Assembly (NCBI GenBank): GCA_963703905.1
Contig: CAVPFY010000006.1
Span: 198,841 to 262,840, forward strand
Direction of reading: 5' to 3'
DNA: 64,000 bases
Source of the DNA: an uncultured Chloroflexia bacterium
GTDB lineage: Bacteria > Chloroflexota > Dehalococcoidia > DSTF01 > WHTK01
Shown: positions 1 through 64,000 of the stretch, piece by piece
How positions within the stretch are numbered: position 1 is the first letter of the stretch
Layout of the letters: the number at the start of each line of letters is the position of its first letter
Notes under the pieces: generated by a model
The model's database searches: none
What the model was told of the DNA's origin: nothing
The model's input: only the letters and a program-made list of their open reading frames with translations
Made by a program: the position numbers and the translations under genes

Positions 1-727
1 AAACCGCTGGACTCGGTCTGACCGTCCTGCTCAACGGGCCCCTTCCCTGCGAAGCACGACGCCGAAGCGTTTTCAGCATGATTCGGATGTCACGTGCGAA
101 TGGATGTTCGTTTACGTAATCGAGATCGTAGGCCATCATTTCCTGGTAGGTCAAATCCGTACGGCCGTTGATCTGTGCCAGTCCCGTAATTCCCGGCTTC
201 ACGTTTGAACGCTCGCCATGTACTCGGGACGGTAGCTGCGAAACCAGCTCCGGCTCGTCCGGCCGCGGCCCCACCAGGTGCATGTCGCCCTTGAGCACGT
301 TGAGCAGGTTTGGCAGCTCGTCCAGGCTGCAGGCGCGGATCGTGCGGCCGATGGCGGTGACCCTGCTCTCGAAGTTCACGGGCCGAAACTTGAAGCTCGC
401 GATGTCCTCCACGTCCGGCACCGTCTGCTCATCGACGCGCGACTGGCGCATCGAGCGGAACTTGAAGATCTCGAACAGCCTGCCATCCTTGCCGACGCGC
501 TTCTGGCGGAAGAACACCGGCCCCGGCGACTCCAGCTTGATCAGGACACCGATCAGCGCCATCAGCGGGCTGAACACCACGAGCCCGATCGTCGCGATGC
601 CGATATCGAACAGGCGCCGCTGGACGGCGTCCGGCTCCGGCCTCCGCCGTGCTTCAGGGTAAGGCTCGAAGGCATTGGAAGCGCCCTCGCCCTCCCCGGG
701 AGAGGGGGTTTGGGGAGAGAGCCTCAT
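1..727 (-). CDS. Polyprenyl-phosphate sugar-1-phosphate transferase (WbaP/WcaJ-type small 'bacterial sugar transferase'); 3' end runs off the window start
   Basis: Manual minus-strand translation gives MRLSPQ...LFDIGIATIGLVVFSPLMALIGVLIKLESPGPVFFRQKRVGKDGRLFEIFKFRSM...LDELPNLLNVLKGDMHLVGPRP...KPGITGLAQINGR. These are hallmark motifs of this family. The ATG overlaps the upstream DegT stop as ATGA. It is not in the ORF track because no stop lies inside the window. Confidence 0.85.
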   Translation of the reverse strand, partial: MRLSPQTPSPGEGEGASNAFEPYPEARRRPEPDAVQRRLFDIGIATIGLVVFSPLMALIGVLIKLESPGPVFFRQKRVGKDGRLFEIFKFRSMRQSRVDEQTVPDVEDIASFKFRPVNFESRVTAIGRTIRACSLDELPNLLNVLKGDMHLVGPRPDEPELVSQLPSRVHGERSNVKPGITGLAQINGRTDLTYQEMMAYDLDYVNEHPFARDIRIMLKTLRRRASQGRGPLSRTVRPSPAV

Positions 728-1896
728 ATGCTCTCCCTGACCGCCGCGACCACCCGCTCGACCTCGCGCTCGGTCATGGCCGGGAAGAGGGGCAGCGAGA
801 TCAGCCGCTCGAACTCGGCCTCGGTCACGGGGTACTCGCCCTTCTGAAGGCCGAAGCGGTCGCGGTAGTAGGGGTGGTAGTGCACGGGGTAGATAGTGCA
901 CCGCGCTGCCGATGCCCTTCGCTTTGAGGCGCTCGATGACCTCATTTCGCGGCACCGACACGTCACGCAGCCTGATCACGTAAAGGTGCCAGTTCGATTC
1001 GACTTCCGGCCGCACGGCCGGGGTCTCGACGCCGGGCACGTCGGAGAAGAGGCGCGTGTAATGCGCCGCCAGCTCCGCGCGGCGGCGGTTATAGGCGTCG
1101 ACCTTCGCCAGCTGGTGCAGGCCAAGGCTGGCGTGCATGTCGGTCATGCGATAGTTGAAGCCCGGCTCCTCGACGGTGTAGAAGGGCGTCCCGCTTGCCG
1201 AGTAGCGCTTCCAGGCGTTGGAGTCCATGCCCTGATTGCGCAGGATCGACACCCGCTCGGCGATCGCCGGGTCGTCCGTCGTGACCATGCCACCCTCGCC
1301 GGTGGTCATGTTCTTGATCGAGTAGAAGCTGAAGACCGACGCATCGCCGTAAGACCCCACCGGCCGGCCGCGATACTTCGCGCCGACGCCGGTGGCGGCG
1401 TCTTCGATGAACTTGAGGTTGTGGCGGCGGGCGACAGCCAGGATCTCGTCGATGCGGCAGGGCTGGCCGGCATAGACCACCGGCATGATCGCCTTTGTCC
1501 GCGGCGTGACGCGGCGCTCGACGTCGGCAGGGTCGATGTTGAGGTCGTCGATGCAGATGTCCGCCAGGACGGGTGTCGCGCCGGTGTGGACGATCACGTT
1601 GGCGGTCGAGGCGAAGGTCAGGGCGCTGGTGATGACCTCGTCGCCGGGGCCGATGCCGCAGGCGAGCAGCGCCAGGTGCATGCCGGCGGTGCAGGAGTTG
1701 ACGCCGACCGCGTGCTTCGACGCCGGCGTACTCGGCAAACTGCTGCTCGAAGCGCTGGGTCTTGGGGCCGTACGTCGAGCCAGCCGGAGCGCAGGGTGTC
1801 GACAACCTCGTCGATCTCTTCCTGCGTGATGTCAGGGCGGGCGATGGGGATGAAGTCTTCGCTCAAGGGCCGGCCTCGGGGCGGGGTCCGTCGCAC
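724..1896 (-). CDS. DegT/DnrJ/EryC1/StrS family PLP-dependent sugar aminotransferase, interrupted by at least 3 apparent frameshifts
   Basis: Pieces in three frames: FIPIARPDITQEEIDEVVDTLRSGWL / GPKTQRFEQQFAEYAGV / KHAVGVNSCTAG...SFYSIKNMTTGEGGMVTTDD...WKRYSASGTPFYTVEEPGFNYRMTDMHASLGLHQL / PVHYHPYYRDRFGLQKGEYPVTEAEFERLISLPLFPAMTEREV. One shift sits at a short GTGCACTAT/GTGCACTAC duplication. Confidence 0.8.
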
Positions 1897-2492
1897 CCCC
1901 CGGCCGTCAATCCTGGGGCTGACGGCGGCGGGCGCAGGGCCACGAGGAAATGAGTTCGGAGGAAGGGTAACACTTCCAGCAAAGTGCAGGCGATATGGCC
2001 GCCCGGCAGCGGCGCCAGGAGGCGCGTGAGCGGAGGCGCAAGCGTGGTCGAGCGGAAGCTCGCGGTCCAGCCCGGGAACAGCTCACGGACCTGGTCACGC
2101 TTCAGGGGCAGGGCATCGCGGTTGAAGGGGTTAATCCAGAAGTCGTACAGCACGACGGCGCCGCCCGGCGCGCAGACGCGCGCGATCTCGGACGCCACCC
2201 GTCGTCTCGCCGCCCCATCCATAATCGAGGACAGCAGCGTGAAACCTAGCACAAGGTCGAACGCGCCGGCCTCGTAAGGGAGCGACTGTGCGTCACCTTC
2301 GTCGAAGCGGACGCCGGCCGTCAGCTCGCGGGCGCGCTCGACGCGCGCCGGCAGGAGGTCGATACCCGTGAGGCAAGCCGGGTCGGCGCCCAGGCGAATG
2401 AGGTCTCGCAGCACGCCGCCGTCACCGCAGCCGGCATCGAGGACGCGCCGCCCGGCCAGCGGCAGAAGGCCGGCATCACGAAGGAGGCGCAC
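1863..2492 (-). CDS. Class I SAM-dependent methyltransferase (Methyltransf_11-like)
   Basis: VLDAGCGDGGVLRDLIRLG... glycine-rich SAM motif I, then ...CAPGGAVVLYDF. Sits in the sugar-modification gene group. Confidence 0.6.
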   Translation of the reverse strand: MRLLRDAGLLPLAGRRVLDAGCGDGGVLRDLIRLGADPACLTGIDLLPARVERARELTAGVRFDEGDAQSLPYEAGAFDLVLGFTLLSSIMDGAARRRVASEIARVCAPGGAVVLYDFWINPFNRDALPLKRDQVRELFPGWTASFRSTTLAPPLTRLLAPLPGGHIACTLLEVLPFLRTHFLVALRPPPSAPGLTAGGCDGPRPEAGP

Positions 2493-2620
2493 CAGGTCGC
2501 GTTCGCGCGACTGGTAGGTGAAGAGGTTTGCCGGCTTCCAGTAGTCGTAGCGCGCGTCCAGGCCCAGGCGGGCGCGCCGGCGCGTAAGCCTGACGCACGC
2601 GCTCGGCCTCGCGCTCGGCG

Positions 2621-3676
2621 TCAGTCACCATTGGCTGCCGGCCGGCGGCGTGCCAGCAGTTGCTGCACGACACCGGCGATAAAGCCCGCTCCCGCCGGCA
2701 GGTGCATCGCCGGAAACGCCAGCCAGATGGCCGGCAGCAGCCGCCAGTGCCGCCCCCGCAGCGCGATGCTGAACGCCGCGAGGTTGCAGAAGCCGGCGTA
2801 TGTACCGGCGACGGACCGGAAGAGCCGGCCAAAGCGGCGGTCGACCAGCGAAAGCGCCCCCGTGAACAGCAGCGCCGAGACCAGCGCCGAAGGCACCAGG
2901 TGCCTGGGCCGCAGCCGGTCCGGGTGCTTGCGCAGGACGCCGGCCTTGGCGATGCCGTAGCCCCAGTACTGGCGCGCCAGGCCCTCGTAGGAGGAGCGCG
3001 CGTAGTAGACGGAGCCGATCGCCGGCGTCAGCAGGATCTTGCCGCCGGCGTCACGCAGGCGGTAGTTGAACTCGTCGTCTTCGCCGCGGTTTGCTTCTTC
3101 GTCGAACGCGCCGACGCGGTCGAAGACGTCGCGGCGGTAGGCGCCGAAGGCCACGGAGTCCGTCCATTGCTCGGTGCGGGCGTGCCGGAAGGCGGCATCG
3201 CCGACGCCGAAGGGCGACGACATCGCCAGCGCGATTGCCTGCCCGACAGGCCCGCGGCCTTTCGTGCGGATCGGCCCGCCGACGGCGTCCGCGCCGCTCG
3301 ACTCCAGGGCCCGGACGCTGGCCGAGATGAAGTGCGGGTCGACCAGCGTATGGCCGTCGACCTTGATGATGACGTCGCCGCGGGCGATCGAAAGACCCAG
3401 GTTCATGCCGGCGGCGGTCGTGTGCTTGTGGTTGGTCAGGAAGGCGTCGGGCACGCCGAGCTCAGCCGCGGCCTGCTGGGCCTCGTCGAAGGTGCCGTCG
3501 GCCGACTCGCCGTCGAGGACGATGACCTCGAAGTTCTCGCGCGGGTAGTCCTGCTGGGCCAGGGCCTGCAAGCAGGGACCGATGAAGCCCTCCTCGTTGC
3601 GCACGGCCATGATCACGGAGACAAAGGGCAGGTCCGGATTCGGCGCGGGCCGCTCTGCGAGCGCTTCCTCGGTCAC
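2621..3676 (-). CDS. Family 2 glycosyltransferase (GT-A fold) with C-terminal membrane region
   Basis: C-terminal 350 aa of the 711-aa ORF: PFVSVIMAVRNEEGFIGPCLQALAQQDYP...EVIVLDGESADGT...DAGG. The GTG start overlaps the GT4 stop as GTGA. Confidence 0.75.
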   Translation of the reverse strand: MTEEALAERPAPNPDLPFVSVIMAVRNEEGFIGPCLQALAQQDYPRENFEVIVLDGESADGTFDEAQQAAAELGVPDAFLTNHKHTTAAGMNLGLSIARGDVIIKVDGHTLVDPHFISASVRALESSGADAVGGPIRTKGRGPVGQAIALAMSSPFGVGDAAFRHARTEQWTDSVAFGAYRRDVFDRVGAFDEEANRGEDDEFNYRLRDAGGKILLTPAIGSVYYARSSYEGLARQYWGYGIAKAGVLRKHPDRLRPRHLVPSALVSALLFTGALSLVDRRFGRLFRSVAGTYAGFCNLAAFSIALRGRHWRLLPAIWLAFPAMHLPAGAGFIAGVVQQLLARRRPAANGD

Positions 3677-4756
3677 CGCCCGGCCGCCCCCGCGGCGATG
3701 CCGGTGACTTCGGCGTAGAGGCGCTCCATCTGGGCGGCGTTCTGCTTCCAGTCGTAGCGCTCGGCGACGAAGGCGCGGCCGGCGGCGCCCATCTCGCGCC
3801 GCCGGGCCGGATCTTCGACGAGGCTGCTGAGCGCGCCGGCCAGGAGCGCCGGATCGCGCGCGGGGACGAGTAGGCCTGTGTAGCCATCGACAACAACGTC
3901 CGGAATGCCGTGCACGCCGCGACCCCACGACCGGCAACTCCATCGCCGAGGCCTCGACAGCCGCAACACCGAATCCCTCGAAGACCGACGGCAGGGCGAA
4001 AATGTCGAGATCCTGCAGGAAGGCCGGCAGGTCAGAGTGCTCCAGCCAGCCCGTAAACTCGACCTCGATGCCCAGCCGCCGCGCCAGGCTTTCGAGGCGG
4101 GCACGCTCCGGCCCGTCGCCGGCGATGCGCAGCGACACGCGGCTGCCGAAGCGCGCCTTGACCTGCGCAAAGGCCTCGATCAGGTAGCGCACGCCTTTCT
4201 CGGCCGACAGCCGCGCGGCGGCGCCGATGACCACGCCGTCGCGGTCCGGACCCGGCGCCGGCGACGGCCGAAAGCGTTCGAGGTCGACGCCGTAAGGGAT
4301 GCTGTGCACGGCCTTGCCGGACGGCGCGTAGGGCAAGGTGGCTTCGGCCAGATTGGGCCCCGTGGCTGTGATCTCGTCGGCGTGCGAGAGGGCGTATTTC
4401 GTCAGCCAGTTGTGGAAGGGAGTGAGCCGCGGCGCTTCCAGGATGTCGGTCCCCCACACCGAGAGGATGTAGGGATGGTAGCCGCTGAGCGCGCCGAGGA
4501 AACCGTAGCTGGTCAGGTGCAGGGCGTGGAGGAGGTCTGGCTTGCGCTCGCTGACCAGGGCCGCGACCCGCCGGGCATGGATCAGATAGCGTGCCTTGCG
4601 CAGCTTCTCGAACCCTTCGACGTAGGTGACGGAAGCGCCCTCGATCGCGGCAGGCCGGAAGGAGATGACCTCGCACTCGTGTCCCAGGCGCGCGAAGTGC
4701 TGCACCCAGCGCCAGGTGTGAGGGTAGGGGGCGTCCGCGAGATAGAGGATACGCAC
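3673..4756 (-). CDS. Family 4 glycosyltransferase (GT-B, Glyco_trans_4/Glycos_transf_1), one apparent frameshift near 3920
   Basis: N-terminal MRILYLADAPYPHTWRWVQHFARLGHEC...GAAARLSAEKGVRYLIEAF...FALPSVFEGFGVAAVEASAMELPVVGS. The C-terminal GIPDVVVDGYTGLLVPARDP...RYDWKQNAAQMERLY lies in a second frame (ORF 3673..4170). Confidence 0.75.
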
Positions 4757-4801
4757 CCAGCGATTTTAGCAGGGGCGCCGCGGCGTCCGGCACGGCCCGC
4801 A

Positions 4802-6467
4802 TCACGGCAGCGTCGTCTCCATCCAGAAAGTGTTGTAGGGACCGAACTGGGACAGGAGGTAATAGAAAGTCTTGCCATTGTCCTTGATGAAGCCCGGCAC
4901 CATGAAGGGGCCGTAGAGCTGCTTGAAGTCGGCGTCGCGCGCGATCACAACGGGGGCGCTCCACGGCCCCCAGGGCGAAGGCGCTTCCCGCATGACGATG
5001 CCCTCTTTGCGCTGGTCCAGGTAGGTCAGTACGTAGCGCTGGAGATAAGGATTGAACGCGGCCGACAATTCACCCATCGGGCCACCTGCGACCGACACCG
5101 CGCCGGATTCGTTCGCCGACCAGATCGGGGCGTCGTCGGCGTCGAGGCCGGCAAAGTAGCGATAGGAGGTCTTATCGAGGATGCTTTGTTCGTCGACACT
5201 CATCAGCTTCACCGAGCCAAAGCGGCCGCACGGGGTTCCGAAGATGAAGAGGCGTGTAGAACCCGGCGCCGGGTCGCGCATGACAGCCACCTGGTTAAAA
5301 TTCCCCGATCCCCAGGAGATGTCGTCGATGTGCTTGCTCCAGGCTCCCTGGTCGAAGGCGCTTGCCGTGGCGATGCTCGACCGGCTGCAGCTCCAGGCGC
5401 CCGGCGGCAGGTCCCAGCTGACGATATTCGTGTAGAAGATGTAAGCGGTGTCGCCAAGGCCGATTCCCGCCGTCGGCACCACGGTGAGCGCCCTGCCGTC
5501 CGTCGCGAACAGGGCCTTTGCCTCTCCTCTGCTGTCCGTGATCCAGCCGTCGAGACGCAAGCCGTCCGAGGGCTCGGTGTCGGACGTGTAGGCGAGTGTG
5601 ACCGGCCGCTGGTCGCTGGTGGGCCGGCAGCTGCTGGTGTCGCCAAAGGCGAAATACGTCCGCCCTTGCCAGGCGAACGGCACGCCGTAATCCGTGCCGC
5701 AGACATTGAACCTGTCGGTGCGGTTGAGGGAGGCGGCTCCTGTCGTCTGCGCGACCTTCCTTGTCGACTGCACGCGGTCGATGAGCGGAGGCATCAGGTC
5801 CTGGTCGTATTCGCGGAAGTAGTCGATGGCGACATTGTAGGGACCAAGCGCGCTCCAATTTTTGCCCAGGAAGCCGATTCTGGCGCCGCTCAGCGCACCG
5901 GCGCTGTCGACGAACATGTTCACGTTGGTCCAGTTGCGACCGTCGCGGCTTCCGTCGGCGTAATAGCGATTCCCGACCTTGCGCAGACGCAGGTACTCGA
6001 ACCAGCCACTGACGCCGATGGGTCCGGTGAATGCGCCATCGATGATGCCGCTGAACTCGAGCGAGGACTCCTGCAGCCAGCCCAGAGAGAGCCAGTTGCC
6101 TGGCATCCTTGTAAACAGTCAGACCGCCGAAAGTGGCGGCGTTACCATGGCTGTTAGCAAGCTTCGTCTCGATTGTCCACGAGCCGGAGCGCTGCGGCCT
6201 GAGAATGCGAGCCCCCTTGTCGATGCCGGCCCACTGGTCGTTATTCGGCACCACCACCAGGTTGAAGAGATTCCCGGAGACGGCGTAGGCGGAGGAACCG
6301 CCGGGGTTCTCCCACGTCCAATCAGCACCCAGGCCACTTCTATCGAATTCGTCGCTGAAGCTCACGGTCGCGTGTACAGGCTGCGCCACAAGCGAGGCAG
6401 CCATGGCGGCAAGCGCAAGCGTCAGGACCAATGCGCAGAAGCGGAAAAATCCGCTCCGCGCCCTCAT
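4802..6467 (-). CDS. Secreted concanavalin/LamG-like (DUF1349-like) plus DUF4185-like domain protein, frameshift near 6100
   Basis: Signal peptide MRARSGFFRFCALVLTLALAAMAASLVA, then SFSDEFDRSGLGADWTWENPGG...WTIETKL (lectin/glucanase-like). This continues in the other frame as ...YLRLRKVGNRYYADGSRDGRNWTNV...FAFGDT... (DUF4185-like). Confidence 0.6.
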
Positions 6468-6774
6468 CGTGCTTCCGCGACTGGATTTCCCGGGAGTGTA
6501 GCTTTGAGAGTCATGTTCCCCACTGTGCGCGCGCTTGCGCCAACCGGCGTGTCGGTCCCGGCCACGGCTGTCAAATTAGACGCGAAAAGGTCGAGTGAGA
6601 ATGCGGCGGACCTATCGATGGTCTATCTAGACTCTAGCCGCGACCCGCCGAACGTCCAACGGATCATCGCCCGGTTGCCGTCCTGCGATATATGCGGCAG
6701 ACCGCGTGAAACCCTATCAAGCACGTCCGGCGAGCCCTCCCTCCGGAGTCCCCTCCCTCTTGATGGGGGAGGGG

Positions 6775-7681
6775 TCAGGGGTGGGGGTCCGCCGGCACCT
6801 TCGCCCGCTTCGCGACGGCTTCGATGGCGTCGATGATGCAGGGCCAGGCGCCCTCCGGCATCTCGTGGCCCATGCCCTCGACGGTCACCAGTTGGGCGCC
6901 GGGAATGGCCTCGATGCGTGTCGAGGCCGCCGGTGTACGGCACCAGGGGGTCGGCGTCACCGTGGATGACGACCGCCGGGCAGGTGACGGCCCTCAGGGC
7001 CTCGCGGCGGCCGCCGGAGGTGCCGATGGCCAGCAGTTGACGCGCCATGCCCTCCGGGTAGTTCATGCGGTCGTAAGCTTCCTCGGCCATGCGACGCACC
7101 TCGGCCTCGTCCATCGGGAAACCGCCGCCGGACATGACCTTGCGCGAGGCCACGGCGGCGTCGATGGCCGCGGCGCGGTCGGTCGGCCGCGCCGCTGTCA
7201 GGGCGGCGATGGCTTCGGGCGTGGCCTGCGGCAGGCCGGGCTCGCTGGTCGTCGACATGATCGAGGTCAGGGATAAAGTGCGGGCCGGGTACTTGATCGC
7301 GAAGGCCTGCGCGATCATGCCGCCCATCGAGGCGCCGACGATGTGCGCGGCGGGGATGTTCAGCGCGTCCAAAAGCCCGGCGCCGTCCGCGGCCATGTCC
7401 CAGAGGGAGTAAGGCGCCGATATCGGTTCGCCGCGCAGGTTGGCGGCGACCATTTCCGCCATCGTCGGTACAGGCACGCCGTCGAACTTGGTCGAGAGGC
7501 CGATGTCACGGTTGTCGTAGCGGACAACCTGGAACCCACGGCCGGCAAGCTGGTGGCAAAAGCGCTCCGGCCAGCCGATCATCTGGGCGCCGAGGCCCAT
7601 GATCAGAAGCAGCGGCGGCCAGGACCTCTCGCCGAAGCTGTCGTACTCGATCTCGATCCCATTCGCCTTTGCGATCGGCAT
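6775..7681 (-). CDS. Alpha/beta hydrolase fold protein, frameshift near 6955
   Basis: PLLLIMGLGAQMIGWPERF...HIVGASMGGMIAQAF (GxSxG nucleophile elbow). The real C-terminus IEAIPGAQLVTVEGMGHEMPEGAWPCIIDAI is in ORF 6775..6960. Confidence 0.65.
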
Positions 7682-7774
7682 TCGCGTCCCTCCCGTCGTG
7701 GCTTTGCGGCCTAGCCTAGTGCCCCTTGCTGTCCGAGGGAAGGACCAAAAGGAACGGTCCTGGAGCTTGGCAGC

Positions 7775-7957
7775 CTACCATGCGTATGGTGATTTCTCCT
7801 GCTTTGAGACAATGAAGGTCACTACAGCTTGCCCGACGCCAATAAGCACGCCGAAAGCAGCCAGAGCTAATACTGGCCCACCGACCATCGCGCCGACCAA
7901 GGTCATAACCAATGGAGTTGAAATCGCGAGGGCCAAAGCAAAGTACCTAAGGTGCAT
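7775..7957 (-). CDS. Small hydrophobic (2-TM) protein
   Basis: 60-aa ORF, almost entirely hydrophobic, in a locally AT-richer stretch. Overlaps the next small membrane ORF. Confidence 0.3.
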   Translation of the reverse strand: MHLRYFALALAISTPLVMTLVGAMVGGPVLALAAFGVLIGVGQAVVTFIVSKQEKSPYAW

Positions 7958-8138
7958 CGCGGTTCTTTCGTGAGCGTCTTAACTTCAAGGTCCACCGGTC
8001 GAGCGGGACAAACAAAAAGAACACAATGACTCCAACTATGACTCCCTCTTCAAAGCTTGAGGCGTAAACAGCGGCACCGAGAAGCGCTGCTGCCAGACAG
8101 ACGGCCAACGTCGCCACCCAGTCCCGTGAAAGTCTCAT
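7947..8138 (-). CDS. Small membrane protein
   Basis: 63-aa ORF with two hydrophobic helices and a basic C-terminus. Confidence 0.3.
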   Translation of the reverse strand: MRLSRDWVATLAVCLAAALLGAAVYASSFEEGVIVGVIVFFLFVPLDRWTLKLRRSRKNRDAP

Positions 8139-8277
8139 AGGCTATTCAGTGTGCCAGGCACTGTGCAACTCCTACCGCCGCAATGACAACGTTATTCCTC
8201 GGAAGTGAAGCTCGGCAAGGCCGATGCAAGACGAGCGCGCATATCGCGCCAGATGCCGGCGAAGGTGTGCTCCGGAT

Positions 8278-9183
8278 TTACTGGTCGAGCACGCGCTCGG
8301 CGCGGTCCAGCTGCCGGGGGACATCCTCGGGGTGGTGGCGGATCGCCCAGTCCGTGCGACGGAGCGCCATGTGCGCGACGTACGCCCGCAGCACGTGCGG
8401 CTCGACGAGCGCCTCGACCCGGTCCCAGATCTGCTGGCCGTGACCGTCGAGGTCGAACGCGAACGCCACCAGGTCGTAGCGGTGATCGCCCGCGCACGCA
8501 CCCTCCCAGTCGACGATCCCGGTGAGCGTGCCGTCATCGAGGGCGAGCACGTTGTCGGTGTGCAGGTCGAAGTGGACGAGCCCGCTCGTCGGGAACCATG
8601 ACGGCTCGGCGTCGGCGCCGACCGACTCGACGAAGTCGATGATGCGCCGGGCGCGATCGGAGTGCGCCCGGAGCGAGTCGTGCTGCGCCCCGCCGTCCTC
8701 GCCGACCGTGAGGGTGTGGATCACGAACTCACCCCACCCCTGCAGCGCTGGTGCCGGCCGTGGACCGACGATGCCGGCTGCGGCGCTGACGCACTCGATC
8801 ATCCGGTCGACCAGCTGCGGCGGCCAGATCGGGAACGATCGTCCCGGCAGCACCTGCTGTGCGGAGAGCGTCCACCCGTCGACGGCGCGCACGAACGGGT
8901 ACTCGGGCACGGGCACGCCACGCGAACGCAGCACGTCGAGCGCGGGCAGGAGCACCGCATAGCGGTCGGCCACGCCCTCGTCGGCGAACCACTTCAGCAC
9001 GACGCGCTCACCATCGGCAGCGATGGCGAACCACGCGCCGCCCGACTCGCCCCCGGGTGCACGGCCCTCCAGCTGGAAGCCGAGGTCGCGCAGCTGCTCC
9101 GCGTTCACGTTTCCATCCGTTCGCGGTCCACGCTGGGTGGCTCTTGGTTGAGGTGCCAGCCGATTCGCCTGGCCTCGACCCAA
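8278..9183 (-). CDS. Phosphotransferase enzyme family (APH-like) kinase
   Basis: Gly-rich loop GGESGGAWF, catalytic HFDLHTDNVL and DWEGACAGDHRYDL (Brenner and DFG-like motifs of APH/ChoK-type kinases). Confidence 0.65.
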   Translation of the reverse strand: MGRGQANRLAPQPRATQRGPRTDGNVNAEQLRDLGFQLEGRAPGGESGGAWFAIAADGERVVLKWFADEGVADRYAVLLPALDVLRSRGVPVPEYPFVRAVDGWTLSAQQVLPGRSFPIWPPQLVDRMIECVSAAAGIVGPRPAPALQGWGEFVIHTLTVGEDGGAQHDSLRAHSDRARRIIDFVESVGADAEPSWFPTSGLVHFDLHTDNVLALDDGTLTGIVDWEGACAGDHRYDLVAFAFDLDGHGQQIWDRVEALVEPHVLRAYVAHMALRRTDWAIRHHPEDVPRQLDRAERVLDQ

Positions 9184-9288
9184 AGCTCGCGCTCAGACTT
9201 GTCACACGACATCCAGACGACCGCTGTTAGGAAACCTCTGCTCTGCACTCTGAGCCACGGGGGCGCATGTGTAACATACGGGAGAATT

Positions 9289-10370
9289 ATGGCGCATAAA
9301 GATCTCGATGGGGTCCTAGAAAAGTTCAGCATTGGCGATGAGCTGCTGATCGGCGCCGGGGCCGAGTCGCGCGTCTACGCCCCTGGTGGGCCATTGCCAT
9401 GACCGGAATTGAAGCTTCGACCTCTCCCCCTCCCTTGCCGCGCTGGTTCGGACCTAGAGCCAGCCCAGATGACCCGGCCGTCTCGGCCCTGATCGACCGC
9501 GTCGCGCGCGGGGCCGGATGGGCAGACATCGGCGGTGGGTTCAACCTCAACGTGCGGATAGACGCTGAGCCGCCGGTTGTCCTCCGGGTTCATAGGCCCT
9601 GGGTCCGCCGCGGGCGGGTAGCGGGACTGCGGCGCTTGCGGGAGCGGCTCCAGCGGACGCAAGTCCGCGTCGCTCGGCCGATTCGGATTTCCGGCTGCGA
9701 CCTCCTGAGGGTCGCTGATCGTTGGGCTGAGCTTGAGGAGTTCATCGATCACGTGCAGCCACGGGCGGACGAGGACTCCTACGTCCGCCTATTCGAGGAG
9801 CTCGGACGCCTTCACACTGCGCTCAAAGCAGTCTGGGAGCCCAGTCCGCCCGAACCCCTCGACGACCACAGAACCTTCGGCCAACTGCGTCACTCGGTCA
9901 GCTTCACACGCCGCAGGCTCGGACCCCGCAGCGAGCCGGTCGTGCATCGGATGCGCCAACTGACTGGCGAGCTCTCCAAGCTCCGGAAGGAGGTCGAACT
10001 GCCATGCACTCCGATTCATGGGGACTACAAATTGGGCAACGCGGGAGAACTGTCAGACGGCTCATGGGCCACCTTCGACCTGGATTTCGCGAGGGTCAGG
10101 GAGCGGCTCTACGACATCGCGGCCAGCCTGCACCACGTCGCACAGAGCGGCGAATTGCTCGAGCCGCGACGACTGCTCGACGCCTACGAAAGCACGGCTC
10201 CGGAACCGTTGACTCGCGACGAGTACCGATGGCTCCCCGGGGCTCTAGCCCTTGTACCCTTGCACTGGGCTGCCACCGCAGGGCTCGTGGGCGACGGCAT
10301 CCGCGAGGCCGAGAGCGCAATGACCGCCGCCGAGGCCTGGTGGTCGCGCCGGGCTGAACTCTCGTCGTAG
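9289..10370 (+). CDS. Phosphotransferase enzyme family (APH/homoserine-kinase-II-like), frameshift near 9395
   Basis: N-terminal IGAGAESRVYAP is in a short upstream frame. It continues in ORF 9399..10370 with IHGDYKLGN and FDLDFA motifs. It is divergent to the 8278..9183 kinase. Confidence 0.6.
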
Positions 10371-10445
10371 TCCGGCGGCCGCAAAGAGCGGCAAGTCGCA
10401 CTCTTTCGCGCCGGCATACGAACCGCAATCTATCGAACACGACCT

Positions 10446-10766
10446 TCACCTGCTCGAAGCCGAGCGCACCGCGCAGCGCGGCTGCTTGCCCATGAAGAGG
10501 GCCGTCGATCCCGTCGAGCGGTTGTTGTTGACGTTGTAGACGGGGATGCCGGTCAGGCCGAGTCCGTAGACGGCGCGCTGTCCGCACGTCGAGTCGCCGT
10601 AGACGTAGCCCACGCACGCCTGCTCGACCGCGTCATGGGGGATGCCGGCGTCCTGGAGGGCCTTCGTCCCCGCCTCGAGCGCCATGTCGGGGTAGTCCCA
10701 TTCCTTCGAGCCCGGCTTCTCGAACTTCGTCATACCGACACCCACCACGTAGACCTTCCGAGACAT
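10446..10766 (-). pseudogene. N-terminal ~100-aa fragment of an SCPx-type thiolase (truncated remnant)
   Basis: [42 protein letters not shown]...[41 protein letters not shown] matches the N-terminus of the intact thiolase at 38556..39758. The downstream 290 aa are missing and the fragment abuts a tRNA gene. Confidence 0.65.
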
Positions 10767-10795
10767 GCGAGTCCTCGCAGATTCAGGTTTGGGTT

Positions 10796-10874
10796 TTGGT
10801 GGGCCCTCTCGGATTCGAACCGAGGACCGACGGAATTAAAAGTCCGCTGCTCTACCGGACTGAGCTAGAGGCCC
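10796..10874 (-). tRNA. tRNA-Lys (anticodon TTT)
   Basis: Minus strand reads GGGCCTCTAGCTCAGTCCGGTAGAGCAGCGGACTTTTAAT(T)CCGTCGGTCCTCGGTTCGAATCCGAGAGGGCCCCACCA. It has the U8/TAGCTCAG D-arm, a CTTTTAA anticodon loop, a GGTTCGAATCC T-arm and an encoded CCA. One extra T after the loop breaks canonical pairing and is probably an indel. Confidence 0.7.
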
Positions 10875-10992
10875 GGAAAGTCCCCGGGCTGAATCTGCCA
10901 GGCAAGCTATGTCACTCCGGGTTGAGAACGAATACGTTGCTCATGCACTAGAGGCATCTGTGCAACGGATTATAACTGGAGGCTTGAGACCT

Positions 10993-11013
10993 CCGCGACA
11001 GCCTGCTTGGAAG
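10993..11013. repeat. 21-nt direct repeat copy 1 (CCGCGACAGCCTGCTTGGAAG)
   Basis: Identical 21-mer recurs at 12206..12226. Here it lies in a hairpin CGCGACA...TGTCGCG, 120 bp from the tRNA-Lys 5' side. Confidence 0.55.
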
Positions 11014-11182
11014 GAACTTGTGTCGCGTTTCGGCCCTAAATCGCCCTTTTCAGATTCGAAGGATGACTCTCAGGCCGGATTCTGAGCGATCTTGACGACC
11101 TGTCTCCGGGACGGCAGACGACCTGCCTGCAAATGACCGCTGGTCAATCCCTCCTGTAGAATAATCCGGACGTCAGACGCCA

Positions 11183-11779
11183 TTACTGACCCGCCACCCT
11201 CGCGGCGATGAACCGAGCTCGCGCCTCTGGGGTATCGCGCGGCACATCGACCAGCTTGTAGCCGAGTCCGACGTAGACGTCACGGATCACTTCGCCGAAT
11301 TTGTGGGCCATCTCGAACGTCATCTTCCGCTCTTCATCGGTCGTGTAGATCTCGGGCCAGCTCGGCATCACGAACACGAGGTCGTTGTAGCGGAGGATCT
11401 TCGCGGCTTGCACGGCGGAGGAAGCGTCGAGGCCGAACAGCCGGAAGTACCCGATGTGGTCGGGGATGCCTCGGTCGAAGAAGATCGGTCCGTCCGTACC
11501 TTGTGAGCGATCGAAGTCATCGACAGCGCGGGCCAGCATAAGGTCACAGAAGCGCGTGGGGTCCTTCTCCGGCACACCCGTGCCCCCGACTGCGCGCTGT
11601 TCGGCGAGCACCTCGCGGGCGGGCTCAGGAACGCCGGTGAACCCCATCGCGACGAGCTCTTTGAGGACCGGCGTCTTCCCGCCTCCGGGCGCGCCAGTGA
11701 TCACAAAGCGCTTGTTCACACCTTGATGGGCCTCAGAGGGGACAGACATCTGAGGTCGTCTGAGAGCATCTCCAATCAA
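11183..11779 (-). CDS. P-loop NTPase (AAA_28/COG3911-like predicted ATPase)
   Basis: FVITGAPGGGKTPVLKEL Walker A. The ~200-aa size and composition fit nucleoside/nucleotide-kinase-like ATPases. Confidence 0.55.
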   Translation of the reverse strand: MIGDALRRPQMSVPSEAHQGVNKRFVITGAPGGGKTPVLKELVAMGFTGVPEPAREVLAEQRAVGGTGVPEKDPTRFCDLMLARAVDDFDRSQGTDGPIFFDRGIPDHIGYFRLFGLDASSAVQAAKILRYNDLVFVMPSWPEIYTTDEERKMTFEMAHKFGEVIRDVYVGLGYKLVDVPRDTPEARARFIAARVAGQ

Positions 11780-12181
11780 CCGGGAGAAGGATAAGGATCA
11801 ACGAGGAAAATGCGAAAGCCATATATCCTTCAATCTGTAAAGACAAACAAAGACTCCTGGGGCGACATCGATCAGCATAAACCAGCCGGGGACCAACTCG
11901 GAGCAACTACGGGGCGAAATGAATCCCGTAATGTTCCGGGTCAGTAACCTGTAGTGCCCGGCACAAGCTCCTTAGCCAGCTCGATCACTCCATCTCCTGT
12001 CCGACGCCACGGCGCCGCCGCTCAGTCCCGTGTCCGCGCCCCGCGCGAAAAGGAGGCATGCCGCAAACGGCGAAGGCGGGGGCGCGCAGGCAAACGCGCC
12101 CAACTGCCTCCAAAGAAACAGACGACCTGCTTCCGGAAAAACTAGGGCTAAGATCGGGTGTCTGGGGTCAGGATTTGAATC

Positions 12182-12212
12182 TGGAGCGGGGGACGGGATT
12201 CGAACCCGCGAC
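12182..12212 (-). other. tRNA 3'-half-like fragment (T-arm, acceptor 3' strand and CCA) without a 5' half
   Basis: Minus strand reads GTCGCGGGTTCGAATCCCGTCCCCCGCTCCA. No complementary GCGGGGG 5' acceptor strand exists nearby. Confidence 0.35.
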
Positions 12213-12226
12213 AGCCTGCTTGGAAG
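12206..12226. repeat. 21-nt direct repeat copy 2 (CCGCGACAGCCTGCTTGGAAG) inside an imperfect palindrome
   Basis: Same 21-mer as at 10993..11013. Here it sits in GACAGCCTTGCTTGGAAGCAAGGCTGTC, directly abutting the tRNA 3'-half-like fragment. Confidence 0.55.
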
Positions 12227-12309
12227 CAAGGCTGTCGGGGACAGCAACGCCACGGCCTGGAGCGTCGTTGCGGTGAATGCGACGATTAGCAGGCCAACGG
12301 TAGCTCTTC

Positions 12310-13398
12310 TTGAGATCGTCCTTCGCTGACTCTACAATTGAGGCCACGATGGAAACGCCTTCTGTCCAATACGTAACGACCGACGATGGGATGAGCCTTG
12401 CCTATGCGATTGCCGGCGAAGGTTCGCAGATCGTGAATTTGCCCTGGCACTTCAATGACGTTCTGCAGCGGTGGAACGGAACACCGCTGTTCAGAGGCCT
12501 GGCGGAGCACCATAAAGTCGTCCATTACGATGGCCGGGGCCAGGGCCTCTCGACACGCGGTCTGACTCATACGCCAACCACCGCCGACTTCCGCAAAGAC
12601 CTCGAGGCCGTAATCGATGCTTCTGGATTCGATCGCTTTGCCATGGTGGCGTACGGCGGTTTTGGTCATGTCGCCATACGCTACGCCATTGATCACCCTG
12701 AACGCGTTACGGCCCTCATCTTGATCTGTGTCTGTGAAACGTTCGAAGCCTGGAGCGCCTCAGCGCATCTGGGTATGGCTCAAGAGAACTGGGATCTGTT
12801 CCTATCGCTTCAGACAAGCAAGATTCCGCCCGCCAGTGCTCCTATGGTCATCGCCTGGCTCAAGGCGATGATGGACAAGGATGACTACGTTCACGTCATA
12901 CGGGCCTTCATTGAAGACCCGAGTGTCAGCCACCTGCTCCCCAAAATAAGCGTGCCAACACTGCTCACGCATTCACTCGACCAGCACTGGTTGCCGCCTG
13001 TCGAAGGCGCGAAGGCCGCGGCGAAGATCCCCGGAGCTCGCATCATCTTCACCGATGGTGATGTTGAGCCTGACCACAACCAGATCCTCGCCGCGACCAT
13101 CGATTTCCTCAAACGGGCAGCGGCCCCGGCGAGGATTGGCCCTCCCCCTTCGGACATCTTGGCGTCCGGTGAGCCACTCTCGCCCCGTCAGTTGCAGGTT
13201 TTGCGCCTGATCGCCGAGGGAAAGCAGACGCGTGAGATTGCTGACGAACTCGTGCTCAGCGAGCGCACAGTCGAGCGCCATATCGCAGGCGTCTACGTCA
13301 AGATCGGCGCCCGCAACCGCTCAGAAGCCACCGCCTTCGCCCTGAGCAGGCCGGAGGTTCTCGATCCTGGCGGGAAGTACCCAATTCCCGCCAATTAA
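12310..13398 (+). CDS. Alpha/beta hydrolase domain fused to a C-terminal LuxR-type HTH (LuxR family regulator)
   Basis: VVHYDGRGQGLS and AMVAYGGFGHVAIRYA (hydrolase fold), then C-terminal LSPRQLQVLRLIAEGKQTREIADELVLSERTVERHIAGVYVKIGARNRSEA (GerE/LuxR HTH). Confidence 0.7.
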   Translation: MRSSFADSTIEATMETPSVQYVTTDDGMSLAYAIAGEGSQIVNLPWHFNDVLQRWNGTPLFRGLAEHHKVVHYDGRGQGLSTRGLTHTPTTADFRKDLEAVIDASGFDRFAMVAYGGFGHVAIRYAIDHPERVTALILICVCETFEAWSASAHLGMAQENWDLFLSLQTSKIPPASAPMVIAWLKAMMDKDDYVHVIRAFIEDPSVSHLLPKISVPTLLTHSLDQHWLPPVEGAKAAAKIPGARIIFTDGDVEPDHNQILAATIDFLKRAAAPARIGPPPSDILASGEPLSPRQLQVLRLIAEGKQTREIADELVLSERTVERHIAGVYVKIGARNRSEATAFALSRPEVLDPGGKYPIPAN

Positions 13399-13634
13399 CC
13401 CCGCGAGATACACCTGCGAATTGAGTGCTTCTCCCGAAGTTCCCTTCTCTCCCCTTGACCTAGGTTGACGTTGGCGGCTTCCCAGGCTTTCGGGCCAGGC
13501 GCTTCCGCTGTGGCGATGCCGACCGCCGTCGTCTTGTTCTGGCGGCGGCCGGCGCGTCCGGCGGCCGCTTGAGCGCGCGCTGGGGACGGATAAGACCGCC
13601 GGGTACGGAACGTTAGAGCGTAAGGGAGAACGAC

Positions 13635-14642
13635 ATGAGGCGTTTGGGCTTCCATTCAGTCATCGCAATCGTGGCAGTACTGGCTCTGGGAGCTGGTCTC
13701 ATTTCAGTAGCGTCATCGGCGAACTGGGGTGCACCGCTGAGTCTCGGCTCTCTGAACACGGCGGCATTGGAGGGCTGTCCCATCGAATCGCCGGACGGTC
13801 TTAGCTTCTACATGGCCTCTGACCGGCCGGGCGGAGCCGGTGGCATCGATATCTGGATCGCGCAGCGCAGCAGCGTCACGGCCCCCTGGGGCGCGGCCGT
13901 TAATGCTGGCTCGCCTGTCAACTCTTCCGCCGACGACTTCTGCCCGACTCCAACAGACGGCGGCTACCTCTACTTCGTTAGCACGCGCGCCGGAGGCTGC
14001 GGTGGTGCCGACATCTACAGGGCGCGTTTCGCTTCCGTCGGCACGTGGACCTCATACGAGACCCTGGGCTGTCAGGTAAACAGCGACGCGGCCGAGTTCA
14101 GTCCGTCCCTGGTGCGTGAAGGAAGCGATACGGTGCTCTACTTCTCGAGCGGGCGCAAGGGCGGCTTTGCGCCCGAAGAGGGCGGCGCCACGGCCGACCA
14201 CGACATCTACTCCAGCAAGATGCTCGCGGACGGCAGCTTCGGACCGCCGGCGCTCGTGCCTGGCGTAAACTCCGCTGCTGACGATTCACGGCCCAATGTG
14301 CGCCTCGACGGTCTGGAGATCGTCTTCGATTCGACACGGCCCGGTGGCCTGGGCGGACCTGACATCTGGCTGTCCTCGCGCCAGAGCACGAGTGGCAGCT
14401 GGTCAGCCCCGGTCAACCTGGGCGCGCCGATCAACTCTGCGGCGGCTGAGTCGCGACCATCGCTGTCTCGCGGCGGCGACCGGCTCTACTTTGGCTCGAC
14501 TCGACCCGGTGGACAGGGCAACAGTGACGTCTACGTGTCTACACACGATGGTGCCCAAGCGCCCGTGGCGCTGACGGCCGCGTCATCTTCGCCGCCGATC
14601 AGGCCACCCAGCACCGGCGACGGAGGACTAGCGCGGCCCTGA
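13635..14642 (+). CDS. Secreted TolB-like protein with WD40-like beta-propeller (PD40) repeats
   Basis: Signal peptide MRRLGFHSVIAIVAVLALGAGLISVASSA. Repeated ~45-aa units SPSLS..G..LYFSSTRPGG.GG.DIY occur at least 5 times. Confidence 0.6.
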   Translation: MRRLGFHSVIAIVAVLALGAGLISVASSANWGAPLSLGSLNTAALEGCPIESPDGLSFYMASDRPGGAGGIDIWIAQRSSVTAPWGAAVNAGSPVNSSADDFCPTPTDGGYLYFVSTRAGGCGGADIYRARFASVGTWTSYETLGCQVNSDAAEFSPSLVREGSDTVLYFSSGRKGGFAPEEGGATADHDIYSSKMLADGSFGPPALVPGVNSAADDSRPNVRLDGLEIVFDSTRPGGLGGPDIWLSSRQSTSGSWSAPVNLGAPINSAAAESRPSLSRGGDRLYFGSTRPGGQGNSDVYVSTHDGAQAPVALTAASSSPPIRPPSTGDGGLARP

Positions 14643-15030
14643 AGAAGCGCCTGATAGCGGTCTAATGAAGGGTGGGGACGAGCTGGTCTCGTCTCCACCA
14701 CCCTTGTGCTCAGAACGCAGCCAGGGGACGCGTTCCCTGGTTCAAGGCTTTACCTGGATGCAGGCTTAACAGCGCCTTAACCCGCGATAACGACGAATTG
14801 AGAGCCCGTTGCTCGATTCGCAGACCTATGAGGCAGCCCGACGACCGAACTCCTGGTTATTTGTCCCGAGCGCCTCTCGATTCCGGACGGGGCCGCGAAC
14901 GGCCGTGGTCCATTGGCGCGCCGGAGAGCTTTGAACGACTAACCGCTGCGACTCCTTCTGATGCGATGTCGCAATATGCGACGCTAGTATGGGCGGGCAG
15001 TCAGGCGAAGGCCCGTCAAGTGCGGTGATG

Positions 15031-15080
15031 CGGTTCGAGGGATTAAAAGTCCGCTGCTCTGCGACTGAGCTAGGGGCCCG
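15031..15080 (-). other. Partial second copy of the tRNA-Lys 5' half (acceptor 5' strand, D-arm, anticodon stem-loop)
   Basis: Minus strand reads CGGGCCCCTAGCTCAGTCGCAGAGCAGCGGACTTTTAATCCC..., about 85% identical to the 5' ~45 nt of the tRNA at 10796..10874. It then diverges and has no T-arm or acceptor 3' strand. It lies at the left edge of the AT-richer island. Confidence 0.55.
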
Positions 15081-15574
15081 AATAATTGCCTGTCTGAATC
15101 TAATCAGGGCAAGTTTGCCTGTTAGACTTGCCGACTAATCCTCTGGTGTTGCCCGAAGGACATTAGACCAGGGGATTGGTTACGCCGACTCCCGAACGCG
15201 ACTCGAACGGGCGGTGGCCTGCCAACTCGCTGGCGACAAAATCTTAGGTCTTCGTGTCGTCAGTCCGCAAGCAAACCTGGTCAGACGCAGAACGCGTGAC
15301 GTATGGCTGAGTTAGCGATTCAGGTGGTATGGAGTCCGAAACTCCCGCGCCTTCGCAGCTACTGCATCCCAGTCCTAGTTCTTGGCACTCATACGCGCGA
15401 AGTCGACTTTCCATGAACCATTCCGCAGTTGCCAACGATAAAGTCGTAGGTCTCTCCCATGCTCGCTATCGACCACGAGCAGGGCGGTACCTTCGACGTT
15501 CTGTGAATGTCATGCCCGTCCAAGACGGTATAACCGTCGAAGACGGGAAGAAAGCGGTCCTGCTCGCCCGACGG

Positions 15575-15985
15575 TCAGCCTGACGGATGTTCCAGTATCG
15601 TGTCTGGTTCCTCCACCTGGAGAGCTTCGTAGAGCGTCGATTTCTCAACGATGATCTTCTTTTTCAGAAATTCAAGCCCAGCTGCAGCTCTTCGTTCGCA
15701 TGAGGCATATGGTCGGTCGGCATCCTCAGGCGACAATGTTTCGACGAGCCTGCGAAGGCGGCCATCAGTATCGACCGAGCCAACATTCCACTTCGTCGCA
15801 ACCCGAGACATCGCCGCCAGAGGCTTCTGGAGACGGTTGGCGAATGCAACGCCAATTGCAACTTTATAGGCGTCAACTTCTTCGTTAAACCAACCGCTTC
15901 CCATCAACTCGGCTAGGATCAGTGCTCCGTCAGGAGTCACTCCCATTGTTTTCTTATCGTCGCGTTCTTCTGGCATCGGCCTCAC
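15575..15985 (-). CDS. Hypothetical protein (136 aa), last gene of the island operon
   Basis: ORF starts 3 nt after the stop of the SMC-like ATPase. No motif I recognize. Confidence 0.45.
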   Translation of the reverse strand: MRPMPEERDDKKTMGVTPDGALILAELMGSGWFNEEVDAYKVAIGVAFANRLQKPLAAMSRVATKWNVGSVDTDGRLRRLVETLSPEDADRPYASCERRAAAGLEFLKKKIIVEKSTLYEALQVEEPDTILEHPSG

Positions 15986-15987
15986 CC

Positions 15988-17958
15988 CTAAAGTGCTTCA
16001 ATCCTAGATCGGGTTGGCGATCCGTCTCGCAGGAGTCGATAATGACGCCCAATTTTGCCGGCCAAAGGCAGTAGGTCAGTGTCAAGGTTCATTTCGCCTG
16101 ATTGAACCAACAGTAGGACTTGGGGGCTCAGCAATGGGAGAAATTTCAGAATATTCTCGCGATGAGTGGTGTCGAGGCGTCCAAATGGGGTGTCCATGAC
16201 AAGTGGACCTTCACGCACGGAAGATCGGTTGAGGGCGCCAATTAACGATAAAGCGACAACCTGCTCTGCGCCTGCGGAGCGATCAAGAATGACTCGATTC
16301 GTGTCGTCCACTATGTTCAACCCATAGCTATCATTAATAGAAAGTCCAGAGTATCCGGGCTCGGTTGTAAGAGAGCGAAATATCCGAGACGCCTCGTCTT
16401 GGACTTGGACTTTGAGATCCTCTCGGAATTCCTCGATTGCCCAATCGAATAGGTCTCGAAGGCCGTCATATACCTCGGCCTCGGTGGCAATCTTCGGGTT
16501 GGCCTCGGGGAGCTTGGAAATCTGACTCCTTACTCGTCCGAGGAGGCCACGCTTTTCTTCTCGCTCAGTCGTAATTGCACGCATGTTGCGCTCAATTTCA
16601 TCCAATTCCACGACTACAGCATCGTAAGCCCGCTGAGTCTGGCGAATATCCTCGCTTGGATGCTGAGTGAGTCTCTCGTTAATCTCATTTAGCGTGCGCT
16701 GATCCCGTCGTATGTCGAGGTCTAAGCGACGATATGCTCTCTCGGCTGCCTGGATTGCGGGCAAATGCTGAACGCTTGCTAATTCTCGCAGGCCGCGCAT
16801 CAGAGTAGCGTCCGGGAAGGCCCCTTCTGCAGCTTCGGTCTCTCTCTGGTCCAATCGAATACGCAGTGCCTTGGACCGCTCTGACATCTCAGCCTTCGAC
16901 TCTTCATTCAGGGGTTGGCCACAGATGGGACAGGTGCCACTGTTTTTCAGTTCTTCCAGCGTACTCATCTCATGTCGCAAACCAACCAAATCGTCATGGA
17001 TCAGGCGAGCGCGGTCGAATGCCGTCTCTAAAAGATCCAATTGTTTACGTGCAGCAGCTCCAACAGGCTCCCACCAACCAAGGCTGACGTGACTCTTGAT
17101 CTCCCGTTGGAGCTCTAGCTTGTGCTCTTCTCCTTCCTTGACACGGGTTTCTAGTAAGGCAGCCTGTGTTAGATCTGCTTCCTCGGAAGCGTATCGCTCC
17201 CTTCTTTCGTTGAGATCGTCCTTCTGCTGTTCAAGGCTCGCTCGCTTTTCGACGAACGCAGCCATGTCTCGGTTTAGGGCTTCGATGCTGGCTTCGTAGT
17301 CTCTCGCTTCCTTTGCCAATGCTGCAGATCTTTGGCCCTGCCGTAGCGCTGCAGTTTGCCGACGCTGCGCCTGCCCGGTGAGTGAGTCTAGATCCTCGAC
17401 GGCGAGCCTAAGTGCGGGCAAGCCGAGGATGCGTTCAATAGCTTGCTTGATTATGTACGACTTTCTCGGATCAACGACTAGATCTTCGTACTCTGCGAGC
17501 ATTTCGCCGTCAAAGAGGAAGAACTGGGAGATGTCCTTGTGAAGGATGGACTGGACGATCGCGGGGATATTTTGTTCGTCCTCGAACACCCCGTCACGGC
17601 GCAAAGCCGTCTTGTAGGTGAGCAGATAGGCTGCCTTCGGGGGTCCGTTGGACTGGATCTGCCGTTCGAGGTGGTAGTCGTGGCCTCCATGACTGAAGTC
17701 GAGTTCAGTCCGCATGTGGTACTGGCCAATGTCGATGGCGTCATAACTTATTAGCCTGTAGTCCTGCTTGCGGACTGATTGCCTACCAAGAGCATCGCCG
17801 TAGAGGCACCAACGAATTGCATTCAAGATGGAGGTTTTGCCGCGCATGTTCTCTCCGTGCAGAACCACGACTGGGGCATTAGCCGAAACCTCAAGGTTGA
17901 GCTCATGCTCACCAAAAAAAGGGCCGAAGTTAACGAGCTTGAGTTTCTTGATCAGCAT
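15988..17958 (-). CDS. SMC/Rad50-like ABC ATPase of the DndD/AAA_23 type with a central CxxC zinc-hook motif
   Basis: N-terminal LKLVNFGPFFGEHELNL...VVLHGENMRGKTSILNAIRWCLYG (Walker A). Long coiled-coil-type low-complexity middle with CPICGQPL. C-terminal ...VVALSLIGALN...LVMDTPFGRLDTTHRENILKFLP...LLLV (signature, Walker B, D-loop typical of DndD-like proteins). GGAGAG RBS lies 5 nt upstream. Confidence 0.8.
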   Translation of the reverse strand: MLIKKLKLVNFGPFFGEHELNLEVSANAPVVVLHGENMRGKTSILNAIRWCLYGDALGRQSVRKQDYRLISYDAIDIGQYHMRTELDFSHGGHDYHLERQIQSNGPPKAAYLLTYKTALRRDGVFEDEQNIPAIVQSILHKDISQFFLFDGEMLAEYEDLVVDPRKSYIIKQAIERILGLPALRLAVEDLDSLTGQAQRRQTAALRQGQRSAALAKEARDYEASIEALNRDMAAFVEKRASLEQQKDDLNERRERYASEEADLTQAALLETRVKEGEEHKLELQREIKSHVSLGWWEPVGAAARKQLDLLETAFDRARLIHDDLVGLRHEMSTLEELKNSGTCPICGQPLNEESKAEMSERSKALRIRLDQRETEAAEGAFPDATLMRGLRELASVQHLPAIQAAERAYRRLDLDIRRDQRTLNEINERLTQHPSEDIRQTQRAYDAVVVELDEIERNMRAITTEREEKRGLLGRVRSQISKLPEANPKIATEAEVYDGLRDLFDWAIEEFREDLKVQVQDEASRIFRSLTTEPGYSGLSINDSYGLNIVDDTNRVILDRSAGAEQVVALSLIGALNRSSVREGPLVMDTPFGRLDTTHRENILKFLPLLSPQVLLLVQSGEMNLDTDLLPLAGKIGRHYRLLRDGSPTRSRIEAL

Positions 17959-18210
17959 CTAGCTCTCCAGGAATTCCTCGTCCACTTCAATGGAAATCAG
18001 TTCCTGCACTTTTCTTTGGAAAGGACGACGGTCGTCATCAAATTGATTTTCCCAAGCATCATTGAATACGGTTCGTACCAATTGTTCCGTCAGCACGGCC
18101 TTTGCATGGGGATCATTGATCTGGTCGACAAGCTTGGGAAGGTTGGCGATGAGGAGTTCCTGGGCGCGCTCCTTCGTTCGTGGTTCTGCGGCAGACGGCT
18201 GGTCGTTCAC
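17959..18210 (-). CDS. Small acidic hypothetical protein (83 aa), translationally coupled between the PLD-helicase and the SMC-like ATPase
   Basis: Its start overlaps the stop of the upstream gene, and its stop abuts the SMC-like ATPase start. No recognizable domain. Confidence 0.45.
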   Translation of the reverse strand: MNDQPSAAEPRTKERAQELLIANLPKLVDQINDPHAKAVLTEQLVRTVFNDAWENQFDDDRRPFQRKVQELISIEVDEEFLES

Positions 18211-20351
18211 TATTCTTCGTCCTCGAACTCCGTAACGGCCTCCGCCAACTCGGGCAGACCTAATCGGCGTGCCTTATTGCGAAGCGTATGACTAGCTGAG
18301 CGGTTTATCGCATTCTGTGCGAACTGAAATGCACGCGCTAATTCGACGCGATGGATAGCCAATCCCTCGCCCTTGTGAGATGTCGCTGGACTAGGAACGG
18401 TCAGGACATCATGGATTATGGCAAGCGGCTTGTCTGCAGCGGGGCGAAGGAGGCGTCCGCGTCGCTGGATAAACTCACGCGGATTCGAAGAGGAAGCAAG
18501 TACGAGGGCCTTATTCACCTCTGGGATATCGACGCCCTCATCGAGACAGCCGATGGCCACCAAGACTCCGCCGTGCCTACGGAAGTGTTCCATTGACTCT
18601 CGTCGCGACCCGAGCATCGCCGAGTGGTACTCCAGGGCAGGTAGCCCGAGGGCATTCAGAGATTCTAGGACTGACTTCAGTTGCCGCCGGTTATCACAAT
18701 AGACTAGCCAGCGGTCACCATCTCTGAACTCGCGCGACAAGACGTCAGCGGCCATAGCCACCTTGCCTTCGGCGTTCTTCACGATTCGCGCGCGTTTTAT
18801 GAGCAACATCTTGAATTGGAACGAGAGTTCCTTTTCTCCTGTCAGGTCGTCTGGAAGGAGAGCGTAAGCCTTCTCTATCTTCGTGGTGGCATCATCCCAG
18901 GCGGCCTGCTCTGATTCCGTGAGTGAAACTTCGTGCGTCCAGTATTCATATGGAACTAGCGCACCGGTCTTGATTCCGTCCTTGAGAGTAAAGGCTGGGG
19001 CCAAGTCTCCGGCGAAATAGCTTCGAATAGCAGAGGTGCCCTCGGGATCACCGTACCGTCGGGGCGTGGCACTTAGACCGAGGCGAGCACCGGCCGAGAT
19101 AGTCATGCATCTTCGATAGGAAGGACTGCCAAGCCGATGAACCTCGTCGGCGACAACGAGCAGATGATCTCCCGGAACAATCCGACTGAGAAAACGCTTG
19201 GATGCGGCGGTTTGGACAGTGCTAATCGTCAGCCTGGGACCGAGGTAGAGGTCTGACCTAGTAAAATCCGCGAGGCTATCCTCCCAACCGCGGTCTGACT
19301 TGCTTCCCCCGACCACTAGAAACCTTGGGTCGAGGTCGTCTAGGACTTCTTGAGCTATCTTGAACCATTGCAGGGAAAGTAGTTCACTGGGCACTAAGAC
19401 CAACGCGGGCCTGCCGTCCTTTATCCAGTCACGAATTATGGCTAGCGCAGTGATCGTCTTCCCGGAACCTGTCGCATGAGTGACAATCCCAGCGTGGCCC
19501 GACCTGTGCCAACTACGTAAGGCAGCCAATTGGTGAGGTCTCAGGTCATAAGACATTCTAGGTTCACCGCGCTCCCGCGACTCGTTTTCAAGTTCGACAT
19601 ACTGCTCTTGCCGGCCCAGCCCAAAGAAAGGCTTCACGACCAAGTCATGTTCGTTGCCGCGCCAGAGGGACTCGAAATAGGCCGCTACCGCCTGAACTCT
19701 TCCCATCTCCTCTGGGGACTCCCAGGACTTGAACGTAGCGATGACCTCGTGATTCCCAAGTGTTGAAAATGCGTTAGCACTCTCATTTGCGGAGCCGACG
19801 CTAGCGATGCGTCTCCCGCTCAACGCCGTAAAAATCGCGACTTTGGAGTGGAACATGCCGTTCGACGTGGTTGTCGTCGCGATTCTGATGTCTAACACGC
19901 CGCTCGCCACTAGCAACCTCAAGAGGTGCGTTGTCGACTGAGCGAGTGAAAGCTCGTTCAGAGCTGCACCTCGTTCTTGCGCGGTTGACGCAAACCTTTG
20001 CCGATAACCTTCCGAAATCGCTTCCCAGTCGGCATCTGAAACTCGAGGTGAGCAAACGAGGCGCATCCTTCCGCGTCTATCCGCGAACTCCAAAATCTCG
20101 GGCTTGACTAGTTCAAAGACCGAGCTGCTAAAGAATCCTGCGGCGCGGTCGTACTTGATCGCCGTAGCAATTGAAGGCGCATACAAGTCCTGAGCAAGGT
20201 TGCACCCACTGCTCGTGTGCCAGCCAATTTCCGGCTGACGGTCAACGAGAGAGTCAGGAGGCGTGTTCAGTGAGTCTTTCCTGTTCATCACTCCACGATG
20301 GTAGATGCTGATTGCCCGAGGGCCTAAAGTAAAAAACTTTACTTCGAGCAT
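18210..20351 (-). CDS. PLD-family (HKD) nuclease domain fused to an SF2 DEAD/DEAH-box helicase (ResIII plus Helicase_C)
   Basis: N-terminal HKD motif MFHSKVAIFTALSGRRIASVGSANES. Helicase motifs LRPHQLAALRSW (Q), HATGSGKT (I), VVADEVHRLG (II), GLSATPRR (III), VLVAIGCLDEGVDIPEVN (V), QRRGRLLR (VI). 713 aa, intact. Confidence 0.85.
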   Translation of the reverse strand: MLEVKFFTLGPRAISIYHRGVMNRKDSLNTPPDSLVDRQPEIGWHTSSGCNLAQDLYAPSIATAIKYDRAAGFFSSSVFELVKPEILEFADRRGRMRLVCSPRVSDADWEAISEGYRQRFASTAQERGAALNELSLAQSTTHLLRLLVASGVLDIRIATTTTSNGMFHSKVAIFTALSGRRIASVGSANESANAFSTLGNHEVIATFKSWESPEEMGRVQAVAAYFESLWRGNEHDLVVKPFFGLGRQEQYVELENESRERGEPRMSYDLRPHQLAALRSWHRSGHAGIVTHATGSGKTITALAIIRDWIKDGRPALVLVPSELLSLQWFKIAQEVLDDLDPRFLVVGGSKSDRGWEDSLADFTRSDLYLGPRLTISTVQTAASKRFLSRIVPGDHLLVVADEVHRLGSPSYRRCMTISAGARLGLSATPRRYGDPEGTSAIRSYFAGDLAPAFTLKDGIKTGALVPYEYWTHEVSLTESEQAAWDDATTKIEKAYALLPDDLTGEKELSFQFKMLLIKRARIVKNAEGKVAMAADVLSREFRDGDRWLVYCDNRRQLKSVLESLNALGLPALEYHSAMLGSRRESMEHFRRHGGVLVAIGCLDEGVDIPEVNKALVLASSSNPREFIQRRGRLLRPAADKPLAIIHDVLTVPSPATSHKGEGLAIHRVELARAFQFAQNAINRSASHTLRNKARRLGLPELAEAVTEFEDEE

Positions 20352-21376
20352 CAGGGCTGGAGGTCATTTAGGTCGTCGACTAGATTCATGCCCGCGCGGA
20401 AGTCCTTTTGTTCCAGTGGAAGAAGGATGACCTCTCGCACGCCGCCATGGTCGTCTAAAAGGTCGATTCCGCGATCAAGAACAAAGGAGAACTGTTCCGT
20501 AGCGAGAAAGCGTGCGTGTTCTAGATGGGAAGCCGTCGTTTCGGCTTTAACAACGATTCGGACCGTCACTCTAGGTGAGAGCGCTTGGAGATCACTCTCC
20601 AAGCGCTTTAGAGCTGCTAGAACCTCTTTCTGGCCTGCCGGACTGATCAGATTCGTGCGGATGCCCGTGTATATCGTTAGTTCTCGTTCATCAGTGCCGG
20701 TCGGGCCAGTCGCGTCCATCTGCTCGACCACCCAACGCGTCGTTGAGCGGTAGCCGAGGTTGATTGTTGCTTCGCGCTGGCCGCTTACCTTGGCTACGAC
20801 ATGGCTGCCGAGTGCGTAATCAACGATCGTCAGCCGGCGAGCGTACTGGAAGAGTGGCTTCCAAACGAGATCCTCGATTTGACTGATAGTGAATTGCCCT
20901 GGCGTGGAACGAAAGCTGCGGGCTGCAGCCAGGTTCTCCCGGCCTTCATAGCTGGCGTATTGGAGGGGGTCTTGAAAATGAATCGGACCAGCGTCGCACA
21001 GATGCACATCGGGACAAGCCGTGGGGCGGACAACAAGATCCGTCTGGCATATGGACGTCAAATAGAGCGCCACTGAGCAAGCCTTTTCCTGGCATTCAGT
21101 CTGTGGAGACTTCATGCCATCGGCGGGAACTCTCACGATTCGATGACGAGTGTCAAGATTCCGAAGCAGTTCCTTGGCTCGCTTACGTCTGTTGACGTCC
21201 CAGCGATCAAGGTATTGGGTTATGGCCTTTCTGATGGATCCTTCCCGATCGAGGAGCAGTAAGGTTCCGTACTGCGCGTCCACAAGAAGGTTTAAGATCA
21301 GCGCTTCATACACTTGGCCTGCGGGCTCCACAGAAGAATCGTAAGCCTTAGGAAGGTGCACGGTCTTGATTAACAT
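20351..21376 (-). CDS. Hypothetical protein (341 aa), coupled partner of the upstream ABC-type ATPase
   Basis: Start overlaps the ATPase stop and its stop overlaps the PLD-helicase start. No recognizable catalytic motif. Confidence 0.5.
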   Translation of the reverse strand: MLIKTVHLPKAYDSSVEPAGQVYEALILNLLVDAQYGTLLLLDREGSIRKAITQYLDRWDVNRRKRAKELLRNLDTRHRIVRVPADGMKSPQTECQEKACSVALYLTSICQTDLVVRPTACPDVHLCDAGPIHFQDPLQYASYEGRENLAAARSFRSTPGQFTISQIEDLVWKPLFQYARRLTIVDYALGSHVVAKVSGQREATINLGYRSTTRWVVEQMDATGPTGTDERELTIYTGIRTNLISPAGQKEVLAALKRLESDLQALSPRVTVRIVVKAETTASHLEHARFLATEQFSFVLDRGIDLLDDHGGVREVILLPLEQKDFRAGMNLVDDLNDLQP

Positions 21377-22936
21377 CAGGAGAACATCTCGCCGTAGGCT
21401 TCTTCAAAGAAACCATCCGGCCAGTCGTCGAGAAAGTCGCCATCCTCGCCGAGACGCAAGACCTCACAAACTGAACCGGAGGACTTCTTTCGCACGTAAA
21501 TGACGGAAATGTCAGACGGGCCAAGCTGCCCTTCTCGGATGAGCCTTTGAAGTCGGAGGATGAGGTGCTCGCTATGCGTCTCAATGAGAAACTGGTTCGG
21601 TGTGGGTCCTGAAATCGCGTCCGCAAAGAGTGAGCCGAGTTCGGCTTGGAGCCTCGGATGCAAATGTATCTCTGGTTGTTCTATGAGAACTGTGGCCCGT
21701 TGGGATAACAACGACTGCACAATGATAGGAAGGACTTGGCTTATACCGAAGCCAACTTCCAGAAGGTTCATTTCAACGCCAGAGTCATTGTCCGTCAATA
21801 GGAGCCTAAAGACGTCGTCCGTTTGGCCGCCCCTGGAATGATCAACACTCAGAACGTAGCCAATCCCGAAGCTCTTGAGATAACTATTTACGCGTTCCAA
21901 AACTTCTGGTCGCGAACTAAGAAGCTCTGGCAAGTTCTCTCCCGCCTTACCCACTGTCGCCGCCGGGTTACCACTTGCGATGTAGTATCTCGAAGGATAT
22001 TCGCGTAAAGGCCCGAGGTAAGTCATCCGGTCCCATTGCGCTTTAGCACGCGTAGCTAGAGCGATGGCCCAATCAAATGGGTTAGGGCGCCATGCACCTT
22101 CGGAAGGGAGGGTTGTTGCAGGGAGCGATGCAGGGTCATTGAACCGCGATGCAAGCCGTGCCTTTTCGTGAGGTATGAAGCTCCGAAGAAGCAATACCTC
22201 TTCGTTCCCAACAGACTCAATGTCTTCTATGAACAGCTTCGAGCTGTAATCTGAAAGCCTGCGAGCGTGGTCAGTCAGCCGAGCATATTCCTGGCCAGGC
22301 TGTGTTCCTTCTTCTCTCATTCGGTCCACTAGATCGATTAGGTTGCCCAAGTATTCTTGACGCTGCTCCCGAGTTGCTCGATAAAAGTCCTCCCAGAACG
22401 GGTGGTCTACATTGACACGCGGGGAACCAACACTCAAGGAGTCACTATTCGCCGAAGAAGGCACGAGAGGAGTAACTTCCTTACTCCGAGACCCGAGAGT
22501 CAAGATCGGCTCATGAGAGTCGTTGCGATAGATCGGAAGCTCGCTGAGTTGAATTGTCTTGGTCGCGTCGTCAAGAAAAAATCGGATACCGAGCCCCATT
22601 GCACTTTCGCCGGTGGGGTCCATCACTACCCGCAACGGGTCAGCTAACGTCATGTCTGAATCATCCAGTAGGAGTGCAATCTCGCAGAGCCGCGAGGAGT
22701 CGTGACCATACACAAAGTCACTGAAGCCCCCAAGGTCAGTAAGACGACCTCTCGTAATTCAGGAAACGGTTTGTATCACCTTGCTCAGCTAAAGTTTGCT
22801 TGAGTAACAATAGAGACTGTAACAGCGACGATTTGCCAGAACTATTGGGGCCGAAAATTAGCGTTATTGGAGCCAACGGGACGTGAACCCGGTTTCCGAA
22901 GGCCTTGAAATTTTCCAATACCAGCGACTTGAACAT
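21376..22936 (-). CDS. AAA_21/ABC-type ATPase with DUF3696-like C-terminus (OLD/PARIS/AbiL-class defense ATPase), one frameshift near 22720
   Basis: N-terminal 66-aa ORF LENFKAFGNRVHVPLAPITLIFGPNSSGKSSLLQSLLLLKQ (Walker A). It continues in ORF 21376..22713 with YLGPLREYPSRYY (Q-loop-like), LEVGFGISQVLPIIVQ (signature-like), TVLIEQPEIHLHPRLQAEL (Walker B/D-loop) and IETHSEHLI (H-loop). Confidence 0.75.
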
Positions 22937-23772
22937 TAGTGGTCCTTCTGTCGAATCACTCGACTTCGTCGAGATCGAATGCCCAAAGCAAGCAGCCGAG
23001 CTCGGAGTGTATGCGGCTTGAGGCCGAGCGATTTAGCCGCAGCTGATGCGTTTCCGGCCTGTGAGTCTAAGGCTCGAATGATGATTTCGATTTCTTGTGC
23101 CTTCAAATAGTCGCTAAGCCCAACGCCCTCGGACAGCTGCTGGCCTGGATACGCGGAAGGTTCTGCCTGATTCTGAGTTAGTTGGGCCTTCAAAAAGAGA
23201 TTCTCTAAACGCAGGTTCTCATTCTGACTTCTCAGCAGCCGCAACTCATTGTCTCCACTTGGCGGGACAACGGTCGGTAGATCCGAGCCATCTAGGTCTA
23301 CGGGTCGCCAGAATGGAACGCCGGGAGTTGCCAGGTCAAGCGGAGTCGCAGTTAGCATCTTGGCCGGAAGTATCTTGGATTGAACCAGCAAGAACCACAC
23401 GGTCTGCATCTGGGGTGTGCCTGGAGACAGATAGACGTAATAGCTACGCTCTTGATTGCCTTCGTCATTGACGATCTCTTCACACGTCTGGCGTGTTGCG
23501 TGAAAGACTTCCGTATAATCCGTCACATTAACTACATCCACGACCTTCTGAGTGACTCTCATCGCGGGGTAGAGCTTTCGGCACTCGCGAAGCAGCGCTG
23601 TCGCGCGAGTTGCATAATCATTAGGTGACCCGAATAGATTAACAAGGAAATAGATGGCAGCAAAACGTCTTGCGGAGAGCAACGATAAGATAGGCCCTGG
23701 TTCATCCCGTTTGGTCCTCGGGTTAAACCACGTCGGATCCCTTGAACCGACCCAGGTTAGGAGCACATCCAA
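22936..23772 (-). CDS. Putative regulator with N-terminal CARF/RtcR-N-like domain and C-terminal Fis-type HTH, no AAA+ domain
   Basis: N-terminal MDVLLTWVGSRDP...YVYLSPGTPQMQTVWFLLV. C-terminal IEIIIRALDSQAGNASAAAKSLGLKPHTLRARLLALGI is a classic Fis/NtrC-type HTH. Its stop overlaps the start of the ATPase gene. Confidence 0.55.
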   Translation of the reverse strand: MDVLLTWVGSRDPTWFNPRTKRDEPGPILSLLSARRFAAIYFLVNLFGSPNDYATRATALLRECRKLYPAMRVTQKVVDVVNVTDYTEVFHATRQTCEEIVNDEGNQERSYYVYLSPGTPQMQTVWFLLVQSKILPAKMLTATPLDLATPGVPFWRPVDLDGSDLPTVVPPSGDNELRLLRSQNENLRLENLFLKAQLTQNQAEPSAYPGQQLSEGVGLSDYLKAQEIEIIIRALDSQAGNASAAAKSLGLKPHTLRARLLALGIRSRRSRVIRQKDH

Positions 23773-23807
23773 CGCTTCGCCCCGCCTCTACGAATAAATT
23801 CGTTGCA

Positions 23808-24374
23808 TTATAGGTAACTTCCTGACCTCGAAGCCGGTATGCCGTCTCGTGGGAGGTCAGTCATGTCTCCAACCAGGCTTTCTAGCAGGGCGCAGTCTGC
23901 CTCAAGCGAGATCTGAAGCCGTTCAACGGTCTCAGAAATCTTTACGGCGTTGCTTCTCGCGGTGTCCGACCACTTCCGAACTTCTGAGAGGTCCTTTGTT
24001 GCACGCGCTATGCGTTCGATCGCATGACTGAGCCTCTCGAGTTCTGGGTGGCTTCCTCTCTTGCTTGTTCTGGCGCCCGCAAGGAGCGAGACCCCTACGG
24101 CCAATGCTGCCCTCAGAAGCCACCCGGTTGGGTCAATATCGGGATCCCAGACCACAATGACATCATTTCCGACTCGCCAGATAGGCTCTAGGTTGGCGGG
24201 TGCCACGCTCTGCGAAAAAACAAAAACACCAACTTCAGCTTGCCTATTCTTCCGAGCCGTCGCCAACTCATCGAGGGCCTTCTTGAGCGAGTAGCCTGCG
24301 GCGTCCTTCGCTTCGACCACGATGCGCCCCGCATGGAGCCGCGGAGTCATTGCTGAGCGTGACGACGAAGTCAC
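23808..24374 (-). CDS. Hypothetical protein (188 aa), possible PD-(D/E)xK-like nuclease fold (weak)
   Basis: GRIVVEAKDAAGYSLKKALDEL resembles an (E/D)xK nuclease motif in a beta-strand context. Tentative. Confidence 0.4.
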   Translation of the reverse strand: MTSSSRSAMTPRLHAGRIVVEAKDAAGYSLKKALDELATARKNRQAEVGVFVFSQSVAPANLEPIWRVGNDVIVVWDPDIDPTGWLLRAALAVGVSLLAGARTSKRGSHPELERLSHAIERIARATKDLSEVRKWSDTARSNAVKISETVERLQISLEADCALLESLVGDMTDLPRDGIPASRSGSYL

Positions 24375-25049
24375 CTACCTTGCAACGGGGCAGGTCACCA
24401 GGAAAGCTGCTGGTCTCATCGGGAGTGTGTCCACGATGCGTAGCAAAGTCGATGACAACTTTACCGACATCTTCTTGGAAGTCCCAACCATGAAGGGGAG
24501 AAGCAAGACGCTCCCTCTTTGAAGCAGCGACCCCAGCAAGCGTCGTCCTAACATCGGTCTGAAACTCCTTTTGGGTCTGACTGAGTTCAGTAAGGCGCAA
24601 ATCGAGTCGCCCGCGAGAGACGGCTCAGGGATGAAGACATCATCGTCGAGGGAGAATTGCTGGCTGATGGTCAAAGTGGCCTTTTCGGCTTGGCGAACCA
24701 ACCGGGACATCGACGAATTCGGATCGTCCAGCGACATTTCCTTGAGGAGTAGATCGATGTCGGTCTTGAATTCCTTCTTCATACTTCCATTCGCGTCTGT
24801 CGAATCCCTAGGGAGGCGCGACAAGGCTGAGCTCGGGTCGTCAAGTGTGAAGTCGGCCGCCAGCGACTCTCGTTGCGCCTCCAAGGCTTCAGTGACCACC
24901 CTTTCTAACATTGCCAAAAGGCCAGCCTTCTCGGACGGCGACAGCAATCGGAAAAGAGGGCTTTCTGTTCCAACGTGTAGGGCCAGCGTGTGCGCAAGAG
25001 TGCCGTCGGACCCATTGAGGTGCCTACGCAAGAGGCCGTCGGGCCTCAC
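24375..25049 (-). CDS. Hypothetical protein (224 aa) with internal LDDPxSxxSRL repeats
   Basis: FTLDDPSSALSRLP / MSLDDPNSSMSRLV / FSLDDDVFIPEP repeats. Adjacent to the previous ORF; a 66-aa ORF at 25024..25224 may be its frameshifted N-terminus. Confidence 0.4.
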   Translation of the reverse strand: MRPDGLLRRHLNGSDGTLAHTLALHVGTESPLFRLLSPSEKAGLLAMLERVVTEALEAQRESLAADFTLDDPSSALSRLPRDSTDANGSMKKEFKTDIDLLLKEMSLDDPNSSMSRLVRQAEKATLTISQQFSLDDDVFIPEPSLAGDSICALLNSVRPKRSFRPMLGRRLLGSLLQRGSVLLLPFMVGTSKKMSVKLSSTLLRIVDTLPMRPAAFLVTCPVAR

Positions 25050-25680
25050 CGCCGTCCTTCACGAGTCGCTCAATCCTCTGAGTAACGTTGCCGGTAAGAG
25101 GATCGAAGTACTGGGCGAGTTCCGAAGTCAGGCCACTGCGCAGTTGGACTGCATGGGACGTCAAGGTCCTCTCCAAATCGGACAAAAGGCGGTCCGACTC
25201 CTGCCTTAAGGAGACAATATCCATCTCCGCGAGCGTGCTTTAGGGAAAGCACGCCCAATCGCAGCGCTCCGAGCGCATAGCTCGTCTGGTCGCCTCGGGT
25301 TGCCTGGTTATCTCCTGGATGACCTCGGCGTCGATGACCTGGAGATGGAGCAATATCCCTGTGCTCTTGACGGGACTTCTTGGCTGGTCATATCCGCACA
25401 ATAAGCAGATCGACCGGATTGACAAAAGGTAAACACTTTTACTTCTACCAATTGCTCGACGCCCTACGCGCAGCGCACGTGCCGCGTTTAGGGCCATGGC
25501 GCCAACCGCAGCGGCACCCGACGGTGAACTGGCGAGCCCCTTTGTAAAGACACCAGCCTTGACTGCCAAAAGCGGCCTGAATCCAGTCGATTCGCCGCCT
25601 TCGGCCACTATTTCGCCGAGGGTGGCTGTGTGACAATTGCGCCGGTGGTAAAACAACTTGCTCTCAGCCTGGCGCCTTTA

Positions 25681-26632
25681 TTGCCACGTCTGCGTCGTAA
25701 TCGCGCGGCGTTCGTGCGGCGTATAAGACCACGCTGGGCACGTGCTTCCGCGGTGATAGCCTTCCATGGCTGAAATCAATCCCAGATGCGTCGGTCGACC
25801 TAATACTGACATCCCCGCCATTCGCCTTGAACAGGAAAAAGGCTTATGGCAATGAGCCCGAGTCAAGCTATGTTGAGTGGCTGCTGCCTTTCGCCGATGA
25901 GGTATGGAGGGTGCTTAAGCCGTCCGGCAGTTTCGTTTTGGAGCTTGGATCGGCGTGGATGCCTGGCAGTCCGACTCGGAGCCTTTACCAATTCAAAGTC
26001 CTGCTCGCCTTGACCGGCAGAGACGTAAAGCATTTCACCTTGCCCAGGACTTCTATTGGTATAACCCGGCCCGTCTTCCTTCGCCCGCACAATGGGTAAC
26101 CATTGACCGTGTTCGGATAAAGGATTCAGTGAGTCCCATATGGTGGCTCTCAAAAACGGAACACCCAAAAGCTGATAATCGTGATGTACTGAAGGAATAC
26201 AGTTCTGCACAGAACGATCTCTATAAGAATGGGTTTAATGCTGGACTAAGACCGTCTCATCACCGTGTATCCAAGGAAGCGTTCAACAAGAATAATGGTG
26301 GCGCTATACCCGCAAATCTATTACCTATAGAAAATCTGCTAACAGTCGCAAATACTTCGTCGTCCGATCGTTATCTCAAAGCGTGTCGAGAAAGAGGCAT
26401 CCTGGTACACCCAGCAAGATTCCCATCGGATATCCCTCATTTCTTCATAAGTTTCTTGACGGACATTGGGGATGTAGTTGTTGATCCTTTTTCAGGAAGT
26501 AACGCTGTAGGTGCGACGGCCGAGATCTTGCAGCGTCGTTGGCTTTCTTGTGATTTGGACATGGACTACGTGAAAGGTAGCCGGTTCAGATTTGATCCTG
26601 TTCCAAGTCTACTGCCACTGAGTCCAAGTTGA
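25681..26632 (+). CDS. Beta-class N4-cytosine/N6-adenine DNA methyltransferase (N6_N4_Mtase family), about 2 frameshifts
   Basis: RGDSLPWLKSIPDASVDLILTSPPF (motif IV, SPPF, preceded by the typical GD..L..LPD.SVDLI context). NPARLPSPAQW...W mid-region. C-terminal VVDPFSGSNAVGATAEILQRRWLSCDLD (motif I, FxGxG AdoMet pocket). The IV-then-I order is typical of beta-class enzymes. Confidence 0.75.
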
Positions 26633-27118
26633 AGGTGTGCAGGCCTCGCGTCAATCAACGTGCCTGGTAGCCGTTGCTCAGACCGTCGGAGTGGGTATCC
26701 TCCGGTGGGACCGCGACGGACTGGGTATCCGTTGCTCCGCGGCTATACCGGCTGGGCAGCACCGCGGCCTCTGCAATAGCAGTGGTGCCGCAACCGCACC
26801 TCGGCACGCCCGCAGGCCCGGCCTGCGGCTAATGCGCGTACGGTAGTGATCCATTAACAGGCGTATCATGTGTACATGTGCGGCTGCGTCTCTTCCGATG
26901 GGAGCAGCCGGGGCAGCGCGGCCGTCGCGAACGCGGCGGCGGGCTGCGATGGACCCTGCCCGCCGAGTGCGGGAGGAGGCCAAAGCTGTGGGTTTCTTGC
27001 TAAAGGCCGATTCCCCCCAGGCCTGCCCTGAGCGGAGCCGAAGGGATTGGGGGCCAGGGGGTCGCTTCCCCCTGATCCCGCGCAACTCGCTGGCGCGACG
27101 GCGGCGAAGGAGGCAGCC

Positions 27119-27604
27119 ATGCCTAAGGGCGGTACCAGGGTCGGCTCCGGCGCACCGCCGGGCAACACCAACGCCCTCAAGACCGGGCGCTACTCCCCCC
27201 GGTTCGTGCGCGCCGCCTGCGTCATCTCCCTCGCGCCCAGCCTTCATGAGGTCCTGCACGCCCTCCGGCGCAACCACCGCGCCCTCGGTGGCGACCCGTC
27301 GGCGCGCCGTCGCGACCATGACGCGCTTATGGCTGGCGTCCGCGACCTCGCCTATGAGCTCACCTGTCGCGACCTGGTGCTCCTCCAGGCCCTTCAGCAT
27401 GTTGTCGACGGGCTCGCGCCGGGCCGCCGCATCAGCTCGCGTGCACCTACCCCAACTCGCCCCGAGCGTGACCCCGTCACTGCCGCTCTCCTCCTCGCCT
27501 ACGATTTCGCCAGGACAATGCCGCCGCTCGCCGAATCCCTGGACCTCCTCGTTGTCGAGCGTCTCGATATCCTCGCGCGCGCGCCCGCGCCCGCGCGCGC
27601 CTGA
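27119..27604 (+). CDS. Hypothetical protein with N-terminal MPKGGTRVGSGAPPGNTNALKTGRYS motif
   Basis: GAAGGAGG RBS lies 6 nt upstream of the ATG. The GN.NA.K(T/H)G motif recurs in small phage/mobile-element-associated proteins; I cannot name the family. Confidence 0.45.
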   Translation: MPKGGTRVGSGAPPGNTNALKTGRYSPRFVRAACVISLAPSLHEVLHALRRNHRALGGDPSARRRDHDALMAGVRDLAYELTCRDLVLLQALQHVVDGLAPGRRISSRAPTPTRPERDPVTAALLLAYDFARTMPPLAESLDLLVVERLDILARAPAPARA

Positions 27605-27812
27605 AATCACCGAAAAACAAAAACAATCAAAGCGAACTCTCGCTGACGGCTCCGCCTGGTCGGAACCCCCTCGCCCTTCATGCATGTCCTGAGCTGGGTC
27701 GAAGGAGGAGAGGGGGCAGGGGGAGAGGGTTCAGAGACCCCCGTCAGCGCTTGCGCACCTCCTCCCTAGGCCGGCCAGGCGCGTCTGGCGGTCGAGCAGT
27801 CCGGAATTCTGG

Positions 27813-27844
27813 CCGACAAGCCGACAAGCCGACAAGCCGACAAG
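27813..27844. repeat. Perfect tandem octamer (CCGACAAG)x4
   Basis: Directly visible as gccgacaagccgacaagccgacaagccgacaagccc, in the 450-bp noncoding region upstream of leuA/cimA. Confidence 0.9.
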
Positions 27845-28051
27845 CCCTGATCCGGCGCTCCCGCGCTGCTGAGGAGTTAAGAGAAGGCTGGCCCTTTCTC
27901 TGTTATGCTTGTACCAATGCGATTTCTCGCCATATCTCCGGAGGAAATGCCACGCGCCGTATCAACGGCGCGGGCAATTGGCGCCGCCTAGCATCGCGCG
28001 CCAATCCCGTCCTTCGCCCGGCGAGGGCAGGACGAACCGGAGGTCCCTCTC

Positions 28052-29656
<1,605 letters not shown>

Positions 29657-29679
29657 GAGAGGCGTAAAATAGGCCCACG

Positions 29680-30243
29680 ATGATCGCGCATGCCGTTAGC
29701 TACAAGTTCACTGTGGACAAGTTCGACCGCATGACCGAGGCCGGAATATTGCGCGAGGACGATCGGCTGGAGCTAATTGAAGGAGACATCGTCTGCATGC
29801 CACCCATAGGCAGTCATCACTTGTGGGCGGTCAACAGATTGACGAATGCCTTTGCCGTTCTTGCCGTTTCTCGCAGGGCGCTCATCAGCGTCCAGAACCC
29901 GATCTTCGTCAGCGACCAATCAAGGCCACAGCCGGACGTGGTCCTGCTTCCCTTCAGCGATACTCCTGACCGCGACCGTCTACCAGCGCCAGCAGACGTG
30001 CTCCTGCTTATTGAGGTTGCAGACACCTCGGTGGACTATGACCGCTTGATTAAGCTGCCCCTCTACGCCGCCGCCGGTATCACTGAGGTATGGCTGGTTG
30101 ACCTGACCGAGGACAGTGTGGAGGTCTACCGTAAACCCTCGGGTGACGCCTACACGGAAATGGTCACGCACGTTCGCGGCGACACCATCTCGCCACTGGC
30201 CTTTCCCGACTTCGTCGCCAAGGTCGAAGAGATCATCGGCTAG
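29680..30243 (+). CDS. Uma2 family endonuclease (DUF820, restriction-endonuclease-like fold)
   Basis: FTVDKFDRMTEAGILREDDRLELIEGDIVCMPPIGSHH...DVLLLIEVADTSVDYDRLIKLPLYAAAGITEVWLVDL has the family-typical ELI.G and D...EV.. catalytic signature. Confidence 0.75.
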   Translation: MIAHAVSYKFTVDKFDRMTEAGILREDDRLELIEGDIVCMPPIGSHHLWAVNRLTNAFAVLAVSRRALISVQNPIFVSDQSRPQPDVVLLPFSDTPDRDRLPAPADVLLLIEVADTSVDYDRLIKLPLYAAAGITEVWLVDLTEDSVEVYRKPSGDAYTEMVTHVRGDTISPLAFPDFVAKVEEIIG

Positions 30244-30294
30244 CCTCCGCGTACTCGAGGTCACGGCCCTTCCTCGCCCGCCCTCGGCCTGCCC

Positions 30295-30534
30295 CTAAGC
30301 CTCAAGAGCAACCCCCAGGCCGAGATCACCGCCCAGGCACCCTCCAGAAGCACGAACCCCCATTGCTTCTCTCCCAAACGCCAGCACCGCCAGGAGGGCG
30401 GAACCGGCCAGGTTGGCCAGCAAATAAGGGTAGGAGTCTTGACCGGTCAGCCGTGCCTGCGCCGCCGCGTAGCCGGCGAGGATCAGCAGCGCGCCCGCGA
30501 CCTGGAGGATGGTCCCCATTGGTTGGCAGAACAT
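30295..30534 (-). CDS. Small membrane protein (79 aa)
   Basis: Two hydrophobic helices; low support. Confidence 0.3.
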   Translation of the reverse strand: MFCQPMGTILQVAGALLILAGYAAAQARLTGQDSYPYLLANLAGSALLAVLAFGREAMGVRASGGCLGGDLGLGVALEA

Positions 30535-30559
30535 ACCGTAAGCGCGGCGGAGCCACCAA

Positions 30560-31840
30560 TTGCCGGACGACTACCTTGATTGGCAGGTTGGCCCGTCTCA
30601 GACTGAGCAGAGTCAACCGTGGCCCTGGGTTTCGATGGTCATGACATCTGATCTCTCTCGCCTGCTGGAACTGTTCGATTCGGGAGCGCTTACACGCCCG
30701 CAAGCGGGTCAGCCGAACACGGTTGACCTGGCCCGCGCGCTCGCAGTCATCGCCGGCGCACCGCGGTTCGAAGCAGAGGCCGGCGCGGAGCGCATGGCCT
30801 CGGTCATAGGCGAGCCCGACCACCTGGTCTTCGTGCTCGCCGACGGCCTGGGCATGAATCTGGTCCGGCGCCTGCCCGCGGACGCCTTCCTGCGCCGTCA
30901 TCTCGCGCTCGAGATCGACGCGGTGTTTCCGTCTTCGACGGCGCCGGCGCTGACGTCGCTGGCCACCGGCCTCTGGCCCTCCGCGCACGCCGTCCCCACA
31001 TGGTTCACCTACCTGTCCAGGCAAGGGATCACGGCGGTGGTCTTGCCGTACGCCGACCGCAAGACGGGGCTGGACCTGTCCGGCCAGCGCGTCGACGCGC
31101 GCTACGTCTTCCCCCTGCCGGCGCAGGCGCAATACTTCCGCCGGGACTTCCTCAGCTTCCAGCCGGTGCGCATCGCGAGGACCGTTTACACCCGTTACGT
31201 GACATCGGGCCCCGGCGGCGAAGGCTACGACAGCCTGGAAAGGGCGATCGATGGCATTGCCGGCAGGGTCCGCGCCGCCCGTTCGAAGACGTACACCTAC
31301 CTCTATTTCCCCGACATCGATTCCTGCGAGCACGAGGATGGCGTTGAATCGAGGTCCGCGTGGGCCCAGGTCTTGAGGCTGGAGCGCGAAATCACCCGCC
31401 TCAGTGAGATGGCGGGGCGCGCTTGCCGGGTGGTGCTTAGTGCCGACCACGGCCAGATCACCGTCCCTGACGCCGAAAAGCGCCTCCTGGACGACCGGGA
31501 CGACCTGCGTCCGATGCTGCGGGTCTGGCCGCCGGCCGGTGAGCCGCGCATGATCAGCTTCCACGTGCGCGCGGGCCAGGGGCAACGCTTCGCCGAGGCG
31601 TTCCGCGCACGCTTCGCGGATGCCTTCATCCTCCTCACCGCCGACGAGGCCGAGGAGCTTCAGCTCTTTGGCCCCGGCATCTTCTCGCCGATGGCGCGCG
31701 ACCGCGTCGGCGACTTCATCGCGATACCGACACGCGACCAGGCCATCCGCTACGCGAGGGAGCCGGGGATTGCGGCGCTGAAGGGAATGCACGGCGGCCT
31801 GTCGCCGGGGGAGATGCGAATCCCTCTGGTGGTGGGCTGA
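30560..31840 (+). CDS. Alkaline-phosphatase superfamily protein (type I phosphodiesterase/nucleotide pyrophosphatase-like)
   Basis: LVFVLADGLGMNLVRRL...LEIDAVFPSSTAPALTSLATGLWPSAHAV (metal-binding D and the nucleophile T/S context of AP-superfamily enzymes). The true start may be the internal MVMTSDLSRLL. Confidence 0.6.
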   Translation: MPDDYLDWQVGPSQTEQSQPWPWVSMVMTSDLSRLLELFDSGALTRPQAGQPNTVDLARALAVIAGAPRFEAEAGAERMASVIGEPDHLVFVLADGLGMNLVRRLPADAFLRRHLALEIDAVFPSSTAPALTSLATGLWPSAHAVPTWFTYLSRQGITAVVLPYADRKTGLDLSGQRVDARYVFPLPAQAQYFRRDFLSFQPVRIARTVYTRYVTSGPGGEGYDSLERAIDGIAGRVRAARSKTYTYLYFPDIDSCEHEDGVESRSAWAQVLRLEREITRLSEMAGRACRVVLSADHGQITVPDAEKRLLDDRDDLRPMLRVWPPAGEPRMISFHVRAGQGQRFAEAFRARFADAFILLTADEAEELQLFGPGIFSPMARDRVGDFIAIPTRDQAIRYAREPGIAALKGMHGGLSPGEMRIPLVVG

Positions 31841-31841
31841 A

Positions 31842-32207
31842 TTAGGCGTCGTTCAATTCCAAGAGTCCACGGAGGCGCACGGACACTGCTCGCATCGTCG
31901 GCCTGGAAACAGTCCCGATAACATGAGTCAGACGGGTTTTATCAAGAGCGCGAATTTGCTCACAAAGAATATCGCTTTCTAAGTCCAAACCTCCCTCCGG
32001 TGGCCGCACTCTCACGTGCATCGGCCATGCCCGCAGACGGGAGGTCACCGGGAGTACGACAACGAGAGGACTAGGACCTGACAGGTAGGTGTCGGCCGAG
32101 ATGATCAACAAGGGCCTTCGGCCCGATTGCTCGTGGCCTGAGGTGGCGTCCAAGGTTCCAAGCCAGATTTCACCTCGTTTCACAGAGGCCGCCCGTCCGG
32201 CCCCCAC
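31842..32207 (-). CDS. mazF: MazF/PemK family type II toxin (endoribonuclease)
   Basis: VKRGEIWLGTLDATSGHEQSGRRPLLIISADTYLSGPSPLVVVLPVTS...LESDILCEQIRALDKTRL is a canonical PemK/MazF pattern. Overlaps the upstream antitoxin gene. Confidence 0.75.
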   Translation of the reverse strand: MGAGRAASVKRGEIWLGTLDATSGHEQSGRRPLLIISADTYLSGPSPLVVVLPVTSRLRAWPMHVRVRPPEGGLDLESDILCEQIRALDKTRLTHVIGTVSRPTMRAVSVRLRGLLELNDA

Positions 32208-32503
32208 TTCTCGTCGGGGTCGAGGCCGTCCATCAGAGTGCCGTCGAACTCCTTGATTTCCTCAAGGTAGTCCGCCCAGGCGGCCGGATCCTCGCGAAGG
32301 CGCGCATATGCTTCATTCGTCTCGCGAAGGAGGTTCTCGGCCCAGGCTCTCTCGCTGGCTGCGACTACCGACGCGGGCCGGAGGAGGACCCCATCGTCGA
32401 CCGCTTCGGCGACCATGAGGTCACCCGCGTCCAGGCCAAGTTGCTTTCGCAGGCGGGAGGGAATGACGACAGTCCCGCGTTTGCCCATTCGAGTGGTTTC
32501 CAT
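32180..32503 (-). CDS. mazE: MazE/AbrB-SpoVT family antitoxin
   Basis: GKRGTVVIPSRLRKQLGLDAGDLMVAEAVDDGVLLRP swapped-hairpin motif. Positioned 5' of mazF with a 28-nt overlap. Confidence 0.7.
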   Translation of the reverse strand: METTRMGKRGTVVIPSRLRKQLGLDAGDLMVAEAVDDGVLLRPASVVAASERAWAENLLRETNEAYARLREDPAAWADYLEEIKEFDGTLMDGLDPDEKWGPDGRPL

Positions 32504-32600
32504 ACAGAACCTCTGATCTTCTGATCTTCAGACTATCAGACAACGAACGCAGACGGCCAGCGCGAAATCCGGTCCATCGACGGCGGTGGTCAGCCTTGCG

Positions 32601-33701
32601 CTAACGCTGGTAAAGGAAAATGCCTTGCGCGGTCTGGCCGTCGGGCGAGATCACCAGCACGGTGCTGCCCACGGCGATGTCACCGGGAGCGATCGGTTGG
32701 TTCGCGCGCCGGAACTCGGTGGAGCTGTTAATCGCGTAGGTGGCGTCGGCACCCTGCTCCAGGCGCGTGACTGTGATTGACGTCTCGCTGATCGACTTCA
32801 CGGTGCCGATGGCGAGGCCGTTATTGCCCTGGGCCAGGCGCTGGAGCTGCTGCGGCGTGTACCGCCCGGTCTGAGCCAGCTCTCGCAGGCGGTCCTGCAG
32901 CGCTGGAGGCAGGTTTTCGAACCCCGGGAAGAGCGACGCGGAGGCGAGAGTTACCTGAAGCGTCATCTGATCCGTCCCGCGCAGTACACCCAGGGCGATC
33001 TGTTGGCCGGCCGGGGCCATCACCACCGCTCGCGTCAGGTCTTCGACGGTGCTTACCGGACGCCCGTTGGCGGTGAGGACAATGTCGCCCGCCTTCACGC
33101 CCGCGGCGGCCGCCGGCGTGTTCGGCTGCACCTGGATCACGACGAGCCCGTTGTCCCGCGTGAGGCCGTAGCGCGCCTTGAGTTCGGGCGTGTTGTTCTG
33201 GACCTGGACACCAAGCTGGCCCCGGTTGGCGGCGTTGCCGCCCGCGCCCGGGTTCTGCGGCTGAGTCTGGGCGGAGGGCGCGTTCGCCTCGATCTGGGCA
33301 TCGGCCGGCGCTTCGGTAAGCTTCACCGACGCCTGCAGCTCCTTGTCACCGCGGTCGAAGGTGATGTTCACTTGGGCGCCCGGCGCCTTCGACTCGATGG
33401 CGTTGCGGAGCTGCTCCGGCGTGCGCACCAGCTGCCCGTCGAGCGACCTGAGGGAGTCGCCAACCTGGATGCCCGCCCTGGCCGCCGGGCCGTCAGCTTC
33501 GATCGACGCGACTCGCAGGCCCTGCGACGGGTTCGCTGTCACGGTCAGGCCCAGGTAACCCTTGCCCGAACCGGCGTTGCGCGCGGCGGCCTTATCCTCG
33601 TCGTTACCACCAACGACCAGCAGGGCAGCGACGGCGCCCGTCGCGATCAGCAGGGCCGCGCCCGCGGCGATCAGGCCGATCATGAGCCTGCGCGGCATCA
33701 C
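32601..33701 (-). CDS. Membrane-anchored protein with two PDZ domains
   Basis: N-terminal TM helix, then GLRVASIEADGPAARAGIQVGDSLRSLDGQLV and GLVVIQVQPNTPAAAAGVKAGDIVLTANGRPV (PDZ GLGF-type loops). No trypsin domain. Confidence 0.65.
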   Translation of the reverse strand: MMPRRLMIGLIAAGAALLIATGAVAALLVVGGNDEDKAAARNAGSGKGYLGLTVTANPSQGLRVASIEADGPAARAGIQVGDSLRSLDGQLVRTPEQLRNAIESKAPGAQVNITFDRGDKELQASVKLTEAPADAQIEANAPSAQTQPQNPGAGGNAANRGQLGVQVQNNTPELKARYGLTRDNGLVVIQVQPNTPAAAAGVKAGDIVLTANGRPVSTVEDLTRAVVMAPAGQQIALGVLRGTDQMTLQVTLASASLFPGFENLPPALQDRLRELAQTGRYTPQQLQRLAQGNNGLAIGTVKSISETSITVTRLEQGADATYAINSSTEFRRANQPIAPGDIAVGSTVLVISPDGQTAQGIFLYQR

Positions 33702-35194
33702 TCGCTCCCCCGCGGCTCCCTGGAGTGCGCCGCCGGCGGCCGGATACCATCCAGGGGGATGGAGATCAAGAACTCGGTGCCGCCACCGCGGCTGCTCTCG
33801 ACCGTGACGCTGCCACCGTGGGCCTCGACGATGTCCTGGGTGATCGCCAACCCCAGTCCCGTGTTGCCGTTGGCGCGGGCTTTTACGGGGTCCACCTGGA
33901 AGAACCGTTCGAATATGTGGGGCATCGCTTCCGGCGCGATGTAAGAGCCCGTGTTGTGCACCGACAACCGCACGGTCCCGTCCGCTGCCGCCGAGCTCAG
34001 CGTGATGCGGCCCCCCGGCGGGGTATGGCGCACGGCGTTGTCGACAAGGTTGGCGACGGCCTGCTCGATGCGTCTGGCGTCCGCCTGCATCACCGGATTC
34101 GGCCCCGGCTTCACGTCGATCTCGACGCCGGCGTGCTCGGCGCGGCGGCGGAAGCGCTCGGCCGTGTCGCGCAGCAGGTCGGAAGGGTTCATCGGCTCGC
34201 CCTGGAGGATCACCTGGCCGGCCTCTACCTGAGACAGATAGAGGAGGTCGTCGACCAACCCGCGCATGCGCACGGCTTCGTCGTTGATGATCTTCGCGGC
34301 CTCCTGGTAGTCTTCCGGCTTCTGCAGCGCGCCATCGATCATCGCCTGCGAGAAGCCCTGGACCGACGTTAGCGGCGTCTTGAGCTCGTGGGAGACGTTG
34401 GCCAGGAACTCCTTGAGGGTGCGATGTGAGCGGTTGACCTGGTTGGCCATGTTGTTGAAGGCCTGGGACAGCCGGCGGACCTCTTCGCTGCCGCCACCCG
34501 GCAGATGCTGGTCGTAGTTTCCCGTCGCCATTGCTTCCGAGGCCGCGGTGATCTGGCGCAGCGGGCGCGTGATGGAGCGGGCCAGCAAGCTGGCGGAGAC
34601 GACGCCGACGACCAGCGCCACCCCGCCGGCGAAGAACAGCCTGGGCAGCAGGTCGCGCCAGGCCTGGCGGACATCGGCGGCGTCCACGGCGACAACGGCC
34701 TGGTACTTCGGCACGAACGCGACCGGGGAGCCAGGGATGGTTGCGAATGAGCCGCGGGGTGAGCTGAAGATGATCAGGTTGTCGGGCCCGTTCTGGTAGC
34801 GGTTCATCCGAAAACGGGATGCGTCCAGCGGCCGCGCTGGAATGCCCTCCTCGGCCAGTTGCGAGATCTTCTGGCCGCGGAGGGTCTGGTCGGAGTCGCC
34901 GACGACGGTCGCGTCGGTATCGATTAGGAGAATGCGGACGTCGTAGCGTTCTTCCAGGGCGGCCTGAATGATCTCCGGGTTGGTGAAGCCGCTGGCTTCG
35001 AGGAAGGTCTCAGCCTGAGCGACAGGCTCCGCCAGGCGGCTGACGCGCTCTCTGGCCGCTTTCTCCTGCTCGGCTTTCAAGAGGTAGATGGTAGTAGTGC
35101 CGGCGAGGAACAGGCTGAGGAAGATCAGCACGCCAAAGGCGAGTATGAGCCTACTTCTTAGGCTTTGCGGTGCTAGCTTCCTCATCCAGGACAA
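33698..35194 (-). CDS. Sensor histidine kinase (TM, HAMP, HisKA, HATPase_c)
   Basis: VSHELKTPLTSVQGF (H-box), VANLVDNAVRHT (N-box), NTGLGLAITQDIVEAHGG (G2-box). Confidence 0.8.
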   Translation of the reverse strand: MSWMRKLAPQSLRSRLILAFGVLIFLSLFLAGTTTIYLLKAEQEKAARERVSRLAEPVAQAETFLEASGFTNPEIIQAALEERYDVRILLIDTDATVVGDSDQTLRGQKISQLAEEGIPARPLDASRFRMNRYQNGPDNLIIFSSPRGSFATIPGSPVAFVPKYQAVVAVDAADVRQAWRDLLPRLFFAGGVALVVGVVSASLLARSITRPLRQITAASEAMATGNYDQHLPGGGSEEVRRLSQAFNNMANQVNRSHRTLKEFLANVSHELKTPLTSVQGFSQAMIDGALQKPEDYQEAAKIINDEAVRMRGLVDDLLYLSQVEAGQVILQGEPMNPSDLLRDTAERFRRRAEHAGVEIDVKPGPNPVMQADARRIEQAVANLVDNAVRHTPPGGRITLSSAAADGTVRLSVHNTGSYIAPEAMPHIFERFFQVDPVKARANGNTGLGLAITQDIVEAHGGSVTVESSRGGGTEFLISIPLDGIRPPAAHSREPRGSE

Positions 35195-35894
35195 GCTTGT
35201 ACCCTACCCCCCAGACCGTCTGCACGCGGGCCGTTGCCCCTTGAAGCTTGTCACGCAGCCAGGCGACGTGCACATCTATGGTACGCGTGTCCCCGTAAAA
35301 GTCCTGCCCCCAGACCAGGCTTAGCAGCCGTTCGCGGTCCAGGACCACGCCCTGGTACTTCATGAAGGCCGACAGGAGGTCGAATTCCTTGGCGCGGAGG
35401 CTTATCGCCTTGCCGGCGACGCTGACCTCGCGGCGGGCAGGGTCCAGGCGGATGTCGCCGACCTCCAGCACCGTCTCGGGGTCCATGCGGCCCTGGCTGC
35501 GACGCAGCACGGCCTTGACGCGCGCCACAAGCTCGCGCGGGTTGAAGGGCTTGGTCACGTAGTCATCGGCGCCGATCTCGAGGCCGACGATTTTGTCGAC
35601 GTCATCGTTGCGGGCCGTGAGGATGATCACCGGGACGCTGGAGGTCTTGCGGATCTCCTTGCAGACGGAGAGGCCGTCCATCTCCGGCATCATCAGGTCC
35701 AGGACGATGAGGTCTGGATTGACGGTGCGGGCTTTTTCGAGCGCCTGCTTGCCGTCATGCGCCTCCTCGACGCGGAACCCCTCGTTAGAGAGATAGAGCC
35801 GCGCCAGCTGGAGAATGTTCTTCTCGTCGTCGACTACAAGGATTGTATTTGCCATATTTCGGGGCGGGCCGATTACGCTCTCAGTGACCACCAT
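35151..35894 (-). CDS. OmpR/PhoB-family response regulator
   Basis: ILVVDDEKNILQLARLYL...DLIVLDLMMPEMDG...ADDYVTKPF (receiver), then a winged-helix DNA-binding region ...VWGVGYKL. Confidence 0.85.
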   Translation of the reverse strand: MVVTESVIGPPRNMANTILVVDDEKNILQLARLYLSNEGFRVEEAHDGKQALEKARTVNPDLIVLDLMMPEMDGLSVCKEIRKTSSVPVIILTARNDDVDKIVGLEIGADDYVTKPFNPRELVARVKAVLRRSQGRMDPETVLEVGDIRLDPARREVSVAGKAISLRAKEFDLLSAFMKYQGVVLDRERLLSLVWGQDFYGDTRTIDVHVAWLRDKLQGATARVQTVWGVGYKLVLDEEASTAKPKK

Positions 35895-36060
35895 ACCAAC
35901 ACCCCACTTCCACCGCCAGCGGCCGACCCGCCCTCCTGACTGAGTATCGGTGAGCGGTGCGAAGGTTCAGTGAGGTTAAGCCTAAATAAGTGTTAACGCA
36001 GTCTTGACTGTCGCGTTAGGAGAAAAATAGAATCCAACCGAGACCTATAGGAGGGAAATA

Positions 36061-36576
36061 GTGAATTCGACAGATCATGCCCGCTTACTCGTCAGAGTCG
36101 CTGGAAAACTCAAAGGCAACGAGAATGAAGATGATCGTGCAGATCTACTCAAGTGGGCCGACGACCTTCTCGCAACCGTGGCCCGGACCGAGGTCGTCGG
36201 CGCAGAGAGCCTGACGAACGCCGTCCGTCCGGCGATCTTGCGTTTGCCGCTCGCCGTCCACAAGGTGTTCAAGCATCAACGCTACGAGGCGAAGTTGCTG
36301 CCCGGATGGCGCGTGAATTATGCGGGTGTGACCTTCAAGTCCCCATCTGCCGCTGCCATCGCGATCACAAACACCAACCAAAATGGATGGAGGTTCTGGC
36401 GCTACACCGATCCTCTGTTGGGCCCGGACCGGAGCATCGAGGACCTGCGGCACACTACCGGGGTTCATCTCGCTGAGGCGATAGCGTCCAACCCGAGATT
36501 CGTCGAAGGTGTTCGTAAGGGAGTCGCGGAGCTAAATCAAGGCGCCCGCGAACGTGTTGCCGTCAGGGAGCGCTGA
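36061..36576 (+). CDS. Hypothetical protein (171 aa)
   Basis: Intact ORF. Its TGA overlaps the ATG of the next gene as ATGA. Contains a ...GVTFKSPSAAAIAITNTNQNGWRFW motif. Confidence 0.45.
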   Translation: MNSTDHARLLVRVAGKLKGNENEDDRADLLKWADDLLATVARTEVVGAESLTNAVRPAILRLPLAVHKVFKHQRYEAKLLPGWRVNYAGVTFKSPSAAAIAITNTNQNGWRFWRYTDPLLGPDRSIEDLRHTTGVHLAEAIASNPRFVEGVRKGVAELNQGARERVAVRER

Positions 36577-36848
36577 TGGCGTCTGACTGGTACTTCCAGT
36601 CCAGTCAGACTCGCGCTTTTGTCGAATCCCTGTCCCCCGACTTTCGGGAAGTGTGGGATTGGGTGATGGGCGACCTCCTCCTCGACCCAACTCCGGACGA
36701 GGTTCGGAAAGTCTCCTTGCCAGCACCACCTTTTGAGGAAGGACTGTGCGGCACGTGGTCTGGCATGTTCTGGCTCGTGTACAGGATCACGAATCCGGAA
36801 GTGGTTGAGATAGTGTTCGCGGGCTGGAGTCCCGACTCAACGCTCTGA
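36576..36848 (+). CDS. Hypothetical small protein (90 aa), possibly a RelE/ParE-fold toxin-like protein
   Basis: C-terminal ...FWLVYRITNPEVVEIVFAGWS resembles the terminal beta-strands of RelE/ParE toxins. Weak. Confidence 0.35.
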   Translation: MASDWYFQSSQTRAFVESLSPDFREVWDWVMGDLLLDPTPDEVRKVSLPAPPFEEGLCGTWSGMFWLVYRITNPEVVEIVFAGWSPDSTL

Positions 36849-36925
36849 GGATTGACGAGGAATAGGAAAGGAGCCCGAGGCGTATGCCTCGAGTTCCCGT
36901 TGCTCGCGATCGGAACCGACTGAGC

Positions 36926-37927
36926 CTACTCGGCGTTGTACTGCGGGGTGCTGAAGTCATCGAAGATTACGGTTATGGTCTTCGCCGTTTTGTCAATCAC
37001 ATAGCTGGGTGAGACCACGTCGTTGTTGTTCATCCCGTCGTTCCAGAGTAGGGAGGGTGGGTTCTGGGTGGGGTCGTAGTAGAAGACCACGGTCAGCATC
37101 GTCTCTGTGCTAGTGACCTGGCAGAAGGAGACCGGCACGGGGGCTCCTGCGCTGTATTGGAAGAAGAAGCTAATGAGCGGGAAGAAGCTAATGAGCGTGC
37201 ACGCCGGCGGCGTGGGCGTCGCGGTCGGCGGTACCGGCGTTGCCGTTGGCGGGACCGTCGTGTTTGTCGCCGTTGGTGTCGCAGTGCTGGTGCGCGTGGC
37301 CGTTGGCGGGACCGAAGTGTTCGCCGCCGTAGGCGTCCGAGTGGCGGCCGGGCTTGGGGTTCGAGTGGCGGTGCGCGGACAACCGTTGTTATCGACGGGC
37401 GTGTTCGCCGGAGTGTTGGGGCAGCGGTCCCAGCCGTTGCAATAGCCGCTGAACCAGGTGCCCGGGTCGCAGACGCCATCGCCATCCGAGTCCGTTTGCT
37501 GGCGTGAGCAGCCGTAGTTGTCGACCGGCGACCCGGCAGCGGTGCCGGGGCAGAAGTCCCACCCGCGGCAGAGGCTGCTGGAACGCAGGAAGTTGCAGAT
37601 GCCGTCGCCGTCTTCATCGACCTGGCGTTGCGAGCAGCCATTGCTGTCGACTTTGGCGCCGGCGGCGGTGTCGCGACAGAGGTCGGTGCCGCGGCAATTG
37701 CCGGTGCGGCGGCCTCTATCGCAGACGCCGTCGTTGTCCTGGTCGCCCGGCACCGCCAGGGTCAGGGACTCGGCGCAATTTGCGGCCTCTGTCATAAGAT
37801 CGCAGTCGCCTGACCCGCCCGCACGCGCGGCCTGGGCTGGTTTGGGCGAGCCCGCGACGGCGAGGCCCAGCATGACCAGCGCCAGGAGTCCGGCAAAAGT
37901 AGCTATGGAGAAACGCCTCACGTCCAT
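36926..37927 (-). CDS. Secreted protein with thrombospondin-type-3-like Ca-binding repeats and a Thr/Pro-rich linker
   Basis: Signal peptide. DQDNDGVCDRG, DEDGDGICNF and DSDGDGVCDPG (DxDxDGxxD motifs) each have flanking Cys pairs. Then TATRTPSPAATRTPTAANTSVPPTATRTSTATPTATNTTVPPTATPVPPTATPTPP. Confidence 0.6.
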   Translation of the reverse strand: MDVRRFSIATFAGLLALVMLGLAVAGSPKPAQAARAGGSGDCDLMTEAANCAESLTLAVPGDQDNDGVCDRGRRTGNCRGTDLCRDTAAGAKVDSNGCSQRQVDEDGDGICNFLRSSSLCRGWDFCPGTAAGSPVDNYGCSRQQTDSDGDGVCDPGTWFSGYCNGWDRCPNTPANTPVDNNGCPRTATRTPSPAATRTPTAANTSVPPTATRTSTATPTATNTTVPPTATPVPPTATPTPPACTLISFFPLISFFFQYSAGAPVPVSFCQVTSTETMLTVVFYYDPTQNPPSLLWNDGMNNNDVVSPSYVIDKTAKTITVIFDDFSTPQYNAE

Positions 37928-38148
37928 CGGGACCCTCGTCTTTCCTTCATCCGCGGGAGTACAAGCTTAGAATCGGCGCTTCGATTGCGATTCTGTTGTT
38001 TCGAGTTGAAATATTTCTGGCGGCCGCGCGTTCCGCCACGCGGCGACGGCGCCCTAACCGCAGGCCGGGCAGGACCTCAACGCCGAGGATTATCAAGCCG
38101 TCGCCGGCGCGGGGCCGGTGTTTTGGAAGAGTGGTGGTCTTCGAAGGG

Positions 38149-38550
38149 TCAGGCTGGTTCGAAGCGCAGGAGGGTCAGGTCCGTGCCGGCAACGTCTTCG
38201 AACACAGGGCGGAGGCGCATCCCAACCTTGATCTCCGACTCTTCGACATTGACGAGCGTGGTGGTCAGCCGTGGGCCAGCGTCCAGCTCCACGATCGCGA
38301 TCTTCTGGGGAGTTTCGTCCTGGAACTGGGGCGCCGTCGGCCTGCGGGCGATTGTGAAGGTGTAGAGCGTCCCCGCGCCGGGTACGTCGGTCCAGGAAAG
38401 GTCGTCGCCCAGGCATGAAGGGCAGTTGGAGCGCGGGTAGAACACCAGCTTCTGGCAGCCGGCGCAGCGCTGCATTCGGATTTTGCGCTCTTTGAGGCCG
38501 TCCCAGAACGGCTTCGAGGTCGGCGTCGGGACCGGCAGCGGTTTCTCCAC
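38149..38550 (-). CDS. Zn-ribbon/OB-fold DUF35 protein (thiolase partner)
   Basis: CAGCQKLVFYPRSNCPSCLGDDLSW (rubredoxin-like C4), then an OB-fold region. Directly downstream of the thiolase. Confidence 0.7.
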   Translation of the reverse strand: MEKPLPVPTPTSKPFWDGLKERKIRMQRCAGCQKLVFYPRSNCPSCLGDDLSWTDVPGAGTLYTFTIARRPTAPQFQDETPQKIAIVELDAGPRLTTTLVNVEESEIKVGMRLRPVFEDVAGTDLTLLRFEPA

Positions 38551-38555
38551 GGCGC

Positions 38556-39758
38556 CTAATCTCCCTCCAGGATGAGCGCGGCCTGCTCGCTCATGATGCC
38601 GCCGGTGCCTGATACGAAGGCCGTGTTGCAGTCCCGCACCTGGCGCTGCTCGCCACGGTGCATGACCTGACGCGCGGCTTCTGTGATGTGCGACATGCCG
38701 CCGGCGAGGCCTGCCTGGCCGAAGGAGAGCTGGCCGCCGTGCGTGTTCAAAGGGAAGTCACCCTTGTAGGTCAGGTCGTGCGAGTTCACGAACGCGGCGC
38801 CCTGACCTTTGCCGCAGAAGCCGGCGTCTTCGATGGTCAGCATCACTGTGATGGTGTAGCAGTCGTAAAGCGACACCATGTCTATGTCCGAGCGCTTCAG
38901 GCCGGTCATGCCGAAGGCCATCTCGGCGGCCGGGCCCACGGGCGTGGTCACAAGGTCGTCGGCATAGGTGGGCGTCTTGATCTCCAGATGTTCGCCGAAG
39001 CCGCGCACCCAAACGGGCCGGTTCTTCGAACGTCGCGCCGTCTCCTTGCCCGTCAGCACGATGGCGGCGCCACCTGAGACCGGCATCACGATCTCCAGCA
39101 TGTGCAGGGGGTCGGCGATCATGGGGCTGTTTATGACGTCGTCGATGGTGATCGGCTGGCCGAAGAAGATGGCCTCTGGGTTGGCGCAGGCGTTCGTGCG
39201 CTCATCGACGCAGATCTTAGCCATCGCGCGCGGGTCGTAGCCGAACTGGGCGCCGTAACGCTGAGCGATCATGGCGTAACCGCAGTTTTGGGCCACATTG
39301 CCATAGGGTATGTCGAACTCGGCCTGAGGCGAGCCAAAGTTGGCGCTGGAAGCTCCGAAGCCCATGCCGCCGAGACGGTGCGTGGCGTTCGGCGGCGGCG
39401 GGCCCGGCATCGAGGGCAGGGCGCAGACGACGACGTCGGCCACGCCCAACTCGATGGCCGCGGCGGCGCGCCAGACCATGCCGGCCGCGGTGGCGCCGCC
39501 GAGGTCCACGACCTCGGCGAAGTTCACCTTCGCGCCGAGGTATTCGGAGATGGTCGAGGGAACGAACATCGAGGCCTCGCGAATCGAGGAGGAGGAGCAG
39601 ATGCCGTCCACCTGGCGCGCAGGGATGCCGGCGTCCGCCAGCGCCGTCCGCGCTAGATCAGCCCACTGCTCGATCGCGAGCTTGAAGGGGCCTTCCGGCC
39701 GCCGCTCCGGCCTGTACTCGGCCACGCCAACGATCGCCGCTTCGCCCCTGAGTCCCAA
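38556..39758 (-). CDS. SCPx-type thiolase (thiolase-like domain protein)
   Basis: 400 aa, ...GNVAQNCGYAMIAQRYG...HGGQLSFGQAGLAGGMSHITEAARQ. Paired with the DUF35 gene. Confidence 0.8.
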   Translation of the reverse strand: MGLRGEAAIVGVAEYRPERRPEGPFKLAIEQWADLARTALADAGIPARQVDGICSSSSIREASMFVPSTISEYLGAKVNFAEVVDLGGATAAGMVWRAAAAIELGVADVVVCALPSMPGPPPPNATHRLGGMGFGASSANFGSPQAEFDIPYGNVAQNCGYAMIAQRYGAQFGYDPRAMAKICVDERTNACANPEAIFFGQPITIDDVINSPMIADPLHMLEIVMPVSGGAAIVLTGKETARRSKNRPVWVRGFGEHLEIKTPTYADDLVTTPVGPAAEMAFGMTGLKRSDIDMVSLYDCYTITVMLTIEDAGFCGKGQGAAFVNSHDLTYKGDFPLNTHGGQLSFGQAGLAGGMSHITEAARQVMHRGEQRQVRDCNTAFVSGTGGIMSEQAALILEGD

Positions 39759-40182
39759 GGTGTGCCTCCGTTTCGACCGTCAATGTAGCAGACGCGCCAC
39801 GCAGACCAGTCCTTATCCAACTCACTAACCGTGGCGAAGGCAACGCCGCCGCGATCTATCAGGAGCATGCCGAGCGAGGGGTGGCGCCTGAATCGACTGG
39901 CAGAGCGGCCGATCGGCCTGCTAGTCTGGATCTGCCGGCTGGGTGCGCCGATGCAAGCTAGCGCCCGCGGGTCGGGCTTCGTGGTGGTCGCTGCGGTGGG
40001 GATGCGGTAACCGGGGCTCGATCAGTGGCGTGCGGCCGAGAGCACCGGCTCCCCGGCCGGCTACTTTGTGGCGTGCCACCTTGTGGGTCGCTGCCGCGAC
40101 CGCGGATCCCGCGCGGGTCCGGCGTGTTGAGTGTGGCGTGGGTGCTGCGCCGTGGGGCCGGGATTCTTCGTCCCTCCTTACG

Positions 40183-40240
40183 TCGCTCCTCAGAATGACA
40201 ATTTTGTGAAGTCGCTCCTCAGCGTGACACTTTTGCAGGG
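40183..40240. repeat. Two tandem ~29-bp direct repeats (TCGCTCCTCAG-N2-TGACA-N2-TTTTG...) in the malic-enzyme upstream region
   Basis: tcgctcctcagaatgacaattttgtgaag / tcgctcctcagcgtgacacttttgcaggg, about 45 bp upstream of the ORF start. Confidence 0.7.
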
Positions 40241-40282
40241 CCTCCTGGCCCTATCGCCGCGACGGGCGCGCCTTATAATCTA

Positions 40283-41805
<1,523 letters not shown>

Positions 41806-41809
<4 letters not shown>

Positions 41810-42303
41810 TCCAAAGGCTACGAAGCCTGCTCACGATCGACCGGCTGGCGCCTGAGCTCAAGTCGTCCCGCTGGGCGCGCGCGGCAGCCGGGGTTTCGGC
41901 CGCCCTGGTCCTGGGACTGGCAGCCGGCGGCACGGCGCTGGGCTTCTGGCTCAAGGACAGCCGCCCGGGGACGACGATCGAGTTCTACCACAGCTACGAA
42001 CCGTTCGGTCAGGCGGCGGGGGCGCGACTGATCTACTACCCCGAGATGAAGACGGTGGTGGTCAAAGGCTGGCTCATGGACCCGCTGCGCGGCAGAGGCG
42101 TGTACCAGGTCTGGGCGGTCGAGGAGGACGGCTACAAGTCGCTCGGCATGGCCGATGCCCTGGATTACGTCGGCTTCGCACTCGTGGCGGAGGGCGCCGA
42201 CCTTCGCGGCGTAGACCGCATCGTGATCAGCATCGAGCCTCCCGGCGGCAGCCTCACCGGCCCGACCAGGTCGCCGTTGGTGGAGCTGATCCCGGGCGCC
42301 TGA
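41806..42303 (+). CDS. Membrane protein with anti-sigma-K (RskA) C-terminal-like domain
   Basis: TM helix AAAGVSAALVLGLAAGGTALGFWL, then ...YQVWAVEEDGYKSLG... resembling the RskA periplasmic domain. Confidence 0.45.
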
Positions 42304-42466
42304 TCGCCGGCTGCGCGCGCGGCTCCTGCTGTCCTCCCCGCCTTGCCTTCGACCCGGTGACGCCCAGAGAACGCCGGAATGACACCGGGGGGCCCGTCGG
42401 GATGGCAAACGGCCGTGGGAGGCCGGGCCGTTGCCTGTTGTCACTCGCAACTCATAGGCTTGACGC

Positions 42467-43321
42467 ATGATCGAGCCTGAATCGCGTTACTTCGAATCTT
42501 CACGCTTGCGCCTGCACTACAGCGCCTGGGGCGACGAATCAAAGCCGCCGCTGCTCCTTGTGCACGGCAGTCGCGACCACGCCCGCAGCTGGGACTACGT
42601 GGCCCAGCGCCTCCTTGACCGCTACGCCGTCTATGCCCCCGATCTTCGCGGCCACGGCGACAGCGATTGGGCGATCGGCAGCCAGTACAGCATCATCGAG
42701 TACGTGGTCGATCTGGCGAAGCTGGTCGAGACGCTGGACCACGGGCCCGTGACGCTTATTGGCCACTCGCTCGGCGGCGGCGTGGTTATGGAGTACGCCG
42801 GCACCATGCCGGAAATGGTCTCGAAGGTGATCGCGATCGAGGGCATGGGGCGCTTCCGCGGCATGCCGCACAGGCCGGCGAACGCGCGCATGCGCGAATT
42901 CGTGCGCTCTATGCGGGAAATGGAGGCCTGGACGCCTCGCACCTACCCGACACTGGAAGACGCGGCGAAGCGGATGCAAGAAAACAATCGCCGGCTCAGC
43001 CCCGACATGGCGATGCACCTGACCGTGCACGGCGCCCGCCGCCTGGAAGACGGGTCCTACACCTGGAAGTTCGACAACTTCATCCGCGCCCGCGGGCCTT
43101 ACGAGTGGAACGAGGAGGACGCGCGCTCGATCTGGGCCGCCATCACGGCGCCGGTGCTGCTCGTCGGCGGCTCCGAGAGCTGGCACTTCGACCCCAAGCG
43201 CGACGGCTCGGCCTCCGTGTTTCAGGACATGCGCTCCGTGACCATCGAAGGCGCCGGCCACTGGGTGCACCACGACCAGTTCGAGCGCTTCGTCGAGGTC
43301 GCGGGCGCGTTTCTGGCTTGA
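42467..43321 (+). CDS. Alpha/beta hydrolase
   Basis: LLLVHGSRDHARSWDY and TLIGHSLGGGVVMEYA (GxSxG). Confidence 0.7.
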   Translation: MIEPESRYFESSRLRLHYSAWGDESKPPLLLVHGSRDHARSWDYVAQRLLDRYAVYAPDLRGHGDSDWAIGSQYSIIEYVVDLAKLVETLDHGPVTLIGHSLGGGVVMEYAGTMPEMVSKVIAIEGMGRFRGMPHRPANARMREFVRSMREMEAWTPRTYPTLEDAAKRMQENNRRLSPDMAMHLTVHGARRLEDGSYTWKFDNFIRARGPYEWNEEDARSIWAAITAPVLLVGGSESWHFDPKRDGSASVFQDMRSVTIEGAGHWVHHDQFERFVEVAGAFLA

Positions 43322-43357
43322 GCGCGCCTTCGGGAGGTCCTACGCCCGCCGGCCTTC

Positions 43358-44212
43358 CTACTTGCGCCCCTCCAGCCTGTTCAGGAACGGGATGAAGATC
43401 GTGCCCAGGCGCTCGCGCGTCTCCTTGAGGATGTCCTGGGGCTCGCGCTCGGCCAGAGCGGCGACCTCGGCGTCGCTGCGGATGTAGTGCAGTTCAGAGT
43501 GCGGCAGAATCTGGTCCAGGCCTTCGCCGACCTTGCGCGGGTGGACGTCGTCGTTGCCGGGGACGATGCATGTCGGGACCGCGATCGCCTTGAGCTGGGC
43601 CTCGGTAGCGCCGATGACCGGCAGGTCCGCGCCCTCGGTGAAGAAGTCCTGCCAGCGTGACATAACGCGTTGGAAACGGGTGGGGTCCATGTCCATCAGG
43701 CGCTCTTTGTTCGCGGGGTTGCGTTCGATGCGCTCCTTGAAGAACTCGGTCTCGCAGACGGCGGTCATGCCCCCGCGCTGGGCCGCGTCGATGAACTGGC
43801 CATAGTAGTTGTAGCCCAGGCGCTCGGCCGCGACCTGGCCGCCCGTGACCCACCAGAGCAGGAGCCCGCGCGTCGAGCCGTGGTGGCGCATCGTCAGCAG
43901 GAGGGAGAGGCGGCAGCCGGCGGAGCCGCCGCCCGCGTACACGGGCAGGGCGCCGAGGCGCGTGAGGAGCTCGTGGAGGTCGTCGGCCCAGATCTCCTGC
44001 TCCGACTCCTCGCCTTCGATCATGACGTCGGAAGCGCCGCAGTTGCGGCGGTCGTGCAGCACCACGCGATAGCCGGCGGCGCAGATCGCCTGCCCCAGCG
44101 GCTTCACCGCCTCCATGCCGCCGCGCCCGCCGGGGGTGAGGACGACCCAGGGGCCGGTGTCGCCGAGGACCTCGTAGTTGATATTGACGCCGTTGATCTC
44201 GGCTATGGGCAT
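43358..44212 (-). CDS. Alpha/beta hydrolase
   Basis: WVVLTPGGRGG...LPVYAGGGSAGCRLSLL. Confidence 0.65.
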   Translation of the reverse strand: MPIAEINGVNINYEVLGDTGPWVVLTPGGRGGMEAVKPLGQAICAAGYRVVLHDRRNCGASDVMIEGEESEQEIWADDLHELLTRLGALPVYAGGGSAGCRLSLLLTMRHHGSTRGLLLWWVTGGQVAAERLGYNYYGQFIDAAQRGGMTAVCETEFFKERIERNPANKERLMDMDPTRFQRVMSRWQDFFTEGADLPVIGATEAQLKAIAVPTCIVPGNDDVHPRKVGEGLDQILPHSELHYIRSDAEVAALAEREPQDILKETRERLGTIFIPFLNRLEGRK

Positions 44213-45150
44213 GGCTGTCTCCTCCGTGCGGCTTCCGCCAGCTGTTTCAGTCCGCTTTCGAGAATATCGTCGTCATTCAGCGCCAAGCCACCGAGGACCT
44301 CGTGGTAGGGGAACAGGGAGCGATAGAACCGGGCACGCCGGGCGTAGGAGCGCGCCTCGGGCCCGTACGCCGCAATAGCGGCCTCCACGCCGGCCGGCGT
44401 CATGGCTTCCGCCAACGGCCCTTCGAAGATGCAGGTCCAGTCGAGAGCCGGGTCGCCGATCTCGACGTCGCCGAAGTCGATGACGCCCGTTGGGGCGCCG
44501 GTCGCAGGATCGACCAGCACGTGGTCGGCATTGAGGTCAGCATGGACGATGCAGGGTTGGTAATCGAAGTTCGAGTCGTCGCGCAGGAAGCTCTCGAAGG
44601 TCTCTTTCGCGGCCTCGCGGGCTTCGCACGAGATCAGGGGGAAGACCTCGCGGATAGTGCTTTCGTAGAAGGCGTCGAGGCGCTCGCGGGCGAGACCGCC
44701 GTAGGACTGACCTTCCAGGCCAAAGGCCGAAGCGTAGTCGCCCGGCGGCAGCGAATGCAGGGCGCTCAGGAAGCGGCCGATCGGCTCGGCGACGCCCGCC
44801 GACCTGAAGTCCGGCACCTTCGCGACCGGCTCGCCCGGTAGCCTGCGGTAGCCGACGAAAGGGTGGCCGTTCGGGCCGTCGTCACAAGTCAGGGCCATGT
44901 CCGGGACAGGCAGGGGCATCAACGGGGCGATCTTCGGCATCAGCAGACGCTCCCTGGCCTGGCTGCGGAGGGTGTAGTCGTGTTTGGGGATGCGGAAGAG
45001 ATAAGTTTCGCCGCCGGAGGGCGCCTCGAAGACCCAGGAATCCCACCCTTCGCTCATGAAGGCGACGGATGCGAAATTCAGGCTGGGAAAGCAGCCGCGC
45101 AGGGATACCTGGACTTCGTCGATGGAGGGCTTGCGGAAGAGGACGGCCAT
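44203..45150 (-). CDS. Phosphotransferase enzyme family (APH-like) kinase
   Basis: MSEGWDSWVFEAPSGGETYLFRIPKH, CIVHADLNADHVLVDP, IDFGDVEIGDPALDW. Confidence 0.7.
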   Translation of the reverse strand: MAVLFRKPSIDEVQVSLRGCFPSLNFASVAFMSEGWDSWVFEAPSGGETYLFRIPKHDYTLRSQARERLLMPKIAPLMPLPVPDMALTCDDGPNGHPFVGYRRLPGEPVAKVPDFRSAGVAEPIGRFLSALHSLPPGDYASAFGLEGQSYGGLARERLDAFYESTIREVFPLISCEAREAAKETFESFLRDDSNFDYQPCIVHADLNADHVLVDPATGAPTGVIDFGDVEIGDPALDWTCIFEGPLAEAMTPAGVEAAIAAYGPEARSYARRARFYRSLFPYHEVLGGLALNDDDILESGLKQLAEAARRRQPCP

Positions 45151-45235
45151 GTGAGTGGGGCGATCTTAGCACCGCGGTGGACGCTGCTCGGGGACAGGCG
45201 GCCGCCGTGCGGCACCAGCCCTGGCCTGACATCGC

Positions 45236-45392
45236 GAACATTCATCCTTCAGTCGGCCCGCGGGTCGTCGCAAACATTCATCCTTCAGTCGGCCTACCTG
45301 TCTGAATCTAGTCGCCTATGTCTGAATCATCCTGAGCTTGTCGAAGGTTCATCCTGAGCTTGTCGAAGGTTCATCCTGAGCTTGTCGAAGGA
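45236..45392. repeat. Composite repeat block of three families: AACATTCATCCTTCAGTCGGCC x2, TGTCTGAATC x2, and a 23-bp tandem TCATCCTGAGCTTGTCGAAGGT x3
   Basis: Read directly from the intergenic region between the APH-like kinase and typA. Confidence 0.85.
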
Positions 45393-45624
45393 CGGGTTGA
45401 GGACCGGCTCAATCGCGTCGCTGCTATACTGGATGAAAAGCCGAATCGGGCCGTGTTGGCGCGGCCCGTCTGATTCGAAGGCCAGGCTTCCTGCCTGGCC
45501 GGCTCATGTCAGGGCAAAAGTGGGCGGCTCCGCTCCGCGGACAACCGTCGCTCGCCCGGCCAGCACAAGAAAATTCGCGCCCAACCGCACAACCCGCGGC
45601 GATACACCGCCGATAAGGACCCGC

Positions 45625-47468
<1,844 letters not shown>

Positions 47469-47600
47469 CGCGCGCCGACCCGCCCAACCTCAAAGCGTTT
47501 AGTAGTCAGGGTGGTCTAATCGAGACGGCCGTTGCGACAGCCCGCGTTTTCGCAGGCTGGGGGCGCCACTTATGCGAAGTTGTAAGGCCAGTTAACACTT

Positions 47601-47864
47601 TTGTATAATCAGCCTCGGTTTACACCTTACAGGCTCGCTCGGTGGGGAGGCGTTGTGGAATCCAGTTTTCCGAAGTGTCAGCGATGTAAGAGTGGAGACC
47701 TGGTCCCCCTTTCCGACTTCGGCAGCCAGGGCGCGGCGATCCACTACAAGGCCTGGGCCTGCACCAATCCGGAGTGCGGCTACAACATCAAGATCCGCAA
47801 CGGCGATATCTACATGGATGAGCCGATCAGCAGCGGCCTGATGCACACTCAACGCGTCCGCTAA
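47601..47864 (+). CDS. Small zinc-ribbon protein (2x CxxC)
   Basis: KCQRCKSGDLVPL...CTNPECGYNIKI. The start may be an internal GTG. Confidence 0.35.
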   Translation: MYNQPRFTPYRLARWGGVVESSFPKCQRCKSGDLVPLSDFGSQGAAIHYKAWACTNPECGYNIKIRNGDIYMDEPISSGLMHTQRVR

Positions 47865-48098
47865 CCCCACCATCTTTCGCAAGCATCACTCGGACGTAGC
47901 GCCGGCCGCTTCAGCCGCCGGGAACGCGCCGCCGCGCTTCGATCCGGCGTAGACTATAGAGACGCTGACGTGGTGTGACGGTTTGGCACGTCGCCCTGTC
48001 AAGGCGAAGGTTAGCGGGTTCAACTCCCGTCGTCAGCGCCAGCCATCCTTCGAGACCTCGAAGGCACCACTCCTCGAACACATCAGGCGGACCGGCGG

Positions 48099-49421
48099 CT
48101 AAAGCGGCCGGCGCTGCTGACGGCGGCCGTCGCCGAGGGCGACGTAGCGCATGCCGGCCGCTTCGATGCGGCCGCGGTCGACGGCGCCACGGCCGTCCAG
48201 GAAGACCTTGCAGCCCTTAAGCGTCGAAGCGTCGAGGTCCAAGTACTCGCGGTGGGCCGCCTGCAGGATGACGGCGTCGATCGCGCCCGCGGGCGGCAGC
48301 GTCGACGCTTCGAAGCCCTGCGCCGCGATCTCGGCGGCGCTGAACAGCGGGTCGTGCACCAGGACGCGCGCGCCGCGGCGCCTTCAGCGCGTCCGCCAGC
48401 GAGCAGGGTGCTGGAGAAGCGCCGCTTCCTTGACGCCGCCGCGGTAGGCCAGGCCGAGGATCAGCACGAGCGCTTCTCATAGCCCGCCGTCGATCTCGCG
48501 GAAGGCCGCCTCCAGACGCTCGACCGCGTACGCCGCCATCGAGTCGTTGACCTCGCGGCCCAGGGCGATGAGGCGCTGGTCCGCGACGCCTCGAGGAGGA
48601 AGTAGGGGTAGACGGGGATGCAGTGCCCGCCGACGCCGAGGCCCGGCTGCGTGCAGGTGCGAGTACGGCTGCGAGTTGGCGGCGCGCGCGGCCGTCGGCG
48701 TAGTCGACGCCCAGGGCGTCGGCGGCGCGCGCCAGCTCGTTCGCCAGCGCGATGTTCACGTCGCGGTAGACGCTCTCGGCCAGCTTGGCGAACTCGGCCG
48801 TCTCGGCGTCCGGCAGCAGGATGACGTCGGCGTCCAGCACGCGACGGTAGAAGGCCGCGGCCGCCTCCCCGCTGGCCGCGTCGACGCCGCCGACGAGCTT
48901 CGGGTAGGTGCGCAGGTCGCGCAACATCGTGCCGGAGGAGACGCGCTCCGGGCTGTAGGCGAGGTGGAATTCGCCCGGCCTTGAGCCCCGACCGCGCTCG
49001 CAGGTCGCGCGCCGAAACGGCCGCCGCGTCACGCCGACCGGCACCGTGGTCTCGAGGATGACCAGCGAGCCGGCGCGGAGGCCGCCGCCGATGCCGGCGG
49101 CGGCCGCGTCGAGGTGGCGGAAGTCGGGCCGGCGCTCGCCGTCGATGCCGACGCGCACGATGCACGACGATGACGTCGCTCTCGCGAACACCGCGGGCGG
49201 TGTCCGTCGTCGCGCGCAGCCGGCCGGCGGCACGCGCCTGCGGCCAGCGCTTCGGCCAGGCCCGGCTCGCCCTCGACCGGGCAGGCGCCGCGTTGACAGC
49301 GTCGACGACGCCCTCGTCGACGTCGCAGCCGATCACGGACAGCGCCCTTGCTCGCGAACAGCGCCGCCAGCGGCAGGCCGATCTTGCCCAGCCCGACGAC
49401 CGCGACCTTCGGGTCGGCCAT
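48099..49421 (-). CDS. UDP-sugar 6-dehydrogenase (UDP-GlcNAc/ManNAc dehydrogenase, WbpA/WecC-like), at least 3 frameshifts
   Basis: N-terminal MADPKVAVVGLGKIGLPLAALFASKGA (Rossmann) | ...LVILETTVPVGVTRR...YSPERVSSGTMLRDLRTYPKLVGGVD...AETAEFAKLAESVYRDVNIALANELA | C-terminal ...AVILQAAHREYLDLD, spread across 4 ORF-track frames. Confidence 0.7.
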
Positions 49422-49435
49422 GGTTACACTTCTCA

Positions 49436-50455
49436 GGCCGGACGGGCCTGCCGGTCCGCGCCGATTCCGTCAGCGCGTCGACAACCGCCAGCGCCGCGAG
49501 CGCGTCGTCCGGCGTCACGGGCGGCGGCGTGCCGTCGCGCACGGCGGCCACGAACGCCGTCAGCTCCTCGACCAGCGGCTCCCGCGGCTCGACCACCGTG
49601 CGCACGGAAGCGCCGGCTCGCTGGCCGCGGACTTGCGGGCGGGCCGCCCTCCCTGGCCGGCGTCGTCTGGACGTCCTGAGCAGGGTGGAACTCGAGCGTC
49701 TGCGCTGCGGAAGTCGTCGTAGCTGGCGACCAGCAGGCCGCGCTCGCCGAGCACGCTCAGCTCGCGCACTTTGCGCGGCGACAGCCAGTTCACCTCCAGA
49801 GTCGCGACTGGCCCGCCGTCTTTCGAAGCGCACCAGGCCCATAAGCCCGTCTTCGAACGGCGTGCGCACGCCGGACTGCGTCTCCGCGTAGACGCTCTCG
49901 ACCTCGGCGCCGAGGACGCCAGCGCATCACGTCGATGTCGTGCAGGGCGCTGTCGTGCACGACGTTGACGTCGCGTGCGGGCGCACGGAAGTCGGCCAGG
50001 CGCCGCGCCGCCAGCTGCAGCACCCGCCCGACCTCGCCCTGCGCGGACACGGCGCGACGAGCTCCTGCACCGCCGGGTTGAAGCGCTCGATGTGGCCCGC
50101 CATCAGCGGCGACGCCCGCCGCTGCCGCCGCCTCGGCCATGCGCGCGCGCCTTCGGCCAGCGGTGGCGCCAGCGGCTTCTCGACCAGCACGGCGCAGCCC
50201 GCCTCGATCGCGGCGAGCGCGACGCGGCCTCGTGCAGCGCCGCCGGCACCGCGACGACCACCGCGTCGAGCCGTCTCGCAGCCAGCATGCGCTCGAAGTC
50301 CGTGTAGGTTGGGGATCGTCGACCGCGGCGCGGCGGCGAGCCGCGTCTCGTCGCTGTCGCAGAGCGCCGCCAGGCGCACGCCCGCCAGTCTCGCTGAGGA
50401 CGCGCGCGTGGTTGGCGCCGAAGCCCAGGCCGACGACCGCGACCGCGAGGGTCAA
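49436..50455 (-). CDS. Gfo/Idh/MocA-family oxidoreductase (WbpB-like), frameshifted
   Basis: [20 protein letters not shown] (NAD-binding N-terminus) and a C-terminal ...EELTAFVAAVRDGTPPPVTPDDALAALAVVDALTESARTG in another frame. The 3' boundary is approximate. Confidence 0.55.
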
Positions 50456-51577
50456 CCGCCACCTGCCTCAGCAGGCTCAGGGCCGGCGGGATGGGCCGCC
50501 GTCCACTCGTTGACCGCCGCGACGATGGCTCGAGGTCCGCCTGGCTCAGGCCGGGGTGCACCGGCAGCGAGAGCACCTCGCGGGCGAGGCGCGCGCCATC
50601 GGGCAGGCCTCGGCGCCGTAGCCGAGGTCGCGGTACAGCGGCTGCGCCGGCACCGGCGTCGGGTAGTAGACGCCGGTCTCGATGCCGCGCTCGCGCAGCC
50701 AGGCGGCGAGCTCGTCGCGGCCCTCGGGCACGCGCACCGTGTACTGGTGCCAGACATGCGACGGTCTCCGGAGCCGGCGCCGGCGGCAGGATGACGCCGC
50801 GCAGGTTCCGGCGAGAGGTAGGCGGCGTTGCGGCGGCGCCGGCGGTTGAACTCCGGCAGCTTCGGCAGCTGCGCCAGCGCGAGCGCGGCCGTGATGTCCG
50901 TCAGGCGGTAGTTGATAGCCCAGCTCGGCGCTGCTGTAGCGCTCGCGTCTCGCCGTGCGAGCGCAGGCGCCGCATCTTCGCCGCCAGCTCGCGGTCGTCC
51001 GTGGTGAGCATGCCGCCTTCGCCGGACGTCATGTTCTTCGTGGCGTAGAAGCGAGAAGCAGCCGGTGCCGAAGCTACCGGCGCGGCGCCCGCCAGGCCTC
51101 CGCGCCGTGCGCCTGCGCCGCGTCCTCGATCAGCGCCAGCCCGTGCTGCGGGCGATAGCCTCGATGCGGCTCCATGTCGCACAGCCGGCCGTAGAGGTGC
51201 ACCGGCAGCAGCGCCTTCGTGCGCGGCGTGATCGCGGCTTCGATCAGCGCAGGCGTCGATGTTGCCGTCCTCGCGGACGTCGACGAAGACCGGGCGCGCG
51301 CCGACCGCCAGGATCATGTTGGCGGTCGCCTGGAAGGTGAACGGCGTCGTGATCACCTCGTCGCCGGGGCCGATGCCGTGCGCCAGCAGCGCCAGGTGCA
51401 GCGCCGCCGTGCCGTTCGCGACCGCGACGGCCTCGCGCCGTGCCGCGAGACCTCGCGGCGAAGCGGCCCTCGAGCTCCCTGGTCACCGGCCCCGTTGGCC
51501 AGCTGGCCGGAGTCGAGCACCGCCAGCACGGCCTCGCGCTCTTCGTCGCCGATCAGCGGCTGGGCGATGCGGATCAT
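50452..51577 (-). CDS. DegT/DnrJ/EryC1 aminotransferase (WbpE-like), at least 4 frameshifts
   Basis: [29 protein letters not shown] | [27 protein letters not shown] | [19 protein letters not shown] | [23 protein letters not shown] | [14 protein letters not shown] | IVAAVNEW fragments in successive frames. Confidence 0.65.
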
Positions 51578-51699
51578 GGCCGCTCCGGCAGCGGCGGCAG
51601 GTCGTAGGTCTCGTCGCAGTCGGCGCAGGCCCAGGCGTCGCCGCGCTCTCCAGCGTGCGGCCGCAGCGGCAGGCGTAGCCCGCCAGCTGTCGCCGGGCT

Positions 51700-52160
51700 G
51701 CCCACGACGCAGCCCGTGGTCCGGCACGTCGCCGCGTCACGAGCGCGCCGGCGCCGACCATCGCCCAGCGGCCGATCGTGACGCCCGGCAGGATCGACGC
51801 GCCGGCGCCGATCGACGCGCCGTATTCGCACCAGCGTGTGCGACCGGCACCCAGTCCTCGTCGGAAAGCTGGCGGCCGTCCGGGCGCGATGGCGCGGGGG
51901 TACTTGTCGTTGGTGAAGGTGACGTGCGGGCCGACGAAGACGCCGTCTTCGAGCGTGACGCCGTGGTAGACGCTGACCCGGTTCTGCAGCTTGACGTGGT
52001 TGCCGATGACGACGCCGCTGTCGACGTAGACGCTGTAGCCGAGGTTGCAGTCGGCGCCGATGACCGCGCCGGCGCGCACGTGGACGTGGTGCCAGATGCG
52101 CGTGTTCGGGCCGACCTGCGCGCCCTCCTCGACTTCAGCGGTGGGGTGGATCACGCTCGA
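51700..52160 (-). CDS. Left-handed beta-helix (hexapeptide-repeat) N-acetyltransferase (WbpD/WxcM-like), frameshifted; boundaries approximate
   Basis: [88 protein letters not shown] then ...[28 protein letters not shown] in a shifted frame. Confidence 0.6.
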
Positions 52161-53245
52161 GTATCTCGACGATCTTCGCCGCCGCCTGGCCGTCGCCGAA
52201 GACCGGCGGCGGCGGCGTCTGCGGGTCGGGCCTCTGCCGCCGCTGCGACGATAGCGGCCGGGTCTGCCCCGGCGAGCACGTTCCAGCCGCCCGCCAGCGT
52301 CTCCGGCCACTCCGACTCTTCTCGAAGCGTAACACAGGGCACGCCGAGGAAGTAAGCCTCGCGCTGGACGCCGCCGGAGTCGGTGAGCGACCGCCCGGGC
52401 GTTGGCTTCCAGCGCCACCATCTCGAGGTAGCCCACCGGGCTCGACCACGCTTGCACGTTGTCGCCGGGCCAGATCGCGGCAGCGCGCGCGGCCTCCCGC
52501 GTCCGCGGGTGCAGCGGCAGCACCACCGGCGCGTCCAGCCGCCCAGAACGCCTCGAAAGAGCGCCTCAGCGATGCCGGGTCGTCGGTGTTCGCCGGGCGG
52601 TGCACGGTGGCGAGGTAGTAGCCGCCCGGGCTCAGGCCGTGCTTCGCCAGCACCGCGCCTTCGCGCCGGCGCGCGAGCGGCAGCGCCGCCAGCAGCGAGT
52701 CGTACATCAGGTCGCCCACCCTGTAGACACGCTCGCGTCGATGCCCTCTTGCGCCAGGCAGTCGACGGCGTGGCGGTGGGGCAGAAGAGGTAGCGGAGAC
52801 GTGGTCGGTGACGACGCGGTTGATCTCCTCCGGCATCGAGCGGTCGAAGCTGCGCAGGCCCGCCTCGACGTGCGCCACCGGCAGGTCGAGCTTCGCCGCC
52901 GCCAGCGCGCCGGCCAGCGTCGAGTTCGTGTCGCCGTAGACGATGACGACGTCCGGCCGCTGCTCAAGCAGCACCGCCTCCAGGCCCTCCAGCATGCGGC
53001 CGTCTGGGCGCCGCGTGGCTGCCGGAGCCGACGCCCAGGTTGACGTCCGGCGCCGGCAGCCCCAGCTCGCGGAAGAACACGTCCGACATCAGGTCGTCGT
53101 AGTGCTGGCCCGTGTGGACCAGGACCTCGTCGTGCCGCCGGCGCAGCGCGCGGCTGAGCACCGCCGCCTTCACGAACTGCGGCCGCGCGCCGACGACAGT
53201 GAGGAACTTCACCGGCCGATTATTGCTCTTAAGTGGGCATAACAC
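52135..53245 (-). CDS. UDP-N-acetylglucosamine 2-epimerase (non-hydrolyzing; WecB/WbpI-like), at least 2 frameshifts
   Basis: N-terminal [23 protein letters not shown]...[31 protein letters not shown] | [50 protein letters not shown] | VLPLHPRT...[16 protein letters not shown] | [13 protein letters not shown]...AAKIVEIL. Confidence 0.7.
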
Positions 53246-53289
53246 TACGAAGAAGGCAAAGCGCTAACCGGCAGAAGCGGGAAAAGACG

Positions 53290-53754
53290 ATGGCGACGGA
53301 TGCCGAGATTCTTGCCCTGGTGGCCTTCGCATTCGCTTCGGCCGAGCGGCCGGAGCACTTCACGAACTTCGGCCATTGCGACGAATGCCGCGACCACGAC
53401 GACCTCCTGCGCTCCCGCGACCTGGAAACGCTAACGATCGACGATGTCGGCAACCAGGGCTGGGACCCGATCATCTTCACCTCGGCCGCCGCATTCGCCT
53501 ATTACATCCCGGCCCTGGCGCGGCTGGCCCTGGCAGCCCCGCATCCTGCCTGGGGTTGGTACGGCGACCAGCTGTCTGTCCACCTGCGCATGGACGGGAG
53601 GCGCAACTCGCGCTGGTCCCACTGCTCGCCGCCGCAACGCGAGGCAATCCGCGCGCTCCTGGAGCACATCTTCGCCACACGGTCGGACATCATCCAGCGC
53701 TATGACATCTTTCCTGAGTTTTCAGAAGCGCTGGATGTCTGGAGCGAAGAATGA
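53290..53754 (+). CDS. Hypothetical protein (155 aa)
   Basis: Clean ORF from MATDAEILALVAF...; no recognizable domain. Confidence 0.4.
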   Translation: MATDAEILALVAFAFASAERPEHFTNFGHCDECRDHDDLLRSRDLETLTIDDVGNQGWDPIIFTSAAAFAYYIPALARLALAAPHPAWGWYGDQLSVHLRMDGRRNSRWSHCSPPQREAIRALLEHIFATRSDIIQRYDIFPEFSEALDVWSEE

Positions 53755-53806
53755 AGAGGCCGGGCCATCTGGGCCCGGCCTCCTGTGGCGCCTGTTAAGC
53801 GTACTC

Positions 53807-55690
53807 CTAGCTCTTCGCGACCGGGGGCTTGCTGTCGTCGATCCACCAGTTGATGGCGGTCTCGACGACGGGGCTGCCTGCGGGTGCATTGGTGTACGCG
53901 CCGAGGTTGCCGATGACCGGCCAGTTGACGCCCAACGCCAGAGTTGTCACGGGGCCGTAGGGGACGTGGTAGGAGTTCTTCGCCATCGTGCGCTGGAACT
54001 CCGCTGCCAGGTCCTGCTGCTTCTTGGGGTCGAACTCGCGCCGGATCTTGTCCGTCAGCGCGTTGACCGCGGGGTCGCCATCCTGCGGGTTGAGGCCGTT
54101 GGCGGTGTTGCCTTCGAAGCGTGACCCGTTGGTGTTCATCGTCGAGAAAACCTGCAGGCCGACGGTCGGGTAGCCGGTGACGGCCCTGTAGATGATTCCG
54201 GTGAAGCCCTTGAAGGTCGTCCGCCCGCCGACGTAAGACTTGGTGTAGCCATAGTGGTAGTTGGGCAGCCAGTCATTCTGGTACTCGCGCGGGTCCAGCT
54301 TGGCGCGCACGCCGCTTTCGGAGAGCATGGCGCTGATCAGCTCGGCGCGCTTGGTGTAGACGGCGCCGTAGTTGGTGCCGCCGTTGAAGTGCAGCAGGGT
54401 GTCGACGCCGTTGGCGAATCCAGCCGCCGACATCAGCTTCTTGGCTTCGGCGACGTTGAAGGTGTAGACCTTTGCCCATTCGCCGAACTTCTTTGTGTCC
54501 TGCGGGTCCAGCCAGTAACCTTCGGCGCCGGCGCCGATCACGGTGTGGTAGCGCGGCTTGATGTCGATGCCTTCGGCGGCGAAGGCGGGACGGTTCGAGT
54601 CGACGTCCGTGATCAGCTCGCGGTCCATGATCATCGAAACGGCCTGGCGCATGCGCTCGTCCTTCCAGGGAGTGTCGCCTGCCCCGTAGCCGAACGTGAG
54701 CGTTGAGGGGTAGATCGGGTAGGTGTCGCCCTGGGTCAGCAGGGTCTGCGGCAGGTCGCGCTTGGTGGAGATGACGTCTTCCTGCACGACCACGCTGGTC
54801 CAGATACCGCCGGCGCGGAACTGCGAAAGGCGCGTAGCGTATTCCGGGACAATCGGGTGATCGACCTTGTCGATGAACGGGCGGCCTTTGAAGTAGTAGT
54901 CAGGGTTCTTGGCCCAGGTGCGGAACGCGGAGGGGCGGTTCTCCACCATGGTGTATGGCCCGGAGCCGCGGACGTCGCCCTTGGGGTCGAAGCCGCCTTC
55001 GGCTTCCCTGGGCATGATCCAGAAGATGCGCTCGAAGGCGAGCAACTTCAGGAGCTCGGGGTCGGGCTGCTTCAGCTTCACGACCACGGTCCTGGCGTCG
55101 GGCGCCGTCATCGACTCGATTGCGGCGCTGGGCGATTTGGCCGCGTCGTAGGCCACATCGGCGCCGAAGCTGCTGAGCTTGATGAACCGGTTCCAGCTCC
55201 AGACCACGTCCTGGGCGTCCAGCGCCCGGCCGTTGGTCGGAGCGCGGGCGTCGAGCTTAAGGTTGGGACGGATCTTCAGCGTCAGTGTCAGCTTGTCGCC
55301 CGAATACTCGTAGGACTCGACGGCGTCGCCTTCGACTTCACCCTTCGAAGCCTCCGGGTACTTTCCCGGGATGTACTTGAAGAGGCGCTGGTATGCGTAC
55401 ACGCCCAGCAGGGCGGCGGCGCTGAAAGAGGTGGTGGCGTGGAGGTCAAAGGTCGTGACGTCGGCCGTGATGTAAGACTTGAAGGTCCCTCCGGCCTTGG
55501 CCCGGCTGGTGGAGTCCACTGGGGTGTACACCAGGCCGCCGGCCTTTTCGCCGGAGCCGGAACCACCGTCGCTGCCGCCTCCGCAGCCTACCAGGCTCAG
55601 GGCCGCGGCGCCCATGCCAACGCCGGCCGCACCTGCCAGCGCGCGGCGCCGGCTGAGCCTGCTACTCGTAAGTCGCTTCCAATAACTCAA
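53807..55690 (-). CDS. ABC transporter substrate-binding lipoprotein, family 5 (peptide/oligosaccharide/nickel type) with Tat-like signal
   Basis: SRRRALAGAAGVGMGAAALSLVGCGG (twin-Arg plus lipobox). 627 aa with family-5 SBP sequence pattern throughout. Confidence 0.8.
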   Translation of the reverse strand: MSYWKRLTSSRLSRRRALAGAAGVGMGAAALSLVGCGGGSDGGSGSGEKAGGLVYTPVDSTSRAKAGGTFKSYITADVTTFDLHATTSFSAAALLGVYAYQRLFKYIPGKYPEASKGEVEGDAVESYEYSGDKLTLTLKIRPNLKLDARAPTNGRALDAQDVVWSWNRFIKLSSFGADVAYDAAKSPSAAIESMTAPDARTVVVKLKQPDPELLKLLAFERIFWIMPREAEGGFDPKGDVRGSGPYTMVENRPSAFRTWAKNPDYYFKGRPFIDKVDHPIVPEYATRLSQFRAGGIWTSVVVQEDVISTKRDLPQTLLTQGDTYPIYPSTLTFGYGAGDTPWKDERMRQAVSMIMDRELITDVDSNRPAFAAEGIDIKPRYHTVIGAGAEGYWLDPQDTKKFGEWAKVYTFNVAEAKKLMSAAGFANGVDTLLHFNGGTNYGAVYTKRAELISAMLSESGVRAKLDPREYQNDWLPNYHYGYTKSYVGGRTTFKGFTGIIYRAVTGYPTVGLQVFSTMNTNGSRFEGNTANGLNPQDGDPAVNALTDKIRREFDPKKQQDLAAEFQRTMAKNSYHVPYGPVTTLALGVNWPVIGNLGAYTNAPAGSPVVETAINWWIDDSKPPVAKS

Positions 55691-55822
55691 TTCAGGTCTC
55701 TCCTTAGTAAGAGGGTCAATCTCTCTGCTGCCCCGCTAACTAATACGATTTATATACGTTTGCAGACTTACGCGCGAGTCTGTAACTCGGCAGCTCTGGC
55801 TGAACTGCTGACAAGCTCTCCT

Positions 55823-57188
55823 CTACAGCCCGCTGACCGTCATGCGCGATATGCGCAGGCTCGGCGCGGCGACGCCGCCTCGCCAGAGCACATCCGAGCC
55901 GACGGCATCGATGTTGGCGAGCATGTCCTTGAGGTTGCCGGAGACGTTGATCTCGGTCACGGGTAAGGTGAGCTTGCCCTTCTCGATCCAGAAGCCCTGG
56001 GCCCCGCGCGAGAAGTCGCCGGTGGTGAGGTTCACCCCGAAGCCCATGAGGTCGGTCAGATAGAGGCCCTCTTCGATGTCGACGTACAGCTGCTGCGGCG
56101 CGGTCTCACCCGCCTGCAGGACGAAGTTGGAGGTGCCCGGCGAAGGTGCCGAGTCCAGGCCGCGATGCGCCGCGCCGGTAGTACGGCGCCCCATGCGCCG
56201 GGCATAGTAGCTGTCGAAAAGAAAGGCCTGAAAGACGCCGCGGTCGAAGACCGGGAGTGTGCGCGAGGCGACTCCTTCGCCGTCGAAGGGCCGCGAGCCG
56301 AGCCGCCCGGGGATCAGCGGGCTGTCGGTCAGTGTCAGTAGCGGCGACCCGACCTGTTGCCCTTCGAGATCGGCGAGGAAGGTCGAACGGCGGTAAAGGG
56401 CCTCGCCCGAGGCTGCCTGGCCGGCGATGCGCAGCAGGGCGCCGGCAACCGGCGCCTCCCAGACCACCGGCACAGCACTGGTCCCGACCTTGCGCGCGCC
56501 GAGCTTGGCGACGGCGCGCATGGCCGCCTTGCGGCCGACGTCCTCCGGCGACTCGAGCGCGGTGCAGGGCGCGCTCGAAGCTGTACCAGTAGTCGTTGCG
56601 CTTCTTGCCCTCGGCGTCGTCGCAGATCGCCTCGATCTGGAGGCCGGCGGCGGTCGAGGGGTAGGAGGCGGCGAAGCCGAGACTGTTCGCCAGGGCGACG
56701 ACCGTGCGCGTCACCTCCATCTGGGCGCTGTCGCTGTTGGTAACGCGGCTGTCGTAGTCGAACATGGCCGCTTCCATCCGCAAGGCCATGTCGCGCATCT
56801 CGTCCGCGGTCAGCGACTCGATGCGTTCGTCGTAGAGCTGGAGGTTGGGCAGGCTGCCCAGGGCGAGGTCGGAGCGGTCCGGCAGGCCTGAGAACTCGTC
56901 CGGCTCCGAAATCGAGGCCAGCTCGACGGTGTCGCGCACCATCTGCTCCAGCGCGGCCGGGGTCATGTCGGCGGTCGAGCATATTGCCGTGCGCTTGCCC
57001 TTGATGACGCGGATGCCGGCCGAATGCGAGCCGGCGTCGATCAGGCGCTCGACGGCCCCGCGGCGCACCTGCACCGATGACTCGGTGGAGGAGATCACCA
57101 TTGCGTCGGCCTCGTCAGCGCCGAGGTGGCGCGCCTTGTCGATGATGTCGGAGGCGATCGAGAGCAGGTCTTCGTTCAAGCGGGGCAC
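55823..57188 (-). CDS. TldD/PmbA-family metalloprotease, frameshift near 56500
   Basis: N-terminal MPRLNEDLLSIASDIIDKARHLGADEADAMVISSTESSVQVRRGAVERL...GIRVIKGKRTAICST. C-terminal ...NFVLQAGETAPQQLYVDIEEGLYLTDLMGFGVNLTTGDFSRGAQGFWIEKGKLTLPV in ORF 55823..56521. Confidence 0.75.
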
Positions 57189-57196
57189 TCCAGTGA

Positions 57197-57727
57197 TCAG
57201 AAGGTAGGCGAAGTCTGGGCCGTGGCTTCCGCCGATTCAAGCAGGTTATCCCAGTCCGCTCTTCTGGCGGTGATCTTGAAGTCCCTGATGAGCAGCCGGA
57301 CCACGTCATGGATGGCGATGAACCCGGTCGGAAAGTGAACATCGACAGCTGCCGGAGTGCCCTGAGAAGCCTCGCCAACGTGTAGATGCAGCGTCCTTAC
57401 CGGGCTTGCCCCGGCAGGGTGCCAGTGGTAAGCAAAGCCCGCTCGATTGTCGCGGCCATCCAGAGCGTATGAGTAGCCTGCGGTAGCGACCTTCCATGGT
57501 TCGTGGTCGTCCACAACCTCTACGAGTCGATAGTGATAGACAATGCGAAGGAAGTACCGCGCGGAGATGAGAACCGCATTGCCATGGCCGAGGATCATCG
57601 CGTGCGGGAATGTTGAAGGGGCGTATCCGCCAGCCACATTCAGGACACTATCGGTAATGCAGGAGATGACCTTGCCAGACTGCTCTAGCAGGCTGTTAAC
57701 CGCCTCAGCCGGCGTTCGACCTGCCAA
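57197..57727 (-). CDS. Hypothetical protein (176 aa), downstream member of a 4-nt-overlapping gene pair
   Basis: Intact ORF in an AT-richer patch. No domain I can name. Confidence 0.4.
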   Translation of the reverse strand: MAGRTPAEAVNSLLEQSGKVISCITDSVLNVAGGYAPSTFPHAMILGHGNAVLISARYFLRIVYHYRLVEVVDDHEPWKVATAGYSYALDGRDNRAGFAYHWHPAGASPVRTLHLHVGEASQGTPAAVDVHFPTGFIAIHDVVRLLIRDFKITARRADWDNLLESAEATAQTSPTF

Positions 57728-57730
57728 TGG

Positions 57731-57934
57731 TCAGTTTCGGACGAGGGGCAGCAGCATCAGCACGTTGATGACTTCGCGACGCTCGGGGCCTTCATCGAAG
57801 GCGCCGGAGTCCAGCGCCGCCAAGAACTCGGCGCCGCTTATACCCAATTCGCGCTGGGCTGCTTCCTCGAAGAGCCTGCGGGCCTCTTCGGGGGACAGAT
57901 GATGAACTTTCACACCATCTTTGATCCTGGTCAT
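57731..57934 (-). CDS. Small hypothetical protein (67 aa), possible antitoxin-like partner
   Basis: MTRIKDGVKVHHLSPEEARRLFEEAAQRELGISGAEFLAAL is helical, small and upstream of the 176-aa ORF with an ATGA-type overlap. Confidence 0.35.
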   Translation of the reverse strand: MTRIKDGVKVHHLSPEEARRLFEEAAQRELGISGAEFLAALDSGAFDEGPERREVINVLMLLPLVRN

Positions 57935-58082
57935 GGCCTCAATATTCTACGCTGAATCATCGGCCTCAGCCTGCGAACCTACTGAAGCCTTCGAAACGGA
58001 GGGATTTGCGCCGTCGCCATCCCAGGCCCGGCTTATCTTTATTCGCGGGCAATCATGTCTCTGCTATGAATTGCGAATCCAG

Positions 58083-58502
58083 GTGTTTGGGAGGCTCTCC
58101 TTGAACAGCACGCCGATCGAAGAGACGCCGGTGAAGGTCTACCGGAGTGCGGACAGGCTGACTGTCGCGGCGCCGTTCCCCGGCCTGGAGCCGCAGGACA
58201 TTCAGGCGCACGTCACCGACGACGGCGTCCTGGTGCTGGAGGGCCGGCCTCGGGGCGTCCTCAAGGGACAGAATGAGGTCCTGCGCGACGAGTGGAACGC
58301 CGGCCCCTACTTCTGCCGCGTTATGCTCGACCGGCCGGTGGACGCGACGCTGGCCAACGCCACTTACGAGAACGGCGTCGTGGTGGTGTCGCTGCCGATC
58401 TCGGAACGGATGCGGGCGTTCGACCTGACTCTGGAGCGGGTGAGCCGGATGTCGGGCCGGCGCTACGGGCAATCCGGGCATTCGCTGCGGGCGGCGGTGT
58501 AG
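58083..58502 (+). CDS. Hsp20/alpha-crystallin family small heat-shock protein; start uncertain
   Basis: VKVYRSADRLTVAAPFPGLEPQDIQAHVTDDGVLVLEGRP...WNAGPYFCRVMLDRPVDATLANATYENGVVVVSLP (alpha-crystallin domain). The canonical N-terminal region is not found in frame. Confidence 0.6.
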   Translation: MFGRLSLNSTPIEETPVKVYRSADRLTVAAPFPGLEPQDIQAHVTDDGVLVLEGRPRGVLKGQNEVLRDEWNAGPYFCRVMLDRPVDATLANATYENGVVVVSLPISERMRAFDLTLERVSRMSGRRYGQSGHSLRAAV

Positions 58503-58562
58503 GAGTATCACCACCACGCGATCCACCCACCTCGCGCTGCGACCTCAGCCGCGGCCCGCGGT

Positions 58563-59597
58563 TCAGGGTCCCCAGGAGAGCACCGGCGGGCGATAGCTGC
58601 AGGATGCCGCGTCGACGGGCGGCGGCGTGCTCGGGTAGCAGGGCCGGTCGGCGAAGTGATGGTCGCGGCCGCCAAGCGGCGTGAGGTCCAGGACCAGGCG
58701 GTCGAAGCCGCCGCCGAAGGCGATCACGCGCAATTGATCGCCCTTGAGATAAGCGACCCAAGGCGACTCTGTTAGCACAACCGGAGCGATGCCAGAGGCG
58801 ATGGGCCGGACCCTCGGGTCGATCCCGAAGACGAAGTCTTCCTCCTGCACGAACGGGACCGACAGCCAAAGATCCCCAGCGCGGACGGCTCCAGAAGGTC
58901 GTTCAGCCGATACGAGGAGCTGAGGTACCCATTTCACGTCGGCTTTGATCGGCAACCAACAAGGGCAGGACTGGCTCGGGCGCGACGCCTCAATCCGGGC
59001 CAGAGAGAAGCTCTCGTCAGCGATTCGAGACCCTCGCACTTCGCCCTCATCGTCGAGCTGTACTACGCGTCCGGTACCGGAGCCGGTGATTCGTTCAACT
59101 ACGACTGTGAGCATCCGGACGTGACGTTCCACGTCCCTCGACCATCCTTCGCCGGACCAGAACACGCTGCTTGCGCCCATATCGAAGGTAGAGTCGCAGC
59201 ATGGGTCCGGTGTCCAGTCACCAGCGTCCATGAGCGGACGCTCGTTGGACCCATCGACGTCACTAACCCAGACGTCGTAGTCCCTTACGAACGCGAGCGC
59301 CTTGCCGTCAGGCGAAACCGATGGCGACGATGCCCATTCTCGCCGGGTGTTTGGATCCCGGGGGTCGCCGCGCTGGCCCGCCACTACCTTCGCGAGCCCC
59401 GAGCCGTCGGGCCTGACGGCATAAATGCTGCCGCCGGCCGAAAAGTAGATTCGCCCCTCCGGCAGTGAGGGTCCAAGCTCGGCCCCCGGCGCCTCCGAGG
59501 GCGCGTCGCTTTTGTCGGAGTCCAGCAGCGCCCAGGCGATGAGCGCCAGGATCAGGGCGCCGGCGATGATCAGCAGAGTGTCGCGTCGACGAAGCAC
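58563..59597 (-). CDS. Membrane-anchored TolB-like/PD40 beta-propeller repeat protein
   Basis: N-terminal TM (LLIIAGALILALIAWALL), then ...GRIYFSAGGSIYAVRPDGSGLAKV..., SPDGKALAFVRDYDVWVSDVDGSNERPL (PD40-type repeats). Confidence 0.55.
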   Translation of the reverse strand: MLRRRDTLLIIAGALILALIAWALLDSDKSDAPSEAPGAELGPSLPEGRIYFSAGGSIYAVRPDGSGLAKVVAGQRGDPRDPNTRREWASSPSVSPDGKALAFVRDYDVWVSDVDGSNERPLMDAGDWTPDPCCDSTFDMGASSVFWSGEGWSRDVERHVRMLTVVVERITGSGTGRVVQLDDEGEVRGSRIADESFSLARIEASRPSQSCPCWLPIKADVKWVPQLLVSAERPSGAVRAGDLWLSVPFVQEEDFVFGIDPRVRPIASGIAPVVLTESPWVAYLKGDQLRVIAFGGGFDRLVLDLTPLGGRDHHFADRPCYPSTPPPVDAASCSYRPPVLSWGP

Positions 59598-59813
59598 AGG
59601 CCCATTTTAGCCCCCCCACTAGCCTCCGTGTCCAAGCGCCCGGCCGCGGGCCGCGTACGCGTATCGGGGCGACAGGCGAGGTCCACGGCCGGACCTCCGT
59701 CGCCGGCGACCGGCCCCGCAGGCTCGTGCGGCGGGCAGACTTCCACGTCCGGATCTCCAACCTTCCTCGTCCCGGGTCTATGCTTGAGGCGAATCCGGCG
59801 AGGAGTGCCAGCC

Positions 59814-60278
59814 ATGGACCAGCGAATTCGCGACTTCCTCGAGAAGAACAGGGCCGCGGCCATGATCACCCTGCGTCCGGACGGGACGCCTCACGCCGTC
59901 CGCGTCGGCGTCGCTGTGGTCGATGACAAGATCTGGAGCTCGGCGACGGCCGACCGCGCGCGGAACCGGCACCTGCGCCGTGACCCGCGCTCGACCCTCT
60001 ACCTCCAGGATTCGCAGGGCCCCTTCGGCTGGCTGACGCTGGAGTGTCGCGTGAACCTGCTCGAAGGGCCGGACGCGCCCGAGCTGAACCTGCGCCTGTT
60101 CCGGACGATGCAGGGCCGGCCCGCGCCGCAGGCGCTCGCCTGGTACGGGCGCGACCTGGCCGAGGCCGAGTTCCTCGAGACGATGCGCGCCGAGGGCAGG
60201 CTGGTATACGAGTTCGAGATCATGCGCGCCTACGGCATGACGGACGCCTCGGGCCTGTGGTCGGCAGACTATGCTTAA
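59814..60278 (+). CDS. Pyridoxamine 5'-phosphate oxidase family protein (PPOX class, probably F420-dependent)
   Basis: MDQRIRDFLEKNRAAAMITLRPDGTPHAVRVGVAVVDDKIWSSATADRARNRHLRRDPRSTLYL (split-barrel FMN/F420-binding pattern). GGCGAGGAG RBS. Confidence 0.65.
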   Translation: MDQRIRDFLEKNRAAAMITLRPDGTPHAVRVGVAVVDDKIWSSATADRARNRHLRRDPRSTLYLQDSQGPFGWLTLECRVNLLEGPDAPELNLRLFRTMQGRPAPQALAWYGRDLAEAEFLETMRAEGRLVYEFEIMRAYGMTDASGLWSADYA

Positions 60279-60284
60279 ACCTCG

Positions 60285-61082
60285 ATGAGCCAGGAGCCGG
60301 AGGCGGATCAGCACTCGGACCCCGAATGGCTGAAGGTGCTGACGAAGGGCCACCAGCAGGTGACGCTGCTGCGGCCGTTCTGGCGCCTGATGCCGGGCTC
60401 GCCGCGCTGCAAGGAGTGCTACCTGCCCTTTCAGGGGCCGGCGTCCGGCCTCGGGCGGCTGTTCGGCTTCCGGCGCTCGCGCAAGAACCCCAACCTCTGT
60501 CACCGCTGCTGCGAGCGCCTGCCTCAAGGCGGCGCTCTGGTCGACATCGCCGTCCTGTTCGCCGACGTGCGCGGCTCGACGTCGATGGGCGCGAAGATGC
60601 ACCCGGGCGACTACGCCGCGCTGATGAACCGCTTCTATCGCGTGGCGACGGACGTGCTCGCCTCCCACGACGCGATCATCGACAAGCTGATCGGCGATGA
60701 GGTCATGGCGCTGTTCTTTCAGGGCACCGCCGGCCCCGAATATCGCCGCAAGGCTGCGGAGGCCGGCGCCGACCTGCTCTTCGCCGTGCGCAACAAGCTC
60801 ACCGGCGAGGCCTGGCTGGACGTCGGCGTCGCGGTCCACGCCGGGCCCGCCTACGTCGGCAACGTCGGCGGCGCCGGCATTTCCGACTTCACCGCGCTCG
60901 GCGACACCGTGAACACGGCCGCGCGCCTGCAGGGCGTGGCGACGGCGGGCCAGCTTGTGCTCAGCGACGAGGTCTTCGCGACCGTGGCGGACAGGTACCC
61001 GGAGGCCGAGTCGCGGCGGGAGTCGCTGCGCGGCAAGGACGAGCCGGTGTCTGTCTACGTGATCACGCCGAGCGCGGGCTGA
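60285..61082 (+). CDS. Class III adenylate/guanylate cyclase with N-terminal C4 zinc ribbon
   Basis: CKECYLPF...CHRCC, then VLFADVRGSTSM...IGDEVMALF...GVAVHAGPAYVGNVG...TALGDTVNTAARLQG (CHD catalytic motifs). Confidence 0.8.
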   Translation: MSQEPEADQHSDPEWLKVLTKGHQQVTLLRPFWRLMPGSPRCKECYLPFQGPASGLGRLFGFRRSRKNPNLCHRCCERLPQGGALVDIAVLFADVRGSTSMGAKMHPGDYAALMNRFYRVATDVLASHDAIIDKLIGDEVMALFFQGTAGPEYRRKAAEAGADLLFAVRNKLTGEAWLDVGVAVHAGPAYVGNVGGAGISDFTALGDTVNTAARLQGVATAGQLVLSDEVFATVADRYPEAESRRESLRGKDEPVSVYVITPSAG

Positions 61083-61098
61083 CTTTCCCAAAGGTGCC

Positions 61099-61608
61099 TC
61101 AATAAGGCCACTTGTCGTTGCCCTGGAGCAGCGCGCGGATGTGGTTGATCTCGCCGGCGTGGTAGAAGTCGTGGCCCGCGAGGATGCGAAAGAACTCGCG
61201 CGTCGGCTTCACCGCCTGGAGGCCGTAGACGAAGCGCGGCCGGTCCAGCTCAGAGTCGTCCGCGAGCGCTCCGAGGCTCTCCCGCAGCCGCCGGTGGCCT
61301 TCGGTCAGCCATTCCAGCAACTCAGGTCGCGCACGAGGCCTGCCGTCCGCGGGCCACATCGGCGGCTCGCCGCCGTTTAGGGAGCTGCCGCCGAAGCCGT
61401 AGTCCTCGTACATCCACTTTGCCCAGCCCACATGCTCCAGGATGCTGGCGATCGAACGGCCGCCGCCCTGAGGCTTCGCCCACCAGTCTTCGTCGCGCAC
61501 GGCTTCGAGACCCGAGATCAGCGACTGGTCTCGTCCGTCGAAGGCTTCGTCCATCAACCACAGCAGAGCGTCGACGCCCTCTCGCATGGCGCGCACAGTG
61601 TACGCCGG
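61099..61608 (-). CDS. DinB/YfiT-like (DinB_2, mycothiol-maleylpyruvate-isomerase-N-like) metal-dependent protein
   Basis: MREGVDALLWLMDEAFDGRDQ...ASILEHVGWAKWMYEDYGF...ILAGHDFYHAGEINHIRAL (H...H...H four-helix-bundle pattern). The rest of the 451-aa minus ORF is antisense to the cyclase. Confidence 0.6.
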   Translation of the reverse strand, partial: PAYTVRAMREGVDALLWLMDEAFDGRDQSLISGLEAVRDEDWWAKPQGGGRSIASILEHVGWAKWMYEDYGFGGSSLNGGEPPMWPADGRPRARPELLEWLTEGHRRLRESLGALADDSELDRPRFVYGLQAVKPTREFFRILAGHDFYHAGEINHIRALLQGNDKWPY

Positions 61609-61641
61609 GGGCGGGCAGCGTAGGAGTAAACTGGAAAGGCA

Positions 61642-62448
61642 ATGCCCGAGGACCAGGCCGAACTCGACGCAGCATGGCAGGCCATTCTGGTGGACGGCCA
61701 CAAGAGCCTGAACCGCATGCGCGGCTTCTTCCGGCTCCTGCCAAGCCCGCCGCGCTGCAAGGAATGCAGCAGCCCCTTCAAAGGATTCGGCGGCGTGGTG
61801 GCGCGCCGGCTGGGGTTTCGTCCCTCGCCGATGAATCCCAATTTCTGTAACTACTGCATGACCTCGATGCCTACCGGTGGCATCGAGACCGATGTCGTGG
61901 TCCTGTTCGCGGACGTGCGCGGCTCTACGGAGCTGGCCGAAAGGCTGGGTGCGAAGGCGTTTCGCGACCTGCTCAACCGATTTTATCGAACCGCGGCGGC
62001 CGTACTCCTGAGGCACGACGCCCTGATCGACAAGCTTGTCGGCGATGAGGTGATGGCGCTTTTCCTGCCCGGCTTTGCCGGTAAGGATTACCGGCGCCGC
62101 GCCGTGCAGGCGGCGGAAGAGCTGCTGCGGGCGGTCGGTAACGAGCCCGGCAAAGAGCCCTGGTTGCAGGTCGGCATCGGCGTGCACGCGGGCGTCGCCT
62201 TTGTTGGCAGTGTCGGCGGCGAAGGCATCTCCGACTTCACGGCGCTCGGCGACACGGTGAATACGGCCGCACGTCTGCAAGCAGTCGCGACGCCGGGCCA
62301 ACTCGTGATTAGCGACGAAGCCTACTCCGCCGTCACGGACCTCTATCCGGACTTGCCGGCCCAGATGTTCGAGTTGCGCGGCAAGGGCGAGTCCGTCCGC
62401 GCCCACGTGCTTTCGCTGAACACCGGGAGCGCTGTGGCCGGCGGCTGA
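61642..62448 (+). CDS. Class III adenylate/guanylate cyclase with N-terminal C4 zinc ribbon (paralog of 60285..61082)
   Basis: CKECSSPF...CNYCM, VLFADVRGSTEL...VGDEVMALF...GIGVHAGVAFVGSVG...TALGDTVNTAARLQA. The two paralogs share identical catalytic blocks. Confidence 0.8.
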   Translation: MPEDQAELDAAWQAILVDGHKSLNRMRGFFRLLPSPPRCKECSSPFKGFGGVVARRLGFRPSPMNPNFCNYCMTSMPTGGIETDVVVLFADVRGSTELAERLGAKAFRDLLNRFYRTAAAVLLRHDALIDKLVGDEVMALFLPGFAGKDYRRRAVQAAEELLRAVGNEPGKEPWLQVGIGVHAGVAFVGSVGGEGISDFTALGDTVNTAARLQAVATPGQLVISDEAYSAVTDLYPDLPAQMFELRGKGESVRAHVLSLNTGSAVAGG

Positions 62449-62465
62449 GGCCATCGAGCTTCACC

Positions 62466-62792
62466 GTCCTGTCATGACGCCAGGAGGAATCCCGGCGAGA
62501 GCTTCCCGCAAGCACCGACCGTCTTGCGTAACCGCGGCTGCTCGTCCGCGATTCCTCCTTCGTCGGAATGACAGGTCCGGCGCCTCTGTCATCCCGAGGA
62601 GGCCGCCGACGAAGAATCCCGTGGTGCGCGCGTGTTGACGGCGCGAGCGACGCGTGAAGGAAGCGCGCGGAGGTCCGGGATTCCTCCTTCGTCGGAATGA
62701 CAGAATCGGTGGGCGCCTCTCCCGAGAGGCGCCCACAGCGGACGCGGAAAGCGGCTGACGAGGATGTCGCGAGTCGGAATGACAGGACGGCC
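62466..62792. repeat. Array of 5 copies, in alternating orientation, of a ~27-nt element GGGATTCCTCCTTCGTCGGAATGACAG
   Basis: Forward copies at about 62551-62575, 62680-62704 and 62770-62792 (partial). Inverted copies at about 62466-62495 and 62587-62620. All in a 390-bp noncoding stretch. Confidence 0.75.
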
Positions 62793-62852
62793 CGGCGCCA
62801 GCGATAATCGTGGGCGCCCGTACACCCTGCCGCTCAGCTCAAAGGAACCGAA

Positions 62853-63828
62853 ATGGCCACCGTCCAGACCGCCCTCGGCCCCATCGACGCGGACAAGCTC
62901 GGGTTCACGCTCAGCCACGAGCACGTGATGAACCTGACGCATGATGCGCTACCTGCCTTTCCTCTTCGACAGGGAGGACAGCCTGCGCCGGTCGAAACGC
63001 CTCCTCACCCTCGCGAAGGAGGGAGGCATCGATAGCCTCATCGACCTCACGACCATCGACCTCGGGCGCGAGGTCGAGTTCATTCGGGCCGCGTCCGAGG
63101 CCAGCGGCCTGAACGTGGTGGTCGCGACCGGCTGGTGGCGGGTGATCCCGTCGCTGTTCTGGGCGCGCGACCCCGACTGGATCGCGCGCTTCATGTTTCA
63201 CGAGATCGAGCACGGCATCGACGACAGCGGCATCAGGCCCGGCGTGATCAAGCTGGCGCAGGACCAGGAGCACCTCGAGCCGGACGGGCGTCTCAATGAC
63301 CGCGCCGAACGCGTCGTCCGGGCGGCGGCGCGCGTCTGCCGCGAGACCGGCGTGCCGATCAGCACCCACCACTGGGCGCCGCGCGAAGTCGGCCGCCTCC
63401 AGGTCGAGATCTTCGTCGAGGAGAAGGCGCCGATGCACCTGATCTGCATCGGCCACAGCGCCGACACCACGGACGTGAAGTACCTGGAGGACCTGCTCGA
63501 TACCGGCTGCTACCTGTCGATGGACCGCTACCCCGGCGGCGGCCAGATGCCCGACTGGAAGGCGCGCAACGCCACCGTCAAGGCGCTGGTCGACCGCGGC
63601 TGGGCCGGACGCCTGATGCTGGGACACGATTATCCGCCGCCGCCAACGTTCGTTGGCTCCGACCCGCCGCAGGACCCGGAGCCGGTCCGTTACACCTTCG
63701 TGAAGAACGTGGCCGTGCCGGCGCTGATCGAGGACGGCGTCACGCGGGAGCAGGTGCGGATGATGACCGTGGAGACGCCGAAGCGCTTCCTGACCGGCGA
63801 GAAGCAGCTTCCCCGCGAATCGCGGTGA
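62853..63828 (+). CDS. Phosphotriesterase-family (PTE/Php, amidohydrolase TIM-barrel) protein, frameshift near 62940
   Basis: GFTLSHEHVM (first metal-binding H.H), then in the second frame ...IDLTTIDLGREVEFI...VVATGWW...VIKLAQDQEHL...HLICIGHSAD...LMLGHDYP. Confidence 0.7.
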
Positions 63829-63878
63829 GGCGGCGAGCGTAGACACGTTTATGCGTCGGACAGTCGTAGGGCTCAGTT

Positions 63879-63911
63879 CCGTTCGTCCTGAGCCTGTCGA
63901 AGGGCGAACGG
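63879..63911. repeat. Hairpin element CCGTTCG-TCCTGAGCCTGTCGAAGG-GCGAACGG related to the 45.3-kb tandem repeats
   Basis: 7-bp perfect stem. The loop contains TCCTGAGC(C/T)TGTCGAAGG, the same core as the 23-bp tandem unit at 45327..45392. Confidence 0.6.
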
Positions 63912-64000
63912 GGGCACAGGTTTGCGAGCGGCGATCGGGACGGCACGCTGAGTCAGCCTGGCGCCCGCTCGTGGTTCGAGGGCCTCACCACGAACGGAAA

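Follow-up and report, generated by a model that had tools for sequence, protein, structure and literature searches.

Frameshifts clustered in one block of a 64-kb window are very probably errors of the deposited consensus

Frameshifted genes of the window

In the window (the whole stretch of DNA that was analysed, 64 kb in length), core genes, island genes, and a tRNA, unrelated in function, are among the features struck by small indels (Table 1). Events were called by a purpose-written frameshift-aware alignment of proteins to DNA, using full-length homologues; the visible events are limited to frame-changing ones in coding DNA plus that in one tRNA. There are 72 detectable frameshift events across the window, corresponding to ~70 stray single bases, nearly all of them insertions (~65 bases inserted and ~12 deleted over all events).

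Table 1. Frameshifted features of the window, with two intact island genes as negative controls
Feature	Coordinates	Strand	Observation
First DegT aminotransferase	727..1863	-	3 insertions, near 1776, 1718, 889
GT4 glycosyltransferase	3706..4765	-	1 insertion near 3919
Secreted LamG-like + DUF4185 protein	4805..6452	-	1 insertion near 6101
Alpha/beta hydrolase	6778..7681	-	1 insertion near 6919; corrected Abhydrolase_1 profile 1-240 of 245
tRNA-Lys(UUU)	10797..10874	-	8-nt anticodon loop CTTTTAAT vs expected CTTTTAA
Intact island genes: PbeC-like ATPase (656 aa), PbeA-like PLD-helicase (713 aa)	15988..20351	-	
Island AAA_21/AAA_15 + DUF3696 ATPase	21376..22960	-	one +1 shift at ~22745-22790
Island beta-class DNA methyltransferase (TSPPF ... 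DPFSGSNAVG)	25600..26632	+	one shift at ~26010-26030, -1 or +2
leuA/cimA-type synthase	27992..29653	+	3 insertions, near 28448, 28542, 28606
typA, translational GTPase	45625..47465	+	11 single-base insertions, zero deletions, zero stops
Dense single-base indel block	45742..53008	.	58 detectable events, ~8.3 per kb
UDP-sugar dehydrogenase, ugd/WbpA-like	48132..49418	-	10 shifts: 8 insertions, 2 deletions
Gfo/Idh/MocA-type oxidoreductase, WbpB-like	49432..50467	-	8-10 shifts; absent from the preliminary description
Second DegT/DnrJ/EryC1 aminotransferase, WbpE-like	50476..51610	-	13 shifts: 10 insertions, 3 deletions
Hexapeptide-repeat acetyltransferase, WbpD-like	51595..52169	-	7 shifts: 6 insertions, 1 deletion; absent from the preliminary description
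UDP-N-acetylglucosamine 2-epimerase, wecB/WbpI-like	52138..53245	-	6-7 shifts
PmbA/TldD metallopeptidase	55826..57200	-	1 insertion near 56564, splitting domains 1-2 from domain 3
Phosphotriesterase-family (PTE) protein	62847..63825	+	1 insertion near 62937

A preliminary description of this DNA had reported that single-base indels disrupt many conserved genes. This is borne out by the frameshift-aware alignment against homologues for which it had called: the shifts are really present in the sequence, and they outnumber its count. Its minimum values are exceeded for typA (at least 8, now 11), the second DegT gene (at least 4, now 13), ugd (at least 3, now 10-12), wecB (at least 2, now 6-7), and leuA (at least 2, now 3). 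The three shifts of the first DegT gene were recovered as counted, and one shift each was found in the genes for GT4, the LamG/DUF4185 protein, the alpha/beta hydrolase, TldD, PTE, and the AAA_21 ATPase. The higher value for ugd includes two shifts that are hidden behind an apparent stop codon. Its in-frame stop at 48477 was considered as a nonsense mutation and rejected, as it belongs to a short out-of-frame stretch (near 48470-48490).

Correction turns the Pfam matches into full-length, uninterrupted ones for the first DegT protein (profile 39-310 extended to 2-360 of 360, 348 to 448 bits), GT4 (Glycos_transf_1, 13-123 to 13-171 of 172), leuA (HMGL-like, from two stretches to one covering 2-260 of 260), PTE (43-298 to 1-298 of 298), PmbA/TldD, and the alpha/beta hydrolase. 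The single shifts of the LamG/DUF4185 protein, the AAA_21 ATPase, and the island DNA methyltransferase come from direct frame reading: in the first, the frame ending in ...LTVYKDA runs on as GNWLSLGW... in the next frame, and in the second, the Walker A part (GPNSSGKSS) is in a different frame. Some of these insertions create misleading ORFs. Those in the first DegT gene result in a false 610-aa "DegT + Bac_transf" fusion at 2-1831, and the one in the GT4 gene in a false 714-aa "GT4 + GT2" fusion at 2624-4765. The three insertions in leuA jointly restore the frame; the ORF appears intact, with ~53 codons being misread.

A shift that had been assigned to a kinase was not recovered: two APH-family ORFs (scanned over their whole length) and the histidine kinase each give single-stretch Pfam matches, and a third APH ORF (9399-10370) is one open frame upstream of its scanned portion. 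The shift that had been attributed to a methyltransferase is seen in the island DNA methyltransferase but has no support in the sugar-cluster methyltransferase (1866-2624). The view that island genes are intact applies to the 713-aa and 656-aa ORFs, each of which is matched without interruption over the full profile (PbeA and PbeC, respectively), but not to the AAA_21 ATPase and the DNA methyltransferase. An extra T had been suspected in tRNA-Lys; it is present at ~10836, within the anticodon loop.

A codon model flags ~7 more candidate frame switches (near 244, 1970, 14436, 30372, 37196/37380, 57216, and 59356), its false calls on clean control loci being 0-2 per 8 kb for most and 3 on one. 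Switches at 3689 (GT4/GT2 boundary), 44228 (APH/hydrolase overlap), and 244 (Bac_transf) represent gene junctions and were rejected.

A dense block at 45.7-53.0 kb and its error spectrum

Four-fifths of the events (58 of 72) fall within 11% of the window (block vs. rest, binomial p = 1e-41). The event rate outside this block is ~0.25 per kb, which makes the block 33-fold enriched; with a length of 7.3-8 kb and ~8 events per kb, it corresponds to roughly Q21. The block comprises six consecutive genes, typA and a five-gene sugar-nucleotide cluster. Its edges are sharp, with clean flanks on the left (APH, 44206-45165) and on the right (a 173-aa ORF at 53233-53751 and SBP_bac_5 at 53810-55735). 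Density is even within the block (typA vs. cluster, p = 0.23), and events cluster by position, not by gene. A search for repeats that might betray a graph join found only a 22-nt tandem triplet near the left edge (45327-45392) and nothing at the right edge. A "tRNA-Thr" predicted by ARAGORN within the sugar cluster was rejected, being devoid of Rfam support.

The typA insertions are located near 45742, 45752, 45990, 46210, 46244, 46371, 46690, 46739, 47085, 47134, and 47183. When typA and 15 homologous loci were aligned as DNA with MAFFT, as an independent check, 10 single-base columns proved private to the window, matching 10 of these 11 events, and no private deletions of the window occur. 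The corrected TypA spans its best homologue (P0001) from end to end without a stop, with 527 of 609 residues identical (87%). None of 295 near-invariant columns (conservation of 98% or more among 120 homologues) is broken, while real homologues break 0-7. The corrected second DegT protein has 284 of 379 residues identical to the L022 homologue. A 9-bp near-duplication in this gene (50851-50868), which had been taken for a visible insertion, codes for LPKLPE and is native sequence; it is not an indel because the homologue is equally long there. No true nonsense codon remains after frame correction in the ~2,400 codons of the block.

Over nine alignments covering eight genes, the size classes are 49 "+1", 3 "+2", 9 "-1", and 1 "-2". 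Among the 49 insertions, 34 have all their candidate bases outside runs, against an expectation of 22.6, and a run of 4 is involved just once. The pattern of homopolymer-type indel error (classic Nanopore R9, 454, Ion Torrent), i.e. mostly deletions within runs, is thus not seen. Inserted bases mirror the local composition, and there is little sign of substitution error. A k-mer search for a shared motif at the insertion sites (e.g. methylation) yielded none that is convincing; the top 5-mer with more than 3 observed occurrences is CGCAG (7 vs. 1.6 expected), which does not convince given the many k-mers tested. For about one third of the insertions, only one base is a candidate, and about one third are located between codon positions 1 and 2; random placement among three codon slots would give such shares. 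A model in which both alleles of a synonymous SNP are kept in tandem was rejected, since at these shares the insertions are not clustered at synonymous sites.

The preliminary description had placed the shifts mainly in the highest-GC genes and had proposed GC-biased error as the cause. As to the former, 47 of the 72 events are indeed in the cluster with a GC of 0.72-0.76, but typA, at 0.63-0.67, is equally dense. As to the latter, high-GC DNA might be read or polished worse, for example, if short-read dropout at 73-76% GC left a long-read draft unpolished, and errors would then track GC. The mean local GC of the events (0.72 vs. 0.64 for the window), the coincidence of the densest 1-kb bins with the highest-GC bins, and, within the block, the GC at event sites (0.739 vs. 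a block average of 0.713, p = 0.008) are in accord with this. However, bins with a GC of at least 0.70 outside the block (2-4 kb, 60-61 kb) hold 0-1 events, and an APH gene at 0.72 has none. The density does not rise with GC over the whole sequence: counted against local GC, as had been suggested, it gives a rank correlation of only 0.12 outside 45-54 kb (p = 0.37), and, outside the block, the event rate of the island equals that of the remaining DNA (p = 0.75). Errors correlate with GC only because the block holds the highest-GC cluster. A single sharp-edged block, evenly dense from GC 0.66 to 0.74, in a background independent of GC does not fit this explanation, which we thus consider unlikely.

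Origin of the frameshifts

Genome decay of the Mycobacterium leprae type results in nonsense codons, in missense changes at conserved sites, and in deletions of larger size; bacterial indels that arise spontaneously are biased towards deletions and towards repeat tracts. Such mixed damage is not found here. Genuine decay is very unlikely, as judged from the corrected genes, because these have no in-frame stop, TypA shares 87% of its residues with the best homologue, and no near-invariant position is broken. If the indels were real mutations, resulting from gene decay or from recent inactivation of one locus, typA would have been hit eleven times with no other damage, by events of only 1-2 bases with about five inserted bases per deleted one, outside homopolymers. 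A tRNA is struck as well, and the same signature occurs in MAGs of known long-read origin (see below). We regard real pseudogenes as highly improbable.

Conceivably, ribosomes tolerate genuine extra bases by +1 frameshifting or quadruplet decoding, in which the tRNA-Lys with its 8-nt loop might take part. A tRNA with an expanded anticodon loop is indeed present, and the events are nearly all +1. Nevertheless, no codon or slippery motif is common to their contexts, in which G or C prevails where such a tRNA would read an A/U-rich quadruplet, ~10 events are deletions, orthologues are unshifted at every site, and the same insertion process accounts for the expanded tRNA loop. Recoding has practically no probability. 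A broader reading would have the extra bases real in the DNA, either as a localized +1 burst at 45.7-53.0 kb (e.g. an error-prone repair-synthesis tract) or tolerated by recoding via tRNA-Lys; its milder, technical version posits that highly conserved genes such as typA are systematically prone to insertions in Nanopore-only metagenome pipelines. This joint reading is extremely unlikely.

Two Nanopore-only MAG contigs from Microflora Danica (L010 and L002), assembled with Flye and one Medaka round (PMC12313526), served as positive controls. Their typA genes show "+1"-only shifts, 6 and 2, respectively, by homology. Over 8 kb, the codon model makes 10 and 4 calls, again "+1"-only, of which 7 and 2 are in typA. 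Ten other control loci (isolates, other MAGs) have 0-3 such calls per 8 kb. In this small sample, the signature sets the contigs of known long-read origin apart from the other loci.

Exact 50-mers of the window retrieve from a genome collection only distant typA homologues (at most 73% identity over the full length and at most 78% for any match); no match was found in metagenome and viral collections. In an exact-protein cluster look-up, the proteins of the window are singletons only (NCBI/ENA entries), all from one contig of 401,118 bp, and no second assembly was found. As the proteins occur only as singletons and the best typA matches are from Chloroflexota, the window is most likely from a long-read MAG. 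Indel-caused frameshifts are a recorded weakness of such MAGs (PMC9262707). PacBio reads are also rich in insertions (PMC5351550), and PacBio was considered as the favoured platform; this was dropped, as the Nanopore-only control MAGs bear the same signature. Nanopore consensus errors are usually described as homopolymer indels (PMC9262707), whereas the insertions seen here avoid homopolymers, and no single platform is favoured.

The enrichment of calls in typA of the control MAGs could point to an error of polishing that depends on conservation, with reads from related unassembled organisms aligning partially to conserved genes (typA, DegT, wecB) and corrupting the consensus. In line with such misalignment, 21 genomes of several phyla share one 50-nt typA stretch without a mismatch. 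However, the codon model is stronger in strongly biased genes like typA, which could have inflated the enrichment. The density in the block is independent of conservation (87% identity to the best homologue for typA vs. ~51-57% to the best available references for ugd and wecB), and outside the block, conserved genes (malic enzyme, thiolase, response regulator, histidine kinase) are free of shifts. We consider this quite improbable.

Overall, the frameshifts are very probably errors in the deposited consensus and not mutations in the organism. The preliminary description had reached the same conclusion, considering pseudogenization implausible, and it is upheld by the insertion bias, the lack of nonsense codons, the unbroken TypA positions, the struck tRNA, and the match to the Nanopore-only MAGs. 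Indels of 1-2 bases, with corrected products that are full length and conserved like true orthologues, are what an artefact should leave. The error process would add stray single bases, sparsely over most of the window (~0.25 detectable events per kb) and densely in a single stretch (~8 per kb). The block probably had much weaker read support or was missed by polishing. This might be due to a local drop in coverage, to support from a single read or very few reads with ~99% accuracy, or to a strain-variable segment in which mixed-haplotype reads were collapsed. The genes beneath the errors would be intact and functional in the organism.

Consequences and comparison with known systems

As interpreted here, the feature is an ordinary artefact, not biology, and its significance is confined to data handling. 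Gene calls require frameshift-aware treatment; the earlier caution that calls and boundaries are approximate holds. Ordinary gene callers would report fragments for the six consecutive genes of the block, two false fusions (DegT + Bac_transf and GT4 + GT2), and an "intact" leuA carrying 53 wrong residues, and the odd tRNA-Lys is liable to be mistaken for a frameshift suppressor. Pseudogene counts, pathway completeness, and claims of novel fusions should be derived from this contig only after frameshift-aware correction or re-polishing. Because errors in such assemblies can be strongly patchy, as they are here, a clean neighbourhood is no guarantee for the next gene.

Reductive decay as in Mycobacterium leprae resembles the window in that many core genes are interrupted; the mixed damage typical of such decay (see above) has no counterpart here. 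Where haplotypes have been collapsed (PMC8445201), the apparent frameshifts belong to the mosaic consensus alone and vanish once the alleles are separated. Such a collapse could plausibly occur in a strain-variable polysaccharide cluster, but the published case is a diploid eukaryote, and the model of both alleles being kept was tested here indirectly and is disfavoured. The closest resemblance is to the "IDEEL" problem, i.e. indel frameshifts in long-read or Nanopore-only assemblies (PMC9262707, PMC12007338, PMC12313526), where single-base indels likewise split conserved full-length genes. That problem is worse at low coverage, and the two Nanopore-only MAG contigs show the same "+1"-only pattern. 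The textbook errors are in homopolymers and evenly spread, whereas those of the window avoid homopolymers, with about five inserted bases per deleted one, and are concentrated 33-fold in a 7.3-kb block.

Frameshifts in typA and the adjacent sugar cluster

Upon direct reading, TypA switches among the three forward frames of the window. Five full-length TypA homologues were aligned to the window using a purpose-written protein-to-DNA aligner which permits frame changes of one or two bases, and each reference returned 10-11 frame-change calls at agreeing positions. Against the closest homologue, P0001, all 610 residues are covered and 527 of 609 are identical, with 11 single-base insertions ("+1"), no deletions, and no stops; the other four references fuse the first two insertions, which are 10 bases apart, into one "+2" or "-1" call. 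A MAFFT DNA alignment of the window with 15 homologous typA loci, which is independent of this aligner, has 10 window-private columns, each one base long and matching the aligner calls in position, and no window-private deletion.

The minus-strand cluster next to typA codes for a WbpA/B/E/D/I-like pathway gene set, which is complete after correction: dehydrogenase (ugd), oxidoreductase (Gfo/Idh/MocA), aminotransferase (the second DegT gene), acetyltransferase, and 2-epimerase (wecB). By analogy to Pseudomonas, this set is presumably the predicted route to UDP-2,3-diacetamido-2,3-dideoxy-mannuronic acid. The references were ORFs from the 80 loci that a single metagenome search, queried with the second DegT, brought up; they are distant (51-75% identity), and "-1" and "+2" calls are confusable there. 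The only apparent in-frame stop, in ugd at 48477, was rejected as a nonsense codon. It belongs to a short out-of-frame stretch (IDGG-YEKR-VLILGLAY) and thus represents two additional shifts. The 9-bp near-duplication in DegT, which the preliminary description took for an indel, is native sequence encoding LPKLPE. An 87-nt tRNA-Thr(CGT) predicted by ARAGORN inside acetyltransferase/DegT coding DNA (74% GC) is a false positive, being unsupported by Rfam.

The preliminary description had reported frameshifts in many genes and attributed them to consensus error. Frameshift-aware alignment confirms the shifts in typA, the cluster genes, the first DegT gene, and the GT4 gene, and their number had been understated (e.g., 11 in typA and 13 in the second DegT gene). 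At 295 alignment columns with conservation of 98% or more across 120 homologues, frame-corrected TypA never departs from the consensus, while real homologues do so at 0-7. No true stop codon is left in the error-dense block after correction, and the events strike unrelated genes, island genes, and a tRNA alike. On any known bacterial mutation spectrum, a dead gene with eleven true indels would also have acquired substitutions by the dozen, several hitting invariant residues or making stops. Because none of this is seen, we consider it very likely that the frameshifts are errors in the deposited consensus.

Coordinates and events of features in the window
Feature	Coordinates	Strand	Events or remarks
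First DegT	727-1863	-	3 insertions (homology alignment)
GT4			1 insertion (homology alignment)
LamG/DUF4185			one shift (direct reading of frames)
tRNA-Lys	10797-10874	-	one extra base
AT-richer island	15.4-27.7 kb		GC 0.52-0.57
PbeC-like and PbeA-like genes	15988-20351	-	656 aa and 713 aa
341-aa protein	20351-21376	-	no family match
AAA_21/AAA_15 + DUF3696 ATPase and 278-aa CARF + HTH_8 protein	21376-23772	-
This island AAA_21 ATPase			one shift (direct reading of frames)
Island DNA methyltransferase			one shift (direct reading of frames)
224-aa and 188-aa ORFs	23808-25049	-	one frame, only a stop codon between
346-aa ORF	36929-37966	-	no Pfam match
APH	44206-45165		clean, left of block
Repeats upstream of typA	45232-45392		intergenic
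typA	45625-47465 (frames read over 45.56-47.62 kb)	+	GC 0.63-0.67
Error-dense block	45742-53008		58 events
Inverted repeat (24 nt)	47898-47921, 48092-48115		96% complementary
tRNA-Asp	47964-48041
Very GC-rich stretch	48-53 kb		GC 0.72-0.76
Sugar cluster	48132-53245 (48.1-53.25 kb)	-	corrected genes
ugd		-	10 shifts (frameshift-aware alignment)
Gfo/Idh/MocA oxidoreductase		-	8-10 shifts (frameshift-aware alignment)
Second DegT	50476-51610	-	13 shifts (frameshift-aware alignment)
Acetyltransferase		-	7 shifts (frameshift-aware alignment)
wecB		-	6-7 shifts (frameshift-aware alignment)
ARAGORN tRNA-Thr(CGT)	51689-51775	-	false positive
173-aa ORF	53233-53751		clean, right of block, with SBP_bac_5

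Sparse events elsewhere in the window

Beyond typA and the sugar cluster, events are sparse. Frame corrections were proposed by a reference-free Viterbi model of codon usage and confirmed using Pfam, whose matches become full-length, single-stretch, and higher-scoring for the first DegT, GT4, leuA, PmbA/TldD, PTE, and alpha/beta hydrolase genes. The insertions in the first DegT and GT4 genes create false fusion ORFs (610-aa "DegT + Bac_transf" and 714-aa "GT4 + GT2"). In leuA, three insertions within 160 bp jointly restore the frame, so that the ORF seems intact though about 53 codons are misread. About seven further frame-switch calls are candidates only. On clean control loci, false calls by this model number 0-2 per 8 kb in most cases and 3 in one. 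Among the candidates is a compensated pair of shifts (37196 and 37380) in the 346-aa ORF, where D-x-D-G-D-G-x-C-D motifs recur (thrombospondin type 3-like calcium-binding repeats).

The extra base suspected in the tRNA-Lys is placed by the Rfam tRNA model in the anticodon loop, which has 8 nt. In the same tRNA, positions C7 and A66 are mismatched where the acceptor stem ends at its base, and this mismatch may be a substitution error or native. A kinase gene reported as shifted was not found among the window kinase ORFs. The island DNA methyltransferase carries one shift; the sugar-cluster methyltransferase at 1866-2624 has none that is supported.

The 713-aa and 656-aa island ORFs are unbroken as described, with end-to-end matches to the PADLOC profiles PbeA (PLD + helicase) and PbeC (SMC/DndD-type ATPase), and are adjoined by the 341-aa protein; no dnd modification genes occur within the window. 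The AAA_21/AAA_15 + DUF3696 ATPase resembles the PADLOC candidates PDC-M55A, NsnB, and HEC-03B. It is adjoined by a 278-aa CARF + HTH_8 protein which looks like RtcR minus its central AAA+ module. No family in Pfam, PADLOC, or PHROGs matches the 224-aa and 188-aa ORFs, which may be a single gene split by a substitution error or two separate genes.

Distribution and nature of the events

The detectable events are frame-changing ones in coding DNA, plus one in a tRNA, with positions accurate to a few bases. Of 72 located events, 58 fall into the block, a density of 8.3 per kb; the rest of the window has 0.25 per kb (binomial p = 1e-41). The preliminary description had explained the indels by GC-biased error (GC of the whole window: ~66%). 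Counted per 1-kb bin, GC and events are unrelated outside 45-54 kb (Spearman 0.12, p = 0.37), and bins with GC of at least 0.70 at 2-4 kb and 60-61 kb have 0-1 events. Within the block, event density in typA (6.0 per kb) is not significantly different from that in the sugar cluster (9.1 per kb; p = 0.23). The overall GC association is thus mostly the product of one positional block containing the GC-richest genes; what stands of the GC explanation is a small residual effect within the block, with slightly higher local GC at events (0.739 vs. 0.713, p = 0.008). Likewise, the island as a whole is not free of indels: its 2 events in 12.3 kb are no different from the remaining background (p = 0.75).

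Several repeats accompany the block. At its left edge, just upstream of typA, are three tandem copies of the 22-nt unit TCATCCTGAGCTTGTCGAAGGT and, beside them, a 27-nt pair with 36 nt spacing. The inverted repeat flanks the tRNA-Asp.

The reference-aligned genes have 49 "+1", 3 "+2", 9 "-1", and 1 "-2" events; including those elsewhere, about 65 bases are inserted and about 12 deleted. For each insertion, the single-base deletions giving the best local alignment were taken as candidate bases. With respect to homopolymer context, insertions avoid runs: the candidate base is outside any run in 34 of 49 cases (22.6 expected by chance), and a run of four is concerned in just one. By base, the candidates (C 18, G 21.5, A 8, T 1) approximate local composition, except that T is too rare, and no k-mer is convincingly enriched at the insertion sites. 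About one-third have a single candidate position, the share expected for random placement among three codon slots, which argues against both alleles of synonymous SNPs having been written in tandem.

Probable origin of the errors and comparison with Nanopore-only assemblies

The error process is insertion-dominated, homopolymer-independent, and motif-free, with few signs of substitution error. It has two intensities, the higher being limited to one uninterrupted stretch (7.3-8 kb), which was probably far less well supported by reads or was left unpolished. This stretch may be borne by one or few reads of ~99% accuracy, coverage may drop locally, or haplotypes may have been collapsed at what would be a strain-variable locus, comparable to a case in PMC8445201. 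The frameshifts hold nothing biological, and gene calls in the window, being approximate as previously cautioned (false fusion ORFs, misread leuA codons, fragmented cluster genes), require frameshift-aware correction.

The closest typA homologues (87% identity) are from Chloroflexota or Dehalococcoidia MAG proteins. Eight intact window proteins are singleton clusters each upon exact look-up (NCBI and ENA entries), all on one contig; there is therefore no close relative or second assembly of the organism among the ~15 billion proteins searched.

Among 21 fetched typA loci are four MAG contigs from the Microflora Danica catalogue, which is Nanopore-only and was assembled with Flye followed by one Medaka round (PMC12313526). 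Two of these, L010 (Pirellulales) and L002 (Chloroflexia), have private single-base typA insertions: 6 and 2 "+1" shifts by the homology aligner, without any "-1". Over 8 kb, codon-model calls number 10 and 4, exclusively "+1", compared with 0-3 in ten further loci taken from isolates and other MAGs. Within 1-8000 of each contig, 7 of 10 and 2 of 4 calls fall into typA, so that conserved genes may be hot spots of insertion error or detection power may be higher there. This enrichment in both control MAGs hints at an alternative, in which polishing is corrupted where reads from related organisms are wrongly aligned to conserved genes; however, event density is even across block genes of very different conservation, and conserved genes outside the block are clean, which argues against this alternative for the window.

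PacBio reads are insertion-rich (PMC5351550), but our leaning toward that platform was abandoned once the Nanopore-only controls gave the same signature. Indels in homopolymers are the usual account of consensus error in Nanopore data (PMC9262707), and the insertions in the window are not of that type. They are like the "+1"-only typA insertions of L010 and L002, and the error signature of the window is thus shared by public long-read MAGs whose provenance is documented.

Follow-up and report, generated by a model that had tools for sequence, protein, structure and literature searches.

The low-GC region at about 15.1-26.65 kb of the window, as we call the whole 64,000-nt stretch of DNA analysed, is a horizontally acquired defence island. 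With a probability of about 0.68, it consists of three modules of known kinds that form one co-directional, translationally coupled chain, accompanied by a divergent methyltransferase gene. A preliminary description made from the sequence alone had proposed a composite or novel locus; its variant of two or three nested small systems under one promoter is favoured here over an unclassified single system.

Composition and gene content of the island

In 500-nt windows, the GC content between 15.0 and 26.5 kb is 0.46-0.58 compared to 0.62-0.72 in the flanks, and GC3 is about 0.54-0.60 in the island ORFs versus 0.8-0.9 in host genes. The left edge, where the GC content falls, is marked by a tRNA-Lys fragment which the repeat search identified as a direct repeat of 10832-10896, the tRNA-Lys that it repeats being located at 10797-10874. 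Both the partial tRNA-Lys copy and the low GC content between it and about 26.65 kb had been pointed out previously and were borne out, as were all foreseen Pfam domains (AAA_23, PLDc_2, ResIII, Helicase_C, AAA_21, DUF3696 and N6_N4_Mtase). The gene identities, folds, synteny and frameshifts shown by the analysis give the following features:

15039-15101, minus strand: tRNA-Lys fragment, 5' half and upstream flank (repeat search and direct sequence reading)
15575-15985, minus strand: pbeD-like gene, 136 aa (position and size)
15988-17958, minus strand: pbeC, DndD-like ABC ATPase with zinc hook, 656 aa, intact (PADLOC PbeC, 3.1e-133)
17959-18210, minus strand: pbeB-like small protein between pbeA and pbeC, 83 aa (position and size only)
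18210-20351, minus strand: pbeA, fusion of HKD/PLD nuclease and SF2 helicase domains, intact, 713 aa (PADLOC PbeA, 1.1e-174)
20351-21376, minus strand: partner or effector of the DUF3696 ATPase, 341 aa (predicted structure, context)
21376-22936, minus strand: DUF3696-tailed ABC ATPase with a +1 frameshift at 22759 (PADLOC, Pfam, orthologue alignment)
22936-23772, minus strand: RtcR-like CARF and Fis-type HTH_8 protein, 278 aa, TTG start (Pfam, PADLOC, synteny)
23808-25224, minus strand: broken restriction-endonuclease-like gene with at least three frameshifts (frame analysis, JGI orthologue, tblastn)
25710-26632, plus strand: PvuII-family N4/N6 DNA methyltransferase, beta class with SPPF as motif IV, with a frameshift near 26025 (Pfam, PADLOC)

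The six minus-strand ORFs of 136, 656, 83, 713, 341 and 278 aa lie where they had been placed, but the ATPase ORF between the last two is interrupted. The tight packing from 23772 down to 15575 was likewise confirmed, with stop/start overlaps of 1 nt at 22936, 21376, 20351 and 18210 and gaps of 0 nt at 17958/17959 and 2 nt at 15985/15988. Frame analysis added the co-directional gene at about 25224-23808, which had been overlooked. The nine-gene layout is present in intact form beside an integrase gene in the metagenomic contig JGI 3300056388 (JGI contig), and part of it on a second contig, L016.

The four distal genes constitute a PbeABCD module

The genes at 15575-20351 are PbeABCD, intact and in the canonical order A-B-C-D. 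The initial impression that they match no known Dnd/Ssp-type system is contradicted by PADLOC (PbeA 1e-174, PbeC 3e-133). PbeA carries the Pfam domains PLDc_2, ResIII and Helicase_C, matches NCBIfam TIGR04095 (dnd_restrict_1) at 3e-86, which is under the cutoff, and is 43.6% identical to PbeA of the Aurantiacibacter plasmid NZ_CP015441. The PADLOC PbeA and PbeC models cover the full lengths of their respective proteins, while DndD models match PbeC more weakly (1e-55) and TIGR03185 DndD scores 178 bits, under its 246-bit cutoff; in PbeC, Pfam detects AAA_23 (1.6e-15) and, at residues 334-360, Rad50_zn_hook. Position and size make the 83-aa and 136-aa genes putative pbeB and pbeD. The 83-aa protein has no family match in Pfam, PADLOC or NCBIfam, and a gene of this size occupies the same position in the JGI contig and one Logan contig. 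The 136-aa protein, which lacks a Pfam, NCBIfam or PDB sequence match, has a 135-aa counterpart in the JGI contig and is 38% identical (E 4e-9) to the product of the gene that follows pbeC in the Aurantiacibacter plasmid. PbeD has 152 aa in H. jeotgali (PMC6459918) and is described as a DndE cognate following the CxC ABC ATPase (PMC10853773).

PbeABCD was published as a phosphorothioation-associated system (PMC6459918; Xiong et al. 2019) and re-described by the Aravind laboratory as the CxC ABC ATPase-DndE system (PMC10853773). Gene order, sizes and domain content of the island genes fit both accounts, including the small protein between A and C and the protein of about 135 aa after C. The window differs in lacking dndCDEA, corresponding to the 'solitary', methyltransferase-proximal situation; such proximity was recorded for 155 of 320 solitary pbeAC pairs (PMC6459918/PMC10853773). 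Furthermore, four other genes lie between the island methyltransferase gene and pbeA, whereas in Aurantiacibacter the homologous gene, whose product is 45% identical, overlaps pbeA.

Alternatively, PbeABCD could be the restriction arm of canonical phosphorothioation, with dndCDEA or sspABCD elsewhere in the genome and the methyltransferase serving type II restriction-modification (RM) only. This would agree with the 233 of 553 PbeAC pairs found within 10 kb of dndCD (PMC6459918), with more distant PbeA relatives that adjoin dndBCDE (L032) or an ssp-like cluster (L033), and with the endonuclease-like neighbour of the methyltransferase gene. However, no homologue of DndB/C/E or SspABCD was detected within the 64-kb window, the closest annotated PbeA, that of Aurantiacibacter, is encoded in an operon with the homologous methyltransferase, where the annotated surroundings (~9 kb to each side) are free of dnd genes, and methyltransferase-linked CxC systems have been described (PMC10853773). 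We therefore regard a canonical phosphorothioation arm as unlikely.

A Menshen-like ATPase-partner pair precedes PbeABCD

The reconstructed ATPase (520 aa) matches the PADLOC models PDC-M55A (8e-58), NsnB (5e-54) and HEC-03B (3e-52) and contains the Pfam domains AAA_15, AAA_21 and DUF3696. The protein encoded downstream, formerly listed as an unknown of 341 aa, is by context and structure modelling the cognate partner of this ATPase, with the predicted architecture of Menshen NsnC: the high-confidence model comprises an N-terminal PIN-like domain, in which the quartet of catalytic acidic residues is missing, and a MIT_C/PLD-like domain at the C-terminus, and its structural neighbours are MIT_C 2YMB, NucT and Tdp1. 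No PADLOC model matches the partner, NsnC models included. In all ten contexts seen, members of its family are encoded immediately after a DUF3696 ATPase.

Menshen is the NsnABC system (Millman 2022, as cited in PMC12065111). Set against the Menshen domain analysis in PMC12065111, the island ATPase shares the NsnB architecture, with DUF3696 as its C-terminal helix and a Walker B motif of non-canonical sequence (LIEQPE), and its partner resembles NsnC in the inactive-looking PIN-like domain, the 'PB-PLD1'-type PLD/MIT_C-like domain and the same structural neighbours. In contrast, NsnA (ParB-DUF262 and ParBDB) is absent from the window and all related loci examined, and the upstream slot holds a CARF-HTH regulator or nothing. 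HEC-03 and PDC-M55, PADLOC candidates among the 'embedded' systems of ABC ATPase and PIN protein (bioRxiv 2024.01.29.577857), are similar in pairing an ABC ATPase with a PIN-family partner and in often residing inside other systems, as the present pair does between hsdS and hsdM in L001 and after hsdS in L007. For HEC-03, the partner has been described as an apparently active PIN protein resembling VapC, whereas the PIN-like domain of the island partner lacks the conserved catalytic acids and is fused to the MIT_C/PLD-like domain.

A CARF-HTH protein heads the chain

The 278-aa protein is a putative ligand-responsive transcription regulator, with Pfam matches to RtcR (1.7e-10) and HTH_8 (5e-7) and PADLOC CARF matches down to 1.9e-26. 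It is 47.5% identical to the product of the gene before the ATPase-partner pairs in L003 and 53% identical to that in L005, where a NERD-helicase gene separates the CARF-HTH gene from the N-terminus of an NsnB-like ATPase that lies downstream at the contig end. A CARF regulator precedes the ATPase-partner pair in L003, L016, the JGI contig and the window. RtcR-led defence 'superoperons' have published precedent (CoCoNuT paper, PMC11090510), and the island resembles them in placing an RtcR-like CARF protein at the 5' end of a long, tight, co-directional multi-system chain. In L007, a full-length RtcR-like activator of the CARF-AAA+-HTH form heads a type I RM locus with the ATPase-partner pair. 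The window regulator differs in consisting of CARF, linker and HTH_8 without a sigma-54 AAA+ module, and the genes downstream are the NsnBC-like pair and PbeABCD rather than CoCoNuT/McrBC.

A methyltransferase gene is divergent from an endonuclease-like gene

The reconstructed methyltransferase matches Pfam N6_N4_Mtase over its full length (1.9e-32) and PADLOC MTase_II (3e-101). Over 96% of its length, it shares 47.5% identity with the methyltransferase encoded on the 4.7-kb Proteus vulgaris plasmid NC_002632, which we take to be pPvu1 and its enzyme the m4C methyltransferase M.PvuII, and it is 56.8% identical to a Thiothrix plasmid methyltransferase encoded beside an HNH nuclease. The gene had been called a convergent orphan; it is in fact divergent (head-to-head) to the operon and adjoins the endonuclease-like gene at 23808-25224, whose end is separated from the regulator gene by 35 nt.

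The product of 23808-25224 is a probable restriction endonuclease, with coiled-coil repeats followed by a PD-(D/E)xK-like core (GDFVV...VVEAKD). The JGI contig carries an intact orthologue of 509 aa in the same position. A weak Mrr_cat hit (Pfam, E 0.007) was recorded for the gene, and the reconstruction had no Pfam, PADLOC, NCBIfam or PDB match. By tblastn, it resembles archaeal plasmid genes (25-38% identity, E 1e-6 to 2e-10), of which two carry the annotation 'restriction endonuclease'. A beta-class SPPF methyltransferase divergent from a nuclease-like gene is reminiscent of PvuII-type RM. Yet the putative endonuclease, with its ~500 aa and coiled-coil repeats, bears no relation to R.PvuII, there is no evident gene for a C protein, and both island genes are frameshifted. 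The partner of the methyltransferase is ambiguous, since its similarity to type II RM enzymes (47-57%) is close to that to the Pbe-linked enzyme (45%).

Frameshifts in this copy of the island

In the ATPase gene, one extra base at 22759 separates the Walker-A segment, starting with the ATG at 22936, from a 445-codon ORF (21376-22713). The DNA at this site was read directly; P0003, an intact orthologue of 519 aa with 84% identity, aligns to it in two frames meeting at 22760/22758, and the depositor's protein call is a 425-aa truncation (P0004). Hence the earlier assignment as a DUF3696 ABC ATPase stands, but not as a single ORF. Similarly, the methyltransferase, correctly recognized as N6_N4_Mtase at 25681-26632, is split near 26025 into an SPPF-bearing N-terminal part from 25710 and a C-terminal part in the ORF 25955-26632. 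Because three genes are frameshifted, the sequenced locus may lack full function.

If the frameshifts are real, the island is decaying, and its intact parts are limited to PbeABCD, the regulator and the effector. It would then be a non-functional remnant with an inactivated RM pair and ATPase, and PbeABCD, deprived of its modification partner, would be inert like published PbeABCD without phosphorothioation, which lost activity and caused no toxicity (PMC6459918). In agreement with decay, three genes totalling about 3.9 kb contain five frameshifts while the remaining 6.7 kb of coding sequence in the island is free of them, none of the sites is a long homopolymer, the depositor's ATPase call is truncated as well, and the ATPase of L016 is also broken, at a different site. 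The frameshifts may, however, be assembly errors, as 1-nt indels are also apparent in the housekeeping gene typA/bipA and in the tRNA-Lys anticodon loop. We put the chance of a remnant slightly below even.

The modules occur separately in related loci

Each of the three modules is found alone elsewhere. Aurantiacibacter has the methyltransferase with PbeABCD and no ATPase-partner pair; the pair stands alone in L004 and inside type I RM loci in L001 and L007, and L003 combines a CARF-HTH gene with two pairs in the absence of Pbe. The two ATPases, which had appeared not to belong together, are accordingly parts of two separate modules, each occurring without the other.

These occurrences argue against the main idea of the preliminary description, one integrated, undescribed multi-component system that would span all genes between and including those of the CARF-HTH regulator and PbeD, and perhaps the methyltransferase gene too, in which the NsnB/NsnC-like pair and PbeABCD would be interdependent, for example by PbeC-PbeD replacing NsnA as DNA sensor. 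Such a system would account for the junctions of 1-nt overlap or at most 2-nt gap along the entire chain, for the sensor 'missing' from the Menshen-like pair, and for the conserved order and effector/pbeA overlap in the JGI contig (ATPase 84% and partner 71% identical to those of the island). Conservation is weak evidence here, as the composite is known in only three instances that belong to one close lineage (70-89% identity where comparable), and independent systems are commonly packed closely together in defence islands and in 'embedded' systems (bioRxiv 2024.01.29.577857). An integrated system is therefore quite improbable.

For the composite of three modules, we infer all biochemical steps, the co-transcription of the chain and the module served by the methyltransferase, with mechanisms borrowed by analogy from relatives. 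In module A, the zinc-hook ABC ATPase PbeC and the small PbeD may, following the literature, scan or clamp DNA, PbeA would be the translocating effector combining HKD nuclease and SF2 helicase, and PbeB a small regulator. A DNA modification would distinguish self from non-self; since the window is devoid of dnd/ssp genes, this mark is most likely methylation by the nearby methyltransferase. Module B (20351-23772) is a Menshen-like effector pair of two genes that lacks the sensor NsnA; in it, the DUF3696 ATPase may act as sensor or transducer controlling the 341-aa protein, and the latter may bind and cut nucleic acid through its PIN-like and MIT_C/PLD-like domains. By analogy with RtcR and Csa3, the RtcR-like CARF-HTH protein may tune transcription of the downstream chain upon binding a nucleotide signal, for instance cyclic oligoadenylate or RNA ends with a 2',3'-cyclic phosphate. 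Module C (23808-26632) would be a head-to-head type II RM system of the PvuII-family methyltransferase and an Mrr-like endonuclease.

The effector/pbeA junction overlaps by 1 nt in the window and by 4 nt in the JGI contig; retention of this overlap also fits a real functional coupling of modules A and B.

An AT-richer island with nine genes, four of them PbeABCD-like

GC content between 15.0 and 26.5 kb was 0.46-0.58 (500-nt windows) compared to 0.62-0.72 in both flanks, in agreement with the AT-richer island proposed in the preliminary description. Third-codon-position GC was about 0.54-0.60 in the island ORFs versus 0.8-0.9 in the surrounding genes. The minus-strand genes also proved to be as tightly chained as claimed: the stop of one gene and the start of the next overlap by 1 nt at 22936, 21376, 20351 and 18210, the genes meeting at 17958/17959 abut directly, and those at 15985/15988 are 2 nt apart. 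The ORF coordinates listed for this strand held, but the ATPase gene is not a single ORF and one gene had been overlooked. The Walker-A part of the ATPase is encoded by 66 codons from the ATG at 22936 and the remainder by a 445-codon ORF at 21376-22713. The overlooked gene is co-directional, contains at least three frameshifts and stops 35 nt short of the regulator gene. The methyltransferase gene, described as convergent, is divergent from the operon and has a frame break near 26025.

Genes of the island (positions in the window)
25710-26632, plus strand: methyltransferase gene
about 25224-23808, minus strand: endonuclease-like gene
22936-23772, minus strand: CARF-HTH regulator gene, 278 aa
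21376-22936, minus strand: DUF3696 ABC ATPase gene
20351-21376, minus strand: ATPase partner gene, 341 aa
18210-20351, minus strand: pbeA, 713 aa; PADLOC PbeA 1.1e-174 over the full length; Pfam PLDc_2, ResIII and Helicase_C
17959-18210, minus strand: candidate pbeB, 83 aa; 1-nt overlap with pbeA, abuts pbeC; assigned by position and size only
15988-17958, minus strand: pbeC, 656 aa; PADLOC PbeC 3.1e-133 over the full length; Pfam AAA_23 and Rad50_zn_hook, CPIC motif
15575-15985, minus strand: candidate pbeD, 136 aa, after pbeC; assigned by position, size and one pairwise match (38% identity to the Aurantiacibacter counterpart)

Profile searches returned the Pfam domains that had been expected, namely PLDc_2, ResIII, Helicase_C, AAA_23, AAA_21, DUF3696 and N6_N4_Mtase. 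The suggestion of an unclassified system was not sustained, since four of the nine genes match PbeABCD and the remainder belong to described families; nested small systems, offered as an alternative, were supported. In a scan for promoters and terminators the number of sites was no higher than expected by chance.

A PbeABCD-like cassette without dnd genes

On the basis of profile matches for its two large proteins, the four-gene module at 15575-20351 corresponds to the published cassette pbeABCD, with PbeB and PbeD assigned by position and size and PbeD additionally by one match. DndD models matched the 656-aa protein at 1e-55, far weaker than PbeC (PADLOC). The 83-aa and 136-aa proteins had no match in sequence-only searches of Pfam, NCBIfam, PADLOC and PDB, and in Pfam, NCBIfam and PDB sequence searches the latter did not match DndE. 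As in the described cassette, an HKD (PLD) nuclease is fused to an SF2 helicase, and the position of a small, rapidly evolving protein between pbeA and pbeC is filled.

In Haloterrigena, pbeABCD operates with DndCDEA phosphorothioation (PMC6459918). The cassette was later re-annotated as a 'CxC ABC ATPase-DndE' system, in which PbeA is an HKD endoDNase with SF2 helicase, PbeB a small disordered protein, PbeC a zinc-hook ABC ATPase and PbeD a DndE cognate (PMC10853773). Both papers report many solitary cassettes: of 320 solitary pbeAC pairs, 155 have a methyltransferase gene in their vicinity (PMC6459918), and versions with circularly permuted N4-cytosine methylases have been described (PMC10853773). 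The modification module expected in linkage with PbeABCD is either dndCDEA for phosphorothioation or a cytosine methyltransferase. In the whole 64-kb window tblastn detected no homologues of DndB, DndC, DndE or SspABCD. The methyltransferase gene, located 5.4 kb upstream of PbeABCD, has a frameshift and may instead be the partner of the endonuclease-like gene next to it.

Among annotated PbeA proteins the closest (43.6% identity) is encoded on an Aurantiacibacter atlanticus plasmid, in an operon of the order MTase-PbeA-PbeB-PbeC-PbeD whose annotated flanks contain no dnd genes; the methyltransferase and PbeD of this operon are 45% and 38% identical to the window counterparts. More distant PbeA relatives adjoin dndBCDE or an ssp-like cluster. 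Scanning metagenomes with PbeA as the sole query gave no match. In the Aurantiacibacter plasmid locus (L031, 13558-14871) the gene after PbeD encodes a sigma-70-like HTH protein matching NCBIfam MzaA (sigma factor of the MZA anti-phage system, 2e-15), which may represent a further regulator appended to a Pbe operon.

A Menshen-like ATPase-partner pair without NsnA

The reconstructed ATPase matched Pfam AAA_15, AAA_21 and DUF3696 and, in PADLOC, PDC-M55A (8e-58), NsnB (5.2e-54) and HEC-03B (3e-52). Its 341-aa partner, labelled unknown in the preliminary description, had no match in Pfam, NCBIfam, PADLOC or PDB by sequence, and a set of 5.8 billion clustered proteins contained, apart from the protein itself, a single close relative. 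It shares 24-30% identity with the proteins whose genes directly follow that of a DUF3696 ATPase in all related loci that could be read (L001, L003 twice, L004, L007, L017 and L020), and in all of these the partner gene was found next to the ATPase gene. Searching 1.84 billion representatives with a profile recovered 438 family members at E<=1e-3, counted as 50%-identity cluster representatives, nearly all of 320-350 aa; searches of plasmids and of viral contigs did not detect the family. In an AF2 model computed from a 119-sequence alignment (4-sequence input had given a pLDDT of 52), the partner consists of a PIN-like domain followed by an MIT_C/PLD-like domain. The near-invariant residues D186, H287, R289, T293, Q295 and G303 all map to the second domain, and the acidic PIN quartet is not conserved in the family. 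Despite its 438 representatives and a clearly predicted PIN-like and MIT_C/PLD-like fold, the family has no Pfam or PADLOC model.

The architecture and structural neighbours of the partner match those of Menshen NsnC of the 'inPIN plus PB-PLD1' type (PMC12065111). Like Menshen, the window combines an NsnB-type ABC ATPase with a DUF3696 tail, frameshifted in this copy, and directly downstream an NsnC-type protein with an inactive-looking PIN-like N-terminus and a predicted nuclease-type C-terminal domain. However, Menshen is defined by a third gene upstream of nsnB, encoding the sensor NsnA (ParB-DUF262 plus ParBDB). No operon protein matched DUF262 in Pfam, PADLOC or NCBIfam, the upstream gene encodes the CARF-HTH protein, and NsnA was likewise absent from a metagenomic JGI contig (sample 3300056388) and from L001, L003, L004, L007 and L020. 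Because NsnA is missing here and in all related loci examined, we classify the ATPase and its partner as a Menshen-like two-gene unit. This shows Menshen-type NsnB/NsnC pairs to be widespread in the absence of the sensor NsnA; some are headed by RtcR-like CARF regulators.

The pair is also comparable to HEC-03, an experimentally active two-gene ATPase plus PIN system that is embedded in other defence systems (bioRxiv 2024.01.29.577857). In L001 the pair is inserted between hsdS and hsdM, in L007 it follows hsdS, and this location inside type I restriction-modification loci is consistent with HEC-03-like embedding.

A short RtcR-like CARF-HTH protein heads the chain

The 278-aa protein encoded at the head of the chain contains an RtcR-type CARF domain (Pfam RtcR 1.7e-10; PADLOC CARF models down to 2e-26) and a Fis-type HTH (HTH_8). 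RtcR activators consist of CARF, sigma-54 AAA+ and HTH modules, whereas the window protein has CARF and HTH only, with no Pfam match to Sigma54_activat. Related regulator genes precede the ATPase in other loci: in L003 a gene for a 47.5%-identical protein is followed by two tandem ATPase-partner pairs, in L005 a gene for a 53%-identical protein by a NERD-helicase gene and then an NsnB-like ATPase N-terminus at the contig end, and in L016 the C-terminal part of a gene for a 70%-identical protein lies upstream of the pair. In L003 (3288-9114) the CARF-HTH gene and the duplicated pair share one operon, which adjoins a type I restriction-modification HsdR/YgjP remnant. In L007 (9992-20479, Parahaliea maris NZ_VRZA01000004) a full RtcR-like CARF/sigma-54 AAA+/HTH_8 activator gene is located directly upstream of hsdR-hsdM-hsdS, which are followed by a DUF3696 ATPase gene and a partner-family gene. 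The arrangement in this cultured isolate resembles a defence operon led by RtcR.

In CoCoNuT systems, long 'superoperons' of co-directional defence genes have a gene for an RtcR-like CARF regulator at their 5' end, and these regulators have been proposed to sense RNA fragments with cyclic-phosphate ends (PMC11090510). By analogy, the CARF-HTH protein of the window may have such a regulatory role.

A methyltransferase gene beside a broken endonuclease-like gene

Along its full length the reconstructed methyltransferase matched Pfam N6_N4_Mtase (1.9e-32); it also matched a type II model of PADLOC (3e-101) and carries an SPPF motif IV. Across 96% of its length it shares 47.5% identity with the methyltransferase encoded on NC_002632, a 4.7-kb Proteus vulgaris plasmid that we take to be the PvuII plasmid; M.PvuII makes m4C. 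Identity to a Thiothrix plasmid methyltransferase adjoining an HNH nuclease was 56.8%. The 45% identity to the Pbe-linked Aurantiacibacter enzyme was considered as a sign of co-evolution with PbeA and rejected in view of equal or higher identity to methyltransferases of ordinary type II systems. Since these are as close as the Pbe-linked one, the nuclease served by the methyltransferase is ambiguous.

The broken gene next to it encodes coiled-coil repeats and a 'GDFVV...VVEAKD' core. The gene gave a weak match to Mrr_cat (E 0.007) and, by tblastn, weak matches to genes of archaeal plasmids, two of them with the annotation restriction endonuclease; its reconstructed protein had no match in sequence-only searches of Pfam, NCBIfam, PADLOC and PDB. 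In the simplest reading the two genes form a head-to-head pair of methyltransferase and putative endonuclease, likely a type II restriction-modification system.

Decay or assembly error as possible source of the frame breaks

Alignment with P0003, an intact 519-aa orthologue (84% identical), located a single extra base at 22759 in the ATPase gene, and the protein predicted by the depositor (P0004) is a 425-aa truncation. Five frame breaks were found in the ATPase, methyltransferase and endonuclease-like genes (about 3.9 kb) and none in the remaining 6.7 kb of the island that codes for protein; a GC3-phase scan of the window was too noisy for frameshift counts. This clustering in three genes argues for real decay of the island. 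Indel errors in the assembly may also lie behind the breaks, as a housekeeping gene is affected as well:

45640-47468 (approximate), plus strand: typA/bipA, GTPase gene with a 1-nt insertion in a CGCGCG run

Its frame changes near 45745-45755, with the G1 motif AHVDHGKTT in one frame and the remainder in another, and the anticodon loop of the tRNA-Lys at 10797-10874 is 8 nt long, which may likewise reflect an assembly error. Should the breaks be genuine, the presence of an intact PbeABCD next to a dead methyltransferase would agree with the report that PbeABCD without its modification is inert and not toxic (PMC6459918).

In L016 (323-1872), which represents a third copy of the regulator/ATPase/partner locus and is metagenomic, the ATPase is likewise frame-broken, between residues 407 and 408, a different site from that of the window copy. 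P0005, a protein with an aberrant tail at its end, probably derives from a contig similar to L016.

The composite is narrowly conserved

The 15.2-kb JGI contig encodes, in order, an integrase, a methyltransferase (328 aa, opposite strand), a 509-aa protein, an RtcR/HTH_8 protein, the intact ATPase (519 aa), a 346-aa partner, PbeA (715 aa), an 83-aa protein at the position of PbeB, PbeC (663 aa) and a 135-aa protein. Identity to the window proteins was 84% for the ATPase and 71% for the partner, and the partner gene overlaps pbeA by 4 nt, compared to 1 nt in the window. L016 (1.9 kb) preserves the regulator/ATPase/partner junctions at 70-89% identity; it was recovered by a metagenome scan with the ATPase alignment, and the JGI contig was not. 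The composite is thus conserved, but narrowly.

As the copies are closely related and belong to one lineage, and as every module also occurs by itself in other loci, we read the block as stacked systems travelling together on an integrative element and not as one obligate machine. That the block, with its order kept in the JGI contig, works as a single integrated machine is unlikely. The specific proposal of a CARF-controlled layered 'superoperon', in which the NsnA-less pair is wired to a methylation-dependent PbeABCD, has, taken with all its steps, roughly one chance in eight. In this scheme the CARF-HTH protein would sense infection-derived nucleotides (2',3'-cyclic-phosphate RNA ends or cyclic oligoadenylates) and turn on the chain, and PbeC-PbeD, for example, could serve as DNA sensor in place of NsnA. 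If true, it would represent a new composite mechanism joining DNA-modification-based restriction to an abortive effector.

Under the preferred reading of stacked systems, what is new is the NsnA-less Menshen-type pair with its partner family lacking a Pfam or PADLOC model and its short RtcR-like CARF-HTH regulator, and also the joining of that pair to a PbeABCD that lacks dnd genes and has a PvuII-family methyltransferase close by. The intact nine-gene JGI version would provide a compact test bed for CARF-HTH coordination of several defence systems and could also show whether solitary PbeABCD uses methylation and not phosphorothioation.

Island edges and neighbouring features

The partial tRNA-Lys copy noted previously is present at 15039-15101. 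It duplicates the 5' half and about 22 nt of upstream flank (10832-10896) of a tRNA gene 4.2 kb away:

10797-10874, minus strand: tRNA-Lys(UUU)-like, 8-nt anticodon loop CTTTTAAT, unnamed by ARAGORN

The repeats were considered as att sites bounding the island, an idea we rejected because the pair brackets 10.8-15.1 kb instead. The bracketed segment has intermediate GC content and carries AAA_28, alpha/beta-hydrolase-LuxR and OmpA/PorE-like genes; no integrase gene was found in it. Neither a repeat nor an integrase gene was found at the 26.65-kb edge, and no Pfam-recognisable gene between 26.65 and 28.05 kb. Two further features lie to the right of the island, the second 3 kb from it:

27812-27843: octamer GCCGACAA in perfect tandem repetition (8-nt period, about four copies) in the high-GC segment
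29680-30243, plus strand: Uma2-family putative restriction endonuclease gene (Pfam 2.3e-33), next to leuA

Follow-up and report, generated by a model that had tools for sequence, protein, structure and literature searches.

We report that the locus at positions 15988–18210 of the window (the whole 64-kb stretch of DNA that was analyzed) carries pbeC and pbeB of a complete pbeABCD operon, belonging to the subclass paired with a DNA methylase rather than to the one paired with phosphorothioation, a reading to which we give a probability of about 93%. This anti-virus, or anti-invader, defense system is already known: it was described in 2019 and in 2020–2024 and is modeled in PADLOC. PbeABCD corresponds to the CxC-ABC ATPase system, found alongside N4C/5mC methylases (PMC10853773), and 320 of 553 pbeAC pairs (58%) are solitary, without dndCD, 155 of these 320 lying near methylases (PMC6459918). 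The absence of dnd genes here is normal for the family. At a PADLOC threshold of 1e-5, the rest of the 64-kb window contained no member of the Dnd, Ssp, DndFGH or Lamassu families, and neither tblastn with representatives nor PADLOC found DndB, DndC or DndE there. An earlier reading made from the sequence only had noted a DndD/SMC-like ATPase in neither a phosphorothioation nor a Lamassu context. It was right that these genes are missing from the window, but the novelty it implied fails, because PbeABCD has been described and its occurrence without dnd genes documented.

The set comprises four intact genes on the minus strand, in the canonical A-B-C-D order and translationally coupled, as seen in the ORF list and on inspection of the boundaries. 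The stop codon of pbeA (18210–20351), which encodes a 713-aa HKD(PLD)-SF2 helicase, overlaps by one base, at 18210, the GTG of pbeB (17959–18210), encoding an acidic small protein of 83 aa whose TAG abuts the ATG of pbeC (15988–17958). The latter encodes a coiled-coil ABC ATPase of 656 aa that belongs to the "CxC" Zn-hook clade, the sister group of DndD. The ORF of pbeD (15575–15985; 136 aa), a putative divergent DndE cognate, starts 2 nt past the pbeC stop; the ATG of the annotation lies another 9 nt inward and gives 133 aa. These overlapping and abutting boundaries bear out the coupling of the ATPase to a PLD-helicase, an 83-aa acidic protein and a 136-aa protein that had been proposed from the sequence. 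All four ORFs align over 98–100% of their homologs. Co-occurrence in other genomes, suggested earlier as a check, is extensive: the PbeA-PbeB-PbeC-PbeD order is kept, with few exceptions, across 160 related loci (80 genome loci, replicated in 80 metagenome loci). Among the genome loci, pbeA lies directly upstream of pbeC in 80/80, an ORF occupies the PbeD position after pbeC in 79/79, and a small ORF sits between pbeA and pbeC in 75, about 73 of which are plausible PbeB. One scan matched PbeABCD in 278 species-level genomes. A multi-HTH protein of ~875 aa, found 3' of pbeD in 54/80 relatives, is absent here, and a scan for promoters and terminators gave nothing above shuffled expectation.

PbeC is matched by the PADLOC PbeC model at E=3e-133 (residues 1–641 against profile positions 1–645 of 646) and has 307 homologs at E≤1e-10, so the feature is far beyond chance; Pfam AAA_23 is also matched (E=1.6e-15). 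The protein has both nucleotide-binding ends: VVLHGENMRGKTSILNAIRWCLYG at residue 31 holds the Walker A GENMRGKTS (G35-ENMRGKT42; 17833–17856, minus strand), in which N37, G40, K41 and T42 are invariant in the homolog alignment, and VMDTPFGRLDTTHRENIL at residue 587 is the Walker B/D-loop. Near the midpoint, CPICGQPL at residue 343, which the sequence-only reading had recognized, contains the sole CxxC of the protein (C343-P-I-C346; 16921–16932, minus strand), predicted to lie at the coiled coil's apex. An AF2 model (pLDDT 86) places the hook cysteines in an 11-residue apical loop, 341–351, between helices 297–340 and 352–378, with no hinge domain. C343 and C346, whose conservation had been left as a question, are invariant across 49 homologs, down to 30% identity, and the hook cysteines occur in 79/79 PbeC homologs versus 0/20 canonical DndD paralogs. 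The match to Pfam Rad50_zn_hook (PF04423; E=2.2e-4, 21.4 bits) falls below the gathering score of 24.3, and the motif is hook-like by position and conservation, not a member of the Rad50 hook family by profile. Modeling and alignment together point to a Rad50-like coiled-coil ABC ATPase with a clade-defining C-x-x-C in its apical loop.

Might this ATPase instead be a canonical DndD, producing phosphorothioate DNA in concert with dndA/B/C/E genes that lie beyond the window? The source annotation of a 77% homolog does read "DndD", and the PADLOC DndD (1e-55 for the best model) and NCBIfam TIGR03185 (2.5e-52) profiles match. We nevertheless find this scarcely credible: the PbeC models score ~80 orders of magnitude better, the NCBIfam score of 178.3 bits is under the DndD cutoff of 245.85, and in loci that carry both paralogs the window protein groups with PbeC (27–46% identity, versus 17–20% to the DndD paralogs), while DndD is without the hook; the operon partners are PbeA, PbeB and PbeD, not DndC or DndE. 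An equally slim chance attaches to a Lamassu (LmuB), Wadjet (JetC) or Rad50/SbcC-type protein with a new effector. Foldseek with the 656-aa protein ranked Rad50 first, followed by SMC, JetC, MukB, LmuB and SbcC, with E of 1e-18 to 1e-11 for Rad50, JetC, LmuB and SbcC, and the sub-threshold zinc-hook match points the same way; but the likeness is at superfamily level (11–15% identity), Pfam and PADLOC show no LmuA/LmuC, JetABD, Mre11 or SbcD partner in the window, and PADLOC no kleisin there, and at the family level the best matches are without exception PbeC. No Pbe structure was among the PDB fold-search matches of PbeC. The label "SMC-like" used earlier is contested: the Aravind lab places the CxC ABC ATPase as a sister clade of DndD in which a Zn hook replaces the SMC hinge (PMC10853773), and our fold search puts Rad50 first.

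PbeA was identified by PADLOC (PbeA, E=1e-174), by the Pfam combination PLDc_2 + ResIII + Helicase_C, and by NCBIfam TIGR04095 (E=3e-86), a model named "DNA phosphorothioation system restriction enzyme". H168, K170, G186, S187, N189 and E190 are conserved, as are helicase motifs I, II, III and VI; by sequence, PbeA retains H, K and N/E of one HKD motif along with all SF2 motor motifs. The Asp position of the HKD motif is occupied by Ala176, versus Asp in 67/74 homologs, so that the nuclease competence of PbeA is uncertain in this clade. L001 and L002, which are nearest relatives and intact, also have this Asp replaced.

PbeB, the first of the two small proteins, gave no match in PADLOC, Pfam or NCBIfam, even at permissive thresholds, and phmmer matched it at 7 genome and 10 metagenome loci. 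It is nonetheless a conserved acidic mini-protein: it contains 18 D/E versus 10 K/R, and the 72 sequences left after filtering, with the window's own PbeB among them, have a median net charge of -5, while 68/72 share a Q[F/Y]..DR core, seen in the window as WENQFDDDRR. For PbeD, family and sequence searches were also negative, with no match in PADLOC, Pfam or NCBIfam at permissive thresholds, PF08870 (DndE) included, and noise only when its profile was compared with PDB sequences; fold and profile-profile tests were therefore applied. With an AF2 model (pLDDT 93.7), the top 14 Foldseek matches in the PDB were all DndE (4LRV/5WTU; target TM 0.6–0.68; E 0.035), and hhalign against canonical DndE gave E=1.9e-5 and a probability of 78% over 113 columns, indicating that PbeD has the DndE fold. 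PbeB and PbeD are assigned from their position, motif and fold and from profile-profile comparison, the last of these moderately strong.

A modification partner, missed by the sequence-only reading, does exist in the window, as a methylase pseudogene. This N4/N6-type (SPPF motif) DNA methyltransferase pseudogene (25626–26632, plus strand) lies 5.3 kb upstream of pbeA and was found by tblastn and by PADLOC (MTase_II, E=1.3e-62). Alignment of intact homologs by tblastn resolves it into two frames, +3 then +2, with the switch near 26012–26033; there is an in-frame stop near 25695–25697, and a start codon is absent ahead of the SPPF motif. A homolog of the methylase is present in 53/80 of the genome loci and 44/80 of the metagenome loci, and it is adjacent in all nearest relatives, the closest of which are compact cassettes of an N4/N6-type methylase and PbeABCD. 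Judged by sequence, the methylase is the usual modification partner of the window's Pbe clade, broken here. The frameshifts at the locus could in principle be assembly errors; none falls in a homopolymer.

Between the methylase pseudogene and pbeA, the coupling extends upstream through three more genes on the minus strand, with stop/start overlaps throughout. The run opens with a putative CARF(RtcR-like)-HTH_8 regulator (22936–23772; Pfam RtcR 1.7e-10 and HTH_8 5e-7; PADLOC RtcR_PspF2 CARF 2e-26), followed by an ABC-type ATPase (AAA_15/AAA_21/DUF3696; 21376–22936; PADLOC PDC-M55A 4e-45, NsnB 2e-35 and HEC-03B 4e-35). The ATPase gene is frameshifted near 22715–22740, leaving a 66-aa Walker A ORF and a 445-aa ORF in different frames, and is an intact 519-aa gene in a sister locus. 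The third gene (20351–21376), whose stop overlaps the pbeA start, encodes an orphan of 341 aa without a match in Pfam, PADLOC, NCBIfam or the PDB and with one homolog among 5.8 billion proteins, in the sister locus. Two further ORFs of 224 and 188 aa are one frame broken by a stop, corresponding to a 509-aa gene in the sister locus; as candidates for a split Shedu they were rejected, neither matching SduA. PADLOC matches to SduA and CARF3 fall in other ORFs of the window. Pbe, the upstream module and the methylase all lie on a mobile, low-GC island of ~11.6 kb. Its left border is marked by a copy of the 5' half of tRNA-Lys(UUU) (15037–15080, minus strand), with ~41/44 bases identical to the tRNA at 10800–10874 (Rfam tRNA 22 bits, E=0.08), where GC drops from 0.65 to 0.53. 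A search for att sites gave no convincing long direct repeats, the best being a 13-mer (15223/27083) that may be due to chance. The methylase pseudogene, the coupling through three upstream genes and the island had all gone unnoticed in the sequence-only reading.

This uninterrupted run of overlaps could be taken to mean that the four pbe genes form one seven-gene system with the CARF-HTH protein, the ABC ATPase and the 341-aa protein, in which CARF would detect a nucleotide signal and activate Pbe or cooperate with it. The order and overlaps are indeed kept in the sister locus, where the proteins are 71–80% identical. However, the module is found next to Pbe in that sister locus only and is absent in the 160 other loci examined, the window has a frameshift in the ATPase gene and an intact pbeABCD, the ATPase families PDC-M55A, NsnB and HEC-03B anchor separate two-gene candidate systems, and the nesting of defense systems within islands is common. 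We therefore consider a seven-gene system improbable. Similarly improbable is a PbeABCD that has been rewired to act without a host mark (for instance as an abortive-infection nuclease-helicase) and/or placed under the control of the CARF-HTH protein with the ATPase and the 341-aa protein; the single observation speaking for rewired or CARF-controlled readings is the overlap-coupled seven-gene run, present in two loci. It is more plausible, though we still doubt it, that the locus is a decaying remnant, with the island being lost and pbeABCD no longer functional. Lesions affect three neighbors, namely the methylase (stop and frameshift), the ATPase (frameshift) and the 224/188-aa ORFs (stop), the HKD Asp of PbeA is lost, and the archaeal Pbe gave no protection without modification. 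On the other hand, the four pbe ORFs have their full length, and apart from the HKD Asp, itself also replaced in intact nearest relatives, all of their conserved catalytic residues are retained. Decay concerns current activity rather than identity and is therefore compatible with the assignment to PbeABCD.

The founding PbeABCD, that of Haloterrigena jeotgali A29 (Xiong et al., 2019, Nat Commun 10:1688; PMC6459918), has all four genes, identically arranged as a single tightly coupled unit, with PbeA (PLDc_2 + ResIII + Helicase_C) and PbeC (AAA_23) identical in domain content to those of the window. PbeB and PbeD measure 66 and 152 aa in H. jeotgali versus 83 and 136 aa here. The archaeal set adjoins dndCDEA and depends on phosphorothioation, whereas the window is without dnd genes and its clade is paired with an N4/N6-type methylase; the window's host is of bacterial type and high GC rather than a haloarchaeon, and its PbeA has the HKD Asp substituted, unlike that of H. 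jeotgali. The CxC ABC-ATPase/clade-2 DndE systems of the Aravind lab (from an earlier ABC-ATPase study of theirs, cited in Sasi Kumar et al., 2024, NAR 52:1005; PMC10853773) comprise a Zn-hook ABC ATPase sister to DndD, a divergent DndE cognate, an HKD-SF2 helicase and a small, rapidly evolving protein, all with counterparts in the window; they are described as associated with cytosine-N4 methylases and as occurring independently of DndD systems. Differences from that description are that the hook motif of the window and all 79 relatives is C-x-x-C (mostly C-P-x-C) rather than the literal C-x-C of the name, that PbeB of the window's clade has a conserved QF..DR core and is not purely disordered-looking, that the window is without an MTaX1 gene, and that an unrelated CARF-HTH/ATPase/orphan module stands between the methylase and pbeA.

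DndD of DndABCDE belongs to the same coiled-coil ABC ATPase lineage as PbeC and shares its DTPxGRLD Walker B/D-loop end and an obligate DndE-fold partner, with ~400 residues of coiled coil; it differs in having a 7-residue gap at the site of the hook cysteines and in its partners, DndC/DndB, where PbeC has the HKD helicase. Rad50 of Mre11-Rad50, the best structural match (E=1e-18), combines an ABC head with an antiparallel coiled coil bearing a CxxC at its apex, as does PbeC in its predicted form. In Rad50, the apical CxxC of two protomers shares one Zn. The coiled coil of PbeC is much shorter, and a Mre11-type partner was found neither in the operon nor in the 64-kb window. Type I/III restriction enzymes and DISARM resemble Pbe in pairing a self-marking methylase with an SF2 translocase that carries a fused nuclease-family domain, DISARM DrmC being also PLD-type. 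Pbe adds to this scheme the Rad50-like ATPase/DndE pair and the mini-protein, and in the one tested Pbe case host modification was needed for activity, beyond protection, unlike in type I/III enzymes and DISARM.

A mechanism can be proposed from the family literature together with the precedents of Rad50 and type I/III restriction enzymes. Two PbeC protomers would join through a zinc shared at their hooks and through ATP-driven engagement of their heads, and the pair, with DNA-binding PbeD, may clamp DNA and scan it for the host modification mark. If the DNA were judged foreign, PbeC/PbeD would license PbeA, which would translocate and then block replication or nick or cleave through a dimeric HKD site; PbeB may serve as a regulator or adaptor. 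The notion of a DNA sensor coupled to a PLD-helicase effector, put forward from the sequence, agrees with the role already proposed for Pbe, the "SMC-like" label aside. In H. jeotgali, all four pbe genes are required for defense, which depends on host modification; no toxicity is seen without modification, viral DNA is not visibly degraded (PMC6459918), and a replication block was seen experimentally for the archaeal Pbe. Published accounts conflict on whether PbeA cleaves DNA, and our literature search found no newer mechanistic papers on Pbe. By analogy with the archaeal system, the window's Pbe would most likely be silent unless a compatible methylase is encoded elsewhere in the genome, since its methylase is broken and archaeal defense needed modification.

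As an identification, the result matters little, because the system is published, present in PADLOC and widespread. The locus documents a methylase-linked PbeABCD subclass that is dominant among the relatives examined here, and it yields direct evidence for a clean separation of PbeC from DndD by the hook cysteines and for a DndE fold in PbeD. Were the CARF-controlled reading true, a cyclic-nucleotide or RNA-end signal would be linked to a Rad50-like DNA-scanning machine. The locus also offers a natural case in which the methylase has decayed while pbeABCD is intact, which fits the report that Pbe without modification is harmless and not self-toxic.

The operon built around the CxxC ATPase is a new, fairly divergent example of PbeABCD, a known four-gene anti-virus system also called the CxC-ABC ATPase system. 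Its genes lie on the minus strand in the order A-B-C-D: a 713-aa gene (pbeA, 18210-20351, recognized by PADLOC and Pfam), an 83-aa ORF (pbeB, 17959-18210, inside the interval that the sequence-only reading had singled out), an intact 656-aa ORF (pbeC, 15988-17958, from ORF reading) and a 136-aa ORF (pbeD, 15575-15985, given as 133 aa in the public annotation, which starts at an ATG 9 nt further in). The GTG of pbeB overlaps the pbeA stop by one base, the pbeC ATG directly abuts the pbeB TAG, and a 2-nt gap separates the pbeC stop from the pbeD start. These junctions make a translationally coupled operon, as the sequence-only reading had proposed for the ATPase gene, the PLD-helicase gene and their two small neighbors; the three peptides it quoted lie at residues 31, 587 and 343 of the 656-aa protein. 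In PADLOC, the 713-aa protein best matches PbeA (E = 1e-174) and the 656-aa protein PbeC, end to end (E = 3e-133; best DndD model, 1e-55). All four pbe genes are identifiable and intact, and identity to the nearest relatives is 46% in species genomes and 77% in one metagenome contig.

The newness that the sequence-only reading implied does not hold, as the system is already known, catalogued in PADLOC and common. pbeABCD was defined as a four-gene unit in Haloterrigena jeotgali, with a PLD-helicase (PbeA), a 66-aa PbeB, an "SMC-like" ATPase (PbeC) and a 152-aa PbeD, all four genes being needed for defense; PbeC and PbeA carry the same Pfam domains as the ATPase and helicase of the window (PMC6459918). 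Defense in this system, the only experimentally studied Pbe, depended on host phosphorothioation, without which there was no toxicity, and left viral DNA without visible degradation; solitary pbeAC made up 320/553 cases, 155 of them near methylases (PMC6459918). The same gene set was described independently by the Aravind laboratory: a "CxC" Zn-hook ABC ATPase from a clade sister to DndD is encoded with its cognate "clade-2" DndE, which is divergent, with an HKD-SF2 helicase and with a small protein that evolves fast (PMC10853773). MTaX1 and methylases of the cytosine-N4 or C5 type join the system in some cases, and it is often found apart from DndD systems (PMC10853773).

The ATPase has a Pfam AAA_23 domain and a sub-threshold Rad50_zn_hook match at residues 334-360, around its sole CxxC, CPIC (343-346). 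Conservation of this pair, on which the sequence-only reading had made its case depend, is complete: C343 and C346 never vary in 49 homologs with identity down to 30%, and neither do W295 or the residues of the Walker A, signature, Walker B, D-loop and H-loop motifs. Because 20 related loci encode both PbeC and canonical DndD, the two proteins could be compared directly. The cysteine pair is found in 79/79 PbeC versus 0/20 DndD, whose sequences show a gap of 7 residues at this site; the window protein shares 27-46% identity with the PbeC group versus 17-20% with the DndD group. A strong profile match to canonical DndD, with dndABCE elsewhere in the genome, would have counted against setting the protein apart; the NCBIfam DndD equivalog model gives it 178 bits, below the cutoff of 246. 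Canonical DndD was rejected on all these grounds (model cutoff, identity group, hook) and on the lack of Dnd partners in the window. In the AlphaFold2 model (pLDDT 86), residues 341-351 form a short loop that links two long helices (297-340 and 352-378), the position expected of an apical hook. The cysteine pair is clade-defining and, in the model, apically placed. The top solved-structure match of this model is Rad50 (E = 1e-18), followed by SMC heads, JetC, MukB, LmuB and SbcC at 11-15% identity; none of these matches is a DndD or PbeC structure. Membership in Lamassu, Wadjet or Rad50 was also rejected, each defining feature tested having failed.

The 713-aa helicase combines PLDc_2, ResIII and Helicase_C domains, and NCBIfam places it nearest to TIGR04095 (E = 3e-86, below cutoff), a model named "DNA phosphorothioation system restriction enzyme". 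Residues H168, K170 and G186-S187-x-N189-E190 are conserved, together with helicase motifs I (ATGSGKT), II (DEVH), III (SATP) and VI (QRRGRxxR); by alignment, both the ATPase motifs of PbeC and the helicase motifs of PbeA are conserved. The HKD Asp, an Asp in 67/74 homologs, is replaced by Ala176 in the window, and its two nearest relatives (L001 and L002) have Thr or Ser. PbeB is acidic (18 D/E versus 10 K/R); its slot holds a small ORF in 75 related genome loci, about 73 of them plausible PbeB (median 68 aa). After filtering, 72 PbeB sequences were left, counting the window's own; their median net charge is -5, and a Q[F/Y]..DR core, which reads WENQFDDDRR in the window, recurs in 68 of them. 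Sequence searches with PbeD gave no match in Pfam, its DndE family (PF08870) included, nor among PDB sequences. In Foldseek, the 14 best matches of the confident PbeD model (pLDDT 93.7) are all crystal structures of DndE, 4LRV and 5WTU (target-normalized TM 0.6-0.68, probability up to 1.0, modest E, best 0.035), indicating a predicted DndE fold, and profile-profile comparison with 19 canonical DndE from related loci aligned 113 columns (E = 1.9e-5, probability 78%). We take PbeD to be a divergent cognate of DndE.

By analogy with Rad50 hooks, ABC head engagement, double-RHH DndE and translocating type I/III restriction enzymes (PMC10853773), PbeC would dimerize via zinc at its hooks and ATP at its heads and, together with PbeD, clamp and interrogate DNA, DndE being a DNA-binding double-RHH protein (PMC10853773). 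PbeC may then license PbeA to translocate and either stall replication, the phenotype seen for archaeal Pbe, or nick or cleave via the HKD site of two PbeA molecules, and PbeB would modulate this licensing or action step. The functional guess of the sequence-only reading, a DNA-sensing ATPase coupled to a PLD-helicase effector, agrees with the published proposals.

A scan of species-representative genomes yielded 278 relatives. Among the best 80 of these, PbeA lies directly upstream of pbeC in 80/80 and an ORF in the PbeD position follows in 79/79. The same 80 loci comprise methylase with an ~875-aa multi-HTH protein (31/80), canonical dndB/C/D/E with the multi-HTH protein (21/80), methylase only (11/80), methylase with MTaX1 (7/80), multi-HTH protein only (2/80) and none of these (8/80). 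An independent 80 metagenome loci gave the same picture, their closest members (L081-L090, 40-47% identity) all being compact methylase plus pbeABCD cassettes. Given these architectures, the absence of dnd genes is normal in the Pbe family and the rule in the window's clade, which agrees with the published share of solitary pbeAC (320/553). Dnd, Ssp, DndFGH and Lamassu families were found nowhere else in the 64-kb window, in agreement with the initial observation of no DndABCE, SspABC or obvious Lamassu effector.

The ~875-aa protein, which matches RNAP alpha-CTD, sigma-70 region 4 and HARE-HTH (for example at 7724-10351 of locus L048), follows pbeD in 54 of these best 80 loci (e.g., L008, L011, L026), in methylase-linked and dnd-linked systems alike; near Pbe/CxC systems the literature records HARE-HTH-REase fusions only. 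Five loci have a 390-aa sigma-70 r2+r4 (MzaA-like) protein in its place, and neither protein occurs in the window or its closest relatives. Five Pbe loci (L024, L038, L063, L068, L074), with neither the usual methylase nor dnd genes, share a conserved three-gene set (clusters c14-c15-c16) beside pbeA or pbeD; the set, in which a ~453-aa member shows weak similarity to the methylase, may be an alternative modification module.

The window also carries, on the plus strand (25626-26632), an N4/N6-type DNA methylase pseudogene, recognized by homology to Pbe-associated methylases. At 50-57% identity to the methylases of related cassettes, it is by sequence the partner methylase of PbeABCD, as in most relatives; the partnership is conserved and the window copy decayed. 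N4-cytosine enzymes, M.PvuII for one, typically share its SPPF catalytic motif, and the nearest NCBIfam models of the pseudogene are adenine methylases, far below cutoffs. The gene is broken by an in-frame stop near 25695-25697 and by a frameshift or frame switch near 26012-26033, and ahead of the catalytic motif there is no start codon. The studied Pbe needed modification and did no harm in its absence, which makes it plausible for pbeABCD to stay intact next to a dead methylase; such a copy would probably be inactive, barring a compatible methylase that acts in trans. We see present loss of function in the system as a real but minority prospect.

Four further elements, all on the minus strand, separate the methylase from pbeA. 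Nearest the methylase, 224-aa and 188-aa ORFs (23808-25049) lie in one frame, interrupted by a single stop (24375-24377); a metagenome sister locus has one 509-aa gene there, their sole family match is a faint Mrr_cat (E = 0.007), and they are probably a third inactivated gene. A CARF (RtcR-like)-HTH_8 protein follows (22936-23772), in which CARF is joined to a Fis-type HTH and the AAA+ sigma-54 module that usually accompanies them is missing. Its gene opens the overlap-coupled run that finishes with pbeD, and the protein may sense a signal and regulate the defense genes of the island. The ABC-type ATPase gene (21376-22936; AAA_15/AAA_21/DUF3696; PADLOC PDC-M55A, NsnB, HEC-03B) carries a frameshift near 22715-22740, outside any homopolymer, and is intact in the sister locus (519 aa). 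The 341-aa protein (20351-21376), coupled to the ATPase upstream and pbeA downstream, has no match in Pfam, PADLOC, NCBIfam or PDB and a single homolog among 5.8 billion proteins (71% identity, from the sister contig); it may be an effector partner of the ATPase. The CARF-HTH, ATPase and 341-aa genes each share one base with the next gene, and the sister contig (PbeC 77% identical) keeps this order, has every gene intact and also encodes an integrase. This coupling, conserved in two loci, is all that favors a seven-gene composite of pbeABCD with the CARF-HTH/ATPase/341-aa module. However, the module does not stand beside Pbe in any of the other 160 loci examined and its ATPase is frameshifted in the window, making such a composite improbable.

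The whole set occupies a low-GC island (~15.0-26.65 kb; GC 0.50-0.57 versus 0.66-0.69 in the flanks). At its left edge, where GC drops, a ~44-nt copy of the 5' half of a tRNA-Lys(UUU) gene (15037-15080, minus strand) lies 4.2 kb from the tRNA-Lys(UUU)-like gene itself (10800-10874, minus strand; ARAGORN reports an odd anticodon loop), which looks like the footprint of site-specific integration; no integrase was seen in the window. Outside the island are a Uma2-family putative endonuclease (29680-30240, plus strand; PADLOC PDC-S03, E = 1e-14) and a PemK/MazF-like toxin (31845-32207, minus strand), and other window ORFs match SduA (DUF4263), CARF3, PDC-S14 and PD-T4-6 in PADLOC. The remaining interest of this locus lies in its methylase-linked subclass, its naturally orphaned copy and its rare embedded module.
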